A stretch of DNA of 64,000 bases, from assembly GCA_963703285.1 (NCBI GenBank), contig OY969807.1, positions 1,088,001-1,152,000 of the forward strand. The letters are read 5' to 3'. Within the stretch, counting starts at the first letter, position 1. Every line of letters begins with the position of its first letter. The notes below the pieces were generated by a model that worked only from the letters and a program-made list of their open reading frames with translations, made no database searches and was not told where the DNA came from. This DNA is from an uncultured Nitrososphaerota archaeon (GTDB lineage: Archaea; Thermoproteota; Nitrososphaeria; Nitrososphaerales; Gagatemarchaeaceae). Of this stretch, positions 1-64,000 are shown piece after piece. The position numbers and the translations under genes are program-made.

Positions 1-928
1 AGGTATCTTACTCTGACTGATTTGCTCGGGAGATCAGAGAAGGACCCCCAGGTGAGGTCTGCCAGGGGGAGCATCACAAGCGTCGGCTGGGCCAAGGACA
101 TACTTGAGAGACTCCCCCCCAAGCGAGCAGTTGGTTGACGAGCGGAGTCTCTATCAGCCAAAGTACGTGGCGACCAACTGGATGCTCTTGATCCTGTCCG
201 ACCTTGGAGTCACGAAGGAAGAACCCAAAGTAGAAAACGCCTGCCAGAGATGGATGGACCTCTTTGGGACGAAGGACGGTGGATTCAGCGCCTTCAGCAA
301 GAGGGAAGGCCACCTCTGCATCACGGGCAACACCGCTCGGGCGTTGGTCAAGTTCGGATACGCGGATCATCCTAGGGTGACGAGAGCCTTTCGGTGGTTT
401 GTCGAAAACCAGTCACCGCTGGGCGGATGGTCCTGCTGGAACTTCGGCGGCCGCCACAGCGGAAGAAACCTAGACTCTTGGGAGCCTCTCAGCGCCTTCG
501 CGGTCTATCCTCGTCAGAAGTGGACTGGGAGCATGAAACTAGCCGCTGAAAGGGGGGCAGAGTTCTTCCTGGAGCGCGAACTCCACAAGCAGGGAGACCG
601 CTATGAGCCGTGGTAACGCTTTCACTATCCCATCCACTATTACTACGATCTTCTTGTGGGCCTCGATTTCATGACCGCGCTGGGCTATTCCAGCGATAAG
701 AGACTCGGATATGCCATCTCATTGCTTGAGAAAAAGAGGAGGTCAGACGGAAGATGGAATCTTGACGGCGTTAATCCGGACGCTGGCAGCCCACAGGGTA
801 AGTGGAACAGGGATCATCCAAAGCGGGCCTCGATCCCCTTTGCACTTGAGGAGCCCGGGGAGCCCAGCAAGATGATAACGTTGAACGCGTTGAGAGTTCT
901 GAGCCGTCTTGAAGTGGCTAATCGCTAG
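1..928 (+). pseudogene. Prenyltransferase/squalene-cyclase-repeat family protein, 5'-truncated by the window and disrupted
   Basis: Frame 1 reads RYLTLTDLLG..GWAKDILE, then shifts near 114-135. Frame 2 reads SLYQPKY..HLCITGN..NQSPLGGW. An in-frame TAA at 614-616 interrupts PW*RFHYPIHYYYDLL, and the frame continues to SKMITLNALRVL. Confidence 0.7.
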
Positions 929-988
929 CTCCTAAGACTCGCGGACCGGCCTCAATCCAGCGTTGCGCATTTTCTTCTGACGAGTCGC

Positions 989-1573
989 TCAAAAGACGAA
1001 GGGGATGATTTTGCGAGTTCTCCGCTGATACTGGACGTAGTCGTTTCCCAGCTCCTGTACTAGCATGCTCTCCTCAGCCCGAATCCTGTAAAGATAGACC
1101 GATACGAACATCACGGCAAAGATGAGCATCACCAACAGATTGCCCGAGAGCACACCGAACCCCGCCCAAAGAAGCATGTCGCCCAGATAGCCGGGGTGTC
1201 TCACCCGGGCATAGGGACCAGAGGTCACCACCTTGTGGTCCTCAGCTATCATGAGAGTCGTGGTGTAGAACTTCCCCAGGGTGAGGGCCGCCCAGATTCG
1301 GACTCCGAGGCCAATCATCATGACTGCAAGGGCGACCAACCCTTCGAGAAGATTGATCGGGAATGTGAATGCGCCCGAAACATCCGCCAATACGGGCAGC
1401 CAGAGTCCTATCCCGGTCGCCGAACCGATGAGTAGCATGTTACCCCTGTCGAAGGGCCCTCCATGGAACGACTTCGCGCCTTTGGTCGGGCGCAATAGCC
1501 TCTGGATGATGAAGAAGGCCACTATCACGGCGTAACCGGCGAAGATGAACCAAAGACCGAGCGTTGAAATCAA
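989..1573 (-). CDS. Isoprenylcysteine carboxyl methyltransferase (ICMT/Ste14) family membrane protein
   Basis: VVTSGPYARVRHPGYLG and RIRAEE..L..ELG.DY..Y motifs; multiple TM segments. Confidence 0.9.
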   Translation of the reverse strand: MISTLGLWFIFAGYAVIVAFFIIQRLLRPTKGAKSFHGGPFDRGNMLLIGSATGIGLWLPVLADVSGAFTFPINLLEGLVALAVMMIGLGVRIWAALTLGKFYTTTLMIAEDHKVVTSGPYARVRHPGYLGDMLLWAGFGVLSGNLLVMLIFAVMFVSVYLYRIRAEESMLVQELGNDYVQYQRRTRKIIPFVF

Positions 1574-1717
1574 GGGATTACACTTGGCGCTGTTCTAGGC
1601 TGGCCTTGGCCTCGAGTTTGGTAATCAGTCTTTCCTCGGCTACCCGGCCGTCTCTGGCCCAAGTTCAATTTCCCCCTAGACACGCTAATTAGACGATAGA
1701 TAGCCGAAGACGGACCG

Positions 1718-2119
1718 ATGGGGAGCATGGAGACGGTCAAGCGGTTCGTGGACGCAATCAACAGCCATGATGTGAAGGGACTGGTCGGACTCATGACAGG
1801 AGACCACGCATTCGTGGACTCGCTCGGGGACGAGTACACTCGTCCAGCCATCGAGACCGGCTGGGCCGAGTACTTCGATATGGTGCCGGACTACTTTGTC
1901 GAGATAGACAAGACTGCTATCCTCGACGATGATTCTTTGATCCTGGTAGGGAGGGCGGGAGGAACCTACGCTCCCGGTGGCGCACCCCTCATGAAAGAGA
2001 ACGGATGGCAATCGCCGGCTGTGTGGATCGCGAAGGTGCATGGTAGTAGGGTGTCAGAGTGGAGGAAATACTCGGACAACGAGGCGATCAGAGCGAGGAT
2101 GAGGGCGAACAACCGGTGA
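1718..2119 (+). CDS. SnoaL/NTF2-like family protein
   Basis: VKRFVDAINSHDV..L..LMT.D..FVD pattern; 133 aa. Confidence 0.85.
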   Translation: MGSMETVKRFVDAINSHDVKGLVGLMTGDHAFVDSLGDEYTRPAIETGWAEYFDMVPDYFVEIDKTAILDDDSLILVGRAGGTYAPGGAPLMKENGWQSPAVWIAKVHGSRVSEWRKYSDNEAIRARMRANNR

Positions 2120-2212
2120 ATCGAGTTCGACCAAATCGGGAAGACCTCGAATTTGAGAGTCCGAGAGTGAAGGAAAGCTTTTCTTTTGTTATTCTAGCAC
2201 TCCGCAACTCGG

Positions 2213-2932
2213 GTGACCTCGACGGTTCACGTGGGCGTCTCGGGCTTCAGCTATCCCAGCTGGAAGGGGGCGTTCTACGGCGAGGGCACGAAGAGCGAGG
2301 AATTCCTCAACGAGTACTCCCGACGTTTACGAAGTGTCGAAATCAACAGCACGTTCTACGCGTTCCCAACATCGGCCACGATGAAGAGCTGGTCGACGAA
2401 GACCGACGAGGAGTTCAGGTTCTCCTTCAAAGCGCCGAGGCAGATCACACACGTCCTGAAGATAGGGAAGGGGTCCTTCGAGCTCGCGGAGATGCTCTCG
2501 AAGACGGTTGACCTGTTGGGGACTCGGCGCGGCCCAGTACTGTTCCAGCTTCCTCCCTATCTCAGGAAGGACACGGAACTCCTCGAGGAGTTCCTGTCAC
2601 AAACCTCCGATATCGGAAACCGCGTCTTCGAGTTCAGGCACGAGTCTTGGTTCGAAGATACGACATACCAGCTGCTTGACGAGTACGGCGCGGGCTTCTG
2701 CATAGCAGAGAGCGAAGATTTCCGACCGGTCTTTCAGGTCACCGGTGACCTTGCGTACTTCAGGCTCAGGAACGAGTCATACAACGAAAAGGAGATTGAC
2801 CAGTGGGCCGAGAAGATTAGCAAGACCATCAAGGGGGTGGGCGAATCCTTCGCGTACCTAAGGCATGACGAGACCGGCGAAAACGCTCTGCTGGCCCAGA
2901 GGCTCTCCGAGAAGCTGCGGGACTCGGAATGA
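2213..2932 (+). CDS. DUF72 (YecE) family protein
   Basis: GVSGFSY..W, VEINSTFY, FKAPRQITH, LFQLPP, EFRH and YFRLR motifs. Confidence 0.92.
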   Translation: MTSTVHVGVSGFSYPSWKGAFYGEGTKSEEFLNEYSRRLRSVEINSTFYAFPTSATMKSWSTKTDEEFRFSFKAPRQITHVLKIGKGSFELAEMLSKTVDLLGTRRGPVLFQLPPYLRKDTELLEEFLSQTSDIGNRVFEFRHESWFEDTTYQLLDEYGAGFCIAESEDFRPVFQVTGDLAYFRLRNESYNEKEIDQWAEKISKTIKGVGESFAYLRHDETGENALLAQRLSEKLRDSE

Positions 2933-3019
2933 CGGGGCGGAAGGAACTACCGCGCATCGCTGCAAATGAACGCACTAGTCTTAAATTATGAATGACGTGG
3001 ACTTGAAAAGACGCCTGAA

Positions 3020-3919
3020 GTGCGACACGCCATCTGGATCAAGGAAGTCAGGGTGCCCTTCCTGCTTCTCCCAGTTGTCTTCGTCCCGGTGGGCCTTGCG
3101 ATCGCCTGGGACTCCGGGAGCCTCAACCTCTTCACGGCTCTGCTCACGTTCATAGGTGCCCTAAGCCTCCATGCGAGCGTCAACGTCCTCAACGACTATT
3201 TTGATTTCCGCAGCGGCCTCGACTTGGCGACCACGCCGACGCCCTTCAGCGGAGGAAGCCGGGTTCTCCCCGCCAACGAGATGGCCCCAAGCACCGTGCT
3301 CTACGGCGGAATACTCTTCCTGGCCGTCGGAGTTGGCATCGGCTCGTACTTCCTGTACGTCACCGCTCTCAGTCCGATACTCGTCGGCATCCTAGCAGTC
3401 GTTGTGGTCTCCGTGGTCGGCTACTCCACAGTGATTTCGCGCTTGGGTCTGGGCGAGTTCGCTGCGGGTCTGAACTTCGGGCCGCTCTTGATTGTCGGGA
3501 CTTACTACATCCAGACTGGGACGCTCGCGCTGCAGGCTCTCCTGGTCGGGACGACTCTCGGAATTCTGGTCGCTGGGATACTGTACATCAACGAGTTCCC
3601 GGACACGGCGGCCGACGCGAAGACGGGACGCCGCCACCTCGTGATAAGGTGGGGAAAAGAGAGGGCCGCGTCCAGGTTCCGGGTATTGGTCGTCGGCGCC
3701 TACGCCGTGACGGTGGCCGGGGTGGTCCTGGGTGTTGTCACGCCGTTCGCGCTGATCTCTCTGCTCGCCTTCCCGAAGGCTTGGTCGGGAGCGTCCGTCC
3801 TCACCAAGAACTATGACGGGACGATGGAGCTCGTTCCTGGAATGGCTTCCATAGTCATGGCGACCTTGTTGACGGGAGCCCTCATGCTCGTTGCCTTTCT
3901 GTTATTGCACTTCATCTAG
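3020..3919 (+). CDS. menA: UbiA-family prenyltransferase, MenA-like
   Basis: NVLNDYFDFRSGLD, PFSGGS and INEFPD..AD..TGR motifs; about 9 TM helices. Confidence 0.8.
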   Translation: MRHAIWIKEVRVPFLLLPVVFVPVGLAIAWDSGSLNLFTALLTFIGALSLHASVNVLNDYFDFRSGLDLATTPTPFSGGSRVLPANEMAPSTVLYGGILFLAVGVGIGSYFLYVTALSPILVGILAVVVVSVVGYSTVISRLGLGEFAAGLNFGPLLIVGTYYIQTGTLALQALLVGTTLGILVAGILYINEFPDTAADAKTGRRHLVIRWGKERAASRFRVLVVGAYAVTVAGVVLGVVTPFALISLLAFPKAWSGASVLTKNYDGTMELVPGMASIVMATLLTGALMLVAFLLLHFI

Positions 3920-3931
3920 CTACCAATACGG

Positions 3932-4303
3932 TCATGAACCCGACGTGGAAGTCCCTGGTTTCCCGTCATCGGGGCGCCTGAGGTCCCGTAGCATCTGCCT
4001 GAACTGTTCCTTGGTTATCTCTCCCCTCGCATACCTCTGGCGCAGGATGCGCACGGATTCGTTCCCCTCCCATCGCTGCTGCAGGTATCTCCTCCTCGAC
4101 CTCCGGAATGCCATTCGTGCGACCAACATCACGGCGAGGATCGCAATCACGAGGAGGAGGAACTCCCCGGGATAGTAGGCGCCCCTGAGCGCGAAGAAGT
4201 AGATCAGGACTAGGACGACGATGAGACCGACCGGCAGCATAAGGAGGGTTCCGACTATTCGATAACGGGCCGGAGCGCGCCCGGGTTGGTCGGGGCTAGA
4301 CAT
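3932..4303 (-). CDS. SHOCT-domain membrane protein
   Basis: Two TM helices and C-terminal ILRQRYARGEITKEQF. Confidence 0.85.
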   Translation of the reverse strand: MSSPDQPGRAPARYRIVGTLLMLPVGLIVVLVLIYFFALRGAYYPGEFLLLVIAILAVMLVARMAFRRSRRRYLQQRWEGNESVRILRQRYARGEITKEQFRQMLRDLRRPDDGKPGTSTSGS

Positions 4304-4415
4304 TCGCTCGGCGCCGTCGCCCGCTCTGGCTCAAATCTCTTTCTGGCTGAGGGAGTGAGTGTCTGGCGAGGCGAGGACCACGGCGCGAGCGGCGCGGCCA
4401 GCAAACTGACAGGCT

Positions 4416-5099
4416 CTAGAACTCATCGAGAGCCGCTATCGTAGCCAACACCATCAGCCTGGAAAACCCGGGGTCGTCGAGGTTGATGGTGTAGAGCCTG
4501 TGCCCTAACTGCTTCAAAGTCTGACCTATGTCCGGCCCCAACGCGTAGGACGCCTCGAAGAGTGTAGACCCGTCAGGGCCCTGTGCAGTGAACGTCGCGA
4601 CCCCGGCGGAGAACACGAGGGTGGCGAGCCTGTTTCCGCTTGCGTCCTCGAGCCAGCAGTTCGGGGTGGACCTGCTCCTCTGGAGGTTGCCAACCTGCAC
4701 TACACCCACCACATTGTGGCCGGCGTCCTTTACGGGGCGAGTCCTTTGGGTCAGGTGGGTCTCCTGCGAGAAGAACCCCACGGTTGACCCGTCGCCATCC
4801 TCCACGGTGTAGTCGTGATTGAGAAGCGATTGCCTCCTGGCGACCAGGACGAGTTTGCCGGTCGAGTCTTTGAGATAGACGTCGGTCAGGAGGTGTTTGT
4901 AAGAGCCGGTCCCCATCTCGGCGGTGAAGACCGGCGGCGACTGGGATTCAGGGGGGACCGGGGCCTCGGTGACCGTGGGGGCGATCGGTTCCTCGGGGGG
5001 AGCTGGTGCGCCCTGCTCGGGGAACTTCTTACCGCAAGCGGAGCAATAGAGCGCGTCGTCCTCGTTTTCCGCACCGCACTGCGCGCAGTTCTTTGTCAC
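4416..5099 (-). CDS. Double zinc-ribbon protein with a scramblase/LURP-one-like C-terminal domain
   Basis: GTG start at 5099; CAQCG..N.DDALYCSACG, a Pro-rich linker, then beta-rich D..G..VG repeats. Confidence 0.7.
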   Translation of the reverse strand: MTKNCAQCGAENEDDALYCSACGKKFPEQGAPAPPEEPIAPTVTEAPVPPESQSPPVFTAEMGTGSYKHLLTDVYLKDSTGKLVLVARRQSLLNHDYTVEDGDGSTVGFFSQETHLTQRTRPVKDAGHNVVGVVQVGNLQRSRSTPNCWLEDASGNRLATLVFSAGVATFTAQGPDGSTLFEASYALGPDIGQTLKQLGHRLYTINLDDPGFSRLMVLATIAALDEF

Positions 5100-5155
5100 G
5101 GCCGTTCTGCCCGGGACAGCCGGCCCTATTTCAGTCGCGCGCCCTTCGATTGGTC

Positions 5156-5465
5156 CTAGAGCTCGCTCTGAAGAAGAGAAAGGATCTCCGAGTGAGCGAC
5201 CGACGTAGGAGCGTCGGAGCCGGGCGAGTAGTACGAGAAGTACACCCAGTTCATCCCCGTTGGAGTTGCAGAAGACGAGCGTCGACCGCGTGTCAGCTCG
5301 CCAGTTGGGGTCGAGGGAGATTTTGGTTCCTGTGCACCCTGCCTCGAAGGCGTCGAATTCGCCCATCCACACGGGTGCACGCCATCGCTCAGCGTTGTCA
5401 AAGAACGCTGTCACGTACTGCCGGGCGGTCACCCAGCTGGCTCCGAGTAGTTGACTCGGACCCAC
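5156..5465 (-). pseudogene. C-terminal remnant of a GH5-like glycoside hydrolase
   Basis: APVWMGEF (nucleophile motif), then FCNSNG / MNWVYFSY across a frameshift; no N-terminal part. Confidence 0.55.
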
Positions 5466-5503
5466 TAGAACGATTTAAAAAATGAGAGATGGGCGGAGAG
5501 CAG

Positions 5504-6361
5504 ATGCCCGCAATCGACGCTGGCGGAGTGAGCCTGTATTACGAGGACGCCGGTACGGGCAAAGCAATCGTCTTCTGCCATGGAATACCCACCGATTACC
5601 GCGCTTGGAGCGCCCAGACGGGTCCTTTCTCCAAGGGCAGCAGGGTGATCTCGTACAGCAGACGCTATGCCTACCCGAACAAGCGCCAGGGGGACGTCTC
5701 CGACAGCACGATCGAGAACAACGCGGCCGATCTCAAGGGTTTCATCGAGAAGCTGGGCGTGGGACCGGTCGACGTCGTGGGCCACTCCTACGGAGGCTTC
5801 ATCGCGGCCCACCTTGCGGCGGACCATCCCGACCTAGTACGCTCTCTCGTCCTTGTCGAACCCGCGATCTCAACCCTTCTCGTCGAAAACGAGAAGAGCG
5901 GCGCCCAGATGGTCTCCCTCCTCCTTCGCAGTCCCTCAGTCGCACTATCGGCAAGGAAGTTCCAAAACGGTTCTCTGTACCCTTCGCTCAAGGCCCTTGA
6001 TGCGGGACAGAACGACGCGGCCGCGAGGCTGAACGTGGACGGCGTCCAGGACCTCCCCGGGGCGTTCGCAAGCCTGACCGAAGCGCAGCGGCAGATGATG
6101 GTCGACAACGCCAAGACGATCGCTGAGCTCAGGACCCGGTTCCCGCCCTTCAAGGAGAAGATTGGGAAGATCACGTGCCGGGCCCTGGTGGTCAACGGAG
6201 AAGTGAGCGCACTCTGGCTCAGGCGGATTGGCCAACTGACCGCCGCCTCGATCCCGAAAGCTCAGGCCCTGAAGGTGTCCAAGTCTAGGCACTTCCCGCA
6301 CATGGAGAACCCTTCCGAGTTCAACGAGGCGGTCATGAGGTTCCTATCAGGGAACGCCTGA
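5504..6361 (+). CDS. Alpha/beta fold hydrolase
   Basis: FCHG, GHSYGG nucleophile elbow, HFPHMENP. Confidence 0.92.
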   Translation: MPAIDAGGVSLYYEDAGTGKAIVFCHGIPTDYRAWSAQTGPFSKGSRVISYSRRYAYPNKRQGDVSDSTIENNAADLKGFIEKLGVGPVDVVGHSYGGFIAAHLAADHPDLVRSLVLVEPAISTLLVENEKSGAQMVSLLLRSPSVALSARKFQNGSLYPSLKALDAGQNDAAARLNVDGVQDLPGAFASLTEAQRQMMVDNAKTIAELRTRFPPFKEKIGKITCRALVVNGEVSALWLRRIGQLTAASIPKAQALKVSKSRHFPHMENPSEFNEAVMRFLSGNA

Positions 6362-6452
6362 GTGGCCCGATTCAGGACTGCTGTCGCCATTCATCCGATA
6401 GCTCAAATAAGGCAGCCGGCGTATCGTCCCTCAGGAGCGAGGTAGACTCGAT

Positions 6453-7967
6453 TTGACACCAGAAGGGACGCCAGGGGGCGCGACCAAGAGGGTCACGATC
6501 GGAGAGTCGATTCCGCCCGCAGCGCTGAAGGGCGTGGCCAAGTTCATGGAGACGTACTACCTCACGCCGAATCTTCGCTACTTCAGCCCCCCATCCTACC
6601 AGCAGTCCGAGTCGGGCGGCGGTGAGAGCTTGGAGTTCTCCTGGAAGATAGACCTCACGAAGATCGGCGAGCCCGTCATCGCAAACCCGCCGACGCTCTC
6701 CGTCTCGCTCACGTTGTCTTCGACAGGGGCGACCGTCGACTTCCACGATTACGATGCAGGGGCCCCGAGGATGGGCCAGATCTGCGCCCGGGTGTCGGAT
6801 GACGTAGAAGCGGTAATCGTCGCCTGCCTGACCAATGCGAAGAGGACGAGCCTCCACTTCGTGTTCTCGCTCGGAAGGGAAGAGAAGATGGAAGCCCCCA
6901 GCCAGGCTTCGCCCAACTATCGCAGGGAGGTCATCAAGAGGATTTTCGCCGGGAACACGATCAACCTCCTCCTGGTGCTGGTCCTGGTGAGCTTCGTCTT
7001 CATCTTCTTCCTCGGGGACAACGCGCTGGTCGCCATACTGGCCGTCCAGGTCATAGCGCTCGTCTTCTCGGACAAGCTAGTGATGGGTGCGGGGGTCGTC
7101 CGCCCGACGAAGGACCAGCCGGAGGTGACGGTCGTCACCGTCTTGTCGACACCCGAGGCCATCAGGTCACTCTCGAAACAGACGAAGGTGGTGATGCAGA
7201 AGATGAAGGAGTACTTCGAAGCGTCCGTCTCGTCGGTCAACGCGGAGAGCCCCGAGACGAAGCTCGCCCTCCACAGGATTCTAGTACAGGCGGGCGTCAA
7301 CTGCAGCCTGGACGACATCCAGGTAAGGACTAGGAATCCCTACGAGCTGGTCAAGACCGCGAGCGAGACGTTCCACCTCCCAATGCCCAAGATCGCCGTT
7401 GTCAACACTCCTATCGACAACGCGGCCGCGACGGGCATCTCCCAGGGAAGGTCGTCGATGACCATCACGGCGGGCGCCCTGGAGGACCTGAGCGACGGAG
7501 AGCTGCTCTCGGTCATCGGACACGAGCTCGGACACATAAAGGGCCGGGATCCCTTGATTCTGTTCGGGGTGATCAGCGTGATGTACATCGGAGGGCTCTA
7601 CGTCTGGTTCCCGCTCTTCGAGACGCTGGGCCTCTTCTACCTGATCCTGGTCTTCGCCGTGATGTACGTCGTCGGCAAGTTCCTTGAGACCCGAGCGGAT
7701 ACGGCCTCGGTCGTCGTGCTAGGGAAGCCAGGCCTTCTAGCCTCGGCCCTGACCCAGATAGGCTTCAGGCAGCTCTACTACGAGAAGTACTCGCCGAGGG
7801 CGAAGATCATCGACTGGCTGAGGTTCGACCCGCATCCGCCAATCTACTTCAGGGTCAAGCGACTGTCGGCGATTTCCTCCAGGGGAGGGGATATCCACCA
7901 CATCCTCCTCCTCTCGGTCAAGGACGTCATATCGGGATTCTTCAACGCGCTCGCGGGCCGGTCCTGA
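6453..7967 (+). CDS. M48 (HtpX-like) membrane zinc metalloprotease with a long N-terminal extension
   Basis: NAAATG, HELGH, E.RAD and HPP...R motifs. Confidence 0.88.
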   Translation: MTPEGTPGGATKRVTIGESIPPAALKGVAKFMETYYLTPNLRYFSPPSYQQSESGGGESLEFSWKIDLTKIGEPVIANPPTLSVSLTLSSTGATVDFHDYDAGAPRMGQICARVSDDVEAVIVACLTNAKRTSLHFVFSLGREEKMEAPSQASPNYRREVIKRIFAGNTINLLLVLVLVSFVFIFFLGDNALVAILAVQVIALVFSDKLVMGAGVVRPTKDQPEVTVVTVLSTPEAIRSLSKQTKVVMQKMKEYFEASVSSVNAESPETKLALHRILVQAGVNCSLDDIQVRTRNPYELVKTASETFHLPMPKIAVVNTPIDNAAATGISQGRSSMTITAGALEDLSDGELLSVIGHELGHIKGRDPLILFGVISVMYIGGLYVWFPLFETLGLFYLILVFAVMYVVGKFLETRADTASVVVLGKPGLLASALTQIGFRQLYYEKYSPRAKIIDWLRFDPHPPIYFRVKRLSAISSRGGDIHHILLLSVKDVISGFFNALAGRS

Positions 7968-8068
7968 GCCACACACAGATAGCAAGGTCTCCGGATGAGC
8001 ATGACCCCCTGAGGAGCCGAATGCCAAGCTTAACTATCCCGCCCTCCCCGCGGGGGTGGTCTCGAACA

Positions 8069-9169
8069 ATGTCGGAACCTTCCGCCGGCGCGAAGCTGTT
8101 CTTCAACGATCTTGTAGACGCGGTGAGGTACTCGCAGTCCTGGGCCCAGTCCATCGAGGAGCAGAAGGCCCATGCAGAGCGCGCAGAGCACGAGCTGCGC
8201 GAGCTGGACAAGCTCGCCTCGAGGATATCGGCCGATTTCGACGGACTGCAGCTGGACGAAGAGGTCGTCGGTCACCTCTCGAAGGTCATCAATGAATTCT
8301 CCGTCGCCGCCATCCGGCAGCAGAAGGAGAAGCTAAACACCAACGCCAAGAGGTGGGTGGAAGAGTCGTCCTCGGCTTCGGAAGCCGAGCGCCTCAAGGC
8401 GGTGAGGTCCCTCGAGTCCTATCTGGCGGGCACGCCACTCCCCGTCCTCGACCAGGAGATAGTCCTCGAGCTCTCGGACAGCTCCTACACGGCCAGCGCG
8501 GAGTACAAGTGCGCCGGGAAGATAGAGTATGAGTTTCTACTCAACACGGCAAACTCCCAGCTGTTCCGGAGCGAGTTCGCCCTCTCTGCGCTTCGCAAGG
8601 GCATCAAGCTCCCGGTGAGGCTCGGGAAAGCTTGGCTCCGGAAGGAAGCCGTCCCCGATTTCGAGAAGCTCGACGACTACGTCCTCTCGACGGCACGGGC
8701 CTCTAGCAACCACCTCGTCTCGAGCTTCGTGTTGAGGGAGACCGGCGCGGAGGTCGCAATCGTCTTCTCGAGGTCCGAGAAGGGATCCTTCGTCACGGCC
8801 GAGTACTCGGACGGGAAGGGAAAGGTGGACGTCACTGGCGAGCCTGCCCTCAGCAAGTACCTCGATCTGGTCTCTTTGAAGGCAACCATGAGCCAGCTCC
8901 TGGACGCGATATCTCGCGTGGAGAGGGAGAAGCTCAAGCTCAACCGGCTCGAAGCCCAGGGGAAGGACGTCCTTGCTTCGCTGGACTTCCTGGGGTTCAT
9001 GCAGCAGGTCTCGGCCCTGATTGTACAGTCCAACGAAGTGATCGCGGAGATGCGTAAGCTCGATCCCAAGATAGCGAGCGAGAGGCTCAAGATGCTTGGG
9101 CCCGGAGGTACCGCCATAATGGACGCGCTCGGAATCTCCCTCCGACCCGCGAAGCCGAAGCAGACCTAG
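8069..9169 (+). CDS. Hypothetical protein with N-terminal coiled coil
   Basis: Long ORF with host-like codon usage; no recognised motif. Confidence 0.75.
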   Translation: MSEPSAGAKLFFNDLVDAVRYSQSWAQSIEEQKAHAERAEHELRELDKLASRISADFDGLQLDEEVVGHLSKVINEFSVAAIRQQKEKLNTNAKRWVEESSSASEAERLKAVRSLESYLAGTPLPVLDQEIVLELSDSSYTASAEYKCAGKIEYEFLLNTANSQLFRSEFALSALRKGIKLPVRLGKAWLRKEAVPDFEKLDDYVLSTARASSNHLVSSFVLRETGAEVAIVFSRSEKGSFVTAEYSDGKGKVDVTGEPALSKYLDLVSLKATMSQLLDAISRVEREKLKLNRLEAQGKDVLASLDFLGFMQQVSALIVQSNEVIAEMRKLDPKIASERLKMLGPGGTAIMDALGISLRPAKPKQT

Positions 9170-9182
9170 CCCCAGCCGGGAG

Positions 9183-11006
9183 TTATCGCGCCCGCCGCAG
9201 GACCTGGGCGTCTACGTAGACGTTTGCGAGGAGAAGGAGTGGTGCTACCGCGAGCATCCAGATCAGAACCTCCTGTGCTCCGGCCGCAGAGATGGGCAGC
9301 AGCGAGAGGATTACGCCCTTCGGGTGCACGGCGTAGGGGAGGACTGCCAAGAGGGCGAGGCTGGACAGGCTGAAGAACGAGAGGAAGAGCTGCGTTCCAA
9401 GATGCCCCAGCTCGAGTATGTCGAAGAAAAGGTAGGCGGAGAGGATGGCCAGGGTCCCGAAGACGACCACCGATGGAGTGAGAAGGTACACGGCGCCCCC
9501 GGCGACGAAGCAGCTGGCTCCCACGAGGACCGGAAGGGCGTCCGCTCCCGAGCGCGGCATCCCCCGGGAGCTCCTCAGCCAGACCGAGGAGAGCACGATG
9601 ATACCGAGGCTCGCCAGAACCATGAAATCGGTGATGTCCACTAGGAAGTTCTCGTTTCCTTCGGCGAGCAGGAAGATGGAGACTAGGGTGAAGATCCATG
9701 ATCCGCTTGCGATGGACTGCGGCAGGTACCCGTCGTCAGCCAGCGCAGACAGGTGCCTGGTGGCCGCGAGGAAGGCTGGCACGAAGGTTGTGACGGTCGC
9801 AATGAGGAAGGCAATCGCCATCAGGAGTTCCTGAGTAGTGCCGAGGAAGGTGCTCGAGAGGTAGAGTGCCGGTATCTGGGCCGCGAGTAGGGCCGCCTTG
9901 TCGGGGTGGGCTGCGAAGACCGCGACGCCGTAGAGGATGTTTATCGTGGCTGCAATAATGACTGTCAAGATCATCGCGACTCCCAAGAACTTACCCTTGC
10001 CCATCGTGTACCCCTTCCTAATCCACGAGACGACCGGAACCCTAGTGCGCTCGACGGCGTCCTGTTCTAGGGACTGGATTTCCTGAAAACCGAAAAAGAG
10101 CAGATAGAGGTAGCCCGTGTTGATTATCAGCGCCACAGGCCAGCTCCCGCTCCCCGTGAAAGTCAGGATCCCCGAGAGGCTCCACGATCCCTTCGAACCA
10201 AGGAGCGTGCTGTCATAGACGAGGATGGCCACGAGGAGGCCCGTGAGGAAGATCTGGAGCACGCCGGTTGCCCGCAGGAGCTTGGTCTCAAACAGGACGT
10301 CCAGCACGGTCCACCCAATCAGCCCGATCGCTAGGGCGTAGACGATGAGCGACCCGGGCGTCCCCGTGACCCCGAAATCCGCGAGAATCTTCGGAAGGTA
10401 CGTGAAGTCAAAAATCAGGAAGACTATCTTCGAGTAGGCCGCGAGCGCTGTGTTCGCTATCCACATGGACATTCTGGAGACGAAGTACCTCACGCTCCTC
10501 ACGCCGACGGCAACCCTCGCGAAGGAAGGCCCGCCGACGGCCGGCAGCCCCATCCGTCTCATCTCGGCGTACATGTTCGCGTAGACCTTGGCCATCAGCA
10601 CCGAGAGCACGGCCGCGAGGGCCAGGGACCCTAGGGAGACGAACTCGTACTGCAGGATGTTCTGTGGTATCAGGATGAAGAGCGGGGACCCGAGGGTGGC
10701 GCCTACGCCTATCGCGACCATCGTGCCGAGCCCGTACACGGGCTTGGGGACTTTCACCCTCCGCGGCCTGCTGAACCTTGCCCTCACTGACTGGGGCAGG
10801 GACGCGATTAGCGAGACCCCGGCGAGCGCGAGGCTGACCGCCGCGACTGCCACAACGACGTCGCCCAGCGAGAGGCTGCCCTGCTGGGAGAGGTAGCTGA
10901 GATCGTCGTACAGGTAGCCCGTCGCGAAGGCAGCCGCCCCTAGGCCGAAGACTAGCGCGGCCACCTTCACAGCGAGCGCGCCGAGCTGTCCTTTCGGGAT
11001 GGCCAC
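9183..11006 (-). CDS. APC-family amino acid permease
   Basis: GVGATLGSPLF, GG.S and A.TR.L.ALA.DGYLP motifs; many TM helices. Confidence 0.85.
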   Translation of the reverse strand: MAIPKGQLGALAVKVAALVFGLGAAAFATGYLYDDLSYLSQQGSLSLGDVVVAVAAVSLALAGVSLIASLPQSVRARFSRPRRVKVPKPVYGLGTMVAIGVGATLGSPLFILIPQNILQYEFVSLGSLALAAVLSVLMAKVYANMYAEMRRMGLPAVGGPSFARVAVGVRSVRYFVSRMSMWIANTALAAYSKIVFLIFDFTYLPKILADFGVTGTPGSLIVYALAIGLIGWTVLDVLFETKLLRATGVLQIFLTGLLVAILVYDSTLLGSKGSWSLSGILTFTGSGSWPVALIINTGYLYLLFFGFQEIQSLEQDAVERTRVPVVSWIRKGYTMGKGKFLGVAMILTVIIAATINILYGVAVFAAHPDKAALLAAQIPALYLSSTFLGTTQELLMAIAFLIATVTTFVPAFLAATRHLSALADDGYLPQSIASGSWIFTLVSIFLLAEGNENFLVDITDFMVLASLGIIVLSSVWLRSSRGMPRSGADALPVLVGASCFVAGGAVYLLTPSVVVFGTLAILSAYLFFDILELGHLGTQLFLSFFSLSSLALLAVLPYAVHPKGVILSLLPISAAGAQEVLIWMLAVAPLLLLANVYVDAQVLRRAR

Positions 11007-11488
11007 TAGCGGACACTCGTCTCAAGCATCAGGTCCGATTCTCTGATATTCCGGGACGCCTGCCTCAGGGTGTAGAAGGCGCAGAGCATTAGAATGGAGG
11101 CGAGGACGAAGTCGAGCGCAGGGGCGCCGACGTATAGCGGTCCCGAGCTGAACGACGGCGCGAGGGCGTTCGAGAAGTAGTCGAGGAACTGGTGCGGGGT
11201 GAGTAGTCCGATCAGCACGGGAACGAAGGCTGAAATGCCGATGATTGTAAGAAAGGAGGCCAAGATTAGCTCCCCGAGGGAGATGAGTATAGTCCCGCCC
11301 CTGCTCTGCTTCCTCTTCGTCTGGAGCAGGCCGAGGAACCTCAGCATCTCCGCGTCCCCCGAGTTCGCGAACGCCCCGTCGAGTACCCCCTTCAGCGCGG
11401 CGTCCGAGTCGTAAAGGAGGGTGAGAGCTTTCACGTCGAGTTTCAGCTTGGAGACCAGGTCGCCGCCCTGGCCCTCGTCTAGGCTCAT
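11006..11488 (-). CDS. Hypothetical membrane protein coupled to the permease
   Basis: Two TM helices; stop overlaps the permease start. Confidence 0.7.
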   Translation of the reverse strand: MSLDEGQGGDLVSKLKLDVKALTLLYDSDAALKGVLDGAFANSGDAEMLRFLGLLQTKRKQSRGGTILISLGELILASFLTIIGISAFVPVLIGLLTPHQFLDYFSNALAPSFSSGPLYVGAPALDFVLASILMLCAFYTLRQASRNIRESDLMLETSVR

Positions 11489-11679
11489 GAGGGTGGCTTG
11501 GAGGGCCGCTTCGGTATTTTTCGGTTGCGTCTGTTTGCTCCGGAGCCCGCCGCGGGGACTGATATGCTTAAATAACACGCCAACGGAGTTCAAGATTGCT
11601 GCAAGTCGCAGTCTTGTTGATTCAGGACGATTACGCTCTGATTCTCTGACGTCGATTTTGCCGTGGAAAACAAAAGAAA

Positions 11680-12933
11680 ATGAACAGTTTCGAAGAAATG
11701 GACTTGGACCCTGAACTATTGAAGGGTGTAAGGGCAGCTGGATACGAGAAGCCTTTCCCGATCCAGCAACTCGCTATTGGCCCCCTTTTATCAGGCCGAA
11801 ACGTGATAGGACAGGCGAAGACGGGTAGCGGTAAGACGGCGGCCTTCGGGCTCCCGCTTCTGAATATGGTGAACCCCGACAAGTGGGAGGTGCAGGCGCT
11901 GGTCCTGGCGCCGACCAGGGAGCTCGCCCAGCAGATAACCGCCGAGCTGAAGAGGCTCGCTATCTACACTCGCACACGGATGGTCACCATCTATGGCGGC
12001 CACTCGATAAACGTCGAGTTTGAGGCGCTCGACAAGGGAGTCCACGTCGTCGTGGGAACGCCCGGTCGCATCATGGACCACATCAAGCGGGGCAGTCTCG
12101 ACCTCAGCAGGGTCAAGTACGTGATCCTCGACGAGGCGGACACCATGCTCGACATGGGATTCATCGAGGACATCGAGTTCATCCTCGACTCGATCCCCGA
12201 GCCGAGGCAGATGGGCCTCTTCTCGGCGACCATGCCGAGGAGGATCATCGACGTCGCAAACAAGTACATGCACAACCCCGAGAAGATCCTGGTCTCCGCG
12301 GACAATCCGACGGTCGAGACTCTGGAGCAGTTCTACGCCGTCGTAGAAGCGAAGGACAAGCTCGACGTCCTCGTAGGGATTCTCGAGAAGGAGAAGCCCG
12401 AGAGCACGATAATCTTCTGCAGGACGAAGTACGGAGCCCACAAGCTCGCCCGGGAGCTCGAGAGACGCTACTTCAACGCGGTGCCACTGCACGGCGACCT
12501 GAGCCAGCACCAGCGGGACCATTCCATGGGCGCCTTCAGGTCGGGACACGCCGATGTCCTCGTTGCCACTGACGTGGCCAGCAGGGGGATAGACATCTCC
12601 CAGGTGGACTGCGTCATCAACTACGACGTCCCCGAGGACCCTGTTCTCTACTTCCACAGGGTGGGGAGGACGGCTCGCGCAGGCGACACGGGAAGGGCAT
12701 TCACGCTGGTCTCCTACGAGGAGGACACCGACTTCGCAAGGATCATGGGCCTGACGACGGCCGTGATCAAGCCCATGAGGCCCGAGGACGCTGAGCACAA
12801 CTTCTACGTCACCAACAGGGGCACCATCACGGAGCTCCAGAACCAGAGGCGTGGAGGAGGCAGGAGGTACTCAAGTTATAGGGGAGGACGGAGAGGCGGT
12901 AGTGGCGGCAGTTGGAGAGGGTCGAGATGGTGA
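11680..12933 (+). CDS. DEAD-box RNA helicase with RGG-rich tail
   Basis: Q motif, AKTGSGKT, PTRELA, TPGR, DEAD, SAT, HRVGRTARAG. Confidence 0.97.
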   Translation: MNSFEEMDLDPELLKGVRAAGYEKPFPIQQLAIGPLLSGRNVIGQAKTGSGKTAAFGLPLLNMVNPDKWEVQALVLAPTRELAQQITAELKRLAIYTRTRMVTIYGGHSINVEFEALDKGVHVVVGTPGRIMDHIKRGSLDLSRVKYVILDEADTMLDMGFIEDIEFILDSIPEPRQMGLFSATMPRRIIDVANKYMHNPEKILVSADNPTVETLEQFYAVVEAKDKLDVLVGILEKEKPESTIIFCRTKYGAHKLARELERRYFNAVPLHGDLSQHQRDHSMGAFRSGHADVLVATDVASRGIDISQVDCVINYDVPEDPVLYFHRVGRTARAGDTGRAFTLVSYEEDTDFARIMGLTTAVIKPMRPEDAEHNFYVTNRGTITELQNQRRGGGRRYSSYRGGRRGGSGGSWRGSRW

Positions 12934-13106
12934 AGTGCTATAACTGCAACTCGGTAGCCAAGGTCCAGTGCGCCGAGTGCCATCGCTGGGTATGCCGTTC
13001 GCACTCGAGCGTCATCTTCAATGAGGACTCCAGAACGTTCAAGAGCCTCTGCGGCGCATGCTACTCGCAAGTGAGGAGATTGAGTTGGGTAAGAGAAAGG
13101 TCCTAA
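12927..13106 (+). CDS. Small Cys/His zinc-finger protein (59 aa)
   Basis: CxxC-x7-CxxC-x4-CxxH...CxxC; overlaps both neighbouring genes. Confidence 0.7.
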   Translation: MVKCYNCNSVAKVQCAECHRWVCRSHSSVIFNEDSRTFKSLCGACYSQVRRLSWVRERS

Positions 13107-13498
13107 ACGAAGCGCATCTCAAGGAGCTCGTGCTCCCCCAGCAGGGAGAAATCCTTGGTCGCGTAGTCAAGATTTCCGGAGGAAACCAGGTCATTGTGGC
13201 CTGCGTCGACGGGCAGACGAGGCTAAGCAGGATCAGGGGCAAGATGAAGCGCCGAATGTGGATACGGGAGAGGGACATCGTCCTCGTCTCACCCTGGGAC
13301 TTCGACAACAAGCGCGCCGACATCATCTGGCGATACATCAAGGACCATGCAGATTGGCTCGAGAACAACGGGTATATGAACAAGCCCGAAGCGAAGCCCG
13401 CAGCCGCTCCCGCGGCCCCCGCACCAGCACCAGCGGTAGCACCGGCACCCAAGCCGGCGACCGAGACGCCGCCCCCTCAGCAAGAAATCCCGCAGTAG
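13085..13498 (+). CDS. eif1a: Translation initiation factor aIF-1A with Pro/Ala-rich tail
   Basis: TTG start, MGKRKVLNE; RIRGKMKRRMWIRE.D.VLVSPWDF..KRADI.WRY. Confidence 0.95.
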   Translation: MGKRKVLNEAHLKELVLPQQGEILGRVVKISGGNQVIVACVDGQTRLSRIRGKMKRRMWIRERDIVLVSPWDFDNKRADIIWRYIKDHADWLENNGYMNKPEAKPAAAPAAPAPAPAVAPAPKPATETPPPQQEIPQ

Positions 13499-13511
13499 GA
13501 AACGGACGCGC

Positions 13512-14267
13512 CTAGAGGAGGGGTGTCCACCCCGGCCTCTTCGACCAAGTGGCGACCGCGTCGTGGGCGTGAATCGACTCGAAGCACCTCGCCGTGATGT
13601 AGAGCGAGTTCGGGAACCTGCTGGCGCACTCCCTCACCAGGTCCTCCGCGAACCTTCCGTTCTCCTGCGCCTCCAGGATCTTCCTCGCCTCCTCGACCCT
13701 CTTCATCTTCTCTGTCGGCATCGCCGAGAAGCACTCCTCCATCTTCCCGATCGTCTCAATCAGGTCGAGCTGCCCCCTCCTGTCGACGACCATGGTCAGC
13801 TCCGCCCTCTGCATGTGGCCTATGCCTATCATCCTCTTGCTGCAGGGACAGGCCGTCATCCCCCTGGCGTTGAGCTGGTATCTAACGGCCCCCTTCTCCG
13901 TCGTCCTTATCGCGACGGGGATGAACTGATCAGAGTAAGGGATCTCGAACCTGCAGGTGACCCACGATCCGGGCTGGGTCCTGTTCACGTCTCGACAGAT
14001 CGCCTTGAGCCACCCCTCGATCCCGAGCCCCTCCCTCGCCGAGGCGGCGTGGACGAGCCTGCTCATGTGGACGCCCCTGTGCAGCCCCGTGGAGGTCTGG
14101 ATATCGAGGAAGACGGGAATCGAGGTCTTCCCATTGAGGTAGAGTATCTGGAGGTTGGCGACGCCCGCGTCTACAGCCACCTCGGCGGGTTCGCTCTGGG
14201 TATCGGCCAAGATGTCAATCAACTCCGTCCTGGCCATCTGTTCCGTGTTATCCTTGCCACGACGCAC
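13512..14267 (-). CDS. folE2: GTP cyclohydrolase, FolE2/MptA family
   Basis: GVHMSR, MTACPCS, HMQR, FAEDLVR and ESIHAHDA motifs. Confidence 0.88.
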   Translation of the reverse strand: MRRGKDNTEQMARTELIDILADTQSEPAEVAVDAGVANLQILYLNGKTSIPVFLDIQTSTGLHRGVHMSRLVHAASAREGLGIEGWLKAICRDVNRTQPGSWVTCRFEIPYSDQFIPVAIRTTEKGAVRYQLNARGMTACPCSKRMIGIGHMQRAELTMVVDRRGQLDLIETIGKMEECFSAMPTEKMKRVEEARKILEAQENGRFAEDLVRECASRFPNSLYITARCFESIHAHDAVATWSKRPGWTPLL

Positions 14268-14934
14268 GAATCCGGCCGGTTGCCACCCGTTTTAGACCCT
14301 TTCGGTCACCGCGACCCCTGAGCGGGTCCTCGACCCCCGCCAGACGGAAGGCCGACTCTCGCTTCCGGCACCCATCACACTCCCAGCAGTGCGTCGTCCC
14401 TGCGCGGTGGCAGGACCAAGTAAGCTCGAGGGGCACGGACAGCTTCGAGGCGAGCCCGACGACCTCCGCCTTGCTCATGGCCGAGAGCGGCCGCCATATC
14501 CTAAGGTCCAGCTCTCTCAGCCTGGCCGAGGCGGCTCTCAGGGATCTCTCCGTCGACTGGAAGAACTCCTCGCTCGTGTCCTCAAAGACGCCCCTGTCGT
14601 CGGCGTTGTGCCCTCCGACGATAAGGGCCGCGCCCGCCTCCTCCGCATAGGCAGCCGCGACGCTGTAGAAGATCGAGTTCTTCATGGGGATGTACGTGGG
14701 CGGCAGGTGCGCGAGTCGCCTCGCGCCGGAGTCCCCGGCCTCCATCAGGTCCGGCATCGTGAAGACCCGGTGCTCAACCGCGCCGGAGGCTGCGGCTAGC
14801 CGCCCCGCGGCGACGAGCTCCCCCCTCGCCGTCCCGTGTATCCTCATCGTGAGGGCCCTGTTGGTGAAACCCCTCTGTTTGGACAGATAGAGGCACGTCG
14901 CCGAGTCTATCCCACCCGAGAGCAGGACTATCGC
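14248..14934 (-). CDS. queC: 7-cyano-7-deazaguanine synthase; no canonical start, probably fused to QueD
   Basis: AIVLLSGGIDS, TYIPMKN, TWSC..HCWECDGCRKR. Confidence 0.9.
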   Translation of the reverse strand, partial: AIVLLSGGIDSATCLYLSKQRGFTNRALTMRIHGTARGELVAAGRLAAASGAVEHRVFTMPDLMEAGDSGARRLAHLPPTYIPMKNSIFYSVAAAYAEEAGAALIVGGHNADDRGVFEDTSEEFFQSTERSLRAASARLRELDLRIWRPLSAMSKAEVVGLASKLSVPLELTWSCHRAGTTHCWECDGCRKRESAFRLAGVEDPLRGRGDRKGLKRVATGRIRASWQG

Positions 14935-15794
14935 TTGCGTGGCCGTCCGGCCTCTCTGGAGTGGATCCTCGCGAGGAGGTGCGTCCCCTTGTTGAGCCCC
15001 TCGTAGACGTAGACGCCGACCGCCTCGACGTTGTCGGGCATGCCGGGTGCGATCCTGCGGACGAGCTCCTGCGCCAGGTTCTCCACGGTCGCCTCCTCCT
15101 CGAGGAGGACGGTGGTCCTGGCGGGGACCTTCATCTCGAACCTTCCGTGAACCGTGTCGAACCCGATGCTGACGCTCGACCCCTCCCTTCCCAAGACGTA
15201 CCGTTCGCTGATGAAGAGCTTGTGATCCAGCCCCCTCACGGCGTCCCTGATGAGCGGCTTGGCGTCGTTGAAGTCGACAACCATGCCGTCCTTCGGCGTC
15301 CCGGCCAGCTCAACCAAGACCGAGGACGTGTGTCCGTGCATCACCGAGCACTTCTCCGTCTTCGGGAGGATGTGGGCGTAGTCGAAGTTGAACGATGGGT
15401 CGTCGAGGAAGATGGTTTGGAGCCTCAGCCCCTTGGCGTCGCCGGAACGCACGACACGTATCCCCGCGTCGAGGATGTCGCTCAGCGAATCGCTCTCGGA
15501 AATCAGGAAGCACTCCCTTCCCTCGGCGGTTGCCCTCTGCCTCTCCGCCACAGTCAAATCTTCGCCGATGAGCAGGAGGTTGTCACCGACAGCGAAGTCG
15601 GCCCTCCTGGCGGCCCCGGGGTAAACCCGGACGTCCGTACGGTACACGGCTCCCGCCGCGTCGAGGATCTTGCTCACGAGCGCGTGCAGGCTGGAAGGGT
15701 ATCTCCTCCCCCTGCTCCTGTAGACCCTTGCGTAGCCTCCCCTGTCGAGCTCCTTGACCCTAGCCGAGATACCCTCTAGGAGGTCCTTTTGCAC
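14928..15794 (-). CDS. queD: 6-carboxy-5,6,7,8-tetrahydropterin synthase with an extra N-terminal domain
   Basis: FDYAH..C...HGH, GMVVDF, LDHK and TVENLA motifs. Confidence 0.88.
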   Translation of the reverse strand: MQKDLLEGISARVKELDRGGYARVYRSRGRRYPSSLHALVSKILDAAGAVYRTDVRVYPGAARRADFAVGDNLLLIGEDLTVAERQRATAEGRECFLISESDSLSDILDAGIRVVRSGDAKGLRLQTIFLDDPSFNFDYAHILPKTEKCSVMHGHTSSVLVELAGTPKDGMVVDFNDAKPLIRDAVRGLDHKLFISERYVLGREGSSVSIGFDTVHGRFEMKVPARTTVLLEEEATVENLAQELVRRIAPGMPDNVEAVGVYVYEGLNKGTHLLARIHSREAGRPRKR

Positions 15795-15936
15795 GATGGC
15801 GCGCCGGCAGAATTCAACTTATAGCGTTTACTCGAGAACCCTCCTCTCTCGCCATCTTGGCACGAGTAAGGGCCCCGTCGACCTGTGGAGGCATCCAGCC
15901 GGAATCACGATACTCGTGCCAAAGTCCAGAATCTGA

Positions 15937-15942
15937 TTTATA
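15937..15942 (+). promoter_or_regulatory. TATA box of the tRNA-Gly gene
   Basis: TTTATA about 27-32 nt upstream of the tRNA 5' end. Confidence 0.6.
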
Positions 15943-15968
15943 CCCACCCGATAGTCCTCCGAGGCCGT

Positions 15969-16079
15969 GCGGCCGTGATCCAGTGGTTAGGATGCGGGCT
16001 TCCCAATCCGCCAGAGAGGAGAGAGCCTGCCGCCCGGGTTCGAAATCGACTCGTGTCGACGAGGGTCCCGGCGGCCGCA
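15969..16079 (+). tRNA. tRNA-Gly(CCC) with two BHB introns: 16006-16023 at 37/38 and 16045-16065 at 59/60
   Basis: Acceptor GCGGCCG/CGGCCGC-A; D stem ATCC/GGAT; anticodon stem CGGGC/GCCTG with TT-CCC-A; T stem CCGGG/CCCGG. Both inserts fold into bulge-helix-bulge motifs. Confidence 0.93.
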
Positions 16080-16254
16080 CACATTGCCGGGTGAAATCAC
16101 TCGAGCAAGAATCCTCCTTTTGCTGCGGTGATAATCAGAAGGAGGAGTGAGGTGCACGGCATCTACGGCTACGCTACCGCCGCCTTTCGAACGCGCCCCC
16201 TCTGGTCGACAGGTCAGGAGGGATCGAGGCCTCGCGAACTGCTTCTCCGGATCG

Positions 16255-17757
16255 TCACGTCGACGGCGCCATCCCCATGACCTGCTCCGTGCGCGCAGGG
16301 GCCTTTCGGAAGGTGTAGTTCCTTACGAAGAGGCTCATGATGCCTATCCCAACCATCAGGGCGATGGCTATCCAGAAGATGAGGTTGAACGCGTAGGAGC
16401 TGGGTAGCTCTCCCACCGTGACGGGAACCCCTCCGACGGGTACGATTAGTGGGGTCGTATATGTGGTCATGATGGTCGTGGCTAGGACGGGACCTATCGC
16501 ACCTCCCACGTTCCTAAGCATGGTGTTCATCCCAAGCCCGACCGCCACGTTCTCCCGTGGAACCGAGATGGAAATCATGTTCACAATCGGAATCATTATG
16601 GAGACCATGCCGATGAACGAGACGGTGGCGTCCTCCGTGAGGTCGGTGGTGGTCCCACGGTGCCCAAGGAAGAGAGCGACGCCGAGGGCCGTGACCACTG
16701 CGCCGAAGAGCAACATCGGCTTCGGGCCTATCCTGGTCATCGTCCTCCCCAGTATCGGCCCGACGACCAGCATGACGAGCGTCGCAGGAGCGAGCACGAG
16801 GCCTGCCGATACAATGTCCAGTCCGAGGCCGAAGGGCGTGGGCAGTTCGGCGTAGTAGATGACTGCGAAGAAGAGCAAGAACATAGCCATGCCAGAGGCC
16901 ACTCCGACGATGTTGGAGATGAAGACGTCGCGGATTTTGAGAAGGCTCATTTGGATGAGAGGGTGCGACCTCTTGGACTCGTATACGAAGAAGAACGCCG
17001 TCAGGATGGCGCCAGGGACGAACATTACCATCTCCTCGAGAGAGTACCATCCGAGCGTCGGCCCCTCGGTAAGATAGACAAGCAACAGCGTAATTCCCGC
17101 GATAAGAATCGCAGCCCCGGTGTAGTCCACGCGCGACTTCTGCGCCGGATTGTCCCTCTTGATCACCCTGGCGACCGCAGCAAAGAGGATGAGGCTGAGG
17201 ACGAAAGCAGTGTGGAACGCCCACTGCCATCCCAAATCCTGGACGATATACGAACCAATTATCAACCCAGCGGAGGCGCCTATGGCGAACGTCCCGCTGA
17301 TAACACCCTGAGCCGTCGCGACCCGCTCCTTCGGAAATACGTCTGTGATAATAGCGATGGCTAGCGGCATTATTGCGAAACCGACGCCTTGCACTGCCCT
17401 CGCGACTATCAGGAAGTAGATGTTGGGAGCGAAGCCTGCTATCCCGACTCCTGCGATGTAGAATGTCATGGCCGTGAGGAACATCCTTTTCTTTCCGTGT
17501 GTGTCGCCGAGCTTCCCGAATAGCGGCGCGACGGCGCTGCCAACAATGAGAAGCGCCGATGTGACCCATGACGTCACGCTCGACGTGGTCGAAAAGTCCT
17601 TCTGGATTGTCGGCAGGCCAGGTATGACCATCGTCTCCACGTAAGTGACAATAAGGGCGACGCTCGTCAGCGTAATCAGCACCCTCGTTGCGTGACGCCT
17701 CTCCTCGATCACTGCGGCGTCGATGACGGGGATTCCGTTTCCGATGGCCCGCGCCAT
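16255..17757 (-). CDS. MFS transporter (14-TM DHA2-like)
   Basis: GKLGDTHGKKR, ARAVQGVG and GWQWAF motifs. Confidence 0.93.
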   Translation of the reverse strand: MARAIGNGIPVIDAAVIEERRHATRVLITLTSVALIVTYVETMVIPGLPTIQKDFSTTSSVTSWVTSALLIVGSAVAPLFGKLGDTHGKKRMFLTAMTFYIAGVGIAGFAPNIYFLIVARAVQGVGFAIMPLAIAIITDVFPKERVATAQGVISGTFAIGASAGLIIGSYIVQDLGWQWAFHTAFVLSLILFAAVARVIKRDNPAQKSRVDYTGAAILIAGITLLLVYLTEGPTLGWYSLEEMVMFVPGAILTAFFFVYESKRSHPLIQMSLLKIRDVFISNIVGVASGMAMFLLFFAVIYYAELPTPFGLGLDIVSAGLVLAPATLVMLVVGPILGRTMTRIGPKPMLLFGAVVTALGVALFLGHRGTTTDLTEDATVSFIGMVSIMIPIVNMISISVPRENVAVGLGMNTMLRNVGGAIGPVLATTIMTTYTTPLIVPVGGVPVTVGELPSSYAFNLIFWIAIALMVGIGIMSLFVRNYTFRKAPARTEQVMGMAPST

Positions 17758-17955
17758 GAATCGTTGCCCCGACACGCGCCGCAGGTCGAGAGGTATAAAA
17801 TGTTCAGAAGAACGAGAGGTTACAACCCACGCATTAGGATACGAATCGAATGCTGGGTTACCCCTCTCTCGTCACGGATTTGACCCCGCAGCCTCTCATC
17901 ACCCTTGAATCCCTCAGAGCTCTCCGTCGCCCCTAGGCGCCCCTGCGCTGTCGTT

Positions 17956-18867
17956 CTACCCCTCGTACAGGCCGGTCGAGAGGTACCTCTCGCCGCCATC
18001 GGGAAGCACAGCGACGATGGTTCTACCGCTCCCGATCTCCTTAGCTTTGCTCAGCGCGACGTAGAGAATCGCCCCCGAGCTCATCCCGACGAGAAGGCCC
18101 TCCCTGCTTGCGGCCTCCCGAGCGACCTTGAAAGTGGCTTCCTTCTCCTCTTTCCCTATCTCCACGACTTCGTTGAACCACTCCCGCCTGAACAACTGCG
18201 TGGGGAAGGGCTCCGCCGGGTTTCTGAGCCCCTGGATACTGACCCCGAGCTGGGGCGTGACGCCGATTATCTTCACGTCGGGCTTCTGTTCCCTTATGCG
18301 CATGGAAATCCCGACCCCCGTCCCCGCCGTTCCGACGCCCACCACAACCGAGTCGAGCCGTCCTTGGGTCTGTTCGAGTATCTCCCTGCCCGTGGTCAGG
18401 TAGTGGCCCAGGATGTTCGCCGGGTCGCTGAACTGATCTATGTCGATGTACCTCTCCGGGCTCTCCCTCAGGAGCTCCTGTTTGCGCTCTATTGCTCCTG
18501 CGGTCCCCTTCGCGCCCGGCGTAAGGACGAGTTCGGCCCCGTAGGCCCTGATTATCTTCCTCCTCTCTACGCTCACCGATTCCGGCATGACGAGAGACAC
18601 CTTGTACCCCTTGGCCGCGGCTATCATCGCGAGAGCTATCCCCGTGTTTCCTGATGTGGCCTCGAGAATCACCCTGTCCCCCGTCAGCCTTCCGGCTGTC
18701 TTCGCATACTCGAGGATGTAGAGTCCCAGCCTGTCCTTGACGGACCCCCCGATGTTGAACCACTCTAATTTCGCATATATCGTCGCGTCTTCCGGACCTG
18801 TCAGCCTGTTTATCCGGACCATTGGAGTGTCTCCTATCAATTCGGTGATGTCGTTCGCGATTTTCAC
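17956..18867 (-). CDS. cysK: PLP-dependent cysteine synthase family protein
   Basis: IGDTP, GGSVKDR, EATSGNTG, GTAGT, GMSSGA and PDGGERYLS motifs. Confidence 0.9.
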   Translation of the reverse strand: MKIANDITELIGDTPMVRINRLTGPEDATIYAKLEWFNIGGSVKDRLGLYILEYAKTAGRLTGDRVILEATSGNTGIALAMIAAAKGYKVSLVMPESVSVERRKIIRAYGAELVLTPGAKGTAGAIERKQELLRESPERYIDIDQFSDPANILGHYLTTGREILEQTQGRLDSVVVGVGTAGTGVGISMRIREQKPDVKIIGVTPQLGVSIQGLRNPAEPFPTQLFRREWFNEVVEIGKEEKEATFKVAREAASREGLLVGMSSGAILYVALSKAKEIGSGRTIVAVLPDGGERYLSTGLYEG

Positions 18868-19066
18868 GCTGCCCCCCGGAGATCCGACGATTACTTTGGT
18901 TAATAATCTTGCATGTTATAATAGGAATAACGGAATACGCAAGAGAGCGGCATGGCGCGCAGGCGTCACCAGATCTCTGCAGACAGACTCAGGAGTGCAA
19001 TCGCCGAGCGCCCCGGCTTGCGATGCACCATCATATTCATAAGTTGGAGCAGACGCCGGGAGAGTT

Positions 19067-19522
19067 ATGGGCTCGTTCAAGGGCATCCTTGTGGCGGTCG
19101 ACGGCTCACCCAACTCCATGAGGGCCGCGGAAGCTGCGATCGACCTCGCGGTCAGGGAGGGCGCGCATCTGTACGTGCTCAGCGTGATCCCCACACCGGT
19201 CTACGCTGCCACGGGCGCTCCGGGCGCGGTCGGATCTGGGTCGGCCTCGGCAGAGTTCTTCGACAGGGCGAAGAAGGACGCGGAGGGCATCATCGGCGGA
19301 ATCGTATCCAAGGGCGAGGCTCAGGGGATCAAGGTCCGCGGCGAGATAACCGAGAACGTGCCCTCTGTGGTCGAGGCGATATCGGACTACGCCCAGGAAT
19401 GGAGGGTCGACCTCATCGTCGTCGGGACCCGCGGGCTGAGCGGGTTCAAGAAGTTGCTCCTCGGAAGCGTCTCCGGGGCGCTCGTCTCTCACGCCCCCTG
19501 CAGCGTGCTAGTGATCAGGTAG
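19067..19522 (+). CDS. Universal stress protein
   Basis: ILVAVDGS; DLIVVGTRG..LLGSVS..HAPCSVLVIR. Confidence 0.95.
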   Translation: MGSFKGILVAVDGSPNSMRAAEAAIDLAVREGAHLYVLSVIPTPVYAATGAPGAVGSGSASAEFFDRAKKDAEGIIGGIVSKGEAQGIKVRGEITENVPSVVEAISDYAQEWRVDLIVVGTRGLSGFKKLLLGSVSGALVSHAPCSVLVIR

Positions 19523-19988
19523 TCTTCGGGGTCTCTTGCACGGCCTTCAGCGCGCCCAGAGCCTCCCTGATGTGTTTGGTCGGCCTCAGCTGAGAGGAGA
19601 ACACGTGACGGATCACTCCCTCCTTGTCTATGACGAAGGTCACGCGGCCGGAGAGGCCGAAGGTGGAAGAGACGCCGTAGAGCTCGCGCACGTGCTTGCT
19701 GGCGTCGCTTAGCAGGTTGAATGGAAGACTGCAGTGCTCCGAGAAGCGCTTGTGGGTCTCCACGCTGTCTGAGCTCACGCCGATGACCTCGGTCTGGCTG
19801 TCGTTGAATTCCTGGTAGCTCTCCCTGAACGCCCGCGCCTCCGCGGTGCACCCCGAGGTGAAGTCCTTGGGGTAGAAGTAGAGCACGACGTTCTTCTTAC
19901 CGATGTAGTCGCTCAGTTTGACGACGTCGCCGCTCTGGGATTGAAGCGAAAATTCTGGTGCCCGGTCACCCGCCCGTAACTCTGGCAT
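19515..19988 (-). CDS. bcp: Peroxiredoxin (Bcp/PrxQ type)
   Basis: VLYFYPKDFTSGCTAEA; R.TFVID.EG. Confidence 0.92.
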   Translation of the reverse strand: MPELRAGDRAPEFSLQSQSGDVVKLSDYIGKKNVVLYFYPKDFTSGCTAEARAFRESYQEFNDSQTEVIGVSSDSVETHKRFSEHCSLPFNLLSDASKHVRELYGVSSTFGLSGRVTFVIDKEGVIRHVFSSQLRPTKHIREALGALKAVQETPKTT

Positions 19989-20050
19989 GCGGAGTTACCG
20001 GGCCTCCCGATATAATTCGTTTTCTCCAAGTCGGGGGGCTACGCTGCGCC

Positions 20051-20383
20051 CTAGATGCCTTCGATCGACTTCTTCAGGGTGAGGGCGCCGTTCTTGATCT
20101 CGAGGTCGTAGATGTCATTCACGTCGAGCCTCAACCCGAACATGTCGTACTCGCTCTCGGTCAGGACCATCGTTATCTTGGGGAAGACCATCTCCCGTAT
20201 CTGGGGGACCAGGCCCATCGACTGCAGCTGGTTGACCATGCTCTGGACCATCCTCCCCTCGTCACCCCCGCCGTAGGCCTGGGCGCCTCTCTGCTTGACC
20301 TCGACGAGCTCAATCTGCTTGGCCGGCATACCTGTGAGAGGTTCGGTTACGCTGCTGATTCTGTTGACTCGGACCTGAACCAT
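20051..20383 (-). CDS. Arcadin-1 family protein
   Basis: 110 aa; I..V.EP.TG...K.IELVE and PKIT..LTE.EY...G.R.DVND pattern recalled from arcadin-1. Confidence 0.7.
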   Translation of the reverse strand: MVQVRVNRISSVTEPLTGMPAKQIELVEVKQRGAQAYGGGDEGRMVQSMVNQLQSMGLVPQIREMVFPKITMVLTESEYDMFGLRLDVNDIYDLEIKNGALTLKKSIEGI

Positions 20384-20424
20384 GGGGCGATGAGAACCCG
20401 CCGGTATTAAAACAGGTCGAAGCG

Positions 20425-20966
20425 TTACTCGGTATCGTCGTCCTGCTGCTGGGTTCCCTCGGGTTCCACGCCAAGAAGCTCCGCCGCTGTCTCGCCCTCG
20501 TCCGGGAGGGCGTCCTCCTGGCCGGATGCTCCCGGCTCGCTGACGCGCTGTTCCATCGGTTGCTGGATGCCCGCCGCCGCGTTGCTGATAATCTCCTCTA
20601 CCTCCTGCGGCGTGATTATCCTAGCCATCGAGAGGTTGACCAGGCTGTTCGAGCTAGCTTCCCCGTCAGCCTCCCTATCGGTCCCCTCGCCTGCCGCCAC
20701 TTCAGCTTGGTGTTCCCGCTCTTTGAGGTGTAGATGATGCCCAGTATGTCCTGTGCGTTGATGAAGGTGATGTCCCTTATCTTCTTCAGGTCGACCTTGT
20801 CCGCGGCCTCGATGTAGATCGAACCTGGATCCATCTCCTTCTCGGGGAAGACCTCAGGGTCCCTCAGATAAGACTCGGGTATGAAGCTCCGGCAGGTGCT
20901 GTTGATCAGGAACCTCCGGAAGCCCTCAAGATGGCACGTCAAGTCGATCTCCACCATCCGCGACAC
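20425..20966 (-). CDS. Conserved archaeal hypothetical protein, split by a 1-nt frameshift at 20661-20664
   Basis: Adding one G joins ..KWRQARGPIGRLTG to EASSNSLVNL..; acidic tail. Confidence 0.7.
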
Positions 20967-21151
20967 CTAGCAACTCGGGAGCGCTTTCCGCCCGTATTTG
21001 AACATAGGGTCGCCGGTCACTTCGCTTAGAAAGGATGATATGCCGGGGCGGCGGTCTTCACGGCAGGCGGGCTGTGACGACATAAGCCCTGGTGAGTTAT
21101 GATCCACGATCTTGAGTTCCGAGCCCGTCATCCAACGAAGGCCGGTTCCGC

Positions 21152-21712
21152 ATGAGGTTCCTCGTCAGGCTCGTTCCCCTGGAGCCCGACCGGGCCGCCT
21201 CCCTCGCCACGTTTAGAAGCATCGCGGCGAACCTGGGAGAGAGGGCGGCAAACCCGAAGTGGACGTCCCGCGGCACGCTCGAGGTCGATGTCTTCGCGCC
21301 CTCGCGCCAGGACTTCCAGCTGTTCTTGGCGGCGGTGGCCCCCCTCGCCAATATCGAGTTCGCGAAGGACCTCCAGGAGGCTCCCCCTTTCCTGACGAAG
21401 GAAGGCGCGGTCAAGGAGGCGGCGGCGCTCTTCAACCAGGAGAGGTTCTGGGAGGCCCACGAGGTTCTCGAGTCGAAGTGGAGGGTAGCGGGCGGCGAGG
21501 AGAAGAGGCTGCTCCAGGGGCTGATTCTCGTCTGCGCGGCGTTCGTGCACCACCAGAAGGACGAGGATGGTGTCGCCCTGGGGATAGCCAAGCGGTCCCT
21601 GCCTCTGCTCGCCTGGCCGGAAAGGGTCTACCTGGGCGTCGACGTGGAGCGGGTCAGGGACAGGATATCCACGATGGTCGAAGCCGGAAGGCTCTCGGTC
21701 TTCGAGCTCTAG
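21152..21712 (+). CDS. DUF309 domain protein
   Basis: LFNQERFWEAHEVLE..W..LQGLI..AA.VH. Confidence 0.9.
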   Translation: MRFLVRLVPLEPDRAASLATFRSIAANLGERAANPKWTSRGTLEVDVFAPSRQDFQLFLAAVAPLANIEFAKDLQEAPPFLTKEGAVKEAAALFNQERFWEAHEVLESKWRVAGGEEKRLLQGLILVCAAFVHHQKDEDGVALGIAKRSLPLLAWPERVYLGVDVERVRDRISTMVEAGRLSVFEL

Positions 21713-22086
21713 CCGAACACAGGTAGGTTCAGAGGGTGGTCCTCCTCCGGCACGAACGTCTTCTTCCTGGTCCCAAAGAAGGCGAGGGCGATGGTTGCTG
21801 CCGCCAGCAGGGCTGAGATTGCGAAGTCTGCGCCGGTGTCGGTTCCGAAGACGGCTATCCCGAGGATCTCGATCAGCGAGAAGGCGGCCGGCGCGTAGAG
21901 AGCATCGGGCGGCCCTATGAGGCTCGCCACCGAGGAAATCAAGATCAGGAGCCCGAGCGCCACCAGGGCCGCGTTGGGACCGCCCGGGGCGCCGAAGAAC
22001 TGCGTCCAGTACACCCCGGCGACGGCGGCCCACGCGCCGTTGACGACCCCGACCGCGACCGCGACCGCGACCGTGCTCAGCTTCAA
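21709..22086 (-). CDS. Hypothetical 4-TM membrane protein
   Basis: Hydrophobic ORF ending HPLNLPVFG; abuts the upstream gene. Confidence 0.7.
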   Translation of the reverse strand: MKLSTVAVAVAVGVVNGAWAAVAGVYWTQFFGAPGGPNAALVALGLLILISSVASLIGPPDALYAPAAFSLIEILGIAVFGTDTGADFAISALLAAATIALAFFGTRKKTFVPEEDHPLNLPVFG

Positions 22087-22515
22087 CTACTTCAGCATCC
22101 GCAGCTTGTAGAATCCCGCCTCGATGTTGCTGTTGATGTGGTCCTTGACCATGAACAGCCTGTGCACCGAATCGCCGTCGTCCTGCGCGATCGTCCAGTC
22201 TTCCAGGACCACGAACTCGTGTTGGGAGCCGTCCTTGCACGTGTGGGGTATCTTCTTTCCGGGTTCCACTCCCAGGCTCATCATGTAGACCTCTCTGATG
22301 TTCGTGCAGGTGAGGATGGCCCACTGCTCGTTCGGACCTATCTCCTCGAACCCCACGCTCGGGCGGAGCGGCTCGCCGTAGCGCTTGTCGTCGCAGAAGA
22401 GCTTCCGGCAGGACCGGCATCTCCAGACATCGACGGTCCCCTGCAGGTAGTTGTCCCTGTTGACGTTGACCATGCCCACCATTACTATCTCGTGCTCGTG
22501 CGGCTGCTGGCTCAA
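22087..22515 (-). CDS. Hypothetical Cys-rich (zinc-binding) protein
   Basis: HEH..WRCRSC..FC; operonic overlap with neighbours. Confidence 0.7.
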   Translation of the reverse strand: MSQQPHEHEIVMVGMVNVNRDNYLQGTVDVWRCRSCRKLFCDDKRYGEPLRPSVGFEEIGPNEQWAILTCTNIREVYMMSLGVEPGKKIPHTCKDGSQHEFVVLEDWTIAQDDGDSVHRLFMVKDHINSNIEAGFYKLRMLK

Positions 22516-22841
22516 TCTCTGGCTCTCCTAGCTTCATAAGCCGGAATGAGCTCCAAGGTAAGCTTGTCGGCCATCCTGCGCCTCTGCCTCATCTCCGCCG
22601 ATGACCTGTCCGGGAAAGACCTGAACAAGTTCGATATGGCGAGCCTCGGATGCACCGGAAGATAGACCTTGTCGTCTGACGACCTGATCAGCATCCCCCT
22701 GGCCAGGAGGGGACGGGTCTGCTCCTCGCCCGTGCCAATTGAGCCCTCCTTCAACGCCCTGAGATAGGTCTCGGCCTCCGACCGGGCCAGCCCGAGCTCG
22801 CCCGTGAGCCTCAGAAGGATGGATTCCTCGTCCCTAATCAA
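22512..22841 (-). CDS. Short TrmB-like HTH protein
   Basis: LGL..SEAETY..L..G..L..RGM..Y.PVHP..AI pattern. Confidence 0.65.
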   Translation of the reverse strand: MIRDEESILLRLTGELGLARSEAETYLRALKEGSIGTGEEQTRPLLARGMLIRSSDDKVYLPVHPRLAISNLFRSFPDRSSAEMRQRRRMADKLTLELIPAYEARRARD

Positions 22842-22851
22842 GCGACGCGTA

Positions 22852-23619
22852 CTATCTCCTCTTGGCCGTCTCGGGCGAGTCCCACAGTATCTGGAAGTAG
22901 TCCTTCGCAAAGCCCGCGAGGCCGATGTGCTCGGCCCAGATTGCGAGCGCCGAGCTCGCGGTCTCCCCGCCCCCCAGGAGCAGCACCACCTGTTTCGAGT
23001 CTGCGATGACGCCCCCGCCATAGAGCATCTTCCGCGTCCTTAGCTCGGCCACGGAGCGGAAGACCCCCTGAGTGACTTCCGGGAGGTCCCCCGAGGCGAG
23101 GATGTCGATCTTCACCCCCCTCTCCTTCAGCGCGGCTAGTATCCCGGCTATCTCCTCGGCGTAGGGTGCGATGACGGTGGGAAGGGCGATGAGCAGCTCG
23201 TTCCTAGTGTCGAGCACCATCGCCCTGAGCCTGGACAGGATCTCCGCCGTCCCTCTCAGGATCCAAATCTCCGGCCTCTCCTGCTCGCTCTTCTTCTCGT
23301 AGATCCCCGTGAGCTCCTTCAGGACGAGCTGCTCCTTCTCCCTCCTCTCGGCGTCCCGCCTCGAGTTCATCTCCTCGAGGGCGGTCGAAGGCGACTTGGC
23401 GGTGTAGATTATGGGCCTGCTCTTCTGCTCCTCTATCCACCCGCTCCCGTGAAGGCCCTCGAGGGCCTCGTAGACCTTGGAGTAGGGGATCCTCGCCGCC
23501 CTGCTGACCTCGCTAGCGGTCATCGCCCCCCTCTCGATGAGAGCGACGTAGGCCTTGACCTGGGTCTTCGTCAGCCCCAGGGCCTCGAGGGCAGAACCGG
23601 CCTTATCGCTGAGGCTCAA
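22852..23619 (-). CDS. TrmB family transcriptional regulator
   Basis: LGLT..Q.KAY..L...A.EVS..A.IPYSKVYE.L; C-terminal effector domain (IADSK). Confidence 0.92.
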   Translation of the reverse strand: MSLSDKAGSALEALGLTKTQVKAYVALIERGAMTASEVSRAARIPYSKVYEALEGLHGSGWIEEQKSRPIIYTAKSPSTALEEMNSRRDAERREKEQLVLKELTGIYEKKSEQERPEIWILRGTAEILSRLRAMVLDTRNELLIALPTVIAPYAEEIAGILAALKERGVKIDILASGDLPEVTQGVFRSVAELRTRKMLYGGGVIADSKQVVLLLGGGETASSALAIWAEHIGLAGFAKDYFQILWDSPETAKRR

Positions 23620-23660
23620 CGCGAGCGTCCTGAGTCTTCCTGCGCGCCAATCGCAGAGCG

Positions 23661-24002
23661 CTAGGCGGTGCCCTTGCTCAACCAGAAGACGTTCCCGTCG
23701 GGGTCGTCGAACTTGCTTATCTCGCCCCAGTCCGTCTTCGTGTAGTCCAGGGAGAAGCTCACCCCCTTCTTCTTGAGGGCGGAGACCTCCTTCTCGAGGT
23801 CCTCGACGTAGAAGCCTATGCCGGTGTTCCCCGGTTCGAGCTTGCCCTCGCAGAGGTGTAGCTTCCATGTCGTCCCCTTCCGCCAGACGGTGACCCAGTG
23901 CCCTTCGACCGACGCCTCGAAGCCGAGCTTGGTTTTGTACCACTTCGCTGACTTCTTCGCGTCGGAGACCATCACGGCCACGCTGAAGCTCTTTGAGAAC
24001 AT
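23661..24002 (-). CDS. VOC/glyoxalase family protein
   Basis: VSD..KS.KWY..KLGF; F.DPDGN. Confidence 0.9.
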   Translation of the reverse strand: MFSKSFSVAVMVSDAKKSAKWYKTKLGFEASVEGHWVTVWRKGTTWKLHLCEGKLEPGNTGIGFYVEDLEKEVSALKKKGVSFSLDYTKTDWGEISKFDDPDGNVFWLSKGTA

Positions 24003-24113
24003 GGCGATAGCCGGGAAAGAGCTTCCTTTTCGCTCTTTCTCTTTTGGAGACCGGGAGAGGGCGCCTTCCCGACCGTGGAAGGGCCCTCCCGACCCCGCTA
24101 AACCTTATCTCTG

Positions 24114-24761
24114 ATGGGTGAACCGCACCCCTCCGGTGCTCGCAAGGTGGCCCCGATCTGGACAATACTCGTTATCGGTCCGCCCACATCGGGGAAGAGC
24201 TTCCTCTCCAGGCGGCTGCTGCAGACCGTGAAGGACTCTGTGAGAATCAACCCCGACGAGGTTAGGCTGATGCTGTTCAACGACCTGGTTCCTGCGCACG
24301 ACGAAGACCTGGTCTACAGGGAGCTCACCAGCCTTCGCGACAACTCGCTCTCCTACGGACACTCGGTCATCATCGACGCCACCGCGCCCCGGCACCTCAC
24401 CCGGGAATACCTGCTGAGCGGGAACAACAAGTGCAGGCACCTCATCGTGGCGATGGACGTCGACAAGAAGATACTCGAGGAGAGGGCCCGCAAAGCGAAC
24501 AAACTCGGGCCCCTCAGGGCCTACGAGGCGGTCTGGCAGGAGCCGCATCAGAGCTACCCCCTCTTCAAGTTCAAGAACGACAACAAGGATCAGTTCGAGA
24601 CGAGCTTCTACCTGCTCATGGAGTACATCAACCACGAGTACGCCCAGCACAGCAGCATCATCGGAGCCATCTTCCGCAGGGGAAGGAAGGAAGAGCCGAT
24701 ACCCGATCCGGGCGCGTCGAGGCTCCGGGGTTCCGCGCCGAACCTCGCTTTCGATCCCTAG
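24114..24761 (+). CDS. P-loop kinase (AAA_33 type)
   Basis: GPPTSGKS Walker A; D.VR and SVIIDAT motifs. Confidence 0.85.
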   Translation: MGEPHPSGARKVAPIWTILVIGPPTSGKSFLSRRLLQTVKDSVRINPDEVRLMLFNDLVPAHDEDLVYRELTSLRDNSLSYGHSVIIDATAPRHLTREYLLSGNNKCRHLIVAMDVDKKILEERARKANKLGPLRAYEAVWQEPHQSYPLFKFKNDNKDQFETSFYLLMEYINHEYAQHSSIIGAIFRRGRKEEPIPDPGASRLRGSAPNLAFDP

Positions 24762-25258
24762 AGCGTCGCGCCTGCGACCATGAATATGGTCACGAGGACC
24801 AAGATGGCCAGACCCGCAATCGAGGTGACCCTCAGCCGCTGGGAGGCGGCCATCAGCTCGGGGGGTGGAGGGCCGGGGGTCTTCGTCAGGCCTTCGCTGA
24901 TTGAAATGAGCTTTCGCGCCGTTGGCACCAGTACCGCCATGGCCAACCCTATGGCCACCACTGCTAGGACCGCGCCTATCGAGATGTACAAGCCGAGGGG
25001 GGTGGAGAGGGAGAACTCTGAGAGATCGCCGTTGAAGAGCGCAGCGATCGCTAGGAGGCCGAAGATTACAGTGAGGATGGAGAAAGCCTCGATGTAGCGG
25101 AGGAACTTCGGGAGGACCTTGATGACGAACTCGAGCCTGGTCTGGGGGGAGAGGGTTTGTAGGGACGGCCCGATCACGAGTGCGAACACCATTGCGGCAC
25201 CGAGCCAGCCGATGGCGCCGATTATGTGAACCCACAGGACGACGGTGAACGTTATCAA
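24758..25258 (-). CDS. CopD/DUF2269-like 4-TM membrane protein
   Basis: HII.AI.WLG N-terminal motif. Confidence 0.65.
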   Translation of the reverse strand: MITFTVVLWVHIIGAIGWLGAAMVFALVIGPSLQTLSPQTRLEFVIKVLPKFLRYIEAFSILTVIFGLLAIAALFNGDLSEFSLSTPLGLYISIGAVLAVVAIGLAMAVLVPTARKLISISEGLTKTPGPPPPELMAASQRLRVTSIAGLAILVLVTIFMVAGATL

Positions 25259-25407
25259 CCGGGCGGGGAATTCGCGGGTTCCGTTAATATGCGCTCCCCC
25301 CGGAGTGCTGCGACCGCCTCGCTACCGTTGACGGCTGTCGCGGCGTCCTGGGGGAAGTATAAGGCCGCCCGCGAGGCTGACCTCCATTCTTGGAAGGGTG
25401 CGAGGGC

Positions 25408-26463
25408 CTAGCTGCGCCGGACTCCGATCTCCTTCAGGAATTTCTTGTACTCTGGGGGCGTCATCCAGAAGGCGGGCAGTCTCAGGTGCTGGAGTATCTC
25501 TTTCTCCGTCTGCCCCATACGTCTCGCCTCCTTCACCATGTCTGAATATGCTCGGAGCATGAAGGGGCTGCCCCACAGCCCTCGCTCTCCTCCTAGAGAC
25601 TTGCCAGAGCCGGAGATGCCCTTCAGCAGGCTCAGGCTGAAGAAGACGTCGAGGTAGATTGACGCGACTCTTCCCGTCCGGAAGTAGTCGTTCGCGACGA
25701 GGAGGTGACCGTCCTCCTCGCTGGGGAAAATTGAAGGGAAGGGGCTGTCGATGAACTCGACCCTGAGTTTTCCGATCAGGTCCTCACAAGAGTCTCCGAG
25801 GAGTTCCCTCACCGCCGGGGCCCTCTCGAACCCGAGGAAGTAGACCGTGAACGGGTGGAGCGAGGGAGAGGTGTCCCTCCTGATCTTGACCGGGAGCTTC
25901 TTTACGCGCCGTGCGGGGGGTGACCTTCCCAGCTTCATCTCCTTCAGGAAGCTGCGCCAGACCTTGGGAGGCGCCTCACCCATCTTGAGGTACTCTAGTA
26001 TCTCCTCGGGCGCCATGCCGATGCGCTCGGCCTCCCTGACCGTGTGTTCGTACGCGGGGACCTCTATGGGACTCGCGTAGTAAAGACCCCTGTCCTTCAT
26101 GAACTTCATGTGCTCGGCGTGGAAGTACTTCTTGTCCGACAACCACTGGTTGATGTGGAAGAGTTCGTGCACGACGTCGAGGTAGAGCGTCCTGGTGGGG
26201 CCGGTTTTGAGGTGGTAGCTGCCGACGGCGATGTTGCCGTCGTCGTCCCTAATGCCCATGTACATCCCCCTGTTCGGTATGAACCCTATCCGCAACCTCC
26301 CAAGCACCTCCTCGGTCCTATCGCCGAAAACCGAACGGACCGCACCGACCTTCTCGAACCCCTGGAAGTAATCCTGGAAGGGGTGGAGCAAGGGCGCCGG
26401 GGACCTTCTGTTCAGCCTCACGGCGAGACGGCGACGACGGTCGTTCTGGCTCACGTCTGGCAT
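25408..26463 (-). CDS. Internally duplicated zincin-like protein
   Basis: Two repeats starting HPF..YF.GFE; HELFH occurs only in the first. Confidence 0.7.
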   Translation of the reverse strand: MPDVSQNDRRRRLAVRLNRRSPAPLLHPFQDYFQGFEKVGAVRSVFGDRTEEVLGRLRIGFIPNRGMYMGIRDDDGNIAVGSYHLKTGPTRTLYLDVVHELFHINQWLSDKKYFHAEHMKFMKDRGLYYASPIEVPAYEHTVREAERIGMAPEEILEYLKMGEAPPKVWRSFLKEMKLGRSPPARRVKKLPVKIRRDTSPSLHPFTVYFLGFERAPAVRELLGDSCEDLIGKLRVEFIDSPFPSIFPSEEDGHLLVANDYFRTGRVASIYLDVFFSLSLLKGISGSGKSLGGERGLWGSPFMLRAYSDMVKEARRMGQTEKEILQHLRLPAFWMTPPEYKKFLKEIGVRRS

Positions 26464-26514
26464 TCTGGCGATTCAGGCTCTAATAAGCGTGAGGGGGTTC
26501 AAAAATGATAGGCT

Positions 26515-27159
26515 TCAGGAGACCTTGAAGTAGGCGGTGACTAGCTGACCCCAGCCGTCGGCTGCGACGACAGTGTACAGTCCGGGTGGCAGGGGCTGCA
26601 GGCTTGCGCCATTGAGCCAGGCTTGGCTGACGTCCATGTTCAGCCCTGCCGTCAAGTCCACCGGGACAGCGCCCGGAGAGGCCGGCCCGGTGAAGTTGTC
26701 GCTCTCAGGTTGAAACACGTAGTAGGCGAGGTCACCTTCCTCGACTGCACAGACGTGCATACTCGGCCCCTGCAGGTTCAGGGCGGTCCCCGAAGTGTAG
26801 TTCTCGAGCGAGTAGCGCCCCTGAAGCAGCTCGACGGAGATCGGAGCCAGGCTGCAGATTGGGCCGCGGGCCACTCCGCCGTACTCGCCCAGTCCCGTGA
26901 CGTTGTTCGTCCTGGCCAGGATGTTCGTGACGGTCACGATCGCCCCGAAGGCCGTCCCCGACGGTCCCTCCCCCGGCGTGATGACGAGGCTCAGCCTGAG
27001 CCCCAGGGTCGAGTTGGTCGCCGTCCCGGTCGTGCCCCAGCTCTGGCCCGGAGCTGAGGCGAGGGCCAACTCCACCGTCCCGATGCCAACTATCACCATC
27101 GCGACCACGGCCACGAAGACAGTCGCGCTGGCGCCCTGGCGAGGCTCGTCCGTCTGCAT
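26515..27159 (-). CDS. Hypothetical secreted or membrane-anchored protein
   Basis: N-terminal TM; C-terminal PPG.YTVVAAD.WGQ. Confidence 0.75.
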   Translation of the reverse strand: MQTDEPRQGASATVFVAVVAMVIVGIGTVELALASAPGQSWGTTGTATNSTLGLRLSLVITPGEGPSGTAFGAIVTVTNILARTNNVTGLGEYGGVARGPICSLAPISVELLQGRYSLENYTSGTALNLQGPSMHVCAVEEGDLAYYVFQPESDNFTGPASPGAVPVDLTAGLNMDVSQAWLNGASLQPLPPGLYTVVAADGWGQLVTAYFKVS

Positions 27160-27352
27160 GGCGTCGCGGTGGAGCGACGACGCAGATAATCCCAGGCTTT
27201 AGAACAGCCACGCGACCCTCGTCCCGGCGCTCGAGGCCTCCGAGAGGTGGCATTCATCTGGTTTGAACGCCCGAACCGGAGCCGTTCTGGTCTCCGGACG
27301 GTTGTTCTGAAGCTTAGGATTATCCCTGCTCGTAGGCATCCATCAAGCGATA

Positions 27353-28165
27353 ATGATGCAAAGCACAGCTCACAGCCAAAGAAGAAGAACGATACTGGTG
27401 GCAGGGGCGATCTTGGCGCTCGCCGTCCTGTCCGTCCAGAGCTACGGACTCATCGCTGGTCTGGGGTCGGATTCGGTCGGGATTCACGCCGCAAGCGCGA
27501 GCACGGACCCACAGACCAACAGCACTGTCACGGTCTCGGGCACCGGCGCCGTCGAAATCCAGCCCGACATAGCCATCATAACCATCGGGGTCACCACCCA
27601 AGACACATCGGCCCAGACCGCAGCGCAGGAGAACGCGGTCACGATGAACAACGTCATAGCCGCCCTCGGGGCGATTGGCATCAACCAGAGCAGCATCCAG
27701 ACGACCTCGTACAGCATCAACCCAGAGACCAACTACAACGGCAACGATGGTGTGACCACCATAGCCGGATACCAGGTGACGAACGAGGTCCAGGTCACCA
27801 TCCAAGTGTCTGGCTCCTCGCTGTCGGCCCTCGGCGCTAAGGTGGGTCAGGCGATCGACGCGGCAGCAGGCTCGGGAGCCAACGAGATCTCCGGGATCGA
27901 GTTCACCGCGACGAACACAGCCATCCAGCAGGCAACCAACGAAGCTCTCCAGCTAGCGGTCCAGGACGCAGCCGGCCAGGCCAAGGTCGTCGCGCAGGCC
28001 CTAGGCGAGACTGTGGTCGGAGCCGTCTCCGTGGATGCGATCCCAAGCTACCAGGCGCCGTACGTCGTCAATGCTGGCACCGAAAGTGCTGTGTCAACAC
28101 CTGTGGTCCCGCCCCAGTCCCTACAGATCACAGCCTCTGTCCAAGCCGTCTACTCGATAAGCTGA
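27353..28165 (+). CDS. SIMPL (DUF541) domain protein
   Basis: VTVSGTG...QPD.A, IQT..YSI.P, GY.V.N and AV.DA..QA motifs. Confidence 0.92.
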   Translation: MMQSTAHSQRRRTILVAGAILALAVLSVQSYGLIAGLGSDSVGIHAASASTDPQTNSTVTVSGTGAVEIQPDIAIITIGVTTQDTSAQTAAQENAVTMNNVIAALGAIGINQSSIQTTSYSINPETNYNGNDGVTTIAGYQVTNEVQVTIQVSGSSLSALGAKVGQAIDAAAGSGANEISGIEFTATNTAIQQATNEALQLAVQDAAGQAKVVAQALGETVVGAVSVDAIPSYQAPYVVNAGTESAVSTPVVPPQSLQITASVQAVYSIS

Positions 28166-28197
28166 GCACCCGCGCCCCAAATGCCGGCCGTTGGGCT

Positions 28198-28503
28198 CTA
28201 GCGGTGGAAGGCCTTCGTATCGGCCGCGCCTTCCAGGACCTCCACCGATTCCTCCTGCCACTTGTGATGGCAGTGTACGCATTCGAAGGTGGTCTCGAAC
28301 GTCTCCGTCTCCACAGGAACCTCTGTCTCGATCGGTGATGGGGTGGGGTTCTGGAGACTGCCGTCGGCTACCAGACCGGCCCTCTCGGCCGCCTGCTCCA
28401 GGACGACGCGCTCGGTGTGGTGCTCGGTGTTCACGAGCTCTTTCCCCTTCTTCTCGACCGAGAAGCGCTTCCCGCATTTGGGACATTTCTTCAGCAGCTT
28501 CAA
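28198..28503 (-). CDS. Zinc-ribbon hypothetical protein
   Basis: CPKCG..F and CVHCHHKW. Confidence 0.7.
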   Translation of the reverse strand: MKLLKKCPKCGKRFSVEKKGKELVNTEHHTERVVLEQAAERAGLVADGSLQNPTPSPIETEVPVETETFETTFECVHCHHKWQEESVEVLEGAADTKAFHR

Positions 28504-28594
28504 GGTTGCTATCCATGCCTTCTCGGTTCCGCCCCCGTTATAACCAAGATGGTCGTCTCGGGACGCCAGGACAGTAAGCGGCCGCAGGCTCTGC

Positions 28595-29014
28595 CTAGAG
28601 AGCCCTCATCCTGTTGTTCTTCGGGTTGTGCTCGACCTCGGCGAGGCCGTTCGCCTCGAGGACGGGCGGGACGTACATCGCGAACCTCCCTCGGAGCCCC
28701 TTCTTCGTTCCGTACCACCCGCCGACGGGGTTCGAGGGCGAACGCCCCCACGCCTCGACGGTGCCTTCCGCGGCGGGCTTCATCTCGTCAGCGCTTCCGA
28801 GGAGCATCCAGTCGCCTCGCTTCTTGAGCATCTCGTGAAGATCGTCGATCGCCCGGAGATGGTAGCGGAGCTGCGTCTTCCCGACCTGGACGACGAGGGT
28901 AGGAGGGTTGCTCGTCTCGTCCCTGTAGGCCTCGAACTCTGAGGTCCCGGGCGGTGTCTTCAGAATCCAGGGTGAAGCCTTCGTGCCTTTGCCCTTCACG
29001 GTTTCCTTTGGCAT
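28595..29014 (-). CDS. DUF6855 family protein
   Basis: PW.LKTPPGTSE..GTVEAWGRS..NPVGGWYG.KKGLRGRF. Confidence 0.8.
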   Translation of the reverse strand: MPKETVKGKGTKASPWILKTPPGTSEFEAYRDETSNPPTLVVQVGKTQLRYHLRAIDDLHEMLKKRGDWMLLGSADEMKPAAEGTVEAWGRSPSNPVGGWYGTKKGLRGRFAMYVPPVLEANGLAEVEHNPKNNRMRAL

Positions 29015-29083
29015 TTATCTCTGGAATCCCACCCACGGGATATAACGTCTCCGACCTCCGTTTGACCCTCAGTTGCTAATTCT

Positions 29084-29281
29084 GGGCCCGATCGCGCTCC
29101 ACGATTTCGTCCTAGAACGGGGTGGAGAAGCGGACTGGTGAAACCGGGGTTTTCATGGAGTGTTGCGCGCTGCTTGATCGCCGGGTCCCCGACCCTGCCA
29201 TGGCTACCGTTGGTCCGAGCTTGAAGCAAGGGGTGACCGTGGGCTGCTAGCGAAGTCTCCTTCGGCACAGTGGGGCGGGTC
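29084..29281 (+). ncRNA. Candidate structured non-coding RNA with two adjacent stem domains
   Basis: Pairings GGGCCCG/CGGGTCC, GCTCCA/TGGAGT, GACCC/GGGTC and CGAAG/CTTCG in an intergenic gap; TATA-like sequence near 29040. Confidence 0.35.
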
Positions 29282-29283
29282 TT

Positions 29284-30168
29284 CTAAGGCGTCTCGGCGG
29301 TCTCGGCGAGGGGCTGCGGAGCGCTCCCTGTCCCTCGTTCCGCTGCGTCGCCGACCACGTGAGTCTTCTCGGGCTTCTCGAGGAGGTGCTGGAGCCGCAG
29401 TGGACCGAGAGTGCCTCCCCTTCGCGCGTGGATCACCTCGGCCATTATGCTCACGGCAATCTCGGCAGGAGATATCGCGCCTATGTCTAGGCCCACGGGG
29501 GCGTAGACCTTGAGAATCCTCTCGACTGGTACGCCCTGATCCTTGAGCTGCTTGAAGGTGCTGTTCACCCTGTTCTTGCTGCCAATCATCCCGATGTACC
29601 TCGCGTTCGAGTCGATGACGGCTGAAAGAGCCTCGAAGTCGTACCGGTGGTCGGTCAGCATCAGTATGCTGTCGAACTGGTTGATCGGTATCTCCTTGAT
29701 CTTGTGCAGGATACCCTGGGTGTATACCTCGCACCCGGGAAAGACCTCTTTGTCGGCGAAAGGGTCGAGCACTATCACGTCGTAGTCGAGCATCTTGGCG
29801 ATCTGGCAGACCGCTCTTGCGACCCACCCCGAGCCGAAGACTATCAGCCTCTCACGCGGTTCAATAAGTTGCATCATCATCTTCATCTTGCCCCCGCAGG
29901 ACATCCCGATCCCCGACCAGCTGTTGTCCCCGAGATTGAACTCCTCAATCCTTGTCTTGCCGTCCTCGAACACCCTCCTGGCGGCCTTGACGACATACCT
30001 CTCAATGCAGCCGCCTCCGATGGTCCCGCACGTGGGTCCGTCCTGGAGAATCGCCATCTGCGCCCCGCCTCCCTGCGGGGCAGAGCCCTCAGCGTCGATT
30101 ACGGTCGCGATGACGATCTTGTTCCCCTCGGCCAGCTTCCTTCCAACGAAACTGTAGAACTCATCCAT
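29284..30168 (-). CDS. xdhC: XdhC/CoxI family molybdoenzyme maturation protein
   Basis: GSAP, GTIGGGCIE, CGG, YIGMIGS and APVGLDIGA..P.EIAVSI motifs. Confidence 0.92.
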   Translation of the reverse strand: MDEFYSFVGRKLAEGNKIVIATVIDAEGSAPQGGGAQMAILQDGPTCGTIGGGCIERYVVKAARRVFEDGKTRIEEFNLGDNSWSGIGMSCGGKMKMMMQLIEPRERLIVFGSGWVARAVCQIAKMLDYDVIVLDPFADKEVFPGCEVYTQGILHKIKEIPINQFDSILMLTDHRYDFEALSAVIDSNARYIGMIGSKNRVNSTFKQLKDQGVPVERILKVYAPVGLDIGAISPAEIAVSIMAEVIHARRGGTLGPLRLQHLLEKPEKTHVVGDAAERGTGSAPQPLAETAETP

Positions 30169-30197
30169 GGCTGTTCCACCACTCTCGACGCGGCGGC

Positions 30198-30572
30198 CTA
30201 GTCCCACCTTGCGCCGCAGGGACCGATCACGGGCATCGGCTTCTCCACCCTGACCTCTGGCGACTTCTTGACAAAGATGTGGAAGTCGGGACCGTCTTCG
30301 TAGGACCTGGAGACCTCCTGCCCGTGGTTCCAGCAGTACTTCAGGACGTTCTCCTTGGAGACGTGCTCGTTGACTATCACTTCAAGCGTCTGGCTTAGCT
30401 GAGCGTCGGACAGCGCCTTCTTGACCATGAGAATCGGCTTGGGGCAGAGCTGGTCTCTGCAGTCTACGACGTTCGCCACCTTCCCCTCAGGTCCTGTGGA
30501 TACCGCCGAGGACGCCGCGGGCTCGACTGTTTGCAGCGAAATCGTCTTCTCCATAACCGGAACGAGCGGCAA
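30198..30572 (-). CDS. tusA: TusA/SirA family sulfurtransferase
   Basis: VDCR..LCPKP motif. Confidence 0.85.
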   Translation of the reverse strand: MPLVPVMEKTISLQTVEPAASSAVSTGPEGKVANVVDCRDQLCPKPILMVKKALSDAQLSQTLEVIVNEHVSKENVLKYCWNHGQEVSRSYEDGPDFHIFVKKSPEVRVEKPMPVIGPCGARWD

Positions 30573-30632
30573 GTCCGATATTTATGGGAAGCGGTATAGC
30601 TTACCCACCGCCGCACCGCCCGTGGCGGACGG

Positions 30633-31505
30633 TCACCACTCGTCCAGGGCCTTCTTCAGAGCTTCCTCTATGTGGTCGACGATCTCGAAGACCTTCGTGG
30701 CGGGCGTGGGGTGGCTCAGCTCTCCCGCGAGTCGGTTCGCCTTCGACGCTATCAGGCAGGCCCTCACCGGTTCTAACCCTCCCGCCACCAGCGCGGAGAC
30801 GATTCCGGTTATCGTGTCTCCCGTCCCCCCGATGGGCTCCAGGACGGGAATGTTCGGCTCTGAGACCGTGTGGACTATCTTGCCGCTGTCGACTATGAAG
30901 TCAGTGGGGCCCTTCACCAGGAGATAGCGAGGGGAGTTCTTCTCGGAGTAGGCCTGGGAGATCAGTCTCGGGACATCGGTCGTGTCGACCTCGAAGAGCG
31001 CTGCCTTGACGTAGGCGGGGTGCCCGGCATCCGAGTCGGCGAGGAAGGAGATCTCCCCTGCGTCGGGCGTGAAGAGGTCGAACTTCTCGCAGACCCTCGT
31101 CGCCTTGGCGATCAGGAGCGCGCCAGCGTCGGCTATCATGAAGGGCTTCTTCGCCCAGTAGTCCGACATCTCGACGAAGGAGAGGAACTCGTTCCTCAGC
31201 GGCAGGATGTAGTGGAGCGTCACCGTCGAGGGGCCGAGGCCCCCCGCATCCTCGGTGAGGAACTTGTAGACGAGCTTCGAGCCCGCTCCCTCGCCAAGGT
31301 CCCCGGCGACGACGCTCATGGGAGGCTCGGTGCCCAGCGCCTGGGTGGTCTTCAGGGCGGCGGCCATCATCGCCGTTGCCCCGATGGAGAGCATCTCCTT
31401 CGGCACCTCCATCTCGCCGATGTGCATGGTCTCGCCGTCGTACTTCACCTGCCCCACCGTGACGGATTCGGTCGTAAGGGGGAGAGTCCCGGAAAGCAGG
31501 AGCAT
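30633..31505 (-). CDS. YjeF-C/ribokinase-fold sugar kinase-like protein
   Basis: GD.G.G.GS, IADAG, TPD.GE, HPAY and GGTGD motifs. Confidence 0.85.
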   Translation of the reverse strand: MLLLSGTLPLTTESVTVGQVKYDGETMHIGEMEVPKEMLSIGATAMMAAALKTTQALGTEPPMSVVAGDLGEGAGSKLVYKFLTEDAGGLGPSTVTLHYILPLRNEFLSFVEMSDYWAKKPFMIADAGALLIAKATRVCEKFDLFTPDAGEISFLADSDAGHPAYVKAALFEVDTTDVPRLISQAYSEKNSPRYLLVKGPTDFIVDSGKIVHTVSEPNIPVLEPIGGTGDTITGIVSALVAGGLEPVRACLIASKANRLAGELSHPTPATKVFEIVDHIEEALKKALDEW

Positions 31506-32042
31506 CTACTTACCCTTCCACTGCTTCAGCGCGACCTCGTAGGCCTTCTGGAGGGTGTAGGCGCAGAGCGTGAAGCCGATCTGGGCAGGCGCGACGGTGT
31601 CCTCGAGCGTCTTCCCGACCATCTTGACGGCGAGCAGCGGGATGTCCGGGCACCCGCCGCCCGAGACGTTCACGACCGTTCCCGTCTTCTTCTCGTAGGT
31701 CAGCTTCATGTTCCCGACCCTGACCATCATGTAGTCGCCGAAGTCCACCCGCTTGACGAGCTTGCTGATCTGCAGCTCCGGGAGGTCGCCGGTGAACTTG
31801 AAGATGACGTCAAAGACGTTGATCCCCTGCACCCTGAGGATCTCCTCGGCCGCCATAGCCTCGCTGGTGGGGACGGAGACCGAGAGGTCGCAGCCCGTCC
31901 TCACGTCCGGCGGAGGGGAACCCGAGCGGGTGTGGAACCCGGCGCTGATGAGCATGTCCTCGGCCCTCATGCCGTCCCTGAAGTGCTCGAAGAGGAAGAC
32001 CGAACGGTCCGTCTCCTCCGCCGGGTTGATGTCGGTCGACAC
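31506..32042 (-). CDS. DUF3343 domain protein
   Basis: AE..L..G..PP..RTGC; SGGGCPD.P; TLCAY.L. Confidence 0.8.
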   Translation of the reverse strand: MSTDINPAEETDRSVFLFEHFRDGMRAEDMLISAGFHTRSGSPPPDVRTGCDLSVSVPTSEAMAAEEILRVQGINVFDVIFKFTGDLPELQISKLVKRVDFGDYMMVRVGNMKLTYEKKTGTVVNVSGGGCPDIPLLAVKMVGKTLEDTVAPAQIGFTLCAYTLQKAYEVALKQWKGK

Positions 32043-32140
32043 GCTTAGTCATCCCCCGGATTTGATGTAATCAAGAACGTTTACCCTCTGCAAAGCATCA
32101 AGAAATGCTTATCTCCGCGGGACCGACGCTTCGAATCGAA

Positions 32141-32494
32141 TTGACGTACTTCGGAATCGTCCTCCGCGGCGGCCCGTACCAGAGCCAGAGATGGGAGACG
32201 GCGTACAGCATCGCCAGGGCCGCGTTGAACAGGTCGGACAAGGTGACGATCTTCCTCTACATGGACGGGGTCTACAACGCGCTCGCGACGGAGGACTTCC
32301 CTTTCCTGCAGAAGCTGCCGAAGGACCACGTCGACTCGCTGCTCGACCAGGGCGCCCACGTCTTCGCCTGCCTGACCTGCACGGACAACAGGGGGCTCGA
32401 GGACGGGAAGAACTACCTCAAGAGGGTCCAAGTGACGGGAGCGACCCATGCCTCCGAGATGGTGAGCGAGTGCGACAGGATCATCAATCTCTGA
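32141..32494 (+). CDS. dsrE: DsrE/TusD family sulfur-relay protein
   Basis: GPY, IFLYMDGV and C..C...RG motifs. Confidence 0.85.
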   Translation: MTYFGIVLRGGPYQSQRWETAYSIARAALNRSDKVTIFLYMDGVYNALATEDFPFLQKLPKDHVDSLLDQGAHVFACLTCTDNRGLEDGKNYLKRVQVTGATHASEMVSECDRIINL

Positions 32495-32506
32495 GGTTGG
32501 GCTGGC

Positions 32507-32767
32507 ATGACGATTTACCTGGTCGACGAGCCGTTCCTCGACGTCGCGATATCCTACGCGTCGCGCGACCCGGGAGCCCGCCTGGTGCTCCTCCAGGATG
32601 CCGTCTACTCGTCAGCGAGGGCCGACCTCCCGGGGCAGGTCTACGCCGTCGAGGACGACGTCACGCGCAGAGGATTGAGGGCGAAGATGCCTCCGGGTGT
32701 CCACGTCATAGGCTACGACGAGCTCGTCAGGATGATTGAGGACGAGAAGGTAGTCAACTTCCTGTAG
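32507..32767 (+). CDS. dsrH: DsrH/TusB family protein
   Basis: LLQDAVY; D...RG; I.Y..LV. Confidence 0.88.
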   Translation: MTIYLVDEPFLDVAISYASRDPGARLVLLQDAVYSSARADLPGQVYAVEDDVTRRGLRAKMPPGVHVIGYDELVRMIEDEKVVNFL

Positions 32768-33131
32768 GTGCCCTGGCACGCCCAAGAAGGTCTTCGTCTC
32801 GATAATCAGGCCACCGGTGGGCAGCTCCTACTACATCGAGGGGCTCAGGCTCGCCCTGGGGGTACTCGGGGGGACCGACGACCACGAGGTCACCATAGCC
32901 CACCTAGGGAAGGGCGTCTATTCGGCCCTGAAGGGCGTCGACAGGTCGTACGCCGACGGGCTGATGTCCATGTTCCAGAAGGACGCGAGGGGAAACCTGT
33001 TCTACGTGGAGCGGGAGTCGCTCGCGGAGGCGGGGATACCCGAGTCCGACGTGGCGGACGGTTTTGGCATCGCCTCGAGGGACGAGCTGAGGGAGAGGAT
33101 GCTCCAGGCCGACGCCGTCTTCAGCTTCTGA
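32768..33131 (+). CDS. dsrF: DsrF/TusC-like protein; start region appears frameshifted
   Basis: PKKVFVSII.PP.G...EGLR.A; GVY; ESL...G; third gene of a DsrE-H-F trio. Confidence 0.7.
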
Positions 33132-33262
33132 GCCTGAAAGACGCCATCTCGTGAAGCGGTGATGGAGAAGTCTCTCAACCAGGGATCTTACGAACGGCCC
33201 CTGCGGAACGATTCTAACATAGCGGCTTAACCCAAACCTTGGTTCGAGACACCGAATGGAAA

Positions 33263-33816
33263 ATGAGCGAAACCGAGACTGACGAGAAGAAGGAGTACGT
33301 CAGGAGAGAGCCCGAAGCGGTCGAGGGGGAAAGCATTTCAGGATGGAGCTTGGCGAGAAGCCGGGTGTCGCATTGAGGAGAATAGAACTGCCCTCGAATG
33401 AACTCGTTCAGGAGCTTCAGAAGCACCTTCAAGAGAAGAGGTTTGGAGGGGCCACGCACGACAAGGGGCGGAGGGAACTGCAGTATCCGGACGGCATGAA
33501 AGATTCGGAATGGTCCGCAATCAAGGGCGAGGTCGAGAAGTGGGCGAAGGGCAAGAACATGGACGTCTCGGAACTGCTGAAGATCCAGTCCCGCAAGCAG
33601 GAGTCGGCGCAGCACAAGGAGGAGGCGAAGGAGCACACGAAGGAGCAGGAGGAGGACATGAAGAAGAGGGTCGCCGCTCTCTCACCCGAGAAGGCGGAGG
33701 AGCGTTATGCCTACCTCTCCAGCAAGCCCCTCTCGGAGCTGACCGACCTGGAGTACATGGAGAGGATCGCGTTGGCAGCGAAGCCGTCAGTGAAGAACAA
33801 GCCTCAGAAGGGGTAG
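33263..33816 (+). CDS. Hypothetical charged protein, probably frameshifted at the G-run 33325-33329
   Basis: MSETETDEKKEY.. joins KHFRMELGEK.. if one G is added. Confidence 0.55.
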
Positions 33817-33884
33817 GCGAGGCATCCGCTCGACGGGGGCGCTTGAGAAAAGCGTCGAAGAGGATTCGACCGCGGACCTGGATA

Positions 33885-34166
33885 TCATTCAACGCCGGTC
33901 GACGCGCTGACCGGACGGACCTTTTCCCTCAGGGACGGTACGAGGCCCAGGGCCTCCTCAACGTCCATGTTCTTTCCGGTCAGAGACGCCGAGTACAGGA
34001 GCTCGCCCTCCGCCACAAGAAGGGCTGTCGGAGAGACCATCCTCCCGAACGCCCTCCCGCCCGGGCCCTTCATGGAAGTGACCTCGCATATGACATAGAA
34101 CGTCCTCTTCCCGACCGTGAAGGTCGCGTCGGCGCGAAACTCGGTCTCCGCCCGAATGTCAATCAA
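33885..34166 (-). CDS. Hypothetical protein (YtfJ operon member)
   Basis: V.P.AL.V.E motif; abuts the DUF2953 gene. Confidence 0.65.
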   Translation of the reverse strand: MIDIRAETEFRADATFTVGKRTFYVICEVTSMKGPGGRAFGRMVSPTALLVAEGELLYSASLTGKNMDVEEALGLVPSLREKVRPVSASTGVE

Positions 34167-34769
34167 TCAGCTCCTGACCTCCTTGATCAGGGAGCGGAAG
34201 GACCTGTGGAGGTAGGCCCTCGCGAAACCCGTGACGAGGGAGAATAATCTCACCCTCAAATGAGCGGCTATCGAGCCCTCGAGCCGAAGATTCTCCATAT
34301 CTGGATGCACGGTCAGCGACACCATAGGCGACAGGTTGGGGATCCAGGAGACGCTCCAGATGTATCCCGCAGCGAGGGCCGTGTCGGCAGGGTCACCGAG
34401 CCCGAAGGTGACGTCGACGGAGAGCCTTCGGATCTTAACCGCCCTGCGGAACGACCTTCCAAGAACCAGGAGGGATGAGCGGGACTCCCAGAGAAGTGTG
34501 ACGATGCGCGAGAGACGGCCGACGTCGAATCCCGCCCTCCCGGGTTTACCACCTTCCGCGGCTTTCCCCTCCTTGGACGCCGCCCGCCCGGGCTTGGTTC
34601 GCCACAGCGTCAGGCCGAGCCATCTGACCATGACGCGGCCTTTTTGGGAGGAACCAACCCTGGATGCCTCGAGAGACAGGTCGAACGGAACAAGCAGGAC
34701 AGCTAGGACGAGTGTAAGAAGGATGAGGAGGATGATCGCCAGCAGCTCAAGGAGTAAGGGCGACCGTAT
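34167..34769 (-). CDS. DUF2953 domain membrane protein; start uncertain
   Basis: FGLGDPADTA...G motif; an in-frame TM segment lies upstream of the first ATG. Confidence 0.75.
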   Translation of the reverse strand: MRSPLLLELLAIILLILLTLVLAVLLVPFDLSLEASRVGSSQKGRVMVRWLGLTLWRTKPGRAASKEGKAAEGGKPGRAGFDVGRLSRIVTLLWESRSSLLVLGRSFRRAVKIRRLSVDVTFGLGDPADTALAAGYIWSVSWIPNLSPMVSLTVHPDMENLRLEGSIAAHLRVRLFSLVTGFARAYLHRSFRSLIKEVRS

Positions 34770-34788
34770 CCCCTCTCGGTTGGGGTTG

Positions 34789-35172
34789 CTACTCCTTTTC
34801 TTCTGCCTTGGCCTTTGATTCCTTGACCCGTTCCATCAGGGTCGAGGCGATTTCGCCGATCGCCTTTCCGACAGAGCTCGGGGGCCTCAACGACCTGACT
34901 TCCACGCCCTCCGGCCCCTTCACGGACTTGTGGACGATTATCACGGCGACGGGGCTGACGCCGGCTACTCCTCCCGTGCCCATGCCTGCTCCAGCCTCGC
35001 CCTTCTCCCCCTTGCCCTCGCCCTTCCCCGCGCCGAAGCCGAGCCCGACTCTGGTGATCGTGATCATCACGTTGTCGCCCACCTCGATCGGGTCGGAGAT
35101 GACGTTCTTCGTCGAAATCACTTTCAAAAGCTCCTCGACCGTCGTCTTTGTGTCCTGTTCCACTGCGCTCAT
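34789..35172 (-). CDS. YtfJ/GerW family protein
   Basis: VI.DPI.V, V.LGFG.G, GG..GV.PVA.I motifs. Confidence 0.88.
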   Translation of the reverse strand: MSAVEQDTKTTVEELLKVISTKNVISDPIEVGDNVMITITRVGLGFGAGKGEGKGEKGEAGAGMGTGGVAGVSPVAVIIVHKSVKGPEGVEVRSLRPPSSVGKAIGEIASTLMERVKESKAKAEEKE

Positions 35173-35276
35173 TGGGATTCCTCTGTTTTCGTCGAAACTC
35201 CCTTCTAGTTAAACTGCGTGCCCTTACTCAAAGTTCAATGTCGCACAACGGGCCGGCACCGGAGCCTGCTGGGGTG

Positions 35277-35663
35277 TCAGCTACGGGAGCGAAGCGCCTC
35301 TTCAATCGTCCGCGCGGCCGCCTCCTTGTCGTCGACCTCGAAGACAATCTGCTTGTACGTCTCGTGGTCGAGGTTTACCGTGATGCACTTGTCGGGATGG
35401 TGCATCTCGAAGAACGACAGCGACCCGTCGGAGGTCATGAACCTGCCGTCCTTGGCAACGCCAGGAAGGCCGGTCCCGCCGACCCTCAGCTGCTGGAACG
35501 CCTTCCACGGGACGCGCTCGGTGGAGACCGAGGTGACGTGCTCGAGCGGGACCGATATGGTCCTCTTCAAGGAGAGTATCTCGTCGAAGCCGTGGATCTC
35601 AAAGACGAGGTTGTCTCCCTCGATCTTTACGGTTCCACCTTCTAGCTTTGGCTTTCCGACCAC
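35277..35663 (-). CDS. Hypothetical PH-like protein
   Basis: VPL.HV; R.GGT.LPG...G.F pattern. Confidence 0.7.
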   Translation of the reverse strand: MVGKPKLEGGTVKIEGDNLVFEIHGFDEILSLKRTISVPLEHVTSVSTERVPWKAFQQLRVGGTGLPGVAKDGRFMTSDGSLSFFEMHHPDKCITVNLDHETYKQIVFEVDDKEAAARTIEEALRSRS

Positions 35664-35768
35664 GATTTCGCGTTTCGTTTCCCTCTGATTAGTCTTGCGC
35701 CTCCCCGTAGCGTCGCTGGCTCCGGAAGCTCATCTCTGCGACGCTCGTCGGCCCGACCCAGTTCATGG

Positions 35769-35984
35769 TCAGCCTTGAGGTCTTTTCACCCGAAGCTGGG
35801 TGAAGTAGATGTCTGCAAAGAACGCCGCGGCTATGCAGATCCAGCCCACCGGCACTACGTTCACGGCTCCGAGGTGCGTCATCGTCGGGAGGAAGGTCAG
35901 CAGGACGAGCGAGACCATGAACCATCCTATGTACAGGAACACGTACAGGATGATCCTGAATGGCCATCGGAGTATCTCGGTCAT
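35769..35984 (-). CDS. Small 2-TM membrane protein
   Basis: Hydrophobic 71-aa ORF. Confidence 0.55.
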   Translation of the reverse strand: MTEILRWPFRIILYVFLYIGWFMVSLVLLTFLPTMTHLGAVNVVPVGWICIAAAFFADIYFTQLRVKRPQG

Positions 35985-36071
35985 CGCTGTTGGTCCCCTC
36001 CTCCGAAGGCCCCAGATTGCGGACGAATGTTATCTTCTTTTGGCCGGAGTCGGCTTCGGCAAGAGTGGCGT

Positions 36072-36341
36072 CTAGCGGCGCGCTTTCTCTATCTCGTTGA
36101 GGCGCGCCTTGATCTCTGCAAGCTCCTGAACGGCTGGGAACCGCTTCTCGAGGGAGTCAATCTTGGTGTTCACTGCCTCGAAGCGCGCGTCCATCTTGGA
36201 GTTCACGGCCTCGAATCTGGCGTCGATCACCTTCTCTAGATGTCCCACCTCCTCCCTTACGATGGAGCGTATCTTCGACTCGAGGCTAGGTATCAGGAGC
36301 CTCTCGACCCATCCAGGGACCTTCTCCGCTACCCTCGACAA
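36072..36341 (-). CDS. Small coiled-coil protein with an 11-aa tandem repeat
   Basis: DARFEAVN occurs twice; TATA upstream. Confidence 0.65.
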   Translation of the reverse strand: MSRVAEKVPGWVERLLIPSLESKIRSIVREEVGHLEKVIDARFEAVNSKMDARFEAVNTKIDSLEKRFPAVQELAEIKARLNEIEKARR

Positions 36342-36478
36342 CTCAGCTTCACGCGGATTTAGTCCACGACCATATTTAAGACACGCTAAACCGTCCGCGC
36401 TTCACTTCTCGCCCACCCAGAGTGTTGTACTTCGCCCTCCAGTGGCGGGTCAAAGAAACGTAGTACTCCCTTGAGACG

Positions 36479-37111
36479 TCAGAGATGAATCAGAGGCAGG
36501 ACGAGCAGGATTGCGATAACAAGGAACGCCAGTCCGGATACCAGTGTCAGTGCCCGCATACCCCGCTCTCCGGTCAGCTTGCGGCCGCGTGATGAAACGA
36601 GTATCAGCAGCAGGCTTATCCCCGCCGAAGTCAAGATGATGTCTAGGCCGAAGATTGCGTAGGCGACGGTGCCGACGGAGCTGAGCCCGTCTTCGAGTAT
36701 CGCGGCTCCCACCGTCAAAAGCCACAGGATGTACGCCGGATTGAGCACCGTCATCGCGAATCCGCGGGCGAAGGAGCCGCCGGGGGCGATCCGCGAGTTC
36801 CCGGGATGACCCCTTAGCGCGGTCCAGACAGCGGACGCTCCGATGAAGACGAGGAGGGCCGCCCCGACGAGACTGAGCTCCGGCACCACCTGACGAAGGA
36901 ACAACAGGAGGCCCGTCGCCAGTACGAGTAGAAGCATGACCTGGGCGGTCATCGCCCCCAGCATCATCAGCAACCCCGCGTGGATGCTCCGGACGCCCTC
37001 GCTGATGGATAGAAAGAATATCGGTCCCGGCACGATGAAGATGAAGAGACACGTTGCGAACGAGTAGGCAACGTACTCCAACACCGTCAAGGGCTGGCTG
37101 GTCGGTGCCAC
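36479..37111 (-). CDS. LysE family translocator
   Basis: PGP, G...LNP and W motifs; 6 TM helices. Confidence 0.85.
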   Translation of the reverse strand: MAPTSQPLTVLEYVAYSFATCLFIFIVPGPIFFLSISEGVRSIHAGLLMMLGAMTAQVMLLLVLATGLLLFLRQVVPELSLVGAALLVFIGASAVWTALRGHPGNSRIAPGGSFARGFAMTVLNPAYILWLLTVGAAILEDGLSSVGTVAYAIFGLDIILTSAGISLLLILVSSRGRKLTGERGMRALTLVSGLAFLVIAILLVLPLIHL

Positions 37112-37331
37112 GGACCGGCTATTTAATGCCGAAAAACGGCGGCCATCACTTTATAACCGGACCCCGGTCTCATCTGGGATTTGCAATCTGACCGAAGGCT
37201 GCCTCCAAGGCAGAGTTGAGAATCCTTCCTCCGCGACATTTGTCTTCGACAACCGCCTCCACGCTCAATTCACCATTCACCCTCAGAGAAGTTAAAAGGC
37301 TTATAACATATGTGCGCCGACGCCCTCTGCA

Positions 37332-39005
37332 ATGGCTCAGATTGCAGACATCTCCCTAGAGGTAAGGAAGGAGGTCGCAAAGGGCAAGTTCATCCGGCAG
37401 ACCCAGTCGATATGCCCGGACTGCAACAGGATACTCCCGGCGATTGTCTTCGAGCGCGAAGGCAAGGTCTTCATGACCAAGACCTGCCCGCAGCACGGCG
37501 AGACCGAGGAGCTCTATTTCGGCTCCTACGAGATGTACGCCAAGTTCTCACGCTTCTGGAAGGACGGGAAGGGCACGCACGCGGCCAACGTCCCCATGGA
37601 CGTCTGCTCGTGCCCCGCGAACTGCGGGCTGTGCTCCAACCACCTCTCGCACACGGGTCTCTCGAACATCATCGTGACGAACCGCTGCGACCTAACCTGC
37701 TGGTACTGCTTCTTCTACGTCAAGAAGGGGCTCGAGGGCGCCTACGTCTACGAGCCGACGCTGCCGCAGATTCGCGAGATGGCCCGGACGCTCAAGGCCG
37801 AGAGGCCGGTCCCCGGCAACTCCGTCCAGATAACGGGCGGCGAGCCGACGATACGCGACGACCTGCCCGAGATAATCCAGATTATGAAGGAGGAGGGCGT
37901 AGACCACATCCAGCTCAACACCAACGGGATCAACCTGGCGCTCGACCCCGGGATGGCCCAGAGGCTGAAGGTCGCCGGAGTCTCGAACCTCTACATGTCC
38001 TTCGACGGCACCAGCCCCAAGACGAACCCGAAGAACCACTGGGAGGCGCCCTACGCCATAGAGGCCTGCAAGAGGGCGGGCATCGGCGTCGTCCTCGTCC
38101 CGACGGTCATCAAGTCCATCAACGACCACGAGCTCGGGTCCATCATCGAGTTCGGCCACAGGAACCTCGGCACCGTTCACGCCGTCAACTTCCAGCCCGT
38201 GTCGCTGACCGGGCGCATGACCGCCAAGGAGCGAGCAAAGTACCGCATCACGATACCCGACTGCATCAAGAGGATTGAGGAGCAGACGAACGGAGAGATT
38301 ACCTCGGAGGGCTGGTTCCCCGTCCCGTCGTGCTCGCCGCTGACCTCGTTCATCGAGGCGTTCACCAAGAAGGAGCAGTACGAGCTCTCGATACACTTCG
38401 CATGCGGCGCGGGGACCTACGTCTTCGAGGACGCGGAGACCAAGAAGCTGGTGCCGCTGACGAACTTCGTCGACATCCAGGGGCTCGTCGAGTACCTGGA
38501 GGAGAAGACGGAGGAGATTTACTCGGGGACGAACAGGTACGTGGTCGCCGCGAGGGTCCTCACCCAGATAAACAGGTTCGTCAACAGGGAGAAGCAGCCC
38601 AAGGGGATGTCGTTCGGGAAGATGATAACCAACGCGCTCATCAGGCACGACTACGCCGCCATAGGGGACTTCCACACAAAGTCGATGTTCCTCGGAATGA
38701 TGCATTTTCAGGATAAATACAATCAAGATGAGGAGAGACTTCAGCGCTGCGACATCCACTATCTGACTCCGGACCTGAGGATAATACCATTTTGCTCATT
38801 TAATGTCATACCTGAGTGGTACCGCGACCGCATCCAGCAGAAGTACGGCATGCCGATCGAGGCCTGGGAGAAGAAGGTCGGTCGCAAGCTCGAGGACGGA
38901 CTCTACCGTGGCACCCTTCGCAGAGGCGGCCACGTCGCAGGATGCGGATGCGCGCTCGGCGAGAACGGCGAAGAGATCCACATCCAACCGATAACCGGAA
39001 CCTAA
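37332..39005 (+). CDS. tes: Radical SAM tetraether (GDGT) lipid synthase
   Basis: N-terminal SICPDC..KTCPQHG; CP.NCGLC..H.SHT; TNRCDLTCWYCF; TGGEPT; NFQPVS..GR; MHFQD.YN.D.ER..RC.IHY..IIPFC.FN. Confidence 0.9.
   Translation: MAQIADISLEVRKEVAKGKFIRQTQSICPDCNRILPAIVFEREGKVFMTKTCPQHGETEELYFGSYEMYAKFSRFWKDGKGTHAANVPMDVCSCPANCGLCSNHLSHTGLSNIIVTNRCDLTCWYCFFYVKKGLEGAYVYEPTLPQIREMARTLKAERPVPGNSVQITGGEPTIRDDLPEIIQIMKEEGVDHIQLNTNGINLALDPGMAQRLKVAGVSNLYMSFDGTSPKTNPKNHWEAPYAIEACKRAGIGVVLVPTVIKSINDHELGSIIEFGHRNLGTVHAVNFQPVSLTGRMTAKERAKYRITIPDCIKRIEEQTNGEITSEGWFPVPSCSPLTSFIEAFTKKEQYELSIHFACGAGTYVFEDAETKKLVPLTNFVDIQGLVEYLEEKTEEIYSGTNRYVVAARVLTQINRFVNREKQPKGMSFGKMITNALIRHDYAAIGDFHTKSMFLGMMHFQDKYNQDEERLQRCDIHYLTPDLRIIPFCSFNVIPEWYRDRIQQKYGMPIEAWEKKVGRKLEDGLYRGTLRRGGHVAGCGCALGENGEEIHIQPITGT
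38910..39005 (+). repeat. tes 3'-end repeat, copy 1 (in-gene; left boundary of the island)
   Basis: GAGAACGGCGAAGAGATCCACATCCAACCGATAACCGGAACCTAA (NGEEIHIQPITGT*). Confidence 0.85.
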
Positions 39006-39129
39006 CGAAAGAGAGCCATAGGATCCGGGCTTTCCATTTCCTTTCCTGTGGCCCCTGTCTCCTTGCTTTGAAGCCGATTTAAGTAAAATTTATGACGGTT
39101 TGGGCCCATCTACTGCGGGTCAATGGCCG

Positions 39130-40446
39130 ATGGCCCGTCCAAAATTAGGTCAAAGCACGAGTGACAGGGTGTCAAGAACCGGCTCAATCGATTCGGTGGC
39201 TAGCAAGATACTCTCACAGTGCGAAGTCTTCTTCTTCGAGAGCCATGAACCGGGTAGAAATGCATCCAAGCTTCTTGATTCCACTACGGAGACGTTACTT
39301 CAATACGACGCCTTGAAGGACGAACTCTTACCTTATGACGTAAGCGAAACCCTTCGTAGTGCCCTTCTCACGATTCCCATTACTCATCGCCAAAACGCGA
39401 GAGCCCGCCTGAGAAGACTAATCTCAAGCAATTTGCTAGATGCTAAGGTTTTCGATATCTATTATGCCTTGAATCAAGTCTCGGGCTTTCCTAACCATTT
39501 TAAATTGGGCCATGGAGAGTTGCTCGCCTTTGATTCAGTCCCATCTTACGTCAGAAACAGAATGATACGGGCATGGAAAGGTGAATCGTTGGGCCATGGG
39601 CTGAACGCCAAGAGTTCTTCCGAATTCGTACAGTCGGGGAAGGAACATAACTGCCTGCACTTGACTGTCGCTCGTCGAGGGTTCGCTCGGGCCATAGCAG
39701 AGGCCAACAGAAAGGCCTACGAGTCGGTCAATCTCCTCCGGGTTGTTTACGGACAGGATGTCCCCTTGTTCACGCTAGTTCACGTAAGAAGGGGAAGTCA
39801 CTGGGACATAGGCGCTCTCTCCTACGGAGGCGGCGCCGTGAGGGATCGAAATATGTTCCCGGTAATCCAATACACGACCTGGCCATCTCTTCCTCATGGT
39901 ACGAGGAGAAAGCCATTGGAGACGCGGTATGGCCCTCACCATCTACTTGATATCCAGTACTCCGAGTCACTTGGTAGCATACTGTCCCGGTATAGAAGGC
40001 TGATGCTAAATGAGCATCCATCTGAGCTCGAAAGTAAGCTGAGAAACGCTCTTCTTCTCATTGGGTTCACGTGGGAGGTCGACCTTGATCAAGTCAAGTT
40101 CATCCTACTGATCACGGCTCTTGAAGCTCTGCTTCTGGAAGACTCAGGACAGGGGAACCTTCAACTGAGGCTTGCTGAACGGGTCGCGTTTCTTATTGGC
40201 GAATCTCCTGCAAGACGAGTGCAACTATATGACGAGATGAAGAGGTTCTATGGTCAACGCTCGCGATTTGTGCATCAAGGTGATTTTGAGGATAATGTGG
40301 ATGCTGATATCGCTGAACTCTTCGAAATAGCCAAAAGAGTTTGGGTCCGAGTTGAAGAACTCACAAAAGACGGCTTCGTTCAGCTTAGAAAGGACAAGCA
40401 GAAGAGATCTTTGGATGGTCTAGTTGAAAGGCTGAAATTCACATAA
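39130..40446 (+). CDS. ApeA-like HEPN domain protein
   Basis: L..ALEALL..LAERVAFL..Y..RSRFVHQG (RxxxxH). Confidence 0.8.
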   Translation: MARPKLGQSTSDRVSRTGSIDSVASKILSQCEVFFFESHEPGRNASKLLDSTTETLLQYDALKDELLPYDVSETLRSALLTIPITHRQNARARLRRLISSNLLDAKVFDIYYALNQVSGFPNHFKLGHGELLAFDSVPSYVRNRMIRAWKGESLGHGLNAKSSSEFVQSGKEHNCLHLTVARRGFARAIAEANRKAYESVNLLRVVYGQDVPLFTLVHVRRGSHWDIGALSYGGGAVRDRNMFPVIQYTTWPSLPHGTRRKPLETRYGPHHLLDIQYSESLGSILSRYRRLMLNEHPSELESKLRNALLLIGFTWEVDLDQVKFILLITALEALLLEDSGQGNLQLRLAERVAFLIGESPARRVQLYDEMKRFYGQRSRFVHQGDFEDNVDADIAELFEIAKRVWVRVEELTKDGFVQLRKDKQKRSLDGLVERLKFT

Positions 40447-40473
40447 TGCAGTTTTTGAGAAATCCATTCACAG

Positions 40474-40536
40474 TACGGCTTTGTTCTGGGCTAGAACGGC
40501 GAAGAGTTCCAAATCCAGCCGATGACAGGTACTTGA
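40474..40536 (+). repeat. tes 3'-end repeat, copy 2
   Basis: CTGGGCTAGAACGGCGAAGAGTTCCAAATCCAGCCGATGACAGGTACTTGA (NGEEFQIQPMTGT*). Confidence 0.8.
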
Positions 40537-40790
40537 ACTGATAGTAGAAAGCTCAACGCTTTCTATCCTCCACTTTCATCTTCAACCCACTGTTTACTTG
40601 TCGTTACGCTCTGATGCGGGATTATCCAGATGAATGTAGGCAATTCAATTCCGATGGTGTTAGGAGGCATGATAATTGGAACAAATCTGTATCATCCTAG
40701 GCTACAGAACGAGGTCTTCGGGTCATTGAAAGCTCGCGAAGGATATGAGATTCCCACTGTCAAGGTCGGCATTAGTACCGAAATTCAGCT

Positions 40791-42630
40791 TCATGACCAA
40801 ACAGCGCGGCTCACAGCCAAATCTCCAAGGATCTCTTCACGTTGCCTAATTGCCTCTTCACCAAATTCATTCAACTCGTCTCCCTCGAATGTCGCGTTAT
40901 TGACAGGAAGATTCATGGACAAATATCTTTCACGTTTTTGTTGGTATGGAAGAATTCCGAGTTCACTGTTCTCATCTTGTGAAAGAATTGTGAAATTTCC
41001 GAGCCGATCGACGAAATCCCCATGTTTCATATGCTTCGAAACGAGATACGCGTTCCAATCTGCATCAGGGTTTTGAGGAATCACATGTTCCAGGGTTATC
41101 TCCTTTCCCCACACTCTGTGAAGCGGGGTTGTTTCCATCTGGTCATTGATCATCGTTATGAGGTACTTGACCACTCGGCCCTTCCTATCCTTCATCTCGA
41201 CGAACGCTCTCTTGAGTTCTGCATCATCATGAGGCGTGACTTCCCTGATATGTCCGATGGCTGTTGGAAGGTCAAGACTCCCTGAACGGACCTCCAAGGC
41301 CCAAATACTGTACATCTCTTCCAATTCGTTCGGATTCCCTTCTAGTATTGTATACGCCTTGACACAGAGATTTCGATACGCCTCTAGCAACGATTCGATT
41401 CCACGCAAGTTCCCTGAGAATCGGATATACGCAGCTAGGAATAGAGGCAATGCTTGCCTAAAGCCCAAGTACTCGAGCTCACTAATGAGGTGAGAAATGC
41501 CACTGTGATTCGTCCACTCCGGAGAGGTAGGATCTCTTAGTGCAAAATAGGCTCTAGCTTCATTGGTCATCTTCTGCATGAATGTTTCGAAGGCGGGTGC
41601 AGTCTTTCCACCGATCTCGTTCTTAATCGCGGAACAACTTCTTCTTTCTAACAAACTCATAGTTTGAAAGCCAGAATTGACGCAGAAAATCATCAATATC
41701 ATCCCCTGCTATTTGAGAGAAGCCACTCCATATGTCCTCCATTCTAGGTTGGCCGAGGTCGTGCTCGAAAGTATCAAAGATGAAGTTCTTGAAGAGATCA
41801 CTAACCAAGAGTTTTGTCCCTCGTTGGTTGAGAGTCTCGAAGATCTCATACATGATTCCGATATCGGGAACCTTGTTGTCAAGAACATAGAATCCCGCAG
41901 AAAGCGATGTGTGAAGATCACGCAAATACGACTCGCTTACATCGTTCGATAAGGATGACAAGGCTGCGCGTAGCTGATCTTGATTGTTACCTGTGAGGCG
42001 TGTATTATTGATTCGTGCAATATCCTGGACTAATCTCAGATGATAGAACCGGTAGCAACCAACGATGGCTGAGTTGCTTTTTCCTTCCCCCTTCTCCTCA
42101 CGCAGGGTTGAGATCTTCGAAAGAGAATCCCCCTGGGCACCGCCAGCCGCGCGCAAAGTCAACACCCTGTCAAATAGCACCGAACTATCTTTTCCCAATT
42201 TAACACGAGAAGTGCTCAGACCTCCCGCAGTTTGAAGGAGTGAATCGTGAATTCTTCCTAGCACGTTAGCTCCTTCCGCCGAGATGTTGTAGATGGCTCG
42301 CTTGTAGTCAAGCAAGTCATAAATGACAATTTCGACAATAGCGAGGGTCGCCAATCGTTGCTGTCCGTCGAGGATTCGTAGAGTCCTAGCTTCCCCATTT
42401 GGCAAGAAAAACATCGGGCCGAGAAAATGGAAATTATCATGTGAATCGCGGTCCCCCCTCTGCCGTGCCCTTAACAGATCTTGCAGATCTTCCCAGAGGT
42501 CAAGCCAATTATCACTGTCCCAAGAATATCCTCGTTGATTGACGGGAACGACGAAACGATTATTGCGAAACAACTCCCCAATTTGGACTGGTTTCGAGGA
42601 AGGCAGTACATAGTTCTCAAAATCACTCAT
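40791..42630 (-). CDS. DUF262-DUF1524 (GmrSD/SspE-like) nuclease, frameshifted near 41630
   Basis: QRGYSW, DGQQR and IFETLN.RG..L..SD..KN (DUF262); LEHVIPQ..LGN..L...N (DUF1524 HNH). Confidence 0.88.
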
Positions 42631-42749
42631 AAATCGATATTTGTTGGTAATGATACATATGGCTTTTGCCCGTATCATACGTTCTTGCAAATTGACTTAG
42701 CTTTGGGTATTCCACCTCGAAGCCCAGACAGAATCTTATATAGTCAAAG

Positions 42750-43691
42750 GTGAAACAAGAGCCAGAGAAATTGAATGTTCCTGAGCTAGAAATTGCCGGT
42801 CTTCCTCAGGCAATTGAAAGAAGGTCTGCATTCCCGTTCATCAAATGGGCGGGAGGAAAGGGCCATCTTCTCAGCGAGATTATGCGCTATGTCCCGAGGG
42901 ATTTCTCAGGAGATTACTATGAACCATTCCTGGGGGGTGGGGCAGTGTTCTTCGCGTTGTACCGAACAGGCCACAGTTTCAAGGCTTATCTCTCGGACAC
43001 GAATGAAGAACTAATAAATTGCTATGAAATGGTCAAGAATAGACCAGCCGACCTGCTCGTGCTGCTGAAGATCTTGCAGCAGCAATTTCATGATGCGACA
43101 AACAAAGAAGTCTACTTCTACAATGTAAGAAGTCTGACTCCGACAAGCGGTCTCCAGGCCGCTGCAAGATTCATCTTCCTGAATAAGACATGCTATAACG
43201 GTCTATATCGCGTGAACAAGAAGGGAGTATTCAACGTTCCTTTTGGCGGGTATAGGAAACCCAATATCGTCAACGAAAGCAAGCTTTTCTCAGGAAGCAA
43301 GGCTCTGAACGAATCCAAGTCGAAGTTGAGCGTCTTGGACTACAAGAAATCGATTGATCGATGTCAATCCGGCGATTTGGTTTACCTCGATCCTCCATAT
43401 CACCCAACAAGCAAGACTGCGGCATTCACTGACTACACTACTCAAGGATTCACAGAGCTGGATCAAAGAAACCTTCGGGATTCGTTCGTTTCACTGGCAG
43501 AGCGTGGGTGCAAGGTTGTTCTCACCAATTCCGATACTGGATTAGTAAGAACCCTCTATGATGATTTCCGTAGGAAGCGACTCTTGGTTTCCCGTCCAAT
43601 AAGCTGCAAAGGTTCAGGGCGAAAGGGATTCCACGAGTTACTGGTTTCAAATGTTCCTAGAATAGACACCCAGATCAGTGATTTTGTATGA
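42750..43691 (+). CDS. dam: DNA adenine methyltransferase (Dam, D12 class)
   Basis: KWAGGK, EPFLGGG, RFIFLNKTCYNGLYRVN..G.FNVPFG and DPPY motifs. Confidence 0.95.
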   Translation: MKQEPEKLNVPELEIAGLPQAIERRSAFPFIKWAGGKGHLLSEIMRYVPRDFSGDYYEPFLGGGAVFFALYRTGHSFKAYLSDTNEELINCYEMVKNRPADLLVLLKILQQQFHDATNKEVYFYNVRSLTPTSGLQAAARFIFLNKTCYNGLYRVNKKGVFNVPFGGYRKPNIVNESKLFSGSKALNESKSKLSVLDYKKSIDRCQSGDLVYLDPPYHPTSKTAAFTDYTTQGFTELDQRNLRDSFVSLAERGCKVVLTNSDTGLVRTLYDDFRRKRLLVSRPISCKGSGRKGFHELLVSNVPRIDTQISDFV

Positions 43692-44227
43692 GTTCTTTGT
43701 TGATCATCCTGTCGCAACGCGAAAGAATCCCGAAAGTTCCGCAGGCGAACGAGATTAATCGAATCATTGAGTTAGTCGAGAAAGTGGGTGAAGGTGCTCA
43801 TGATGCCAAGACAATTGGTAAGAGAATGAGTTTTGATCCTCGACAGAGTTCTTACTACCGCGAGGCAGCCGAAATGCTGGGATTTCTTAATCAGCGGAAG
43901 CACTATTCCCTAACTGAGTTGGGAAAACAACTCATGGTGGCCGATCCAACAGCCCGAACACGCATTCTCTTCCTTTCCTTGCTGCGCTTTCCGGTAACCG
44001 GGATAATAGTTGAGAGTCTGGAGGCGGGGCTGCAGGAGTGGATTACTAAGGACGAAATCGAAGTGTATATGGCGAAAGTCAGCAAGCTAGATCCAGATAC
44101 TGTCAAGCGGCGGACGCAAACAATCCTCGCATGGCTGAAATGGCTGGCGAAGAACGGCGGAATCATCGAAGTTTCGAATGATGTAGTAAGGCTATCGTCT
44201 CAATATCGTTTGACGAACTTTGATTGA
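43688..44227 (+). CDS. Stand-alone winged-helix protein (DUF7226-like)
   Basis: PQAN, FDPRQSSYY..AA..LG, LT..G and T..RR..T...W..W motifs; ATGA overlap with dam. Confidence 0.7.
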   Translation: MSSLLIILSQRERIPKVPQANEINRIIELVEKVGEGAHDAKTIGKRMSFDPRQSSYYREAAEMLGFLNQRKHYSLTELGKQLMVADPTARTRILFLSLLRFPVTGIIVESLEAGLQEWITKDEIEVYMAKVSKLDPDTVKRRTQTILAWLKWLAKNGGIIEVSNDVVRLSSQYRLTNFD

Positions 44228-44308
44228 CAGAGAATCTCTGTCCGATTAATGGCATATCGACCAGTTCCCTAGAAGTATAAAGAGAGCCTAGAATTCGATT
44301 TCCGCGAA

Positions 44309-46447
44309 TTGGGTTTACGCGACCTGCCTCTAAAGGCTGCGTACGATTCTGACGAGGATGACGTCTTGAATGATTTCTACATCCCAGTTCTTTCAGAATC
44401 CATACGATACAGGAGACTTGCTGGATTCTTCTCTTCCACCTCGCTTGCTGTGGCCGCCCGAGGCATCTACAATTTTGTCTTAAGGGGAGGAGAGATGGAG
44501 CTCATCACGAGCGCGTATCTCAGCAAACAGGATGTAGAGGCAATTCGAGCCGGATTGAAAGAGGCCGATCAAGCCATTTCCAAGTCCGCCCTCGATGAAT
44601 TGGGCAGTATAACTGAGGAGTCGGTGAAGAATAACTTGAAGACACTTGCGTGGCTCGTCGCGAGTAGAAAGCTAAGAATCAAAATCGCCATTCCAATGGA
44701 CGATGGAGGGTGCCCCTTGGAAAGGGATGCAATTGAAACTAAAGGAATATTCCATCAAAAAGTCGGATTGCTCGTGGACGAAAGCGGAGACTCAATTTCC
44801 TTTAGTGGGTCGATCAATGAAACGGCGTACGCTTGGACGAGTAATATCGAGGAATTCAAGGTCTTCAGAAGTTGGGACCAAACTCAAAACTCTTACCTCA
44901 CTAGCGACCGCGCCAAGTTGGACAAGTACTGGACGGGGAGTCCGAAGAACACCCGGGTTATCGACCTACCTACGGCAATTAGGGAACGGCTGCTTGCCAT
45001 GGCTCCGACAAGAATGGAGGATCTCGTCCCTGATGGCAAGGGTCCTGCGCATTCAGGCAGCTTCGTATTGCGCGACTATCAGATAGAAGCAATTGAGAAG
45101 TGGCGCGAGAATGGCTTTAGGGGGATCTTGTCCATGGCAACCGGGACTGGCAAGACACTCACTGCGCTAAGCGCCATCAAGGAACACGTACCCACGACCG
45201 CCCTGAACATCATCGCGGTTCCCACGATCCTGTTGGCAAATCAGTGGAAAGAAGCAATACGAAGAGTGTTTCCGGACTCACTAACACTTGAGTGCGATTC
45301 CTCTACAGCAAATTGGGAAAGCAAACTGAGGGTAATCGCTGATCACCTGAACACTGCTTCTCCAAGCTCCAAGAGATTCTTCGCCATCATTATTCAACGA
45401 ACTGCGGGAACTGAACGCTTCGTCAACATGATTGCGGCACTACCTTCTGAGAAATTATGTCTGGTAGGTGATGAAGTACATCATATGGGCGCCCGCGTTT
45501 CAAGCAACATCATGACGAAGGACTTTTCCTTCAGGCTTGGGCTCAGTGCAACGCCGGAGCGATTTTGGGATGAGGAGGGTCAAAGCCGCATCGTTCAGTT
45601 CTTCGGCCGCATTGTCTTCGACTATCCGATAAGTCGAGCTTTGAAGGATAAAGTTCTGTGCGAGTACTTGTATTATGTTAAGCCGGCGATATTGGAGGAT
45701 ACCGAACTAATCCAGTATTCAGACGTAACAACGGCCATCTCTGGGAAAATCACACGACTACAACGCCTGTACCCCTCATTGAGGAGTCTTGCGTTCCCTA
45801 GCCTTCTTGGGAAGCTGGGTGCACTGGATCCTGATGAGTTTTCGTCGCTGCAAGCGCTTCTTCAAACTCGGGTTAACATACTCAAGCGCGCACACAACAA
45901 GATAGAAGCGACCCGTGAGATAGTCCAAGCTGGCGGATTGAAACGATGTCTTATCTACTGCAATGATATAGAACACGTTAAGGAGGTCGTTGAGATGCTT
46001 GGGACTTTAAATATCGGTGCCCTCGAATACGATTCTTCGATGAAGGACGAGGACAAGGAATCGAATCTCTCCTCGTTTGCTGCAGAATCTGGTGGTTTTC
46101 TTGTTGCAGTTAGGTGCCTCGACGAGGGAGCCGATATTCCTTCATGTGATAGTGCCATAATCGTATCAAGTTCGAAGAATTCAAGGGAATTCATTCAGCG
46201 CAGAGGAAGAATGCTCAGGCGCAGCGAAAACAAAGATTTTGCAAGAATCCACGACATACTCATTTTGCCGATGGACCCAGATTCATCCTCTCGGAGTCTG
46301 TCTGAACCGGAGTACCGAATCATTGATTCAGAACTGGATAGAGCGCGCCTATTCGCTGAGTCCGCTAAGAATAGCTCCGAAGTGTTGCTCGACATTGCCC
46401 GAATTGCGAGGGCGCTGTCGGCGAAGGTGAAGCGGGGAGAAGAGTGA
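44309..46447 (+). CDS. pbeA: PLD nuclease plus SF2 helicase, PbeA-like
   Basis: FYIP.L..Y.R.AGFFSS; FHQK.G...D..F.GS.NET; MATGTGKT; DEVH; GLSATP; LDEG.D.P; QRRGR.LR. Confidence 0.85.
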   Translation: MGLRDLPLKAAYDSDEDDVLNDFYIPVLSESIRYRRLAGFFSSTSLAVAARGIYNFVLRGGEMELITSAYLSKQDVEAIRAGLKEADQAISKSALDELGSITEESVKNNLKTLAWLVASRKLRIKIAIPMDDGGCPLERDAIETKGIFHQKVGLLVDESGDSISFSGSINETAYAWTSNIEEFKVFRSWDQTQNSYLTSDRAKLDKYWTGSPKNTRVIDLPTAIRERLLAMAPTRMEDLVPDGKGPAHSGSFVLRDYQIEAIEKWRENGFRGILSMATGTGKTLTALSAIKEHVPTTALNIIAVPTILLANQWKEAIRRVFPDSLTLECDSSTANWESKLRVIADHLNTASPSSKRFFAIIIQRTAGTERFVNMIAALPSEKLCLVGDEVHHMGARVSSNIMTKDFSFRLGLSATPERFWDEEGQSRIVQFFGRIVFDYPISRALKDKVLCEYLYYVKPAILEDTELIQYSDVTTAISGKITRLQRLYPSLRSLAFPSLLGKLGALDPDEFSSLQALLQTRVNILKRAHNKIEATREIVQAGGLKRCLIYCNDIEHVKEVVEMLGTLNIGALEYDSSMKDEDKESNLSSFAAESGGFLVAVRCLDEGADIPSCDSAIIVSSSKNSREFIQRRGRMLRRSENKDFARIHDILILPMDPDSSSRSLSEPEYRIIDSELDRARLFAESAKNSSEVLLDIARIARALSAKVKRGEE

Positions 46448-46451
46448 AACC

Positions 46452-46631
46452 TTGGCAAAGATTGATCCCATTCTCGACCAATTGATCCAAGAGGCGTCAA
46501 AGAAGTTTGACGTTCCTGAGTCGCTGCTCTCTTCGATAATCCTAGAAGAGAAAATCCAGCGATACAGAAGGGGAGGAGACAAGAAGATCGTGATAGAAAA
46601 GCTAGCTAAGATTCTCGAAGAAGGAGAGTAG
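46452..46631 (+). CDS. pbeB: Small helical protein, PbeB-like (59 aa, absent from the ORF track)
   Basis: TTG start; MAKIDPILDQLIQEASKKFDVPESLLSSIILEEKIQRYRRGG..; lies between the helicase and ATPase genes. Confidence 0.7.
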   Translation: MAKIDPILDQLIQEASKKFDVPESLLSSIILEEKIQRYRRGGDKKIVIEKLAKILEEGE

Positions 46632-46634
46632 AAG

Positions 46635-48632
46635 ATGAAGCTCGTAGAACTCTCGATGGAGAATTTTCGCTCATACAAGGAGAAAAAACCAGTTAAGTTC
46701 CCTACAACAGATGAGAAACCGCTAGTCACCTTTGTGGGAAACAACGGAGCTGGCAAGACAACAATATTCCTCGCTATAATATGGGCGCTCTATGGTGAAA
46801 GAGCCATACGCGCGTACGCGGAGAACCGCCCGACGGACACCCAGGCTCCTCGTACAAACTTCGACCTGCTCAACAGTGACGTGGTAGAAACAAGCCCAAA
46901 GCCTTTCATGCGCGTCACTCTGGTTTTTGAGCACGGTTCAAAGAAGTATATTCTGTGGAGAAGGATCACGTCAAACCGTTCGAATCCCCAGTCAAATCGG
47001 GATCTTGCTGGAGAGGAGATCGAGCTGAAGGAAATCGGAAAGCCGTCACATGAGAACTTCCCGCAAGGAGTGATCGACGACATTCTTCCCTTCGAAGCAT
47101 CACAATTCTTCCTCTTTGATGGGGAAGAAGTCCGACGATACAGCGGGGGAAAGGCCAAGGAGACACAAGAGGCAATTGAACTCGTTCTTGGCATCCCAGA
47201 AATTCGTGAGGCGAGAGACGACATGACGAAAATCCAGAGACGCTTGTTGGAGCGACTTCGAGAAGAGCCCAACGTCTCAGAGAACATGAGAAATATCAGT
47301 AATGGTCTTGAACTCGCCATAAGAAACGAACGGACGTTTGGAGACACTCTGGAGGCCAAGAGAAAGGAGTTCGCCAACGTTGAAACGGAACTTAGGCAAG
47401 CGCAACTCCGGCGCGAGGAACTGAAGGAGATAGCTGACGAGAACGCTCAATTACAAAGGATTATCGCAGAAAAGAAGGCAACAGACGAATCAATAATCGA
47501 AAACGAGGCACGGCGTAACGAGTTGGTCGATAGGTTGCCTTACTTCTTGATAATACCACAGGTTAGGGAGACTCTAGCTAGATTCAAGAAAATTTCGGGA
47601 ACAGATGATCTTACTTCGAGAATCAGGAATCTTGCCGTTAGGACTGAGACGATAGATGAGCTACTTAACTCCACGACAGGCACATGTCTGTGCGGCTCGA
47701 CACTGGATGATTCACACAGGCGTCATCTTCTGTTGGCACGAAAATCGCTGGAAGAGGAGTCTAAGGAGCTGGGTCTCCGCGCTTCAAAGAAAACCGTTCC
47801 GCCCACGGAGGACATTCAGTACGTGTTAGGTCGCCTCGAAGGCGTGAATGTCGACTTCAAGCAATTGGACCGGACTATCAATGAGCTTAAGGTGAGTTTG
47901 ATCGAGCTCGATGACCAGAGACTTGCTCTTGAAAAGAAGATCAAGGGAAGCGACGTTCGGGAAGCTGCCCAGGTCCAGACACTGATCGAACAGCTCAGCG
48001 TTCGGAAGGGAAAGCTGGAGGCCGAGATTGAAAGTGGTCGAGTGTATTATAACCAAGCTCTGACGGCAAAGGAAAGACTAACAGGCCTTCTAAGAAAAAC
48101 TCAGGGAGAATTGGGAACTATGTCAACGGTTTCTGTTCGGCAACAGACAGCCTCGAAGCTAGTAGAAGCGTTAAGTTGGATAATTGAGGAGTTATCGTCA
48201 AAGAAAAAGAGATTGATAATTGACAACGCTTCGAAATTCTTCGGTACCGTCTCAGAAGATGCTGGATGGAGTGGGATTCAAATGGATGACGACTACTCGA
48301 TCTGGTTGCTTGATGCCAAGGGAAGACGCACAATTCCTGCTGAAGGCTGGAAAGAACTAGTCGCTCTATCGCTAATATACGGTCTGAACAAGGCGGCCAA
48401 CTACGAAGCTCCTGTTGTGATGGATTTCGTGCTTGGGCGTCTTGACTCCTCGCGCCAGATCGGTGTTGTAGACAATCTCGCGGATTTCGCAAAACAGATC
48501 GTTATACTGTTCCTAGACTCTGAAATCCAAACCGAGAGGGTGAAAGAAAGATTGTCTTCTCTTTCCGCCGCCCAGTATGAAATAGAGAGAGATTCAAGCG
48601 GTGGGAGTATTGTCCAGGAGCTAGGAAGATGA
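46635..48632 (+). CDS. pbeC: SMC/Rad50-like ABC ATPase, PbeC/DndD-like
   Basis: ENFRSY, GNNGAGKTT, FFLFDGE, coiled coils, CLCG hook and PVVMD..LGRLD. Confidence 0.85.
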   Translation: MKLVELSMENFRSYKEKKPVKFPTTDEKPLVTFVGNNGAGKTTIFLAIIWALYGERAIRAYAENRPTDTQAPRTNFDLLNSDVVETSPKPFMRVTLVFEHGSKKYILWRRITSNRSNPQSNRDLAGEEIELKEIGKPSHENFPQGVIDDILPFEASQFFLFDGEEVRRYSGGKAKETQEAIELVLGIPEIREARDDMTKIQRRLLERLREEPNVSENMRNISNGLELAIRNERTFGDTLEAKRKEFANVETELRQAQLRREELKEIADENAQLQRIIAEKKATDESIIENEARRNELVDRLPYFLIIPQVRETLARFKKISGTDDLTSRIRNLAVRTETIDELLNSTTGTCLCGSTLDDSHRRHLLLARKSLEEESKELGLRASKKTVPPTEDIQYVLGRLEGVNVDFKQLDRTINELKVSLIELDDQRLALEKKIKGSDVREAAQVQTLIEQLSVRKGKLEAEIESGRVYYNQALTAKERLTGLLRKTQGELGTMSTVSVRQQTASKLVEALSWIIEELSSKKKRLIIDNASKFFGTVSEDAGWSGIQMDDDYSIWLLDAKGRRTIPAEGWKELVALSLIYGLNKAANYEAPVVMDFVLGRLDSSRQIGVVDNLADFAKQIVILFLDSEIQTERVKERLSSLSAAQYEIERDSSGGSIVQELGR

Positions 48633-49039
48633 GCAACGAAGGAATTGGGTTTGCTTATCTTGATCCCGGACAGAGGTTCGCCACGTCGAAAGAAGGGAAG
48701 AGGATTCTTGAAGAGTTAGTCAAAGGCAATGAGAGTTTCCATCCCTTCGGGACACAGGTGGGGATATTCATGCTAGCTCTTGCCGTGGGGATAATTACGC
48801 GGGATATTTCTGACGATAAGCTAACTGAGACAATATTCGTTCTTTCGACTTACCGAAATAATGATGAGTTCGGCGTCTATCCACTAGTTGTAAAATCAAT
48901 GTATCCGGAGTTAGACGAAAAGGAGACCGGAGAAATGATAGAAAAGTTTGCTGATGCAGGACTGAAGACATTATACAAGGAGTTCACAGCCAGCGGCAAG
49001 ATTGATTTTGAGAAGTGGATTGCCCTTTCAAGGAAATAG
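48629..49039 (+). CDS. pbeD: PbeD-like small protein
   Basis: IFMLALAVG..EKFA.AGL..L; ATGA overlap with the ATPase gene. Confidence 0.65.
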   Translation: MSNEGIGFAYLDPGQRFATSKEGKRILEELVKGNESFHPFGTQVGIFMLALAVGIITRDISDDKLTETIFVLSTYRNNDEFGVYPLVVKSMYPELDEKETGEMIEKFADAGLKTLYKEFTASGKIDFEKWIALSRK

Positions 49040-49092
49040 GCGATCTGGGCTAACTCTTCCCTGAGAACTTAGGAGATAAGAGAGAGGGAATG

Positions 49093-49582
49093 TCATTCTT
49101 TAATTCTTCCTATGTATTTCTTGACAGTCTCGCCGCTTATCTTGTAGCCGGTAGCTCTCGCGATTTCGAGACATGCTTGGCTGTACTCAGAGTTTGCCAG
49201 TAGGATGGATCGAATTTGGTTCAGGAACGATTCTGGAAGTGCTTTTCTTTCTGGAAATCTCTTTGCTGTTCCCATGGCCACCAAATCTTCGTAGTAGTTA
49301 CTCCGAATCCTAGAACTGAAGATGGGAAGTGATAGTCCGTCTTCGGTTCCAATGTCAATGTGAGTGATTGATGGTTGGTTGAAGACCATAGAGCGTATGT
49401 TGAGACTTGCGAACAGATCAACGAGCAGGCGTTCATTCGGTGAAGAGACTATCTTCACGTGATCGGCACCTGCGTCGACCCAGCCATCTGATTCGGCCAG
49501 CGCTTGCAGGAAGTGGATTCTGACGCTCGGTGGCGATTTCAGGAGCCATTTCGCTCTCAACGGATCGTATGTCGTCCTCTCT
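49093..49582 (-). pseudogene. 5'-truncated LAGLIDADG-like endonuclease remnant
   Basis: ERTTYDP..FLQALAESDGWV motif; lacks an N-terminus. Confidence 0.6.
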
Positions 49583-49871
49583 ATCTGTGTCTTCGGAGGG
49601 AAACGTCTAAGAGCGGAGAAGTTGAAAAGTAGTCTGCACTTGGTAAATTATCTGTCGAGCTTGGTTGCGGCTTCGAGCAATGCCAGAGGTTCCCTAAGGA
49701 CCACGTTTCCGAAGGAATTGGTGGATTTGTTTGGTCTGGCTGAGGGGGACAAGATAGAATGGGAATTCGATTCGAGGTCAGGTAAAGCTTGAGGCCATTG
49801 TCCGCAAGTCTGAATGAGGTTCCACATTTGATTCTGCCGACGTTCACAACAATCGAGAATCTACCAAGGAA

Positions 49872-50435
49872 TTATCTTCTCCAATACTCAGGAAAGTCCT
49901 TCCCGGAGCCCGTTTGGTTGCCAGCATATCGGAACGCATTGTCGAAGTCCTTCTTATCCCATATCAATCGCTTATAAAACGAAACTGCGAATAATGCTGC
50001 GGTCACCCAAAAGATTTCGGTCTTCGGCGCGAGATAGTAATCAGCTCCTTTTTGCCTCATAGCATCGGCCATGTCCTTGTAGGAATTCAAACAAGCGCTA
50101 ACAAAAACTGTTCCTGCTTTGATGTCGCCATCCATTTGAGCAATATCCTTTGCCGTGACCCATGAACTACCAACTTTGATACCAGTATTCTTTCCGCGCC
50201 TACCTGAACTTCTCTTTCCGCTATCACCATGCGCCGAAAGATGAATGATAGTGGGCCAATTCGCAGTCAAGGCGGCGAAGAGCGCGTTCTTGCTACGAAC
50301 TTCTCCTGGGTAATAATCAACGGATCTGGGGAATCTCAACTTGAGCATTCTGAAGAATTCACTTAGTAACACCGTTTCGTTCGGCTGATTCTGCGCAATG
50401 CAATTTACGAGAAGGATTCGATATTTTCGGGGCAT
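49872..50435 (-). CDS. Small CHAT/caspase-fold protein
   Basis: IIHLSAHG and FVSAC His-Cys dyad; A..F...FY..L. Confidence 0.7.
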   Translation of the reverse strand: MPRKYRILLVNCIAQNQPNETVLLSEFFRMLKLRFPRSVDYYPGEVRSKNALFAALTANWPTIIHLSAHGDSGKRSSGRRGKNTGIKVGSSWVTAKDIAQMDGDIKAGTVFVSACLNSYKDMADAMRQKGADYYLAPKTEIFWVTAALFAVSFYKRLIWDKKDFDNAFRYAGNQTGSGKDFPEYWRR

Positions 50436-50567
50436 TAATGAATCGGTGATGAAACTATCAATCTTCTACTTAATTCCTCCCAAGTCAGTTACCGAGGCTT
50501 CGTTCTCTCTTTTTTGGAGTCTGTTGTGTGCCCTAACGCGGCGCATGGGGTGTAGGCAACAATCACC

Positions 50568-50727
50568 ATGGCCACCGCTCAACGCTTCCTCGAGAGATCG
50601 CCCCTATCATTGTCGTTCCTCGCCCAAATTAAGCTGGTCCTGTCTAGCTGCAAGAACTACGATCGAGCCTGCTTGGATATCGCGACGAACACAGGTTATA
50701 AGATCAGCAATAAGACGGTAAAGAAAT
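50568..50727 (+). pseudogene. Second, inverted C-terminal fragment of the LAGLIDADG-like family
   Basis: MATAQRFLER..SFL.QI..ACL.IA..TGYKIS..TVKK aligns with the C-terminus of 49093-49582. Confidence 0.65.
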
Positions 50728-50754
50728 GCTCAATCGCATTACGCTGTCCGGAGA

Positions 50755-51303
50755 TCAGTCGAACTTGAGCAGGTCTTTCATTGCAATGTCTCCTGATTTC
50801 AACCTCTGGAATAGCAATTCTGAAGTATTCAGGTCGTCTCGATTGTGCATCACGATCTTGTCGTATTCCTTCGTTTCGTAGAAATGAGGCATATCCTTAC
50901 CATTCAATTCTGGAAACTCCCTCTTGATTCCCAGCCTCGCGAGCCAAAAAGACTGACTCTGATAGCTGTCTCCGAGGAACTGATAGAGGTCAAACCACTT
51001 CTTGTCATGAATCTTTACCCATGAATCCGGGGTTGACTTGCCAAGAATGTCGAGACGCTTGAGAAGGAATGGAACGTCGAACTTCAGATTATTGAATCCC
51101 AGTATGGTCTCTTCAAACTTGTCAATCCCTTCTATCTCCCTGAATACCTCTAGGATCATCTCTGCTTCACTCCTTGCCTCCCAAACCTTCCAGTGTAGAA
51201 TCTTCCCATGGCGTTTCATTCCGATGAGAGAAACGATGCTCCTGTGAGGATCTAACCCTTGGCCGGCCGTCTCGATGTCAAAACAAACGACCATGTTCAA
51301 CAT
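50755..51303 (-). CDS. RNase H-like DEDD exonuclease (YprB/RNase_H_2 type)
   Basis: FDIET, GFN..FD.PFL and HN.DD motifs. Confidence 0.85.
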   Translation of the reverse strand: MLNMVVCFDIETAGQGLDPHRSIVSLIGMKRHGKILHWKVWEARSEAEMILEVFREIEGIDKFEETILGFNNLKFDVPFLLKRLDILGKSTPDSWVKIHDKKWFDLYQFLGDSYQSQSFWLARLGIKREFPELNGKDMPHFYETKEYDKIVMHNRDDLNTSELLFQRLKSGDIAMKDLLKFD

Positions 51304-51412
51304 TTGCCGACCTTGCAGAATAAAAAAAGCGTCACTCTTGTTCACTGCGTCGGAATCGAGCCGACTCGATGTCATAGGGTTAATTAGTCCCGGCTTCCCA
51401 ATCCACTTCAGC

Positions 51413-51712
51413 ATGAGCTTCTCTGAGGCCAAAGTCGAGCAGGTTTGGCAGAAGGCTACACAGGTTCCCGATCCTCAAAATCCAAGGTGGGCAAAGGATG
51501 AATGCGGAGCTTGGATCTACAGGGGCAACTACGGTAGGCGTGACCTAGTATATGGCTGGGAGGTTCATCATATCCTACCGGCCTCAAGAGGGGGGTCCGA
51601 TGACTTGTCGAATCTAATCCCTCTCCAGTGCGATAACAATATTGCGACTGGCGATGGTCCTCTTCGATGTGTGATGAAGGCAAACGGTAACAAGAATGTT
51701 CGCGTTGGATAA
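51413..51712 (+). CDS. Small HNH endonuclease
   Basis: VW.K..D.CGA.I..GWEVHHI.P...GG.D..SNL.PL...NN. Confidence 0.85.
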   Translation: MSFSEAKVEQVWQKATQVPDPQNPRWAKDECGAWIYRGNYGRRDLVYGWEVHHILPASRGGSDDLSNLIPLQCDNNIATGDGPLRCVMKANGNKNVRVG

Positions 51713-51783
51713 ATGCCAATCCGTCGGTCAGGAAACTTCTCAGACAAGTTAACAGGATTCGCGATTAAGCGCTCGCTTGCTCT

Positions 51784-52044
51784 TCACTTTTCCATATCTT
51801 TTAACTTGGACGAGACCGATTTTCCCCGTTCCGAAGCCACAAAGATCTTCCCCAGCCTCGCCTTCGGAGTGACAAGTTCGATCAGCCCCTTCGATTGGAG
51901 CTCGCGGAGCGCTCGGCTGATATTCGGGAGGCTCATGTGAAGCTCTCTCGCAAGGATTGTGGGGGTCTTCGCCGAGGCCAACTTCAGCAGGACGGCGGCG
52001 CGAGTCTTGCTGCGAACCACATAGCTCACGTCATCCCAGGACAT
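51784..52044 (-). CDS. Winged-helix (ArsR/MarR-like) regulator
   Basis: RS..R..TPT.LA...SL.NISRAL.EL...GLI. Confidence 0.85.
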   Translation of the reverse strand: MSWDDVSYVVRSKTRAAVLLKLASAKTPTILARELHMSLPNISRALRELQSKGLIELVTPKARLGKIFVASERGKSVSSKLKDMEK

Positions 52045-52099
52045 TCGCCATGAAATAGTTCACAAGTTATTTCGGAATAGTTATCAAGAAGCTATCATA

Positions 52100-53287
52100 A
52101 TGTTAACGGATATGACCGGTTCCTCGCCCCCCAGTCTGGAGGAGGAGGTCACATCCATCGTCTCCTTTCTCTGCAAGAGGGACCCTCGCACGTTCAGGCC
52201 AGTCTCAGGAGAGTGGGACTCCTTGGAGATAAGGGACGACCCGAGGGAGGCGGTCCTGATCGCGAGCATCGTCTCCGACTCCTTCTTCATCAGGAGAGGT
52301 ACCGACAACCAAGATTCGCTAGAAGCCTTCCACATCAGCCTTCCTCTCGACTTTCCGGCGGGGTGGGCGACCGACCTCCAGGCTATCTACCCGGAGGTCT
52401 TCGAGGGCAGCATCAAGACCGTCCGATTCGTCAAGCACTGGGTCCCGATGTGGGAGACGAGCCCTTCGACCCTAGAGACGGGGAGGAGGAAGATGCTCCG
52501 CGAGCTCGACGCCTATTTGAGGGCAGAGAGGATGGAGCCGGGGGACTGCCTCTTCGTCCCCTACAAGGAGTACAGGAGCGGCCTCCAGGTGGGCGAGCTG
52601 GTCTACCACTACCTCGCCGGGCTGGTCTTCAAGGAGATGGGCTACCTCGTGTGCAACGAGTTCCCCGTCGCCGAGTACGACAAGGCGAAGACCCCGAGGC
52701 CCGACCTCAGCGCGTTCAGGACCCCGGAGGTCGAGGGGATTTTGGTCGAGGCGCGCAGGAGGGGCGTGATCTGGGCCGGGGCCTTCGTGGAGGAGTTCCA
52801 GCTCTTCGGCGTCTTCGGGAGGCAGCGGTACAAGCCCAGGCCGCCCGACGCCTTCGAGCCCCTGACGGACGCCCAGGGCGTCGCGATCGAGGTCGAGAGG
52901 ACGGAGTCCCAGAGGCGCGGCGTCTCGCAGCTCCGGGGCTACCTGCTGGCGACGATGGGTCTCTTCGACGAGGGGTACCTCGCGGGCCCGTCCCTGGACC
53001 TCCTGGAAGGGACGATGGCCTTCTCAGGCAACGGGGAGCTGCGATTCAGGAGGTCCGCCCCGGCGTACCGGTTCGATCCCCTGCCCGAGCACCTCAAGGC
53101 TAAGAGAAGGGCGCAGCTCGAGAGCATCCAGGCCACGATGATAGTCCAGGCGTTCAAGAACCTCCCCCTACCCAGAATCGTCTCGCTCTGCTCGGCGACG
53201 TACGAGGCCTCGAGCTACCAGGCTCTCTTGGGCGCGATGTACTCGACGGATTTTGCAACGGTTCTGGACGCGGTCGAGAGGAGATAA
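52100..53287 (+). CDS. Putative PD-(D/E)XK restriction-like nuclease
   Basis: E...GY.V..E, RPDL, IEVE and G.SQL..Y arrangement. Confidence 0.5.
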   Translation: MLTDMTGSSPPSLEEEVTSIVSFLCKRDPRTFRPVSGEWDSLEIRDDPREAVLIASIVSDSFFIRRGTDNQDSLEAFHISLPLDFPAGWATDLQAIYPEVFEGSIKTVRFVKHWVPMWETSPSTLETGRRKMLRELDAYLRAERMEPGDCLFVPYKEYRSGLQVGELVYHYLAGLVFKEMGYLVCNEFPVAEYDKAKTPRPDLSAFRTPEVEGILVEARRRGVIWAGAFVEEFQLFGVFGRQRYKPRPPDAFEPLTDAQGVAIEVERTESQRRGVSQLRGYLLATMGLFDEGYLAGPSLDLLEGTMAFSGNGELRFRRSAPAYRFDPLPEHLKAKRRAQLESIQATMIVQAFKNLPLPRIVSLCSATYEASSYQALLGAMYSTDFATVLDAVERR

Positions 53288-54152
53288 CAGATTTACCTGC
53301 GCTTCGGTATCCAGCTGGGAGGAGCGCGCCCAAAACCTCCCTCGGCCTAGACCGGACGTGCCAAGAAAAAAGAATGGTGCGACCCGAATAACCAAAGATA
53401 GCTCGCGAAGGCAAGTAGGCATCAACAGAAGCCAGAGGATAACGGGGATCCAGGAAAGTGCTTCTCGTTGATACCGCAAGATAGCCGGGGACAGAGGTTG
53501 TCAGTGGAAGGATGACTTGGGGGCATGATAGGAAGAAAGAAAGCGCAACCTCGGTCAATCAAGCTCCCGCGGCAGACATCGAGACATGAGGCTGTCGACG
53601 AGCTATCGCCGTCTACTTTACGCTGTAACAGCCGTCTATGAGAATTTTGTGACAAAAAATATTTTCTAGTCGCGCGTCTATTCTCCGTTGCTATTCGATA
53701 TTGTCTCACACTATCCTTGGCTACTGTCTTAGAAGCAACTTTGTTGCTCTCCCGTTATCCTCCATTATCCCCTGTTGTACTATCCCGAATGAGTGGCGTA
53801 ACACTCGAAGGCAGGCGTGTTCAGTAACTATCGATTAGATGTCGTAAGGTGACGCTAGCCTCGAATCCCCTGCCCCACCAGATGTAGGTGCCCCTCGACG
53901 CACACCTTCTTACCATGGATCGCGCCCCTTGTTTGCAGGTCGAACAGTCTGGACACGAGAACATCACGAGTGACGCCTAATGTTGGGTCGAAACTCTTGG
54001 CAAAATCAAGAATCTTGGCATAGGGCGGCGGGGCATACAACTTGACTTCACTCCCATCCACAACTCCAAGCGATTTCGCATACTTGATTCCCTCTCTCGC
54101 AATCCCGTGCAGTAGCTGGGCGTGGGCGAAGTGGTGGGGCTTGACCGTTAGA

Positions 54153-54638
54153 TCATGCGATAGGACAGCCGTCTACAATCTTGTCTCCGCTCTCGAGTCT
54201 CGGCAATGGGGCATCCATATTTGGCACCTTACTGCCAATACGGTGATGTTGGATTGTACTTGGATTTAGGAGTCTAAATCCGTTCTTGTGGCTGTCCTCC
54301 ATATTCGACGACTCTTCAGTAAATTGACAAAGGGTAATGGATCCATCGAGAGTGTGCCGCATTGACGACAGACTAGCAACAGCGTCGAATTTGCCATCTG
54401 CTAGAGCATCTCCTATGCCCTTGAGCAGAACCTTGTTCACTTCCCCTATTGTTGGGCACGCCGGGCCAGGGTCTTCTGCTTCCAGGATTGGCTTGAGTTT
54501 TTGCTCGACGTATTTCGAAACCGAATCGTCCCCCTTCCTATCCTTGATCTTGCGCAGACCATTCCGCGTTGTCTCGTCAAGAGACAGATTAACTGCCTTA
54601 TGCCCGCCATCTTCCGCTGGTCTGCCTCCGGTTGTCAT
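54153..54638 (-). CDS. Putative ribbon-helix-helix DNA-binding protein; may continue by frameshift to 53855
   Basis: GRP..VNLSLD..T...L..SVSKYVE pattern. Confidence 0.5.
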   Translation of the reverse strand: MTTGGRPAEDGGHKAVNLSLDETTRNGLRKIKDRKGDDSVSKYVEQKLKPILEAEDPGPACPTIGEVNKVLLKGIGDALADGKFDAVASLSSMRHTLDGSITLCQFTEESSNMEDSHKNGFRLLNPSTIQHHRIGSKVPNMDAPLPRLESGDKIVDGCPIA

Positions 54639-54661
54639 TGAGTTTCCTGCGCATGATTTTC

Positions 54662-54669
54662 CATATATG
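54662..54669. promoter_or_regulatory. Palindromic bidirectional TATA element
   Basis: CATATATG lies about 21-30 nt from the divergent ATGs at 54638 and 54690. Confidence 0.5.
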
Positions 54670-54689
54670 TGCCTTATTACCCGAAAGAC

Positions 54690-56255
54690 ATGAACGCCGA
54701 CGAAGGAACAATCAAAGAGCTTGAGAGTCTCGGCAAGCGAAAACCACTGTCGAAAGAGGACCTCAACCGGGCCAAGGACCTGATGGTCGCGCTGAAGCAG
54801 CACGGGTACACGGTCGAGGAGATCGCCGAGCTCTCCGACGGCGGCTGGTCGGTCCCCTCGGTGAAGAACTATGTACGTGGCGTGAAGGTCCAGGACGCGA
54901 CCTCGAAGCTCAACCTGATCTCCTCTTTGAAGGAACTGTTGGAGAAGGGAATCGCATTCGAGCAGGTGACCTCGGTAGCCGGTGCTATCCAAGAGCTCGA
55001 CTCCATGGGCCTGTCGATCGGGGACGTGTCAGCGGTATTCACGGAGGCGGCCGAGGCACGTTACCCATTGAAACAGTTGTTGGACCTGCTCGAAGAGGCG
55101 AAGGGTTCCGGACTTTCGGCCCTTCGCATGGCGGACGCGCTCAAGTTCAAGGACCTGTGCGACTCCTCCGGAATCGGTTTCGATAGCATGGCCAGCTTCG
55201 CTACGAGCCTAAAGACCTACGGTGATGCCGATTCGATTCTCTCGGCGATCAACCAATACGGTTCCCTCGAATCGATTCAGGACGATGTTGCGAAGGCGAA
55301 GGAGCAGAAGGACAGACTCACCGGAGAGATTCACAAGGTGGATGGCCAGCTCAACCAGCTGAGGGCTAAACAAGCGGCAATAGAGCCTAGTATCCGATTG
55401 TACGAGAAGCTCCAGAAGGCTGGGTTCGACGAAGGAGCGTTGCGAGAGCTTGAGACATCATCGGCCAAGTACGAAGAACCCAAGACGCTACTCAGGGCGA
55501 TCAACGCTTTCGGGAGCTTGAGAGAGCTGGAGACCAAGGCGAAAGATGGGAAGAAGAAACTCATCGATGTGGAGACCAATCTGAAGCAGACCCAAGCCGA
55601 GTACAGTCACCTCATGCCGGTGATCCACATGCTCACCAGACTCCTATACGAGCTGAAGTTCAATCCAGAGCGGATTACCCAGCTTTACCGAATGGCCGAG
55701 GCCTACGGTGAGCCGCTCGAGGTGCTGGGTGCGATTGCCAAGTACGGGGATATCAAGCGACTGGAAGAAAGGATATCCTCGCTCAGAGAGACGGACGGCG
55801 AACTCGCGTTGAGAGAGATCCAGCTTAATGCCAAGCTGGAACAAACGCAGGGTCTTCTCGACGATCTCGGTTCAAAGATTCCCGATCTCACGAAGAGGAT
55901 TTCGGACGAACTTCACAATGCAATCAAGTCCATTACCTTTGAGGCGACAAAATACTCTGAAAACCTGGGAAGTCAGAAGGCCAACGCAGCTCAGTTCGCC
56001 GAGGAACTCAAGGTCGCACGCATATTGTTGACCATCGACAAATACCCGGGCGAAGCCGTGCACCTTCCCCTAGACTACGTCCTCCTCATGATGCGAGGGG
56101 TCAAAAGATACTGCCACACGAAAGAGCTTAACCCGAAAGTTGTGCCCGGCAATCTCGGGAAGAAGTACTGGTTCAGTATAGAGGACAAGGAAATTGAACT
56201 CTACGACCTCATAGACTTGGTCGAGAGAGGCCTGTCAAAACCCATCGGAGGATGA
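54690..56255 (+). CDS. Long coiled-coil protein with an N-terminal HTH-like motif
   Basis: GYTVEEIAEL..WSVPSVKNY; three AI..YG/FG.L..L repeats. Confidence 0.75.
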   Translation: MNADEGTIKELESLGKRKPLSKEDLNRAKDLMVALKQHGYTVEEIAELSDGGWSVPSVKNYVRGVKVQDATSKLNLISSLKELLEKGIAFEQVTSVAGAIQELDSMGLSIGDVSAVFTEAAEARYPLKQLLDLLEEAKGSGLSALRMADALKFKDLCDSSGIGFDSMASFATSLKTYGDADSILSAINQYGSLESIQDDVAKAKEQKDRLTGEIHKVDGQLNQLRAKQAAIEPSIRLYEKLQKAGFDEGALRELETSSAKYEEPKTLLRAINAFGSLRELETKAKDGKKKLIDVETNLKQTQAEYSHLMPVIHMLTRLLYELKFNPERITQLYRMAEAYGEPLEVLGAIAKYGDIKRLEERISSLRETDGELALREIQLNAKLEQTQGLLDDLGSKIPDLTKRISDELHNAIKSITFEATKYSENLGSQKANAAQFAEELKVARILLTIDKYPGEAVHLPLDYVLLMMRGVKRYCHTKELNPKVVPGNLGKKYWFSIEDKEIELYDLIDLVERGLSKPIGG

Positions 56256-57169
56256 AGATGTCTCTCGATGATATCAGCCGCAGTCTGGCAGAGATGGATG
56301 CGGTGAAGAATTACGAGACCATATCTGAACAATTGAAGCAGAGTCAAGCTAGGAGCGAAGCTCTCACGAAGGAGGTTGAATCCCTCAAGCAGAAGGTGAC
56401 GGACCGCACTAACACTGCCGTGGAGCTGGGCTTGAAGGTCAATCTTTCTCTTGAAAGACTGAAACAAACGAAGGAGGAGAACGAAGCGCTGCGAGACCAC
56501 GTTCTCATTCTAGAAGACTTGGAGGCCACGACCGATGGGAAGAATCTTCCAGAGGTCCTTGACGCTTTACTCAAACTGAACGCTGCTGAAATCGAGAAGA
56601 GAAGCAAGGATCTTGCGATTAAATTGCACAACAAATGGGAGAAGAATGAACGGCCGAAGCAGGTCATGGAAGAGGCCGCTTCGTTTCTCAAACAGACTCT
56701 ATCAATCATAAACTCGGGCTCGAGCGACTTCGGGAAGGATCTTACACAGGTGGGAATTCCAGACTTGGTGAAAGCGGTCCTGGAGTCGGAACACAAAAAG
56801 AGGATTGATGAGGAGTTTCTGAAAGGGGTCGATGTCGAGTCCACCAAGATTGCGGGGGGCAAGCTGGAGAAGCTTAAGACGGAAGCCTGGCCGAAATTCG
56901 TCAAGGAACAGGTAGAGCCAAAGGCTTCAGAGCTTGCAACTATTCTGCACGATCAACTCGTGAACTTCCTCTCCGGAGAGTACTGGTTTCGATGTGACAA
57001 GTGCCAAACGGAGGGAAGCTTCAGACTTCTTCCCGAGCATATAGCTCAAATGTTGATGGACGGGTGGTTCAAGATTCAATGCGGGAATGAAGCGTGCCGA
57101 GACCCATTTGGGAGGCACGAAATCAAGCTTAGCGTTGTCGATTTTATCACGAATCGATTACTCCCATAG
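56252..57169 (+). CDS. Coiled-coil protein with C-terminal zinc ribbon
   Basis: CDKC..CGNEAC..H; ATGA overlap with the upstream gene. Confidence 0.75.
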   Translation: MKMSLDDISRSLAEMDAVKNYETISEQLKQSQARSEALTKEVESLKQKVTDRTNTAVELGLKVNLSLERLKQTKEENEALRDHVLILEDLEATTDGKNLPEVLDALLKLNAAEIEKRSKDLAIKLHNKWEKNERPKQVMEEAASFLKQTLSIINSGSSDFGKDLTQVGIPDLVKAVLESEHKKRIDEEFLKGVDVESTKIAGGKLEKLKTEAWPKFVKEQVEPKASELATILHDQLVNFLSGEYWFRCDKCQTEGSFRLLPEHIAQMLMDGWFKIQCGNEACRDPFGRHEIKLSVVDFITNRLLP

Positions 57170-57299
57170 CTGTTATCAGTAGTCCAAGGAAAGAACCAAG
57201 AAGAATCCGAGCTCAAGCTTCAAGGCCCGGTCTCTCAAAAGATAGCCAGGCAGTCGATCGAATGAAACCAGCTCTAAGCTTGGGAAATCAACTCTCTAC

Positions 57300-57827
57300 C
57301 TAATAGTGTGCGTCGCCCAGTTCGTCACGGATAGACCTCACAAGCTCGAACCTCGCTAACGCCGAGCTCCCAATGCTCTCGAAAACCTCCTCATTCTCGA
57401 GCTCATCGACGCTCAGGTCCGATTCTGTCAATCGGAAGGAAAACTCGGTCCAGCTCAAGTCGTGTCCTTCGTAACGCTCTCCGGGATGGTACTCGCTGAC
57501 CGCGGTCACGTGCAGTTCGAGGTCCTTGTACTTCCTCGCGATATCGCCCACGCTCTGGACTTCCTGGCCCAGCTGTATTGGGTGGATCACCGTGCCCTTG
57601 ACCCAGACCTCGAGGTCCCAGACCCCCGCCTCCTTGCGACCGCACCTGATCAGGGCGAACGCCCAGACGGTGTGCTTCCGGCCGTCCGGCTCCGCCACCG
57701 AGAGCACCAGGTTGCTCTCCCTCTCCGACGATTCCCCGACGGTGGTCGAGACGGTGGAATCCTTGAAGTGGGACCTGATCCGGTCCCCGATCGAGACGGC
57801 GATGCGGTCGCAGACCTCTAGGGACAT
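57300..57827 (-). CDS. Hypothetical protein
   Basis: 175-aa ORF with coding-like composition. Confidence 0.6.
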   Translation of the reverse strand: MSLEVCDRIAVSIGDRIRSHFKDSTVSTTVGESSERESNLVLSVAEPDGRKHTVWAFALIRCGRKEAGVWDLEVWVKGTVIHPIQLGQEVQSVGDIARKYKDLELHVTAVSEYHPGERYEGHDLSWTEFSFRLTESDLSVDELENEEVFESIGSSALARFELVRSIRDELGDAHY

Positions 57828-58072
57828 TCTGAACTGTTACTCCGGTCGACGTTACGAACCCCGGACTCGTATCTCGATATGGCGATAATGGCTTGACCTA
57901 GGTACCCTCTGACCCGCGATAACTCGGCTCTGGTGTCCAGAACGAGTTGCTTCTGTTCCCGCCCGATGTCGGAGTCAGCATAGGTCCCTTGATCCTCGAT
58001 CGTCCAGTGGACGATCTGGTCCACGTCATCAATTGCACCTGCCATGCTCAGGAGAATTTCCCTGACGCTCAT
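57818..58072 (-). CDS. Small helical hypothetical protein
   Basis: 84-aa ORF overlapping the next gene. Confidence 0.45.
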   Translation of the reverse strand: MSVREILLSMAGAIDDVDQIVHWTIEDQGTYADSDIGREQKQLVLDTRAELSRVRGYLGQAIIAISRYESGVRNVDRSNSSECP

Positions 58073-58432
58073 TGGTTGCTGAACCGTGCCCGCGTTCTTA
58101 CGTGACCATGTTTGCCATGAGTTGACCTAAGGTTGATAGATCGAGCTCTCGATACGAGACGCCGGTCCAAGTGCCCCTTACCAAGATGAGGGTCTCGCAA
58201 TAGACTACCTAGGGGGACGTGTTGTCGCCAGAAGAGCTCTTCGTTGGCAGAAGTCGGGATGATTAACAAGCTCTACGAAAGCCTGTAATCTGACTATCTC
58301 GACGCTCTTACGTGAAATGCCTTCCCCATTTACCCCTCAAATTGCCCAAGGAGGAAGGTACCGTAACTAACGGCTGCGCCATATCACTAGGAAGGAAAAG
58401 CGACTTCCAGCTAGACTCTCGAGGCGTTGAGA

Positions 58433-59506
58433 TCAAGGGACCACCCTTCTCATCGTGTGGCTGGACGATATCTCATCGTGCTGTTCGGGTGCGGTGTTGT
58501 CGAATTGGAACCCTTCATTCTTGTACAACGCGAGTGCTGGCTCGTTTCCATCTCGAACAATCAAGATACACTCTTTTGCCGACTTGCTCTTGAAATATTC
58601 CTGAATTATTTCCAAGAGCCTCTTTCCTATTCCGAGTCTTCTGTAGGGAGAATCTACTGCAATCGAATCTACCTCTCCAATGCCACGTTCGTCGATGTAT
58701 CCGATTGTGTATCCAACGACCTTGCCCAGTATTTCGGCAACGAAAAACCCGTCCTTATGGTCTCTAAAGTACTCGAGGAATTTCTCTCTTGAATACGCAT
58801 CAGCCGCTAGGAAGGAACTCACCTCGACCTCAGTAACGCGGTCGATTTGCGCCGATTCAACAGGGCCGTACCGGACTTGTAGTTCTTCCATCAGGAAGCG
58901 CTTGAGGTTCGCTTGACTCGTCTCCCGCTGGATTTCTGCAAACCCCTCCTTTTTCGAGACCTGAGCGGACGCGATTTCGTTTAGGTGTTGGAACTCACCA
59001 TAGTATTCTTGACTTCCTCTCTCTGTTCTGTAAGCTTGGATATAGTCCTGCAGGACTTCCCAATACGGAATTATCCAGTAGCTCGGGATGGACCAAACAG
59101 CATACTGGCGGACTAGGCCGCTTCGCAGCATCAATCCGAAGTCCTCAAAGTAGTCCAATAATTCGTCCGCGTATTCTTCGTATAGCTTGAAATGGCCCTT
59201 GTAAAGCAGCAAGTTACGGGCCAAATTGCTTCTGACCTGGCGATACTCCGTCGAATCGAATTTGTCCATCTCTCTACGAAGAAGTTCGTATGCCGAGACT
59301 TTCGATGTCTGCTTGATCTGTATGTAAAGGTAGTAGACGTAAGCAACGGTAAAGATCGCAACGAGCGCTTCCCAGAAGATAGGAGATGTGAGCACGCTAG
59401 GCAGAACAGTTGAAAAACTGGCAGACGAACTTGCGGAGCTTAACGAGCTGGAAGCCCCCTCGTTCGCTAGGGCAATCCATTCGTTAACAATCTGGAACAC
59501 GTTCAC
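58433..59506 (-). CDS. TM / DUF4760-like helical domain / GNAT acetyltransferase fusion
   Basis: TM segment; LLDYFE..G..++.G; YY.EF..L; C-terminal IAV...YRRLGIG..N..A..LY...GF. Confidence 0.75.
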   Translation of the reverse strand: MNVFQIVNEWIALANEGASSSLSSASSSASFSTVLPSVLTSPIFWEALVAIFTVAYVYYLYIQIKQTSKVSAYELLRREMDKFDSTEYRQVRSNLARNLLLYKGHFKLYEEYADELLDYFEDFGLMLRSGLVRQYAVWSIPSYWIIPYWEVLQDYIQAYRTERGSQEYYGEFQHLNEIASAQVSKKEGFAEIQRETSQANLKRFLMEELQVRYGPVESAQIDRVTEVEVSSFLAADAYSREKFLEYFRDHKDGFFVAEILGKVVGYTIGYIDERGIGEVDSIAVDSPYRRLGIGKRLLEIIQEYFKSKSAKECILIVRDGNEPALALYKNEGFQFDNTAPEQHDEISSSHTMRRVVP

Positions 59507-59692
59507 AGATAGGTGCTGATGTCTTTTAAGTCAGACGCTGCTGAGGAAGTTGGTGTGGGCGTCGGTCGCCAGAGGCGAAGGCCCGGAGAGTAAGCTCCTA
59601 AACTACCGCTTCCTGCCTCTCTACTTGAGAAAGGCCAAGGGGCGATACAATTAACTTGATCGGAAGGGAACCTGGAAGAGAGGGATAAACCC

Positions 59693-60631
59693 ATGATGTC
59701 AGAGAGCCAGTATCGCCCCCTAGGTGCCTCACGAATAATGGTCTCTCCCCTCGGCACCGGGACCAACAGGTGGGCCCAAGGAAAGAACGACGAGGCCGTT
59801 TTCCAGACCTTTCGATCCCTTGTTGATGCCGGGGTGAACTTCTTTGACACGGCTGAGGTCTACAGCATGGGAAAATCCGAGCGCCTCCTGGGCGCCTGTC
59901 TCCAGCGGGACCCCCGACCGGTGGTGATCGCCAGCAAGTTTGCGCCGTACCCCACACGCCTCTTCCGCCGTCAGTTCATGCGCGCCCTGGACGCCAGCCT
60001 GATGCGTCTGGGCAGGCAGACGGTCGACCTGTACTACATCCACTTCCCCAATACTCTGCTAAGCATCGAAACCCTGATGGACCTGATGGCGAAAGCAGTC
60101 GCGGCGGGCAAGGTCCGTGCGGTGGGCGTAAGCAACTTCAGCGCCGAGCAGATGCGCAGGGCCGCGACCCGCCTCGAGCGGTACGGCATCCCTCTGGCCG
60201 CGAACCAGGTTAGGTACAACCTGCTACATCGCCAGCCGGAAGAGGATGGTGTTCTGGCTGCCTGTCGGGAACTCAACGTCGCCCTTGTGGCCTATCGTCC
60301 GCTGGAGAGGGGACGACTCAGGTCGGACATCATCCCAGGAGCGGCGTCCGATTCGCTCTCCGCGGTAAGTAACAAGGGCAAGGCAGTTGCAAAAGAAGAG
60401 GCTATCCAAGAGACGCTCCACGCGATTGCGGAGCAGCGCGGAAAGAGCGTCAGTCAGGTCGCCCTGAACTGGCTCCTGCGCAGAGACGAACACGTGATAC
60501 CCATTCCGGGCACCACAAATGCGCGTCACGCGCTAGAGATTGTCGATACTCTCAAATGGCAACTCAGCGAGGACGAGTTTGCAGCCATCGACCATGTTTC
60601 CTCGCCGGCCCCGGGCATCTCGGCCTCCTGA
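59693..60631 (+). CDS. Aldo/keto reductase
   Basis: FDTAEVY, DLYYIH, GVSNF and IPIPG motifs. Confidence 0.95.
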   Translation: MMSESQYRPLGASRIMVSPLGTGTNRWAQGKNDEAVFQTFRSLVDAGVNFFDTAEVYSMGKSERLLGACLQRDPRPVVIASKFAPYPTRLFRRQFMRALDASLMRLGRQTVDLYYIHFPNTLLSIETLMDLMAKAVAAGKVRAVGVSNFSAEQMRRAATRLERYGIPLAANQVRYNLLHRQPEEDGVLAACRELNVALVAYRPLERGRLRSDIIPGAASDSLSAVSNKGKAVAKEEAIQETLHAIAEQRGKSVSQVALNWLLRRDEHVIPIPGTTNARHALEIVDTLKWQLSEDEFAAIDHVSSPAPGISAS

Positions 60632-60634
60632 AAA

Positions 60635-60720
60635 GGCACCCGCGGCGCGGCGGCCACGTAGCCGGCTGCTGCTTCGCTCTGGGCGAGGACGGCGAAGAGG
60701 TCCACATCCAGCGGATCACT
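60635..60720 (+). repeat. tes 3'-end repeat, copy 3 (longest, with indels)
   Basis: GGCACC..CGCGGCGGCCACGTAGCCGGCTGC..CTGGGCGAGGACGGCGAAGAGGTCCACATCCAG (RGGHVAGC..LGEDGEEVHIQ). Confidence 0.85.
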
Positions 60721-60777
60721 TGATGGTGCCCCTAGACACTGACGAAATTCATATATGCGAGATGCGATAGTTACGAA

Positions 60778-61479
60778 GTGATGGGCCTGGGCAGCGGTAA
60801 CAACGCGGTTCTCGTCAGCGGTTGTAAGAGTCTGCAGAACCTGACTGTGGACCTGTGGGTAACGGAGGACTTGGTCACGCTCGGGAACAACGGATTCTCG
60901 CTCCAATTGAACTGCTATCCGCAGACCAACCCCCAATCTACCCATGAGGGCACGCCGCTGAATTGGATTCAGTACGTCATCGCGGTAGTAAACGACTCGC
61001 TGGAGTGGGGGATCCAGTACTGGTCCCAGCCAAAGGGTTTCGGTTACAGCCCTAGTCCAAATTACGTCTCATTCGGCTCTGCCCCATCGAACCAAGTGCT
61101 CGCAGGCTCGGTGATGAGGATAGCGCTCATCACTGATTCCGGTGACAATGTGACACATGCGACATTCAGCGTTACCGATCCCAAGGGCAAAGTTTCCAGC
61201 CACACGTTCGCGTTCCCGTCTAACGCCTTGTCTGCGATCTATGGCTTCCAGGTCGATCTCGTAGGACCGCCCAGCGGCACCCACAGCTGCAACTTCACGT
61301 CGGGAGCGGGGACCCTGACCTACGCGGTGGGTCCCTCAGGGACGCTTGCGGTACAGACCACCAACACGTGCGGCGGCAGTCAGCCCGGCACGGCCGAGAC
61401 GTCCAATTCCAAGTACGGCACTGTCAATACAGTCGTCATTATAGTTCTAACCATACTGATTCAATCCGTATCAGTCTAA
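60778..61479 (+). CDS. Ser/Thr/Gly-rich beta protein with a thermopsin-like SLQLN motif
   Basis: GFSLQLNCYP..WIQY; hydrophobic C-terminus. Confidence 0.55.
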   Translation: MMGLGSGNNAVLVSGCKSLQNLTVDLWVTEDLVTLGNNGFSLQLNCYPQTNPQSTHEGTPLNWIQYVIAVVNDSLEWGIQYWSQPKGFGYSPSPNYVSFGSAPSNQVLAGSVMRIALITDSGDNVTHATFSVTDPKGKVSSHTFAFPSNALSAIYGFQVDLVGPPSGTHSCNFTSGAGTLTYAVGPSGTLAVQTTNTCGGSQPGTAETSNSKYGTVNTVVIIVLTILIQSVSV

Positions 61480-61945
61480 TCCCAGCCCAGAGGCTGAACG
61501 ACACCCGCGCGCCATCCACGAATCAAAATTACACAAAGCGTGTTCTATGCGCGATACCGTCAAGATAAGAGAGTGATTATGGCTAGGAGGACGCCCTTCG
61601 CATTCATTTGATGCTCCTCTTTCCTTTGTCCGTCAGCATCCACTGATTCTGCCTTCCGACCCTTTTGCCCTTGACAAGACCCTCTGAGACTAATTCGTAC
61701 AAATGAAGCTGGGCCGTGTTCCAGCTCTAAGGGATCGCCTTGGCACTCATCTCCGTCTCTATTGGCCAGGCTTCCGTCAGCAAGTAGGCGACTACCTATC
61801 GAATTTGTAAGCTCATTTTCTGTGGTTCTGTTTCGGTAAAGGAGGAAAAGGCACACACTTGGCATGATGTGATTGTGCTCTCGGCGAGAACGCCGAGGAA
61901 ATCCATATCAAAGCGATGGCTGGCACTTGAGCCCGGGCGTGGCTA

Positions 61946-62380
61946 TTGCGGCCTAAGGTTCAGGTAGTTTTCGACTCCAAGGATCCCGAGCGTTTAGCTT
62001 CCTTCTATGCCAGGGCCCTAGGCTACAAGCTGCAGGAGCCACCCAAGCCCTACGCGTCCTGGGACGAAGCTCAGAAGGACTGGGGCATCCCCGAAGAAGA
62101 CTGGCACGACTGGGCGGCGATAGTCGACCCCGACGGGACGGGCCCTCGCATCTACTTCCAGAAGATGGACACCCTGAAGACCGCAAAGAACCGGCTCCAC
62201 ATCGACGTGAACGCGAGCGAAGGGCACACCGCCTCTCCCGAGAAGCGCAAGGAGCAGGTCGGGGCCAGGGTGGACTACCTGAAGTCGCTCGGCGCGAGCC
62301 GACAGGGCGAATTCGACGAGAACGGTGACTACTGGGTCGTCATGCTCGACCCCGAAGGCAACGAGTTCTGCGTCCAATAG
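61946..62380 (+). CDS. VOC family protein (Glyoxalase_6)
   Basis: FD..DP..LA.F...LGY; KNRLH.D; DPEGNEFC. Confidence 0.92.
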   Translation: MRPKVQVVFDSKDPERLASFYARALGYKLQEPPKPYASWDEAQKDWGIPEEDWHDWAAIVDPDGTGPRIYFQKMDTLKTAKNRLHIDVNASEGHTASPEKRKEQVGARVDYLKSLGASRQGEFDENGDYWVVMLDPEGNEFCVQ

Positions 62381-62408
62381 GTCTGGCCCGCGTTGCCGTC
62401 TGCGAATC

Positions 62409-62468
62409 GGCTGCGGGCTTCCCTAGAACGGCGAAGAGATACACATCCAGCCCATCACCGGGAGCTAG
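62409..62468 (+). repeat. tes 3'-end repeat, copy 4 (right boundary of the island)
   Basis: CTAGAACGGCGAAGAGATACACATCCAGCCCATCACCGGGAGCTAG (NGEEIHIQPITGS*). Confidence 0.85.
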
Positions 62469-62791
62469 GCTGCAACATATTCCGCTGACAAATTCTGCTG
62501 ATCCCCGCTGATCGTCTTCTCACGAACTAACTTTTACAGACCTTGAGGGCCGCGCGCTTTGCGGGAGTCAGGGGCCGTCTGGATGGCTATCTTGCCCCCT
62601 CAAGACCGGCCCTTGCCTGAACACTCGATGTGAGCGTAAAGGGATTACGGCGGTTGTTCCTTACCCCGTCGGGAAGCCAGACAGCGGAGGCTTCTGTGGT
62701 GGAGGAACTGGCTTCGTTCGGGAGATACGTCGAAGGGTTGCCTCGCTCGGGAAGTTCCAAGCTTAATTATCAGGGGCACGCAGTGATTCTG

Positions 62792-63886
62792 TTGAACCCC
62801 AAGTCAAGAAGAGCGGGCACAAAGTCGTCGGTCGCCGGCCTCCACGAGGAGGTGGCGAGGAAGGTGATTTCTGATTCCCTTCACCTGAAGAAGGGAGAGT
62901 CGGTGACGGTCGAGACCTGGAACAACGGGTTGCCGATGGCCCTTAGGTTTGTGGGCGAGGCGAGAAAAACCGGGGCCATCCCGCTCATGCTGTTCGAGGA
63001 CGAAGACACCTATGTCTTCGGCGTGAAGAACGCTCCGAAGGAAGGCCGCGGGAAGATGGGAAAGCACGAGCACGGACTCCTCGCAGCCTCGGACGCGTAC
63101 TTCTTCATCCCCAATGAGCTCCTCGAAGGATACACGAGGAGGATTACTCCGGACGAGGTCGAAGAGGCGACGGCCTACGGCGACTCGTGGTACGAGGCTG
63201 CTCAGAAGGCCGGGCTCAGGGGGGCGAGGATGAGCTTCGGCTTCGCGGGGAAGGAGCTCGCGAGGCTGCTGGGCAAGTCCCTCGAGGAGATAGAGGTCCA
63301 TCAGCTCAAGGCTGCACTAGTCGACTTTGGCTCGATCAGAAGGGCAGGGAACGGGCTGGCATCGCGTCTCCCGGACAGCGGTTCCGGCTCCCTCACCTCA
63401 CCCGGTGGTTCGCACCTGAGGTTCGAGTTTGAGCGTGGCGTGCACCTCGAGGACGGCATCGTCGATGCGAAGGACGTCGCAACGGGGCACAACATGACCT
63501 ACCTCCCACCCGGGTTTCTCAGGAAGAGCATCAGGCCGGAGTCGGTGAGCGGAAGTGTGAAGCTTTCGCCTTCGATTGGCTGGACCGGAATCATCGGTGA
63601 CGCGACGCTGGACTTTGAGAAGGGACGACTCGTCGGGTGGAAAAGCATTTCATCGAAGCGCATGCTGGACGAGGCCATCGAGGACCAGGTCGAGAGCGAA
63701 AGGATGGTCAACGCGTTGACCATCGGGCTCAACCCGCTGATGCGCTACGGCTACGGTCAGGACAGGTTTGTGGCCGGTTCCATAGGCGTCGCGGGATTGT
63801 CCTTCACTGGCATCGTGAGGAGCGGCACGCTCCGGGCGGGCCACTCGGTCGTCGTGAATAAAGGGCGACTGGCTCTTCCCTCCTAG
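62792..63886 (+). CDS. Aminopeptidase T-like (M29) protein, possibly degenerate
   Basis: L.LK.GE.V.V, G..P; LP.G; L.F..G; IG.NP. Canonical metal ligands are not obvious. Confidence 0.65.
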   Translation: MNPKSRRAGTKSSVAGLHEEVARKVISDSLHLKKGESVTVETWNNGLPMALRFVGEARKTGAIPLMLFEDEDTYVFGVKNAPKEGRGKMGKHEHGLLAASDAYFFIPNELLEGYTRRITPDEVEEATAYGDSWYEAAQKAGLRGARMSFGFAGKELARLLGKSLEEIEVHQLKAALVDFGSIRRAGNGLASRLPDSGSGSLTSPGGSHLRFEFERGVHLEDGIVDAKDVATGHNMTYLPPGFLRKSIRPESVSGSVKLSPSIGWTGIIGDATLDFEKGRLVGWKSISSKRMLDEAIEDQVESERMVNALTIGLNPLMRYGYGQDRFVAGSIGVAGLSFTGIVRSGTLRAGHSVVVNKGRLALPS

Positions 63887-64000
63887 CTCTGCGCTTCATG
63901 CTGAAGCAGGGCGCACCCTCATTTTTTACCGGCCCAAGAACATTGCAAGGCATGCCCCCGGAGGACGGGGCCCGGATTGAGGCCAAATTGAGGAAAATCG

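Follow-up and report, generated by a model that had tools for sequence, protein, structure and literature searches.

Copies of the tes 3′ end bound the cassettes of a tandem gene array in 'Ca. Gagatemarchaeum'

The 3′ end of tes, the tetraether lipid synthase gene, carries a tandem gene-cassette array in which same-strand copies of the last 10–160 tes codons bound the cassettes. The repeats span 30–480 nt and are in direct orientation. An earlier, sequence-only reading of the window (the whole 64,000-nucleotide stretch of DNA analysed, from an uncultured Nitrososphaerota archaeon, a thaumarchaeon of soil) had proposed that the gene end is a recurrent insertion hotspot building an integron-like array. 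That proposal is supported by tes arrays across the genus, which differ in cargo.

Results

The tes gene end recurs downstream of tes

The array is anchored by tes (37332–39005, + strand), which encodes a 557-aa protein with Radical_SAM and HMPTM zinc ribbon domains (Pfam). Assignment of the product as a membrane-spanning-lipid synthase, already made from the sequence alone, is secure; the protein is a full-length match to the equivalog model NF045702 (NCBIfam), with 691.9 bits (cut-off 450) over residues 23–508. The recombining tail lies outside the region modelled. Upstream of tes are LysE, XdhC and other genes, and G+C content falls from ~0.60 to 0.45–0.51 across 39–52 kb of the window.

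We searched the whole 2,252,123-bp source genome (G000) with a profile built from the final 57 nt of the tes gene (nhmmer). There were exactly seven matches (E = 9.8e-16 to 8.7e-6), all on the + strand and at most 28.3 kb downstream of tes. The next-best match had an E-value of 0.28; hence, the profile found no eighth copy in the 2.25-Mb genome. Five copies are inside the window and two are just past its end. The recurrence is well above chance and the array is locus-specific; the genome-wide scatter of the motif that the sequence-only reading had named as telling against its view was not seen. Two exact matches to the 13-mer core elsewhere in the genome are a coding coincidence, in a paralogous gene pair encoding G-N-V/I-H-I-Q-P-G.

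Copy 0 (38949–39005) is the functional end of tes, comprising its last 18 codons and stop, and is the best nhmmer match (E = 9.8e-16). Copy 1 (40483–40536), which reads VLG, stop, NGEEFQIQPMTGT, stop, was detected by nhmmer (E = 1e-12) and tblastn. Copy 2 (GLLKRHPRRGGHVAGCCFALGEDGEEVHIQRIT, then a stop) spans 60622–60723 by tblastn (E = 5.7e-9) and 60674–60723 by nhmmer (E = 1.7e-12); its 33-codon left arm can be traced from 60622 with tblastn, and the aldo/keto reductase stop codon lies inside the copy. Copy 3 (61847–61930; KGTHLA, stop, CDCALGENAEEIHIKAMAGT) belongs to repeat family D1 and has E-values of 2.1e-6 (tblastn) and 1.4e-10 (nhmmer). Copy 4 (62412–62468; GLP, stop, NGEEIHIQPITGS, stop) has an nhmmer E-value of 1.8e-10. 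Copies 5 and 6, also nhmmer matches, are past the window end at window-equivalent positions 64277–64331 and 67165–67198. From copy 0 to copy 6 the tail scores are 58.5, 48.8, 48.1, 42.0, 41.6, 51.4 and 26.6.

The nhmmer matches of copies 1, 2 and 4 confirm the three recurrences first described, and the peptides quoted for the gene end and its copies (IHIQPITGT, FQIQPMTGT, VHIQRIT and IHIQPITGS) are correct. The total of four copies was too low, since copy 3 had been missed and two copies are out of view past the window end, and the array does not stop at 62468 but continues beyond that position and the window end. Each of the three copies starts, as described, within ~50 nt of the stop codon of a + strand cargo gene (stops at 40446, 60631, which is inside the copy, and 62380). 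We compared the last 17 codons with tes for the five copies that extend to the stop. The numbers of same, synonymous and non-synonymous codons were 7/5/5, 7/5/5, 6/6/5, 7/6/4 and 9/7/1; as had been noticed, many differences (5–7 codons per copy) are synonymous. The suggestion that the copies once coded for the tails of other alleles fits the period-three variation and the long, other-species-like copies described below.

Cassettes carry defence genes and small enzymes

Cassette 1 has a G+C content of 0.491, compared to 0.606 for the genome, and encodes a 448-aa protein of no known family (39100–40446, + strand). The protein had been called HEPN. An R-x4-H motif of HEPN type (RSRFVH) was spotted by eye in the C-terminal region, but Pfam, NCBIfam and PADLOC searches gave no match and there was a single weak PHROG match.

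Cassette 2 (40537–60621) is a 20-kb composite block of mixed-strand genes (Pfam, PADLOC) with a G+C content of 0.508 and no internal tes tail (nhmmer over 40537–60621). It contains a GmrSD-like gene split over two ORFs (40791–42690, − strand), a D12 methyltransferase (42750–43691), a DUF7226 / REase-like gene (43688–44227), the PbeA helicase (44309–46447; PADLOC, 672.9 bits) and a PbeC / DndD-like ATPase (46635–48632; PADLOC, 212.2 bits). Further PADLOC matches are HEC-06/Orf5 and MTase_II. These genes are accompanied by a LAGLIDADG-domain gene fragment (49093–49560, − strand), a CHAT fragment (49872–50435, − strand), an RNase H-like exonuclease (50755–51432, − strand), an HNH gene (51275–51712), unannotated ORFs (52100–53287; 54153–54992, − strand; 54669–56255; 56252–57169), a GNAT gene (58433–59506, − strand) and the aldo/keto reductase (59693–60631, + strand).

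The remaining cassettes are small. Cassette 3 encodes a 233-aa protein of no known family (60778–61479, + strand), with no match in Pfam, NCBIfam or PHROGs, and cassette 4 a 144-aa VOC / glyoxalase-like protein (61946–62380, + strand; Pfam Glyoxalase_6, E = 4.9e-25). The 418-aa product of cassette 5 (62630–63886, + strand) weakly resembles M29 peptidases (PF02073, E = 8e-4, below cut-off); this aminopeptidase gene had been taken as the flank of an empty site and is actually cargo between two copies. Cassette 6, past the window and between copies 5 and 6, encodes a reductase (− strand), a PIN protein and a zinc-ribbon protein. Array cargo thus ranges over a Pbe defence system, GmrSD-like genes, a methyltransferase, toxin-antitoxin-type genes and small enzymes.

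Two further arrays are present in G000. The first consists of six copies of the EF-2 gene end, spaced by 460–1514 bp. The second is a 59-kb array with about 35 copies of another repeat; this family occurs in 17 of 22 genus genomes and in none of 19 others. The three arrays are anchored on unrelated sequences.

Arrays differ between relatives and cassettes move as separate units

Partial tes tails were confined to a single genus (g1, 'Ca. Gagatemarchaeum') among the 41 genomes searched. There, most of the 22 genomes have tes-tail arrays, as do all five loci for which 3 kb or more of sequence downstream of tes is available. Their contents differ between genomes, as the sequence-only reading had anticipated, and only 6 of 54 G000 ORFs fall in clusters common to relatives. 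One genus member, G007 (a single genome, 88% complete), has the same tes end with a housekeeping gene, PEP synthase, directly downstream and zero tail copies anywhere in the assembly. This fits the hotspot reading.

We also collected 98 matching stretches from soil metagenomes, of which 80 contigs (loci) were retained. These carry 191 tes tails, all on the same strand in 78 of the 80 loci. The median of 111 tail-to-tail spacings was 815 bp, with an interquartile range of 584–1116 bp. Cassette ORFs formed 139 clusters, 100 of them singletons, and had no strand bias relative to the tails (103 same strand, 108 opposite). Pfam families among 100 cassette ORFs included PIN (7), GNAT (3), Fic (2) and HicA (1). 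For 55 homologous cassette pairs, the upstream neighbour was different in 15 cases and the same in 8, and the downstream neighbour different in 13 and the same in 8; the other 66 comparisons reached a contig end and were left out. Hence, of the 44 comparisons that could be scored, 28 placed the same cassette beside a different neighbour. Cassettes behave and move as separate units.

Exchange probably takes place inside a copy

The last five codons vary only at wobble sites, while the preceding 32 nt are conserved. For 35 internal genome tails, information by codon position was 1.43/1.58/1.49 for core codons and 1.51/1.63/0.44 for the final five. The equivalent values for 14 first copies were 1.78/2.0/1.63 and 1.85/2.0/0.65. 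Even four-fold sites are conserved in the 32-nt block, and tails down to ~30 nt persist; this core conservation is partly ascertained, because metagenome loci were chosen by core pattern and tails by profile. Indels occur to the left of the core, with none between core and stop, and right arms retain a working reading frame to the stop. Taken together, the wobble-only last five codons and the conserved 32 nt before them place exchange near ...CATCCAG/CC. Copy 0 is the proximal recombination site, in which the five variable codons at the end follow the conserved block.

Within a copy, the left part travels with the upstream cargo, and the last ~five codons and stop travel with the downstream cargo. 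Hence, exchange probably occurs inside the copy. The idea that each arrival supplies a new tail is right for those last codons and the stop, but the rest of the copy belongs with the upstream cargo. In two pairs of loci (L033/L034 and L035/L043) common blocks start or end within the core. Left arms were common up to ...CCAGCC, and divergent after it, in four of eight distinct comparisons. The other four were non-supporting, and homology stopped before the tail in at least two. Also counting against, linkage of arms to cargo was weak in an ungapped test: right-arm identity was 0.784 for cassette pairs with different upstream neighbours, compared to 0.695 for random pairs, and left-arm identity for pairs with different downstream neighbours was 0.652, compared to 0.616. 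Overall, the crossover is probably at or just 3′ of the conserved block GGCGAG...GGCGAGGAAGTCCACATCCAG/CC. Growth of the array is probably from the tes-proximal end.

Comparison with a resident tes was limited to the six tails that have one. Three have long left arms nearer the tes of another species (86.8–93.8%) than the resident tes (82.2–91.5%). For the remaining three, no other tes matched better than the resident one. Two tails of a separate type (E = 2.7e-35 and 1e-14) are found in a second lineage, L065, and are specific to it; their nucleotide core differs.

The arrays encode no recognisable recombinase

The sequence-only reading had seen no recombinase gene in the island. We agree, in the sense that none was recognised by Pfam, NCBIfam, PHROGs or phmmer with the genus integrase, several cargo ORFs being unannotated. 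Pfam, NCBIfam and PHROGs found none among the 41 ORFs of the G000 array, there was no PF00589 match in the window and the genome has no Cas1 (no PF01867 match). An integrase acting in trans had been suggested. The single PF00589 match in G000 is 500 kb away, in a 22-kb element at a tRNA-Leu gene with 42-nt repeats. In five relatives, 0 of 14 PF00589 matches fell inside the retrieved tes-downstream stretches, and G013 has a rich tes array with zero PF00589 matches. When the G000 integrase was compared with 3,689 frames from 689,483 nt of arrays (phmmer), only a zinc-ribbon match was returned. No recombinase was present among the 25 Pfam families listed for 100 cassette ORFs, which contain 26 more families. 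Integrase homologues have a patchy distribution (11 of the 22 genomes of the genus); G007 has neither a homologue nor the second-array repeats. A core-pattern search of 2.9 million viral contigs found no attP-like tail. As no recombinase was recognised in the array, exchange would be driven in trans.

Discussion

We infer the enzyme that drives exchange from these data. Host homologous recombination, acting on repeats seeded by integrative elements, is the engine that we favour over an unknown recombinase in trans, and we rate its chances as even. Seeding by integrative elements is assumed. In a first stage, classical integrative elements targeting conserved gene ends would seed the first tail duplications. 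In a second, host homologous recombination would act on the common tail of 30–57 nt or more, so that cassettes taken up from relatives could be inserted, deleted and swapped. Entry may be by ends-in or Campbell-type insertion, and loss by loop-out between direct repeats. The other-species-like left arms, the L065 tails, the three arrays on unrelated sequences and the patchy integrases count for homology over one dedicated site. Conversely, few conserved genes bear arrays though any could serve, a 32-nt block conserved at four-fold sites would equally fit a protein-binding site, and G007, which has the tes site without tails, repeats or integrase, may be lacking a factor that acts in trans.

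It is possible, with a smaller share of our confidence, that the engine is one or more dedicated, unrecognised site-specific recombinases in trans. The tail would be the att site, and the cassettes miniature non-autonomous elements that rare autonomous elements or a chromosomal enzyme could mobilise, as IntI does integron cassettes and an ICE integrase does cis-mobilizable elements. Such an enzyme would suit the minimal ~30–57 nt site that persists in many independent cassettes, the sharp step from the conserved block to free wobble after CAG/CC, crossovers at the extreme 3′ end of long common arms (4/8 comparisons) and the tight range of cassette sizes. The tes tails and the second repeat family also co-occur in the genus and are both absent from G007, and the main text of Krupovic et al. 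(2019; PMC6563490) places 14 of 68 thaumarchaeal integrative elements in 3′-distal parts of protein genes. Set against this, no such enzyme was found in or adjoining any array, or anything bearing PF00589 in G013; three unrelated anchors would call for more than one enzyme, or for a guided enzyme; the L065 tails do not have the common nucleotide core; and the viral contigs lack an attP-like tail.

We consider it improbable that the array is a static graveyard, in which serial integrase-bearing insertions at the tes end lost the integrase and most other genes to leave immobile remnants. Archaeal elements are known to use a single att site repeatedly in tandem (PMC6563490, main text), the 20-kb low-G+C block with its defence genes resembles a larger element in decay and distal copies tend to score weaker, in G000 and similarly in G014. 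However, the spread of spacings around the median of 815 bp is narrow, no integrase remnant was recognised in 689 kb of arrays, the same cassettes have different neighbours and right arms keep their frame. Least probable is cleavage of the tes end by a LAGLIDADG homing endonuclease, with cassettes copied in during repair from donor arrays, as in mating-type switching: a 395–398-aa LAGLIDADG_3-domain protein is encoded in arrays of G015, G017, G014 and G004, directly after the tes stop in G017:C10, and the window has the fragment at 49093–49560, but the protein is present in a minority of arrays only, its paralogues are ordinary conserved thaumarchaeal genes, a PDB sequence search gave no above-noise match and the adjoining tes end is unaltered, which leaves the site without immunity.

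Whichever engine applies, homologous recombination being our preference, the array can be compared with known systems. Integrons include CALINs, which are attC clusters without an integrase, and passages of PMC9668308 give archaeal examples. Like integrons, tes arrays are punctuated by same-orientation sites and have mostly single-gene cassettes of ~0.4–1.5 kb, with diverse cargo rich in toxin-antitoxin and acetyltransferase genes that is reordered and shuffled between genomes; many, like CALINs, have no adjoining integrase. Unlike integrons, there is no IntI-type tyrosine recombinase beside the array, cargo is not co-oriented and the tails are not attC hairpins. DNA fold z-scores for the tes tail and second-array repeat, on both strands, were −1.7, 0.07, 1.93, 1.97, 1.09 and 0.88, and no Rfam family was found in the 36 kb searched.

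The main text of Krupovic et al. (2019; PMC6563490) describes thaumarchaeal integrative elements located in the 3′-distal parts of protein genes. It also describes casposons in tandem at the gene for EF-2, which is an array anchor in G000 too. As at tes, those elements target the 3′ end of a conserved gene, supply a replacement end with a new stop, are flanked by direct repeats and can re-use a site in tandem. They differ in being 5–100 kb long with their own integrase or casposase, whereas most tes units are under 1.5 kb with neither. Its passages on these elements do not name tes as a target, and 'radical SAM' has zero occurrences in the main text. In att-accretion arrays, direct repeats of the target-gene 3′ end flank each unit, as they do here, but each autonomous unit encodes an integrase. 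Casposons are marked by a Cas1 casposase, inverted repeats at their termini and a short duplication of the target site; by contrast, G000 has no Cas1, and the repeats of the tes array are 30–480 nt long and direct.

Three bacterial systems are also similar. At the Streptococcus fda 3′ end, integrase-less CIMEs accrete beside ICEs with a known cognate integrase. These too are att-flanked units at the 3′ end of a housekeeping gene, movable by an enzyme encoded elsewhere, but there are few per site, and no cognate integrase is known for the tes array. In Neisseria, minimal mobile elements are swapped when homologous recombination takes place in the conserved genes that flank them. Here also, conserved gene sequence anchors the swapping of cargo by host recombination with no element-encoded enzyme; each Neisseria site holds one cassette between two different genes, whereas the repeated tes anchor makes arrays possible. 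The E. coli icd 3′ end is duplicated by phage 21 and e14. As at tes, a diverged, largely synonymous 3′ end displaces the resident end, which becomes a pseudo-tail, but a single prophage with its own integrase is involved rather than an array of small cassettes.

The tes array therefore resembles an integron built in a different way. An essential-type gene supplies the site, in the form of its coding end, and has its last codons renewed at each exchange. Gain or loss of a cassette beside tes swaps the last Tes codons for a synonymous version and, hence, the enzyme stays intact.

Copies of the tes 3' end recur downstream of tes

The tes gene (37332-39005, + strand) matched NCBIfam model NF045702 with 691.9 bits (cut-off 450), and its product has a Radical_SAM domain and an N-terminal zinc ribbon. 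The model spans Tes residues 23-508. Hence, the last 49 residues are a tail outside the model. A repeat search placed five same-strand members of a tes-end family in the window, at 38925, 40456, 60649, 61850 and 62388, with 63-82% identity to the reference copy over 71 nt. Short-word BLASTN with 38850-39030 as query was run against the whole genome (G000; 2,252,123 bp, single contig, of which the window is 1088001-1152000). Two extra copies were found past the window end, at window-equivalent positions 64250-64314 and 67165-67198; no other match in G000 was better than E 0.076. A 57 column tail profile, built from 38 tails of the genus 'Ca. Gagatemarchaeum', made exactly seven matches in G000 (E 9.8e-16 to 8.7e-6; the eighth had E 0.28). 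All seven are on the + strand and no further than 28.3 kb downstream of tes.

The sequence-only reading had described tes tails recurring next to the stop codons of + strand genes. Its copy coordinates, peptides and proximity to + strand stops were all correct; the copies that it named stand, and one further copy in the window (61847-61930) had been overlooked. The finding is real, was reproduced across genomes and metagenomes and is broader than that reading had noticed. Below, copy 0 is the end of tes itself, copies 1-6 are the downstream tails and a cassette is the cargo between two tails.

Cargo of the cassettes

The six cassettes downstream of tes measure 1531, 20187, 1207, 538, 1865 and 2865 bp. 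Their G+C contents are 0.49, 0.51, 0.54, 0.63, 0.60 and 0.59 respectively (genome 0.606). Cassette 1 encodes a protein of 448 aa that has an R-x4-H motif and matches no family, cassette 3 a 233-aa protein of unknown family, cassette 4 a VOC protein and cassette 5 a weakly M29-like protein. Cassette 6 carries a second reductase, a PIN protein and a zinc ribbon.

The 20-kb cassette 2 contains a D12 methyltransferase gene and a DUF7226 / REase-like gene, which precede PbeA (672.9 bits) and PbeC (212.2 bits; DndD-like); these two, followed by a 136-aa ORF, occupy 44309-49039. From its family matches, this set is a predicted Pbe-type defence module within a low-G+C cassette. The adjoining GmrSD-like gene is broken into two overlapping ORFs. 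Gene fragments, HNH, GNAT and an aldo/keto reductase complete the cassette.

Tails and variable cargo in related genomes

A Tes query found a match in 39 of 41 related genomes. Among these 41, additional partial matches (Tes residues ~400-557) were confined to the genus. The regions downstream of tes in the relatives hold 1-9 more tails per genome; the 3' limit of these tails is always the tes stop, and the 5' limit ranges from codon 397 to codon 548. The cargo differs, and only 6 of 54 ORFs from the G000 region clustered with any relative. In genome G014 (contig C8, 826,001-908,000; loci L041 and L128-L131) the variable region past tes extends for at least 80 kb and contains nine tails; one is in inverted orientation, and those farthest from tes are weak or much decayed. 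The sequence immediately past copy 6 of G000 recurs in this region of G014, at ~77 kb from tes, and is followed there by weak tails. Hence, the G000 array may end farther out than copy 6.

Genome G007 (88% complete) has the same tes end, yet no tail anywhere in its assembly. Here, a convergent PEP synthase gene lies 200 bp past tes. We rejected this gene as the ancestral right flank; it follows tes only in G007 and, 10 kb off, in G008, and is absent from G000 and from the sequence downstream of tes in 80 named loci. In one MAG, two contigs (loci L039 and L040, the latter G017:C10) are told apart by an insert of 1.4 kb placed right behind the tes stop (L040 2381-3817). A gene with a LAGLIDADG domain lies in this insert, whose end is a 36-nt match to tes codons 488-499, not to the terminal tail.

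Protein queries with the tail of each tes gene itself were applied to 60 named loci with at least 3 kb of downstream sequence. Tails were found in all five same-genus loci. Of the 55 other loci, only L065 clearly had own-type tails, two in number (13054-13248 and 14616-14684; E 2.7e-35 and 1e-14), which lie 1.4 and 3 kb past tes. Matches in L057, L059 and L060 were marginal (E 0.001-0.006, 31-37% identity), and we read them as noise. Locus L065 is from a thaumarchaeon of a different lineage, with a Tes 84% identical. Its tails keep the peptide, differ from the resident tes at many synonymous sites and do not have the Gagatemarchaeum nucleotide core; the peptide of the second is 100% identical. 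A nucleotide self-query missed both tails and the protein query recovered them.

Metagenomic arrays and cassettes as units

A 26-letter core pattern matched 98 stretches of JGI metagenome contigs, 80 of which were kept as loci. The tail profile identified 191 tails in these loci, all on the same strand in 78 of the 80. The 111 tail spacings ran from 373 to 5227 bp (median 815 bp, interquartile range 584-1116 bp). The richest single contigs held 11 and 12 tails. Cassette ORFs of at least 60 aa (n=211) showed no strand bias (103 same strand, 108 opposite) and fell into 139 clusters, including 100 singletons. The 100 cassette ORFs that reach 110 aa had Pfam matches to 51 families. The 25 of these that were listed include PIN (7 ORFs), GNAT (3), alpha/beta hydrolase, M23 and Fic (2 each), with single ORFs for HicA, a KaiC-type ATPase, ABC transporter parts and others; no recombinase family is among the 25.

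We next compared 150 cassettes, cut at tails, from 67 sources. Cassettes from different sources were counted as homologous when identity reached 75% over 70% or more of their length, and 55 such pairs were found. The upstream neighbour differed in 15 pairs, was the same in 8 and was off the contig in 32; downstream, the corresponding counts were 13, 8 and 34. These counts are not independent, since some pairs are near-identical contigs of one population. Cassettes behave as units, in an array whose cassette content varies.

The G000 stretch was also found in Logan contigs of four soil-metagenome runs from one study. Copies 2, 3 and 6 are spanned, in the assembled arrangement, by several of these contigs. 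Over 12 kb (copies 2-6) the contigs had no joints, at a low depth and in contigs of a kind where rare forms are invisible. Clustered loose ends at L134 4329-4374 were rejected as junctions; they sit in a conserved VOC-gene motif and come from other organisms.

The probable position of exchange within the tail

For this comparison we divided each tail into a left arm, 5' of the core, and a right arm, consisting of the last ~5 codons and stop. Two cassettes are shared between loci: L033 3698-4961 with L034 2205-3484 (84% identity), and L035 6014-6495 with L043 4034-4513 (92% identity). Each shared block ends inside a tail. In both cases the last codons and stop are linked with the downstream cargo, and the part left of the core with the upstream cargo. 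Aligned downstream tails were examined in eight distinct comparisons. In four, the left arm (35 to ~260 nt) is common to the two sequences as far as ...CATCCAGCC, beyond which they part; homology was lost before the tail in at least two. A crude ungapped test gave a weak signal, with a right-arm identity of 0.784 (0.695 for random pairs) and a left-arm identity of 0.652 (0.616 for random pairs).

The clearest evidence on the site of exchange is the information content per codon position. For 35 internal tails of genome-derived arrays this was 1.43 / 1.58 / 1.49 over the codons GTC CAC ATC CAG and 1.51 / 1.63 / 0.44 over the last five codons. The corresponding values for 14 first copies, mostly true tes ends, were 1.78 / 2.0 / 1.63 and 1.85 / 2.0 / 0.65. 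Among 164 full-length tails, partly ascertained by pattern, four-fold sites had 1.1-1.6 bits within GGCGAG...CATCCAGCC and 0.1-1.0 bits just after. One-base indels occur left of the core in several tails, and the stretch from the core to the stop is free of indels in all of them. We read these patterns as consistent with exchange in the conserved block or at its 3' edge. Each right arm would be joined to tes from time to time, and so would have to encode ...PITGT-stop. Left arms would never be translated.

Further arrays in the same genome

When G000 was compared with itself, the tes array proved not to be alone. A second array, at 1,532,882-1,591,868 (59 kb; loci L233-L236), has ~35 same-strand repeats of 55-70 nt. 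Its cassettes are 0.5-2.5 kb long and carry mostly small - strand ORFs. With at most three mismatches allowed, 27 nt of the repeat are present in 17 of 22 genomes of the genus and in none of 19 outside it. The repeat may also be derived from a gene tail, because many copies end in TAG in one frame. No recombinase was recognised at either end of this array. A 376-aa ORF beside the last repeat was rejected as the enzyme; it has only 6 homologues in 5.8 billion proteins, and we thus regard it as cargo. Just past the array, at 1,594,287-1,594,835 (L236 12287-12835, - strand), is a gene for a 182-aa LAGLIDADG endonuclease, in an apparent rRNA region and probably intron-borne.

The third array, at 2,032,653-2,039,007 (L238 2653-9007), is made up of six 3'-end copies of a - strand gene of 729 aa. 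The copies are downstream of the parent gene and 460-1514 bp apart. This gene encodes elongation factor 2 (EF-2; E 1.7e-249 to PDB entry 8hl1). EF-2 is the known target of thaumarchaeal casposons (PMC6563490). This array thus sits at the classical casposon target, in a genome without Cas1. Elsewhere, three direct copies of a tRNA-like end (43-123 nt) lie at 193,382, 197,187 and 205,105; the chain is probably another site of tandem inserts.

Search for a recombinase

No recombinase was found among the ORFs of the G000 tes array (Pfam, NCBIfam and PHROGs) or the ten ORFs upstream of tes. The sole PF00589 match in G000 is a tyrosine integrase of 412 aa that has a zinc ribbon at its C-terminus and is encoded immediately behind a tRNA-Leu gene. 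The 3' 42 nt of this tRNA gene recur as a direct repeat 22 kb upstream, and the region (1,605,081-1,628,601; locus L032) is an ordinary 22-kb integrated element. We rejected this tyrosine recombinase as the array enzyme; it is part of the tRNA-Leu element, and its homologues are patchy in the genus (11 of 22 genomes, in variable copy number). In five array-bearing relatives, none of 14 PF00589 matches fell within the tes-downstream stretches compared, and genome G013 had no PF00589 match at all. With the G000 integrase as phmmer query, the 3,689 open frames of array-bearing sequence (689,483 nt in all) yielded a match to the zinc ribbon only.

Of other families, G000 contains a single resolvase-domain gene, next to a TnpB-like gene, and nine TnpB-like genes above cut-off; Cas1 is absent, and no IS110 match reached the cut-off. 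The resolvase-domain and TnpB-like genes were rejected as the source of the array recombinase, none being near the array. Beside a resolvase-domain gene and TnpB-like genes, an inverted 1.4-kb duplicate (634,285-635,675 and 684,562-685,951; 97.8% identical) looks like two IS607-type copies.

A search of viral contigs for an attP with the core pattern gave no match. The tes tails and the second-array repeat do not fold into attC-like or other hairpin structures, and have no match to known RNA families in Rfam. The motif TCCACA is common to the tes core and the second-array repeat, and the last G000 copy breaks right after it; we set this aside, since six bases are too short to weigh.

Discussion

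We see an even chance that classical integrative elements first created the repeats and that host homologous recombination then exchanged cassettes on them. This explanation is favoured because several unrelated anchor sequences occur in one genome with no matching set of recombinases, because left arms derive from foreign tes alleles, and because a second lineage has tails of its own type with a different nucleotide core. A site-specific recombinase of an unknown kind, acting in trans, is a rather less probable source of the exchange. It would fit the block conserved at four-fold sites, the persistence of very short tails, the tight cassette sizes and genome G007, which lacks both repeat families despite having the site. 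That the tails are a static graveyard seems improbable. A homing-endonuclease route is the most improbable of all, and a LAGLIDADG protein was considered and rejected as the driver of the array.

Integrons are the textbook bacterial gene-capture device. The tes array works like an integron or CALIN, but is without their two defining features, IntI and attC hairpins. Other parallels are the accretion of CIMEs at fda and, in Neisseria, minimal mobile elements. The tes array has the target logic of thaumarchaeal integrative elements and casposons, but its units are miniature and enzyme-less. For archaea, reported integrons are of the attC/IntI type only (PMC9668308), and the main text of that paper mentions neither Thaumarchaeota nor Nitrososphaer-. 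The main text of the Gagatemarchaeaceae genome paper has no mention of integrase, mobile genetic, genomic island, tetraether or integron. 'Radical SAM' does not appear in the main text of the thaumarchaeal mobilome paper, which lists its target genes in Table S2 (PMC6563490). By title or abstract start, none of the listed matches joining tetraether lipid synthase with integration concerned insertion sites. Hence, in main texts and titles we found no earlier description of a tes-anchored array; the supplementary target list of PMC6563490 could bear on this. We regard the tes array as a variant of integron-like cassette arrays or of att-site accretion; depending on the enzyme, it stands a fair chance of proving to be a kind of its own.

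We tentatively propose, at somewhat less than an even chance, a 'gene-tail integron': an undescribed gene-capture platform in soil Thaumarchaeota of the Gagatemarchaeum group. The site would be the coding 3' end of a conserved gene (tes or EF-2) or a 55-70-nt repeat, and every cassette would carry its own copy. With no cassette-borne or adjacent integrase, the platform would use host recombination alone or a recombinase family not yet recognised. Acidic-soil populations would share a pool of well over a hundred cassettes, made up of defence genes, toxin-antitoxin genes and small enzymes.

This would be a possible second route to an integron-like outcome, in an abundant group of soil archaea. 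The outcome is alike: single-gene cassettes that stand in order and can be swapped, with an enrichment of defence and toxin-antitoxin genes. What differs is the site, the last codons of a lipid-synthesis gene, with no recombinase seen. In annotation, repeated 3' fragments of tes or EF-2 in such genomes should be read as array punctuation, not as misassembly or pseudogene noise. The tail is also a sequence tag with which gene flow and accessory-gene pools of uncultured Thaumarchaeota can be tracked in metagenomes. An unknown recombinase, if one is responsible, would be a new enzyme acting on a defined substrate of 30-57 nt. Should host recombination be enough, the ends of conserved genes can turn into capture platforms without dedicated machinery.

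Follow-up and report, generated by a model that had tools for sequence, protein, structure and literature searches.

To our knowledge, PbeABCD has been tested experimentally only together with phosphorothioation (PT), and its pairing with methylases is a published prediction for which we know of no experimental test. The locus described here raises the question of whether a PbeABCD-type effector can be joined to a DNA methylase instead. The window, that is, the whole stretch of 64,000 nucleotides analysed, belongs to an uncultured Nitrososphaerota archaeon whose genome is one contig of 2,252,123 bp (95.98% complete). At 42750-49039 on the + strand it holds six co-oriented, intact genes. The sequence-only reading had described them as tightly coupled, and all open reading frames, coordinates and ATGA overlaps were verified:

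42750..43691, + strand: dam, D12-class N6-adenine DNA methyltransferase, probably GATC-specific
43688..44227, + strand: stand-alone DUF7226 protein of 179 aa, probable winged helix (wHTH); its start overlaps the dam stop (ATGA)
44309..46447, + strand: pbeA, HKD (phospholipase-D-type) nuclease fused to an SF2 helicase
46452..46631, + strand: pbeB, small protein of 59 aa
46635..48632, + strand: pbeC, coiled-coil ABC ATPase resembling DndD, with a CxC motif
48629..49039, + strand: pbeD, DndE-like small protein of 136 aa; its start overlaps the pbeC stop

The spacing is operon-like, with ATGA overlaps at dam/wHTH and pbeC/pbeD and remaining intergenic gaps of 81, 4 and 3 nt. Considering that the 81-nt gap precedes pbeA and contains a TATA-like GTATAAA, the pbe genes may have their own promoter there. 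The cluster is housed in a low-GC island (about 39000-52000, 46-50% GC versus about 60%) and is horizontally acquired.

The methylase matched Pfam MethyltransfD12 (PF02086) at 1.7e-57 and the NCBIfam model TIGR00571 'dam' with 271.9 bits (cut-off 114.85), and it is the sole D12 methylase of the genome. Its DPPY motif and motif I glycine were invariant in an alignment of 28 sequences. Taking into account that it aligns over its full length to DpnM (2dpm, 3.9e-62) and E. coli Dam (9e-41), its specificity is probably GATC. The hairpin YNGLYRVN...FNVPFG, presumed to carry GATC-contacting residues, matched the hairpin of E. coli Dam in the alignment.

PbeA matched the PADLOC model PDLC02707 at 1.4e-202 and carries ResIII and Helicase_C domains. 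Among 31 relatives the HKD residues H149, K151, D157, G167, S168 and N170 were invariant, as were G281, K282 and T283 of Walker A and D388, E389 and H391; it is the sole intact nuclease within the cluster. PbeC matched PDLC02725 at 3.6e-63 and, below cut-off, the DndD model TIGR03185 at 2.9e-41. HMM matches this strong across 700-aa ORFs can be taken to exclude chance. In the middle of the PbeC coil there is a CxC motif (CLC, residue 351 of 665), which by its position in the sequence would lie at the coil apex. A mid-coil C.C was found in 39 of 69 PbeC/DndD-like ORFs of at least 550 aa, and the two canonical DndD paralogues examined, those of L007 and L009, were without it. Since the motif is present, the protein belongs to the CxC ABC ATPases as the accessible text of Rakesh 2024 (PMC10853773) describes them, and the earlier label 'SMC-like' was replaced.

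The two small proteins were compared with those of L001, the locus that is the nearest Pbe relative (55% identity in PbeA, 56% in PbeC). PbeB of the window is 56% identical to its counterpart at the equivalent position there (2e-16, tblastn) and matched Sp-DndD (PF20306) weakly (0.0024, under cut-off). Its position agrees with the published definition of PbeB as a short protein that evolves fast and is encoded between pbeA and pbeC (Rakesh 2024, PMC10853773, accessible text). PbeD, also 56% identical to the L001 gene at the equivalent position, matched no Pfam family, Pfam DndE included, and only weakly TIGR04062 dnd_assoc_4 (0.0036); a profile of 33 proteins encoded at the pbeD position aligned with six DndE at an hhalign probability of 84.5% (E 6.9e-6, 108 columns). 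The PADLOC matches of PbeA and PbeC and the gene positions thus back the order PbeABCD proposed from the sequence.

That PT genes are missing also held when the genome was searched for dndC and dndD. DndC gave no match in the one-contig genome, PAPS_reduct gave none either (its control was positive in 14 of 14 genomes), and no second DndD was found, the lone DndD-like match being PbeC itself. The Pfam DndE model had no match in the genome, a weak search given that it was silent in every control genome. No DndC above cut-off was present in 41 of 50 genomes with a related PbeA, so that Pbe without PT is the rule in this PbeA clade.

The protein encoded between dam and pbeA matched Pfam DUF7226 (PF23871) at 3.1e-20 and AAA_assoc_C at 8e-7, and it aligned to the 426-position PADLOC REase_II model PDLC03513 from position 276 to 421 (2.5e-7). 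DUF7226 usually forms the C-terminal domain of putative type II restriction enzymes of about 430 aa that adjoin Dam methylases; the likeness to this domain noted from the sequence was thereby borne out, and by homology the protein descends from the C-terminal DNA-binding domain of such enzymes. Their N-terminal domain had no match anywhere in the 64-kb window at E<=1; the local model for this nuclease-like domain detected it in nine other loci. DUF6997 had no match in the genome, with a Pfam model that was silent in all control genomes as well. The motif RQSSYYREAAExLG was invariant across 12 close relatives, and the stand-alone protein is under constraint (pN 0.26-0.42 versus a saturated pS of 0.77-0.86, 14 pairs). 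In the tree it falls among other stand-alone copies that are coupled to Dam (SH-aLRT 99), and the other members of this clade are without Pbe alongside. The nearest relatives of both wHTH and Dam are pairs with no adjoining PbeA or PbeC, on contigs of 4-12 kb whose gene neighbourhoods are of three types; the pairs share 43-46% (wHTH) and 50-55% (Dam) identity with the window, versus 32% and 42% for L001. A Dam-wHTH cassette can therefore exist without Pbe, and the primary membership of the DUF7226 protein is in the Dam cassette.

The linkage of dam, wHTH and pbe expected from the sequence stood in part. D12 methylases occur at 10 of 80 PbeA loci, and L001 has the full gene set of the six-gene cluster in a different order, pbeD being followed immediately by dam and a stand-alone DUF7226 gene; its cassette is of a different sub-lineage. 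In four of the ten loci dam lies immediately upstream of pbeA (at most 18 nt apart or overlapping), and DUF7226 is absent from all four, so that the wHTH is dispensable for the Dam-Pbe pairing. DndC was found at none of 22 methylase-bearing Pbe loci versus 7 of 58 others, and nowhere in the 10 genomes that have Dam at a PbeA locus; at Pbe loci, DndC and methylases exclude each other. DUF7226 itself is present in 4 of 50 PbeA-encoding genomes, within 10 kb of pbeA in L001, L076 and L070, and in L012 too, provided that its contig number corresponds to the suffix of the accession. Among 401 sampled genomes of the same phylum it exceeded the cut-off in one, the window's own. Nuclease-less copies occur at 5 of 81 Pbe loci, and at 15 further ones a remote homologue adjoins or is fused to a radical-SAM gene; all 20 of these genes accompany a methylase or radical-SAM gene.

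Considering these results, we read the locus as a PT-independent PbeABCD restriction module of the CxC ABC ATPase-DndE type joined to a two-gene cassette of Dam and DUF7226, a reading about as probable as its negation. The functional coupling of the cassette with Pbe is likely in the same guarded sense, of roughly even chance, as judged from gene content and context. Dam would mark host DNA as self with m6A, probably at GATC; PbeC and PbeD would load onto DNA and scan it; PbeA, as SF2 translocase and HKD nuclease, would act on unmarked DNA, and PbeB may be a small regulator. The DUF7226 protein would probably sense the Dam site, or whether that site is methylated, and inform a separately encoded nuclease, here PbeA. 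This adaptor role is weakened by the closest wHTH relatives, which are Dam-wHTH pairs without Pbe, and by the four dam-pbeA loci without a wHTH. A more general proposal, which we hold tentatively and consider rather improbable, is that Dam and stand-alone DUF7226 form a portable 'writer-reader' cassette, in which a wHTH freed from its nuclease reads Dam-site methylation and licenses a neighbouring ATP-dependent helicase-nuclease. This would be PbeABCD in the window and L001, and Mrr_cat with SNF2 in L162 and L163, where these genes adjoin Dam and a stand-alone DUF7226; the remote homologue would act likewise with the radical-SAM DNA-modifying enzyme of many bacterial Pbe loci.

The coupled reading has to be weighed against two independent systems lying side by side, a possibility to which we give a lesser but appreciable probability. 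Dam-wHTH would then be autonomous, a type II RM system, domesticated or degenerate, that works as an orphan methylase accompanied by a DNA-binding protein, and PbeABCD would need no self mark, being for example an infection-triggered suicide nuclease restrained by PbeB; a suicide model is the alternative offered in the accessible text of Rakesh 2024 (PMC10853773). The Pbe-less cassettes of the window clade, the possible separate promoter before pbeA and the further defence-like genes of the island (split GmrSD, CHAT, HNH) are in line with it. In the metagenome loci L170 and L191, pbeA-pbeC is followed by Dam and a full, nuclease-bearing DUF7226 enzyme, as would be expected if two systems simply lie next to each other in defence islands. 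No recognised modification gene was present at 17 of 81 Pbe loci, although 12 of these 17 are on contigs under 15 kb. Independence is, however, at odds with the recurrence of the gene set in L001 in another order and with another cassette sub-lineage, with the mutual exclusion of DndC and methylases, and with the four loci in which dam directly precedes pbeA.

It is unlikely that the DUF7226 protein is instead a transcriptional controller, like the C proteins of RM systems, that times dam versus pbeABCD expression and takes no part in target recognition. Such a role would suit a small protein, probably of the HTH type, whose gene lies between those of methylase and nuclease and is translationally coupled to dam, as would its putative recognition helix, which is nearly invariant among relatives with a linked D12 or N6_N4 methylase. 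But in 45 of 58 genome loci DUF7226 is fused C-terminally to restriction-enzyme-like proteins, and its further fusions to D12 methylase plus nuclease, DndB, GmrSD_N and, for the remote homologue, radical-SAM enzymes follow the pattern of a targeting domain and not of a repressor. Very improbable, finally, is an inactive leftover that depends on a phosphorothioation the genome stopped making, the first possibility given in the accessible text of Xiong 2019 (PMC6459918). The absent PT genes agree with it and the split of the adjoining GmrSD gene points to some decay in the island, but the four pbe ORFs are full length, their HKD, helicase, Walker A and CxC motifs are intact, and most genomes with a related PbeA likewise have no DndC above cut-off.

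The locus is a clean and compact natural case, with six genes in one genome and no PT genes, and the Dam mark can be supplied or withheld by means of plasmids grown in dam+ versus dam- E. coli; the long-standing suggestion that Pbe uses methylation thereby becomes directly testable. DUF7226, which putative type II restriction enzymes, Dam cassettes and Pbe loci have in common, could explain how the mark is read there. If the writer-reader proposal were true, effectors blind to modification would become restriction-modification-like systems.

That Pbe may be paired with methylases rather than with phosphorothioation is not a new idea; it is already proposed in Xiong 2019 (PMC6459918) and Rakesh 2024 (PMC10853773), both cited here from their accessible text. 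The former places methylases near 155 of 320 solitary pbeAC, in a main text without methylase types as far as accessible, and the latter describes CxC/Pbe systems in which cytosine methylases are accompanied by MTaX1. No mention of DUF7226 was found in the literature searched, nor was its distribution at Pbe loci found in print (the nuclease-less copies, the radical-SAM-linked homologue, the unrelatedness to MTaX1). MTaX1 (PF20296) had no match in the genome, its model being silent in all control genomes too, and DUF7226 as an MTaX1 relative was rejected, since the DUF7226 profile aligned to an MTaX1-HNH protein with an hhalign probability of 0.65%.

By comparison with DndCDEA-PbeABCD of haloarchaea (PMC6459918, accessible text), the effector order is the same (HKD-SF2 helicase, small protein, DndD-like ATPase, small and putatively DndE-like protein), whereas here Dam and DUF7226 replace DndCDEA, which is absent from the genome. 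With the CxC ABC ATPase-DndE systems in the accessible text of Rakesh 2024 the locus shares the core, a methylase in place of PT, and one more small domain, non-catalytic and also present in RM systems; the methylase is N6-adenine D12 here and C5 or N4 cytosine in theirs, and the extra domain is DUF7226 here and MTaX1 there. The Dam-linked type II RM with the DUF6996-DUF6997-DUF7226 enzyme (PADLOC REase_II PDLC03513) likewise has a Dam-family gene followed immediately by a DUF7226 gene, and both Dam and wHTH are clearly homologous (wHTH 37-41%), but the window gene is without the N-terminal nuclease part of about 265 aa, which is absent from window and genome. The ATP-dependent type I and III RM systems, a comparison made in the accessible text of Rakesh 2024 (PMC10853773), also combine a self-marking methylase with an ATP-requiring SF2 helicase-nuclease; in contrast to them, the present locus has no HsdS or Mod-type specificity subunit, its nuclease is of the HKD type, and an ABC ATPase with a putatively DndE-like partner is added.

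The six co-oriented genes that the sequence-only reading had placed at 42750-49039 of the window were all found as complete ORFs, and they are assigned as follows:

42750-43691, plus strand: dam, a D12 methylase (Pfam 1.7e-57; NCBIfam TIGR00571 above cut-off)
43688-44227, plus strand: 179-aa DUF7226 protein (3.1e-20), with a further match to the C-terminal third of a PADLOC type II restriction-enzyme model (the wHTH)
44309-46447, plus strand: pbeA (PADLOC 1.4e-202)
46452-46631, plus strand: pbeB, a 59-aa ORF with a weak Sp-DndD match, 56% identical to its counterpart in L001, the closest PbeA locus
46635-48632, plus strand: pbeC (PADLOC 3.6e-63)
48629-49039, plus strand: pbeD, a 136-aa ORF without Pfam family, 56% identical to its L001 counterpart

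ATGA overlaps join dam to the wHTH and pbeC to pbeD, and the remaining gaps measure 81, 4, and 3 nt. The catalytic motifs are preserved: PbeA has HKD residues, a Walker A motif, and DEVH that were invariant among 31 relatives, as were DPPY and the motif I glycine of Dam among 28, and PbeC carries CLC at residue 351, mid coiled coil. Dam is probably GATC-specific, considering its full-length alignments with DpnM (3.9e-62) and E. coli Dam (9e-41), in which the DNA-contact hairpin is also aligned. GATC occurs 276 times in the 64,000 bases, where equal base frequencies would give ~250; this shows no sign of avoidance, and the count is uninformative on function. PbeD is predicted (84.5% probability) to be a distant DndE relative, in agreement with Rakesh et al. 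2024. Two stretches are TATA-like, by sequence only: GTATAAA at 44274-44282, ~30 nt upstream of the pbeA TTG start and inside the 81-nt spacer, and TTATATA at 42736-42742, immediately before the dam GTG.

Around the cluster extends a low-GC island of ~13 kb (46-50% GC against ~60%), which also encodes these genes:

40791-42690, minus strand: GmrSD-type gene with N-terminal DUF262 and C-terminal HNH domains (PADLOC HEC-06/Orf5)
49872-50435, minus strand: CHAT-domain gene, right part of the island
50755-51432, minus strand: RNase H/PolB-exonuclease-like gene, right part of the island
51275-51712, plus strand: HNH gene, right part of the island

The GmrSD-type gene is divergent from dam across a 59-nt spacer, and a frameshift near 41623-41702 splits it into two overlapping ORFs; intact GmrSD-like genes abut pbeA in two other loci (L009, L015), and a DUF7226-GmrSD_N fusion is known (P0161). 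The three genes on the right may be further defence genes; the last two lie on opposite strands with an overlap of 158 nt, so they are possibly not both real. At the left edge of the island, the radical-SAM gene at 37332-39005 has its 3′ end repeated as a 47-nt direct repeat (83% identity; 38955-39001 and 40486-40532), which flanks a 448-aa ORF without family match (39100-40446), and this bracketed ORF looks like an insertion. No tRNA that could serve as integration signal was found between 30 and 60 kb of the window.

The absence of phosphorothioation genes, claimed from the window, held genome-wide. In this genome, a single contig of 2,252,123 bp that is 95.98% complete, there was no DndC, no member of the PAPS-reductase family (the same search was positive in 14 of 14 control genomes), and no DndD-like gene besides PbeC. 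Pfam DndE gave no match either, which is a weak negative because the model matched no control genome. Dam is the sole D12 methylase of the genome.

A full-library profile search (E<=0.001) gave 2,257 representative DUF7226 proteins. Among the best 150 of these, ~59 were 404-449 aa long with DUF7226 at the C-terminus and ~48 had <=200 aa, possibly being fragments in part. The Pfam architectures were DUF6996-DUF6997-DUF7226; the same preceded by a D12 methylase (723-749 aa), also with an additional Schlafen AlbA_2 domain; DUF7226-DndB; and DUF7226-GmrSD_N. Among 58 genome loci found via the domain, 45 had the long fused form (417-758 aa), and 42 had a D12 methylase ORF, usually ending at the start of the DUF7226 gene, with N6_N4 methylase alone in 7 more; eight short DUF7226 ORFs belonged to split enzymes, their nuclease part being encoded immediately upstream, and in none of the 58 did PbeA occur together with PbeC. 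Taking into account these architectures and this survey, DUF7226 normally sits at the C-terminal end of putative type II restriction enzymes linked to Dam, which is what the sequence-only reading had guessed for the wHTH. The nuclease part of such enzymes is absent from the window's gene, from the window, and from the genome. DUF7226 is a probable winged helix, a label resting on weak Pfam matches; no solved structure matched it by sequence. A locus search with the wHTH as single protein returned no loci, and a Protein Atlas search returned DUF7226 clusters only. Among 401 sampled genomes of the phylum, the only DUF7226 above cut-off was the window's own.

The Pbe genes were compared with 80 PbeA loci (one genome per species), many of which are short contigs and whose members, being relatives, are non-independent samples. 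The closest, L001, belongs to a Nitrososphaerales MAG and has identities of 55% for PbeA and 56% each for PbeB, PbeC, and PbeD; PbeA of every other locus was <=41% identical. In L001, pbeD is directly followed by the overlapping ORFs of dam and of a stand-alone DUF7226 gene (170 aa), so that the six genes of the window are there in a different order. Four loci (L050, L058, L077, L079) have dam immediately upstream of pbeA, <=18 nt apart or overlapping, with no wHTH. Pfam DUF7226 matched in 4 of 50 PbeA genomes, with nuclease-less proteins of 162-267 aa; the domain lies <10 kb from pbeA in L001, L076, and L070 by coordinates, and in L012 provided that contig number and accession suffix correspond, which is not always so (e.g., L076). 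Beside its dam-wHTH pair, L001:9033-11701 also holds two N6_N4 methylase genes and a minus-strand gene whose stand-alone product matches DUF7226 enzymes in their nuclease part only (E 6.7e-26); nuclease and wHTH are separate genes there, and L016 has a similarly split nuclease. L012:9884-21983, of Methanobrevibacter, contains two tandem pbeA-pbeC-pbeD sets with a radical-SAM gene between them and a 267-aa DUF7226 protein directly after the second.

Companion genes were tallied by local profile searches in the window and the 80 loci. A methylase of any kind was present in 23 of 81 (D12 in 11, N6_N4 in 14, C5 in 3), counts obtained with HMMs of limited sensitivity that miss some methylases, such as the N6_N4 methylase of L025 found genome-wide (if G416:C69 is the L025 contig), and have other methylase families outside their scope. 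DndC was present in 7 and never co-occurred with a methylase or radical-SAM gene. Seventeen loci had none of these companions, 12 of them on contigs <15 kb. Searches of the complete genomes behind 50 of these 80 loci agree: DndC was above cut-off in 9 genomes and in 0 of the 10 with a D12 methylase at the Pbe locus. PbeABCD of this clade usually has some modification gene alongside, rarely DndC.

The commonest companion of pbeACD in the clade, exceeding both methylases and DndC, was a B12-binding radical-SAM gene (39/81, within L004-L078; e.g., L014:14661-15995, L025:14699-15955, L052:8119-9999, and L066:8116-9291). With a wider profile, 15 further Pbe loci, all bacterial, were seen to share a DUF7226-like domain, remotely homologous to DUF7226 (hhalign 96.6%, E 5.8e-10, 90 columns). 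It forms the C-terminal part of the gene just upstream of pbeA, in genes of ~235 aa or at the C-terminus of proteins of ~630-780 aa, and in all 15 it is paired with a radical-SAM enzyme that bears the motif CxxxCxxC and is fused to it in 7 and encoded by an adjacent gene in 8; in these 8 the separate DUF7226-like gene lies between the radical-SAM gene and pbeA. DUF7226-type domains in Pbe loci thus travel with a putative DNA-modifying enzyme, methylase or radical-SAM, in 20 of 20 cases, and none was found in the 7 DndC-linked loci. The radical-SAM gene may represent a DNA-modification partner of Pbe that has yet to be described; the link was not found in the available part of Rakesh et al. 2024 (PMC10853773). 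In L010:7496-9897 and L034 the order is radical SAM, DndB-like (Pfam DndB 2.1e-13), pbeA, and together with the DUF7226-DndB fusions P0138 and P0146 these loci tie DndB-type ParB domains into the network.

The nearest relatives of the wHTH (43-46% identity; L159-L169) came from a metagenome scan. They stand alone, are 173-209 aa long, and immediately follow a D12 Dam; they have no nuclease domain, and neither PbeA nor PbeC lies beside them. On contigs otherwise sharing flanking genes, the neighbours of this cassette vary: two unknown proteins in L159-161, an N6_N4 methylase and a transporter in L165-167, and in L162/163 a convergent set of ParB_N-like, Mrr_cat, and SNF2 helicase genes (L162:4570-7979), that is, another helicase-nuclease effector beside a cassette of the same clade. 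The PbeA-like neighbour in L120 was discarded, having HTH_17 and helicase domains and no HKD. In a quick IQ-TREE analysis the window's wHTH grouped with the Pbe-less copies (6 rows, SH-aLRT 99), L001 stood apart on a long branch, and L076 and L012 formed another clade. The same holds for Dam, which is 50-55% identical to its counterparts in the Pbe-less cassettes and 42% to that of L001; this indicates that Dam and wHTH evolve as one cassette. Over 14 pairs, pS was saturated (0.77-0.86), pN was 0.26-0.42, and all ORFs were intact; the cassette is not decaying. The idea that the wHTH was left over from a recent truncation was rejected on account of the lack of any nuclease-domain remnant in the window, the conserved clade of intact stand-alone copies, and a pN well under the saturated pS.

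The Dam-wHTH cassette is a unit of its own, found beside different helicase-nuclease effectors. We favour, at roughly even odds, a Pbe system marked by methylation, where the wHTH would work with the Dam mark, considering the tight co-oriented combination in the window and its recurrence in L001. The main rival, mere adjacency of cassette and Pbe, seems to us less probable; the nearest cassettes, lacking PbeA and PbeC, speak for it and against a Pbe-specific adaptor, and so could the metagenome loci L170 and L191, where pbeA-pbeC is followed by Dam and a full nuclease-bearing DUF7226 enzyme, an arrangement resembling either an intermediate state or two systems that have simply clustered. Against adjacency, L001 pairs Pbe with a cassette of another sub-lineage in a different place, and this speaks for the combination being under selection. 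A role of the wHTH as controller appears improbable.

A Pbe that pairs with methylation is a published hypothesis. In the accessible part of Xiong et al. 2019 (PMC6459918), dndCD lay within 10 kb for only 233 of 553 PbeAC, 155 of the 320 solitary PbeAC had methylases nearby, and a pairing of Pbe with methylation was put forward as a possibility. Rakesh et al. 2024, in the corresponding part, equate PbeABCD with their CxC ABC ATPase-DndE systems, describe variants that have cytosine C5/N4 methylases plus an MTaX1 domain, and argue that the HKD nuclease cleaves DNA. Within the accessible parts of the literature searched we found no experimental test of this pairing and no mention of DUF7226, and Dam, DUF7226-type, or radical-SAM neighbours may already be listed in Krishnan et al. 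2020 or in the supplementary material of the Xiong and Rakesh papers. Although DUF7226 is not MTaX1 (no match to the MTaX1 model PF20296; hhalign 0.65%), MTaX1 behaves like it: in G412, MTaX1 is fused to an HNH nuclease and adjoins a methylase.
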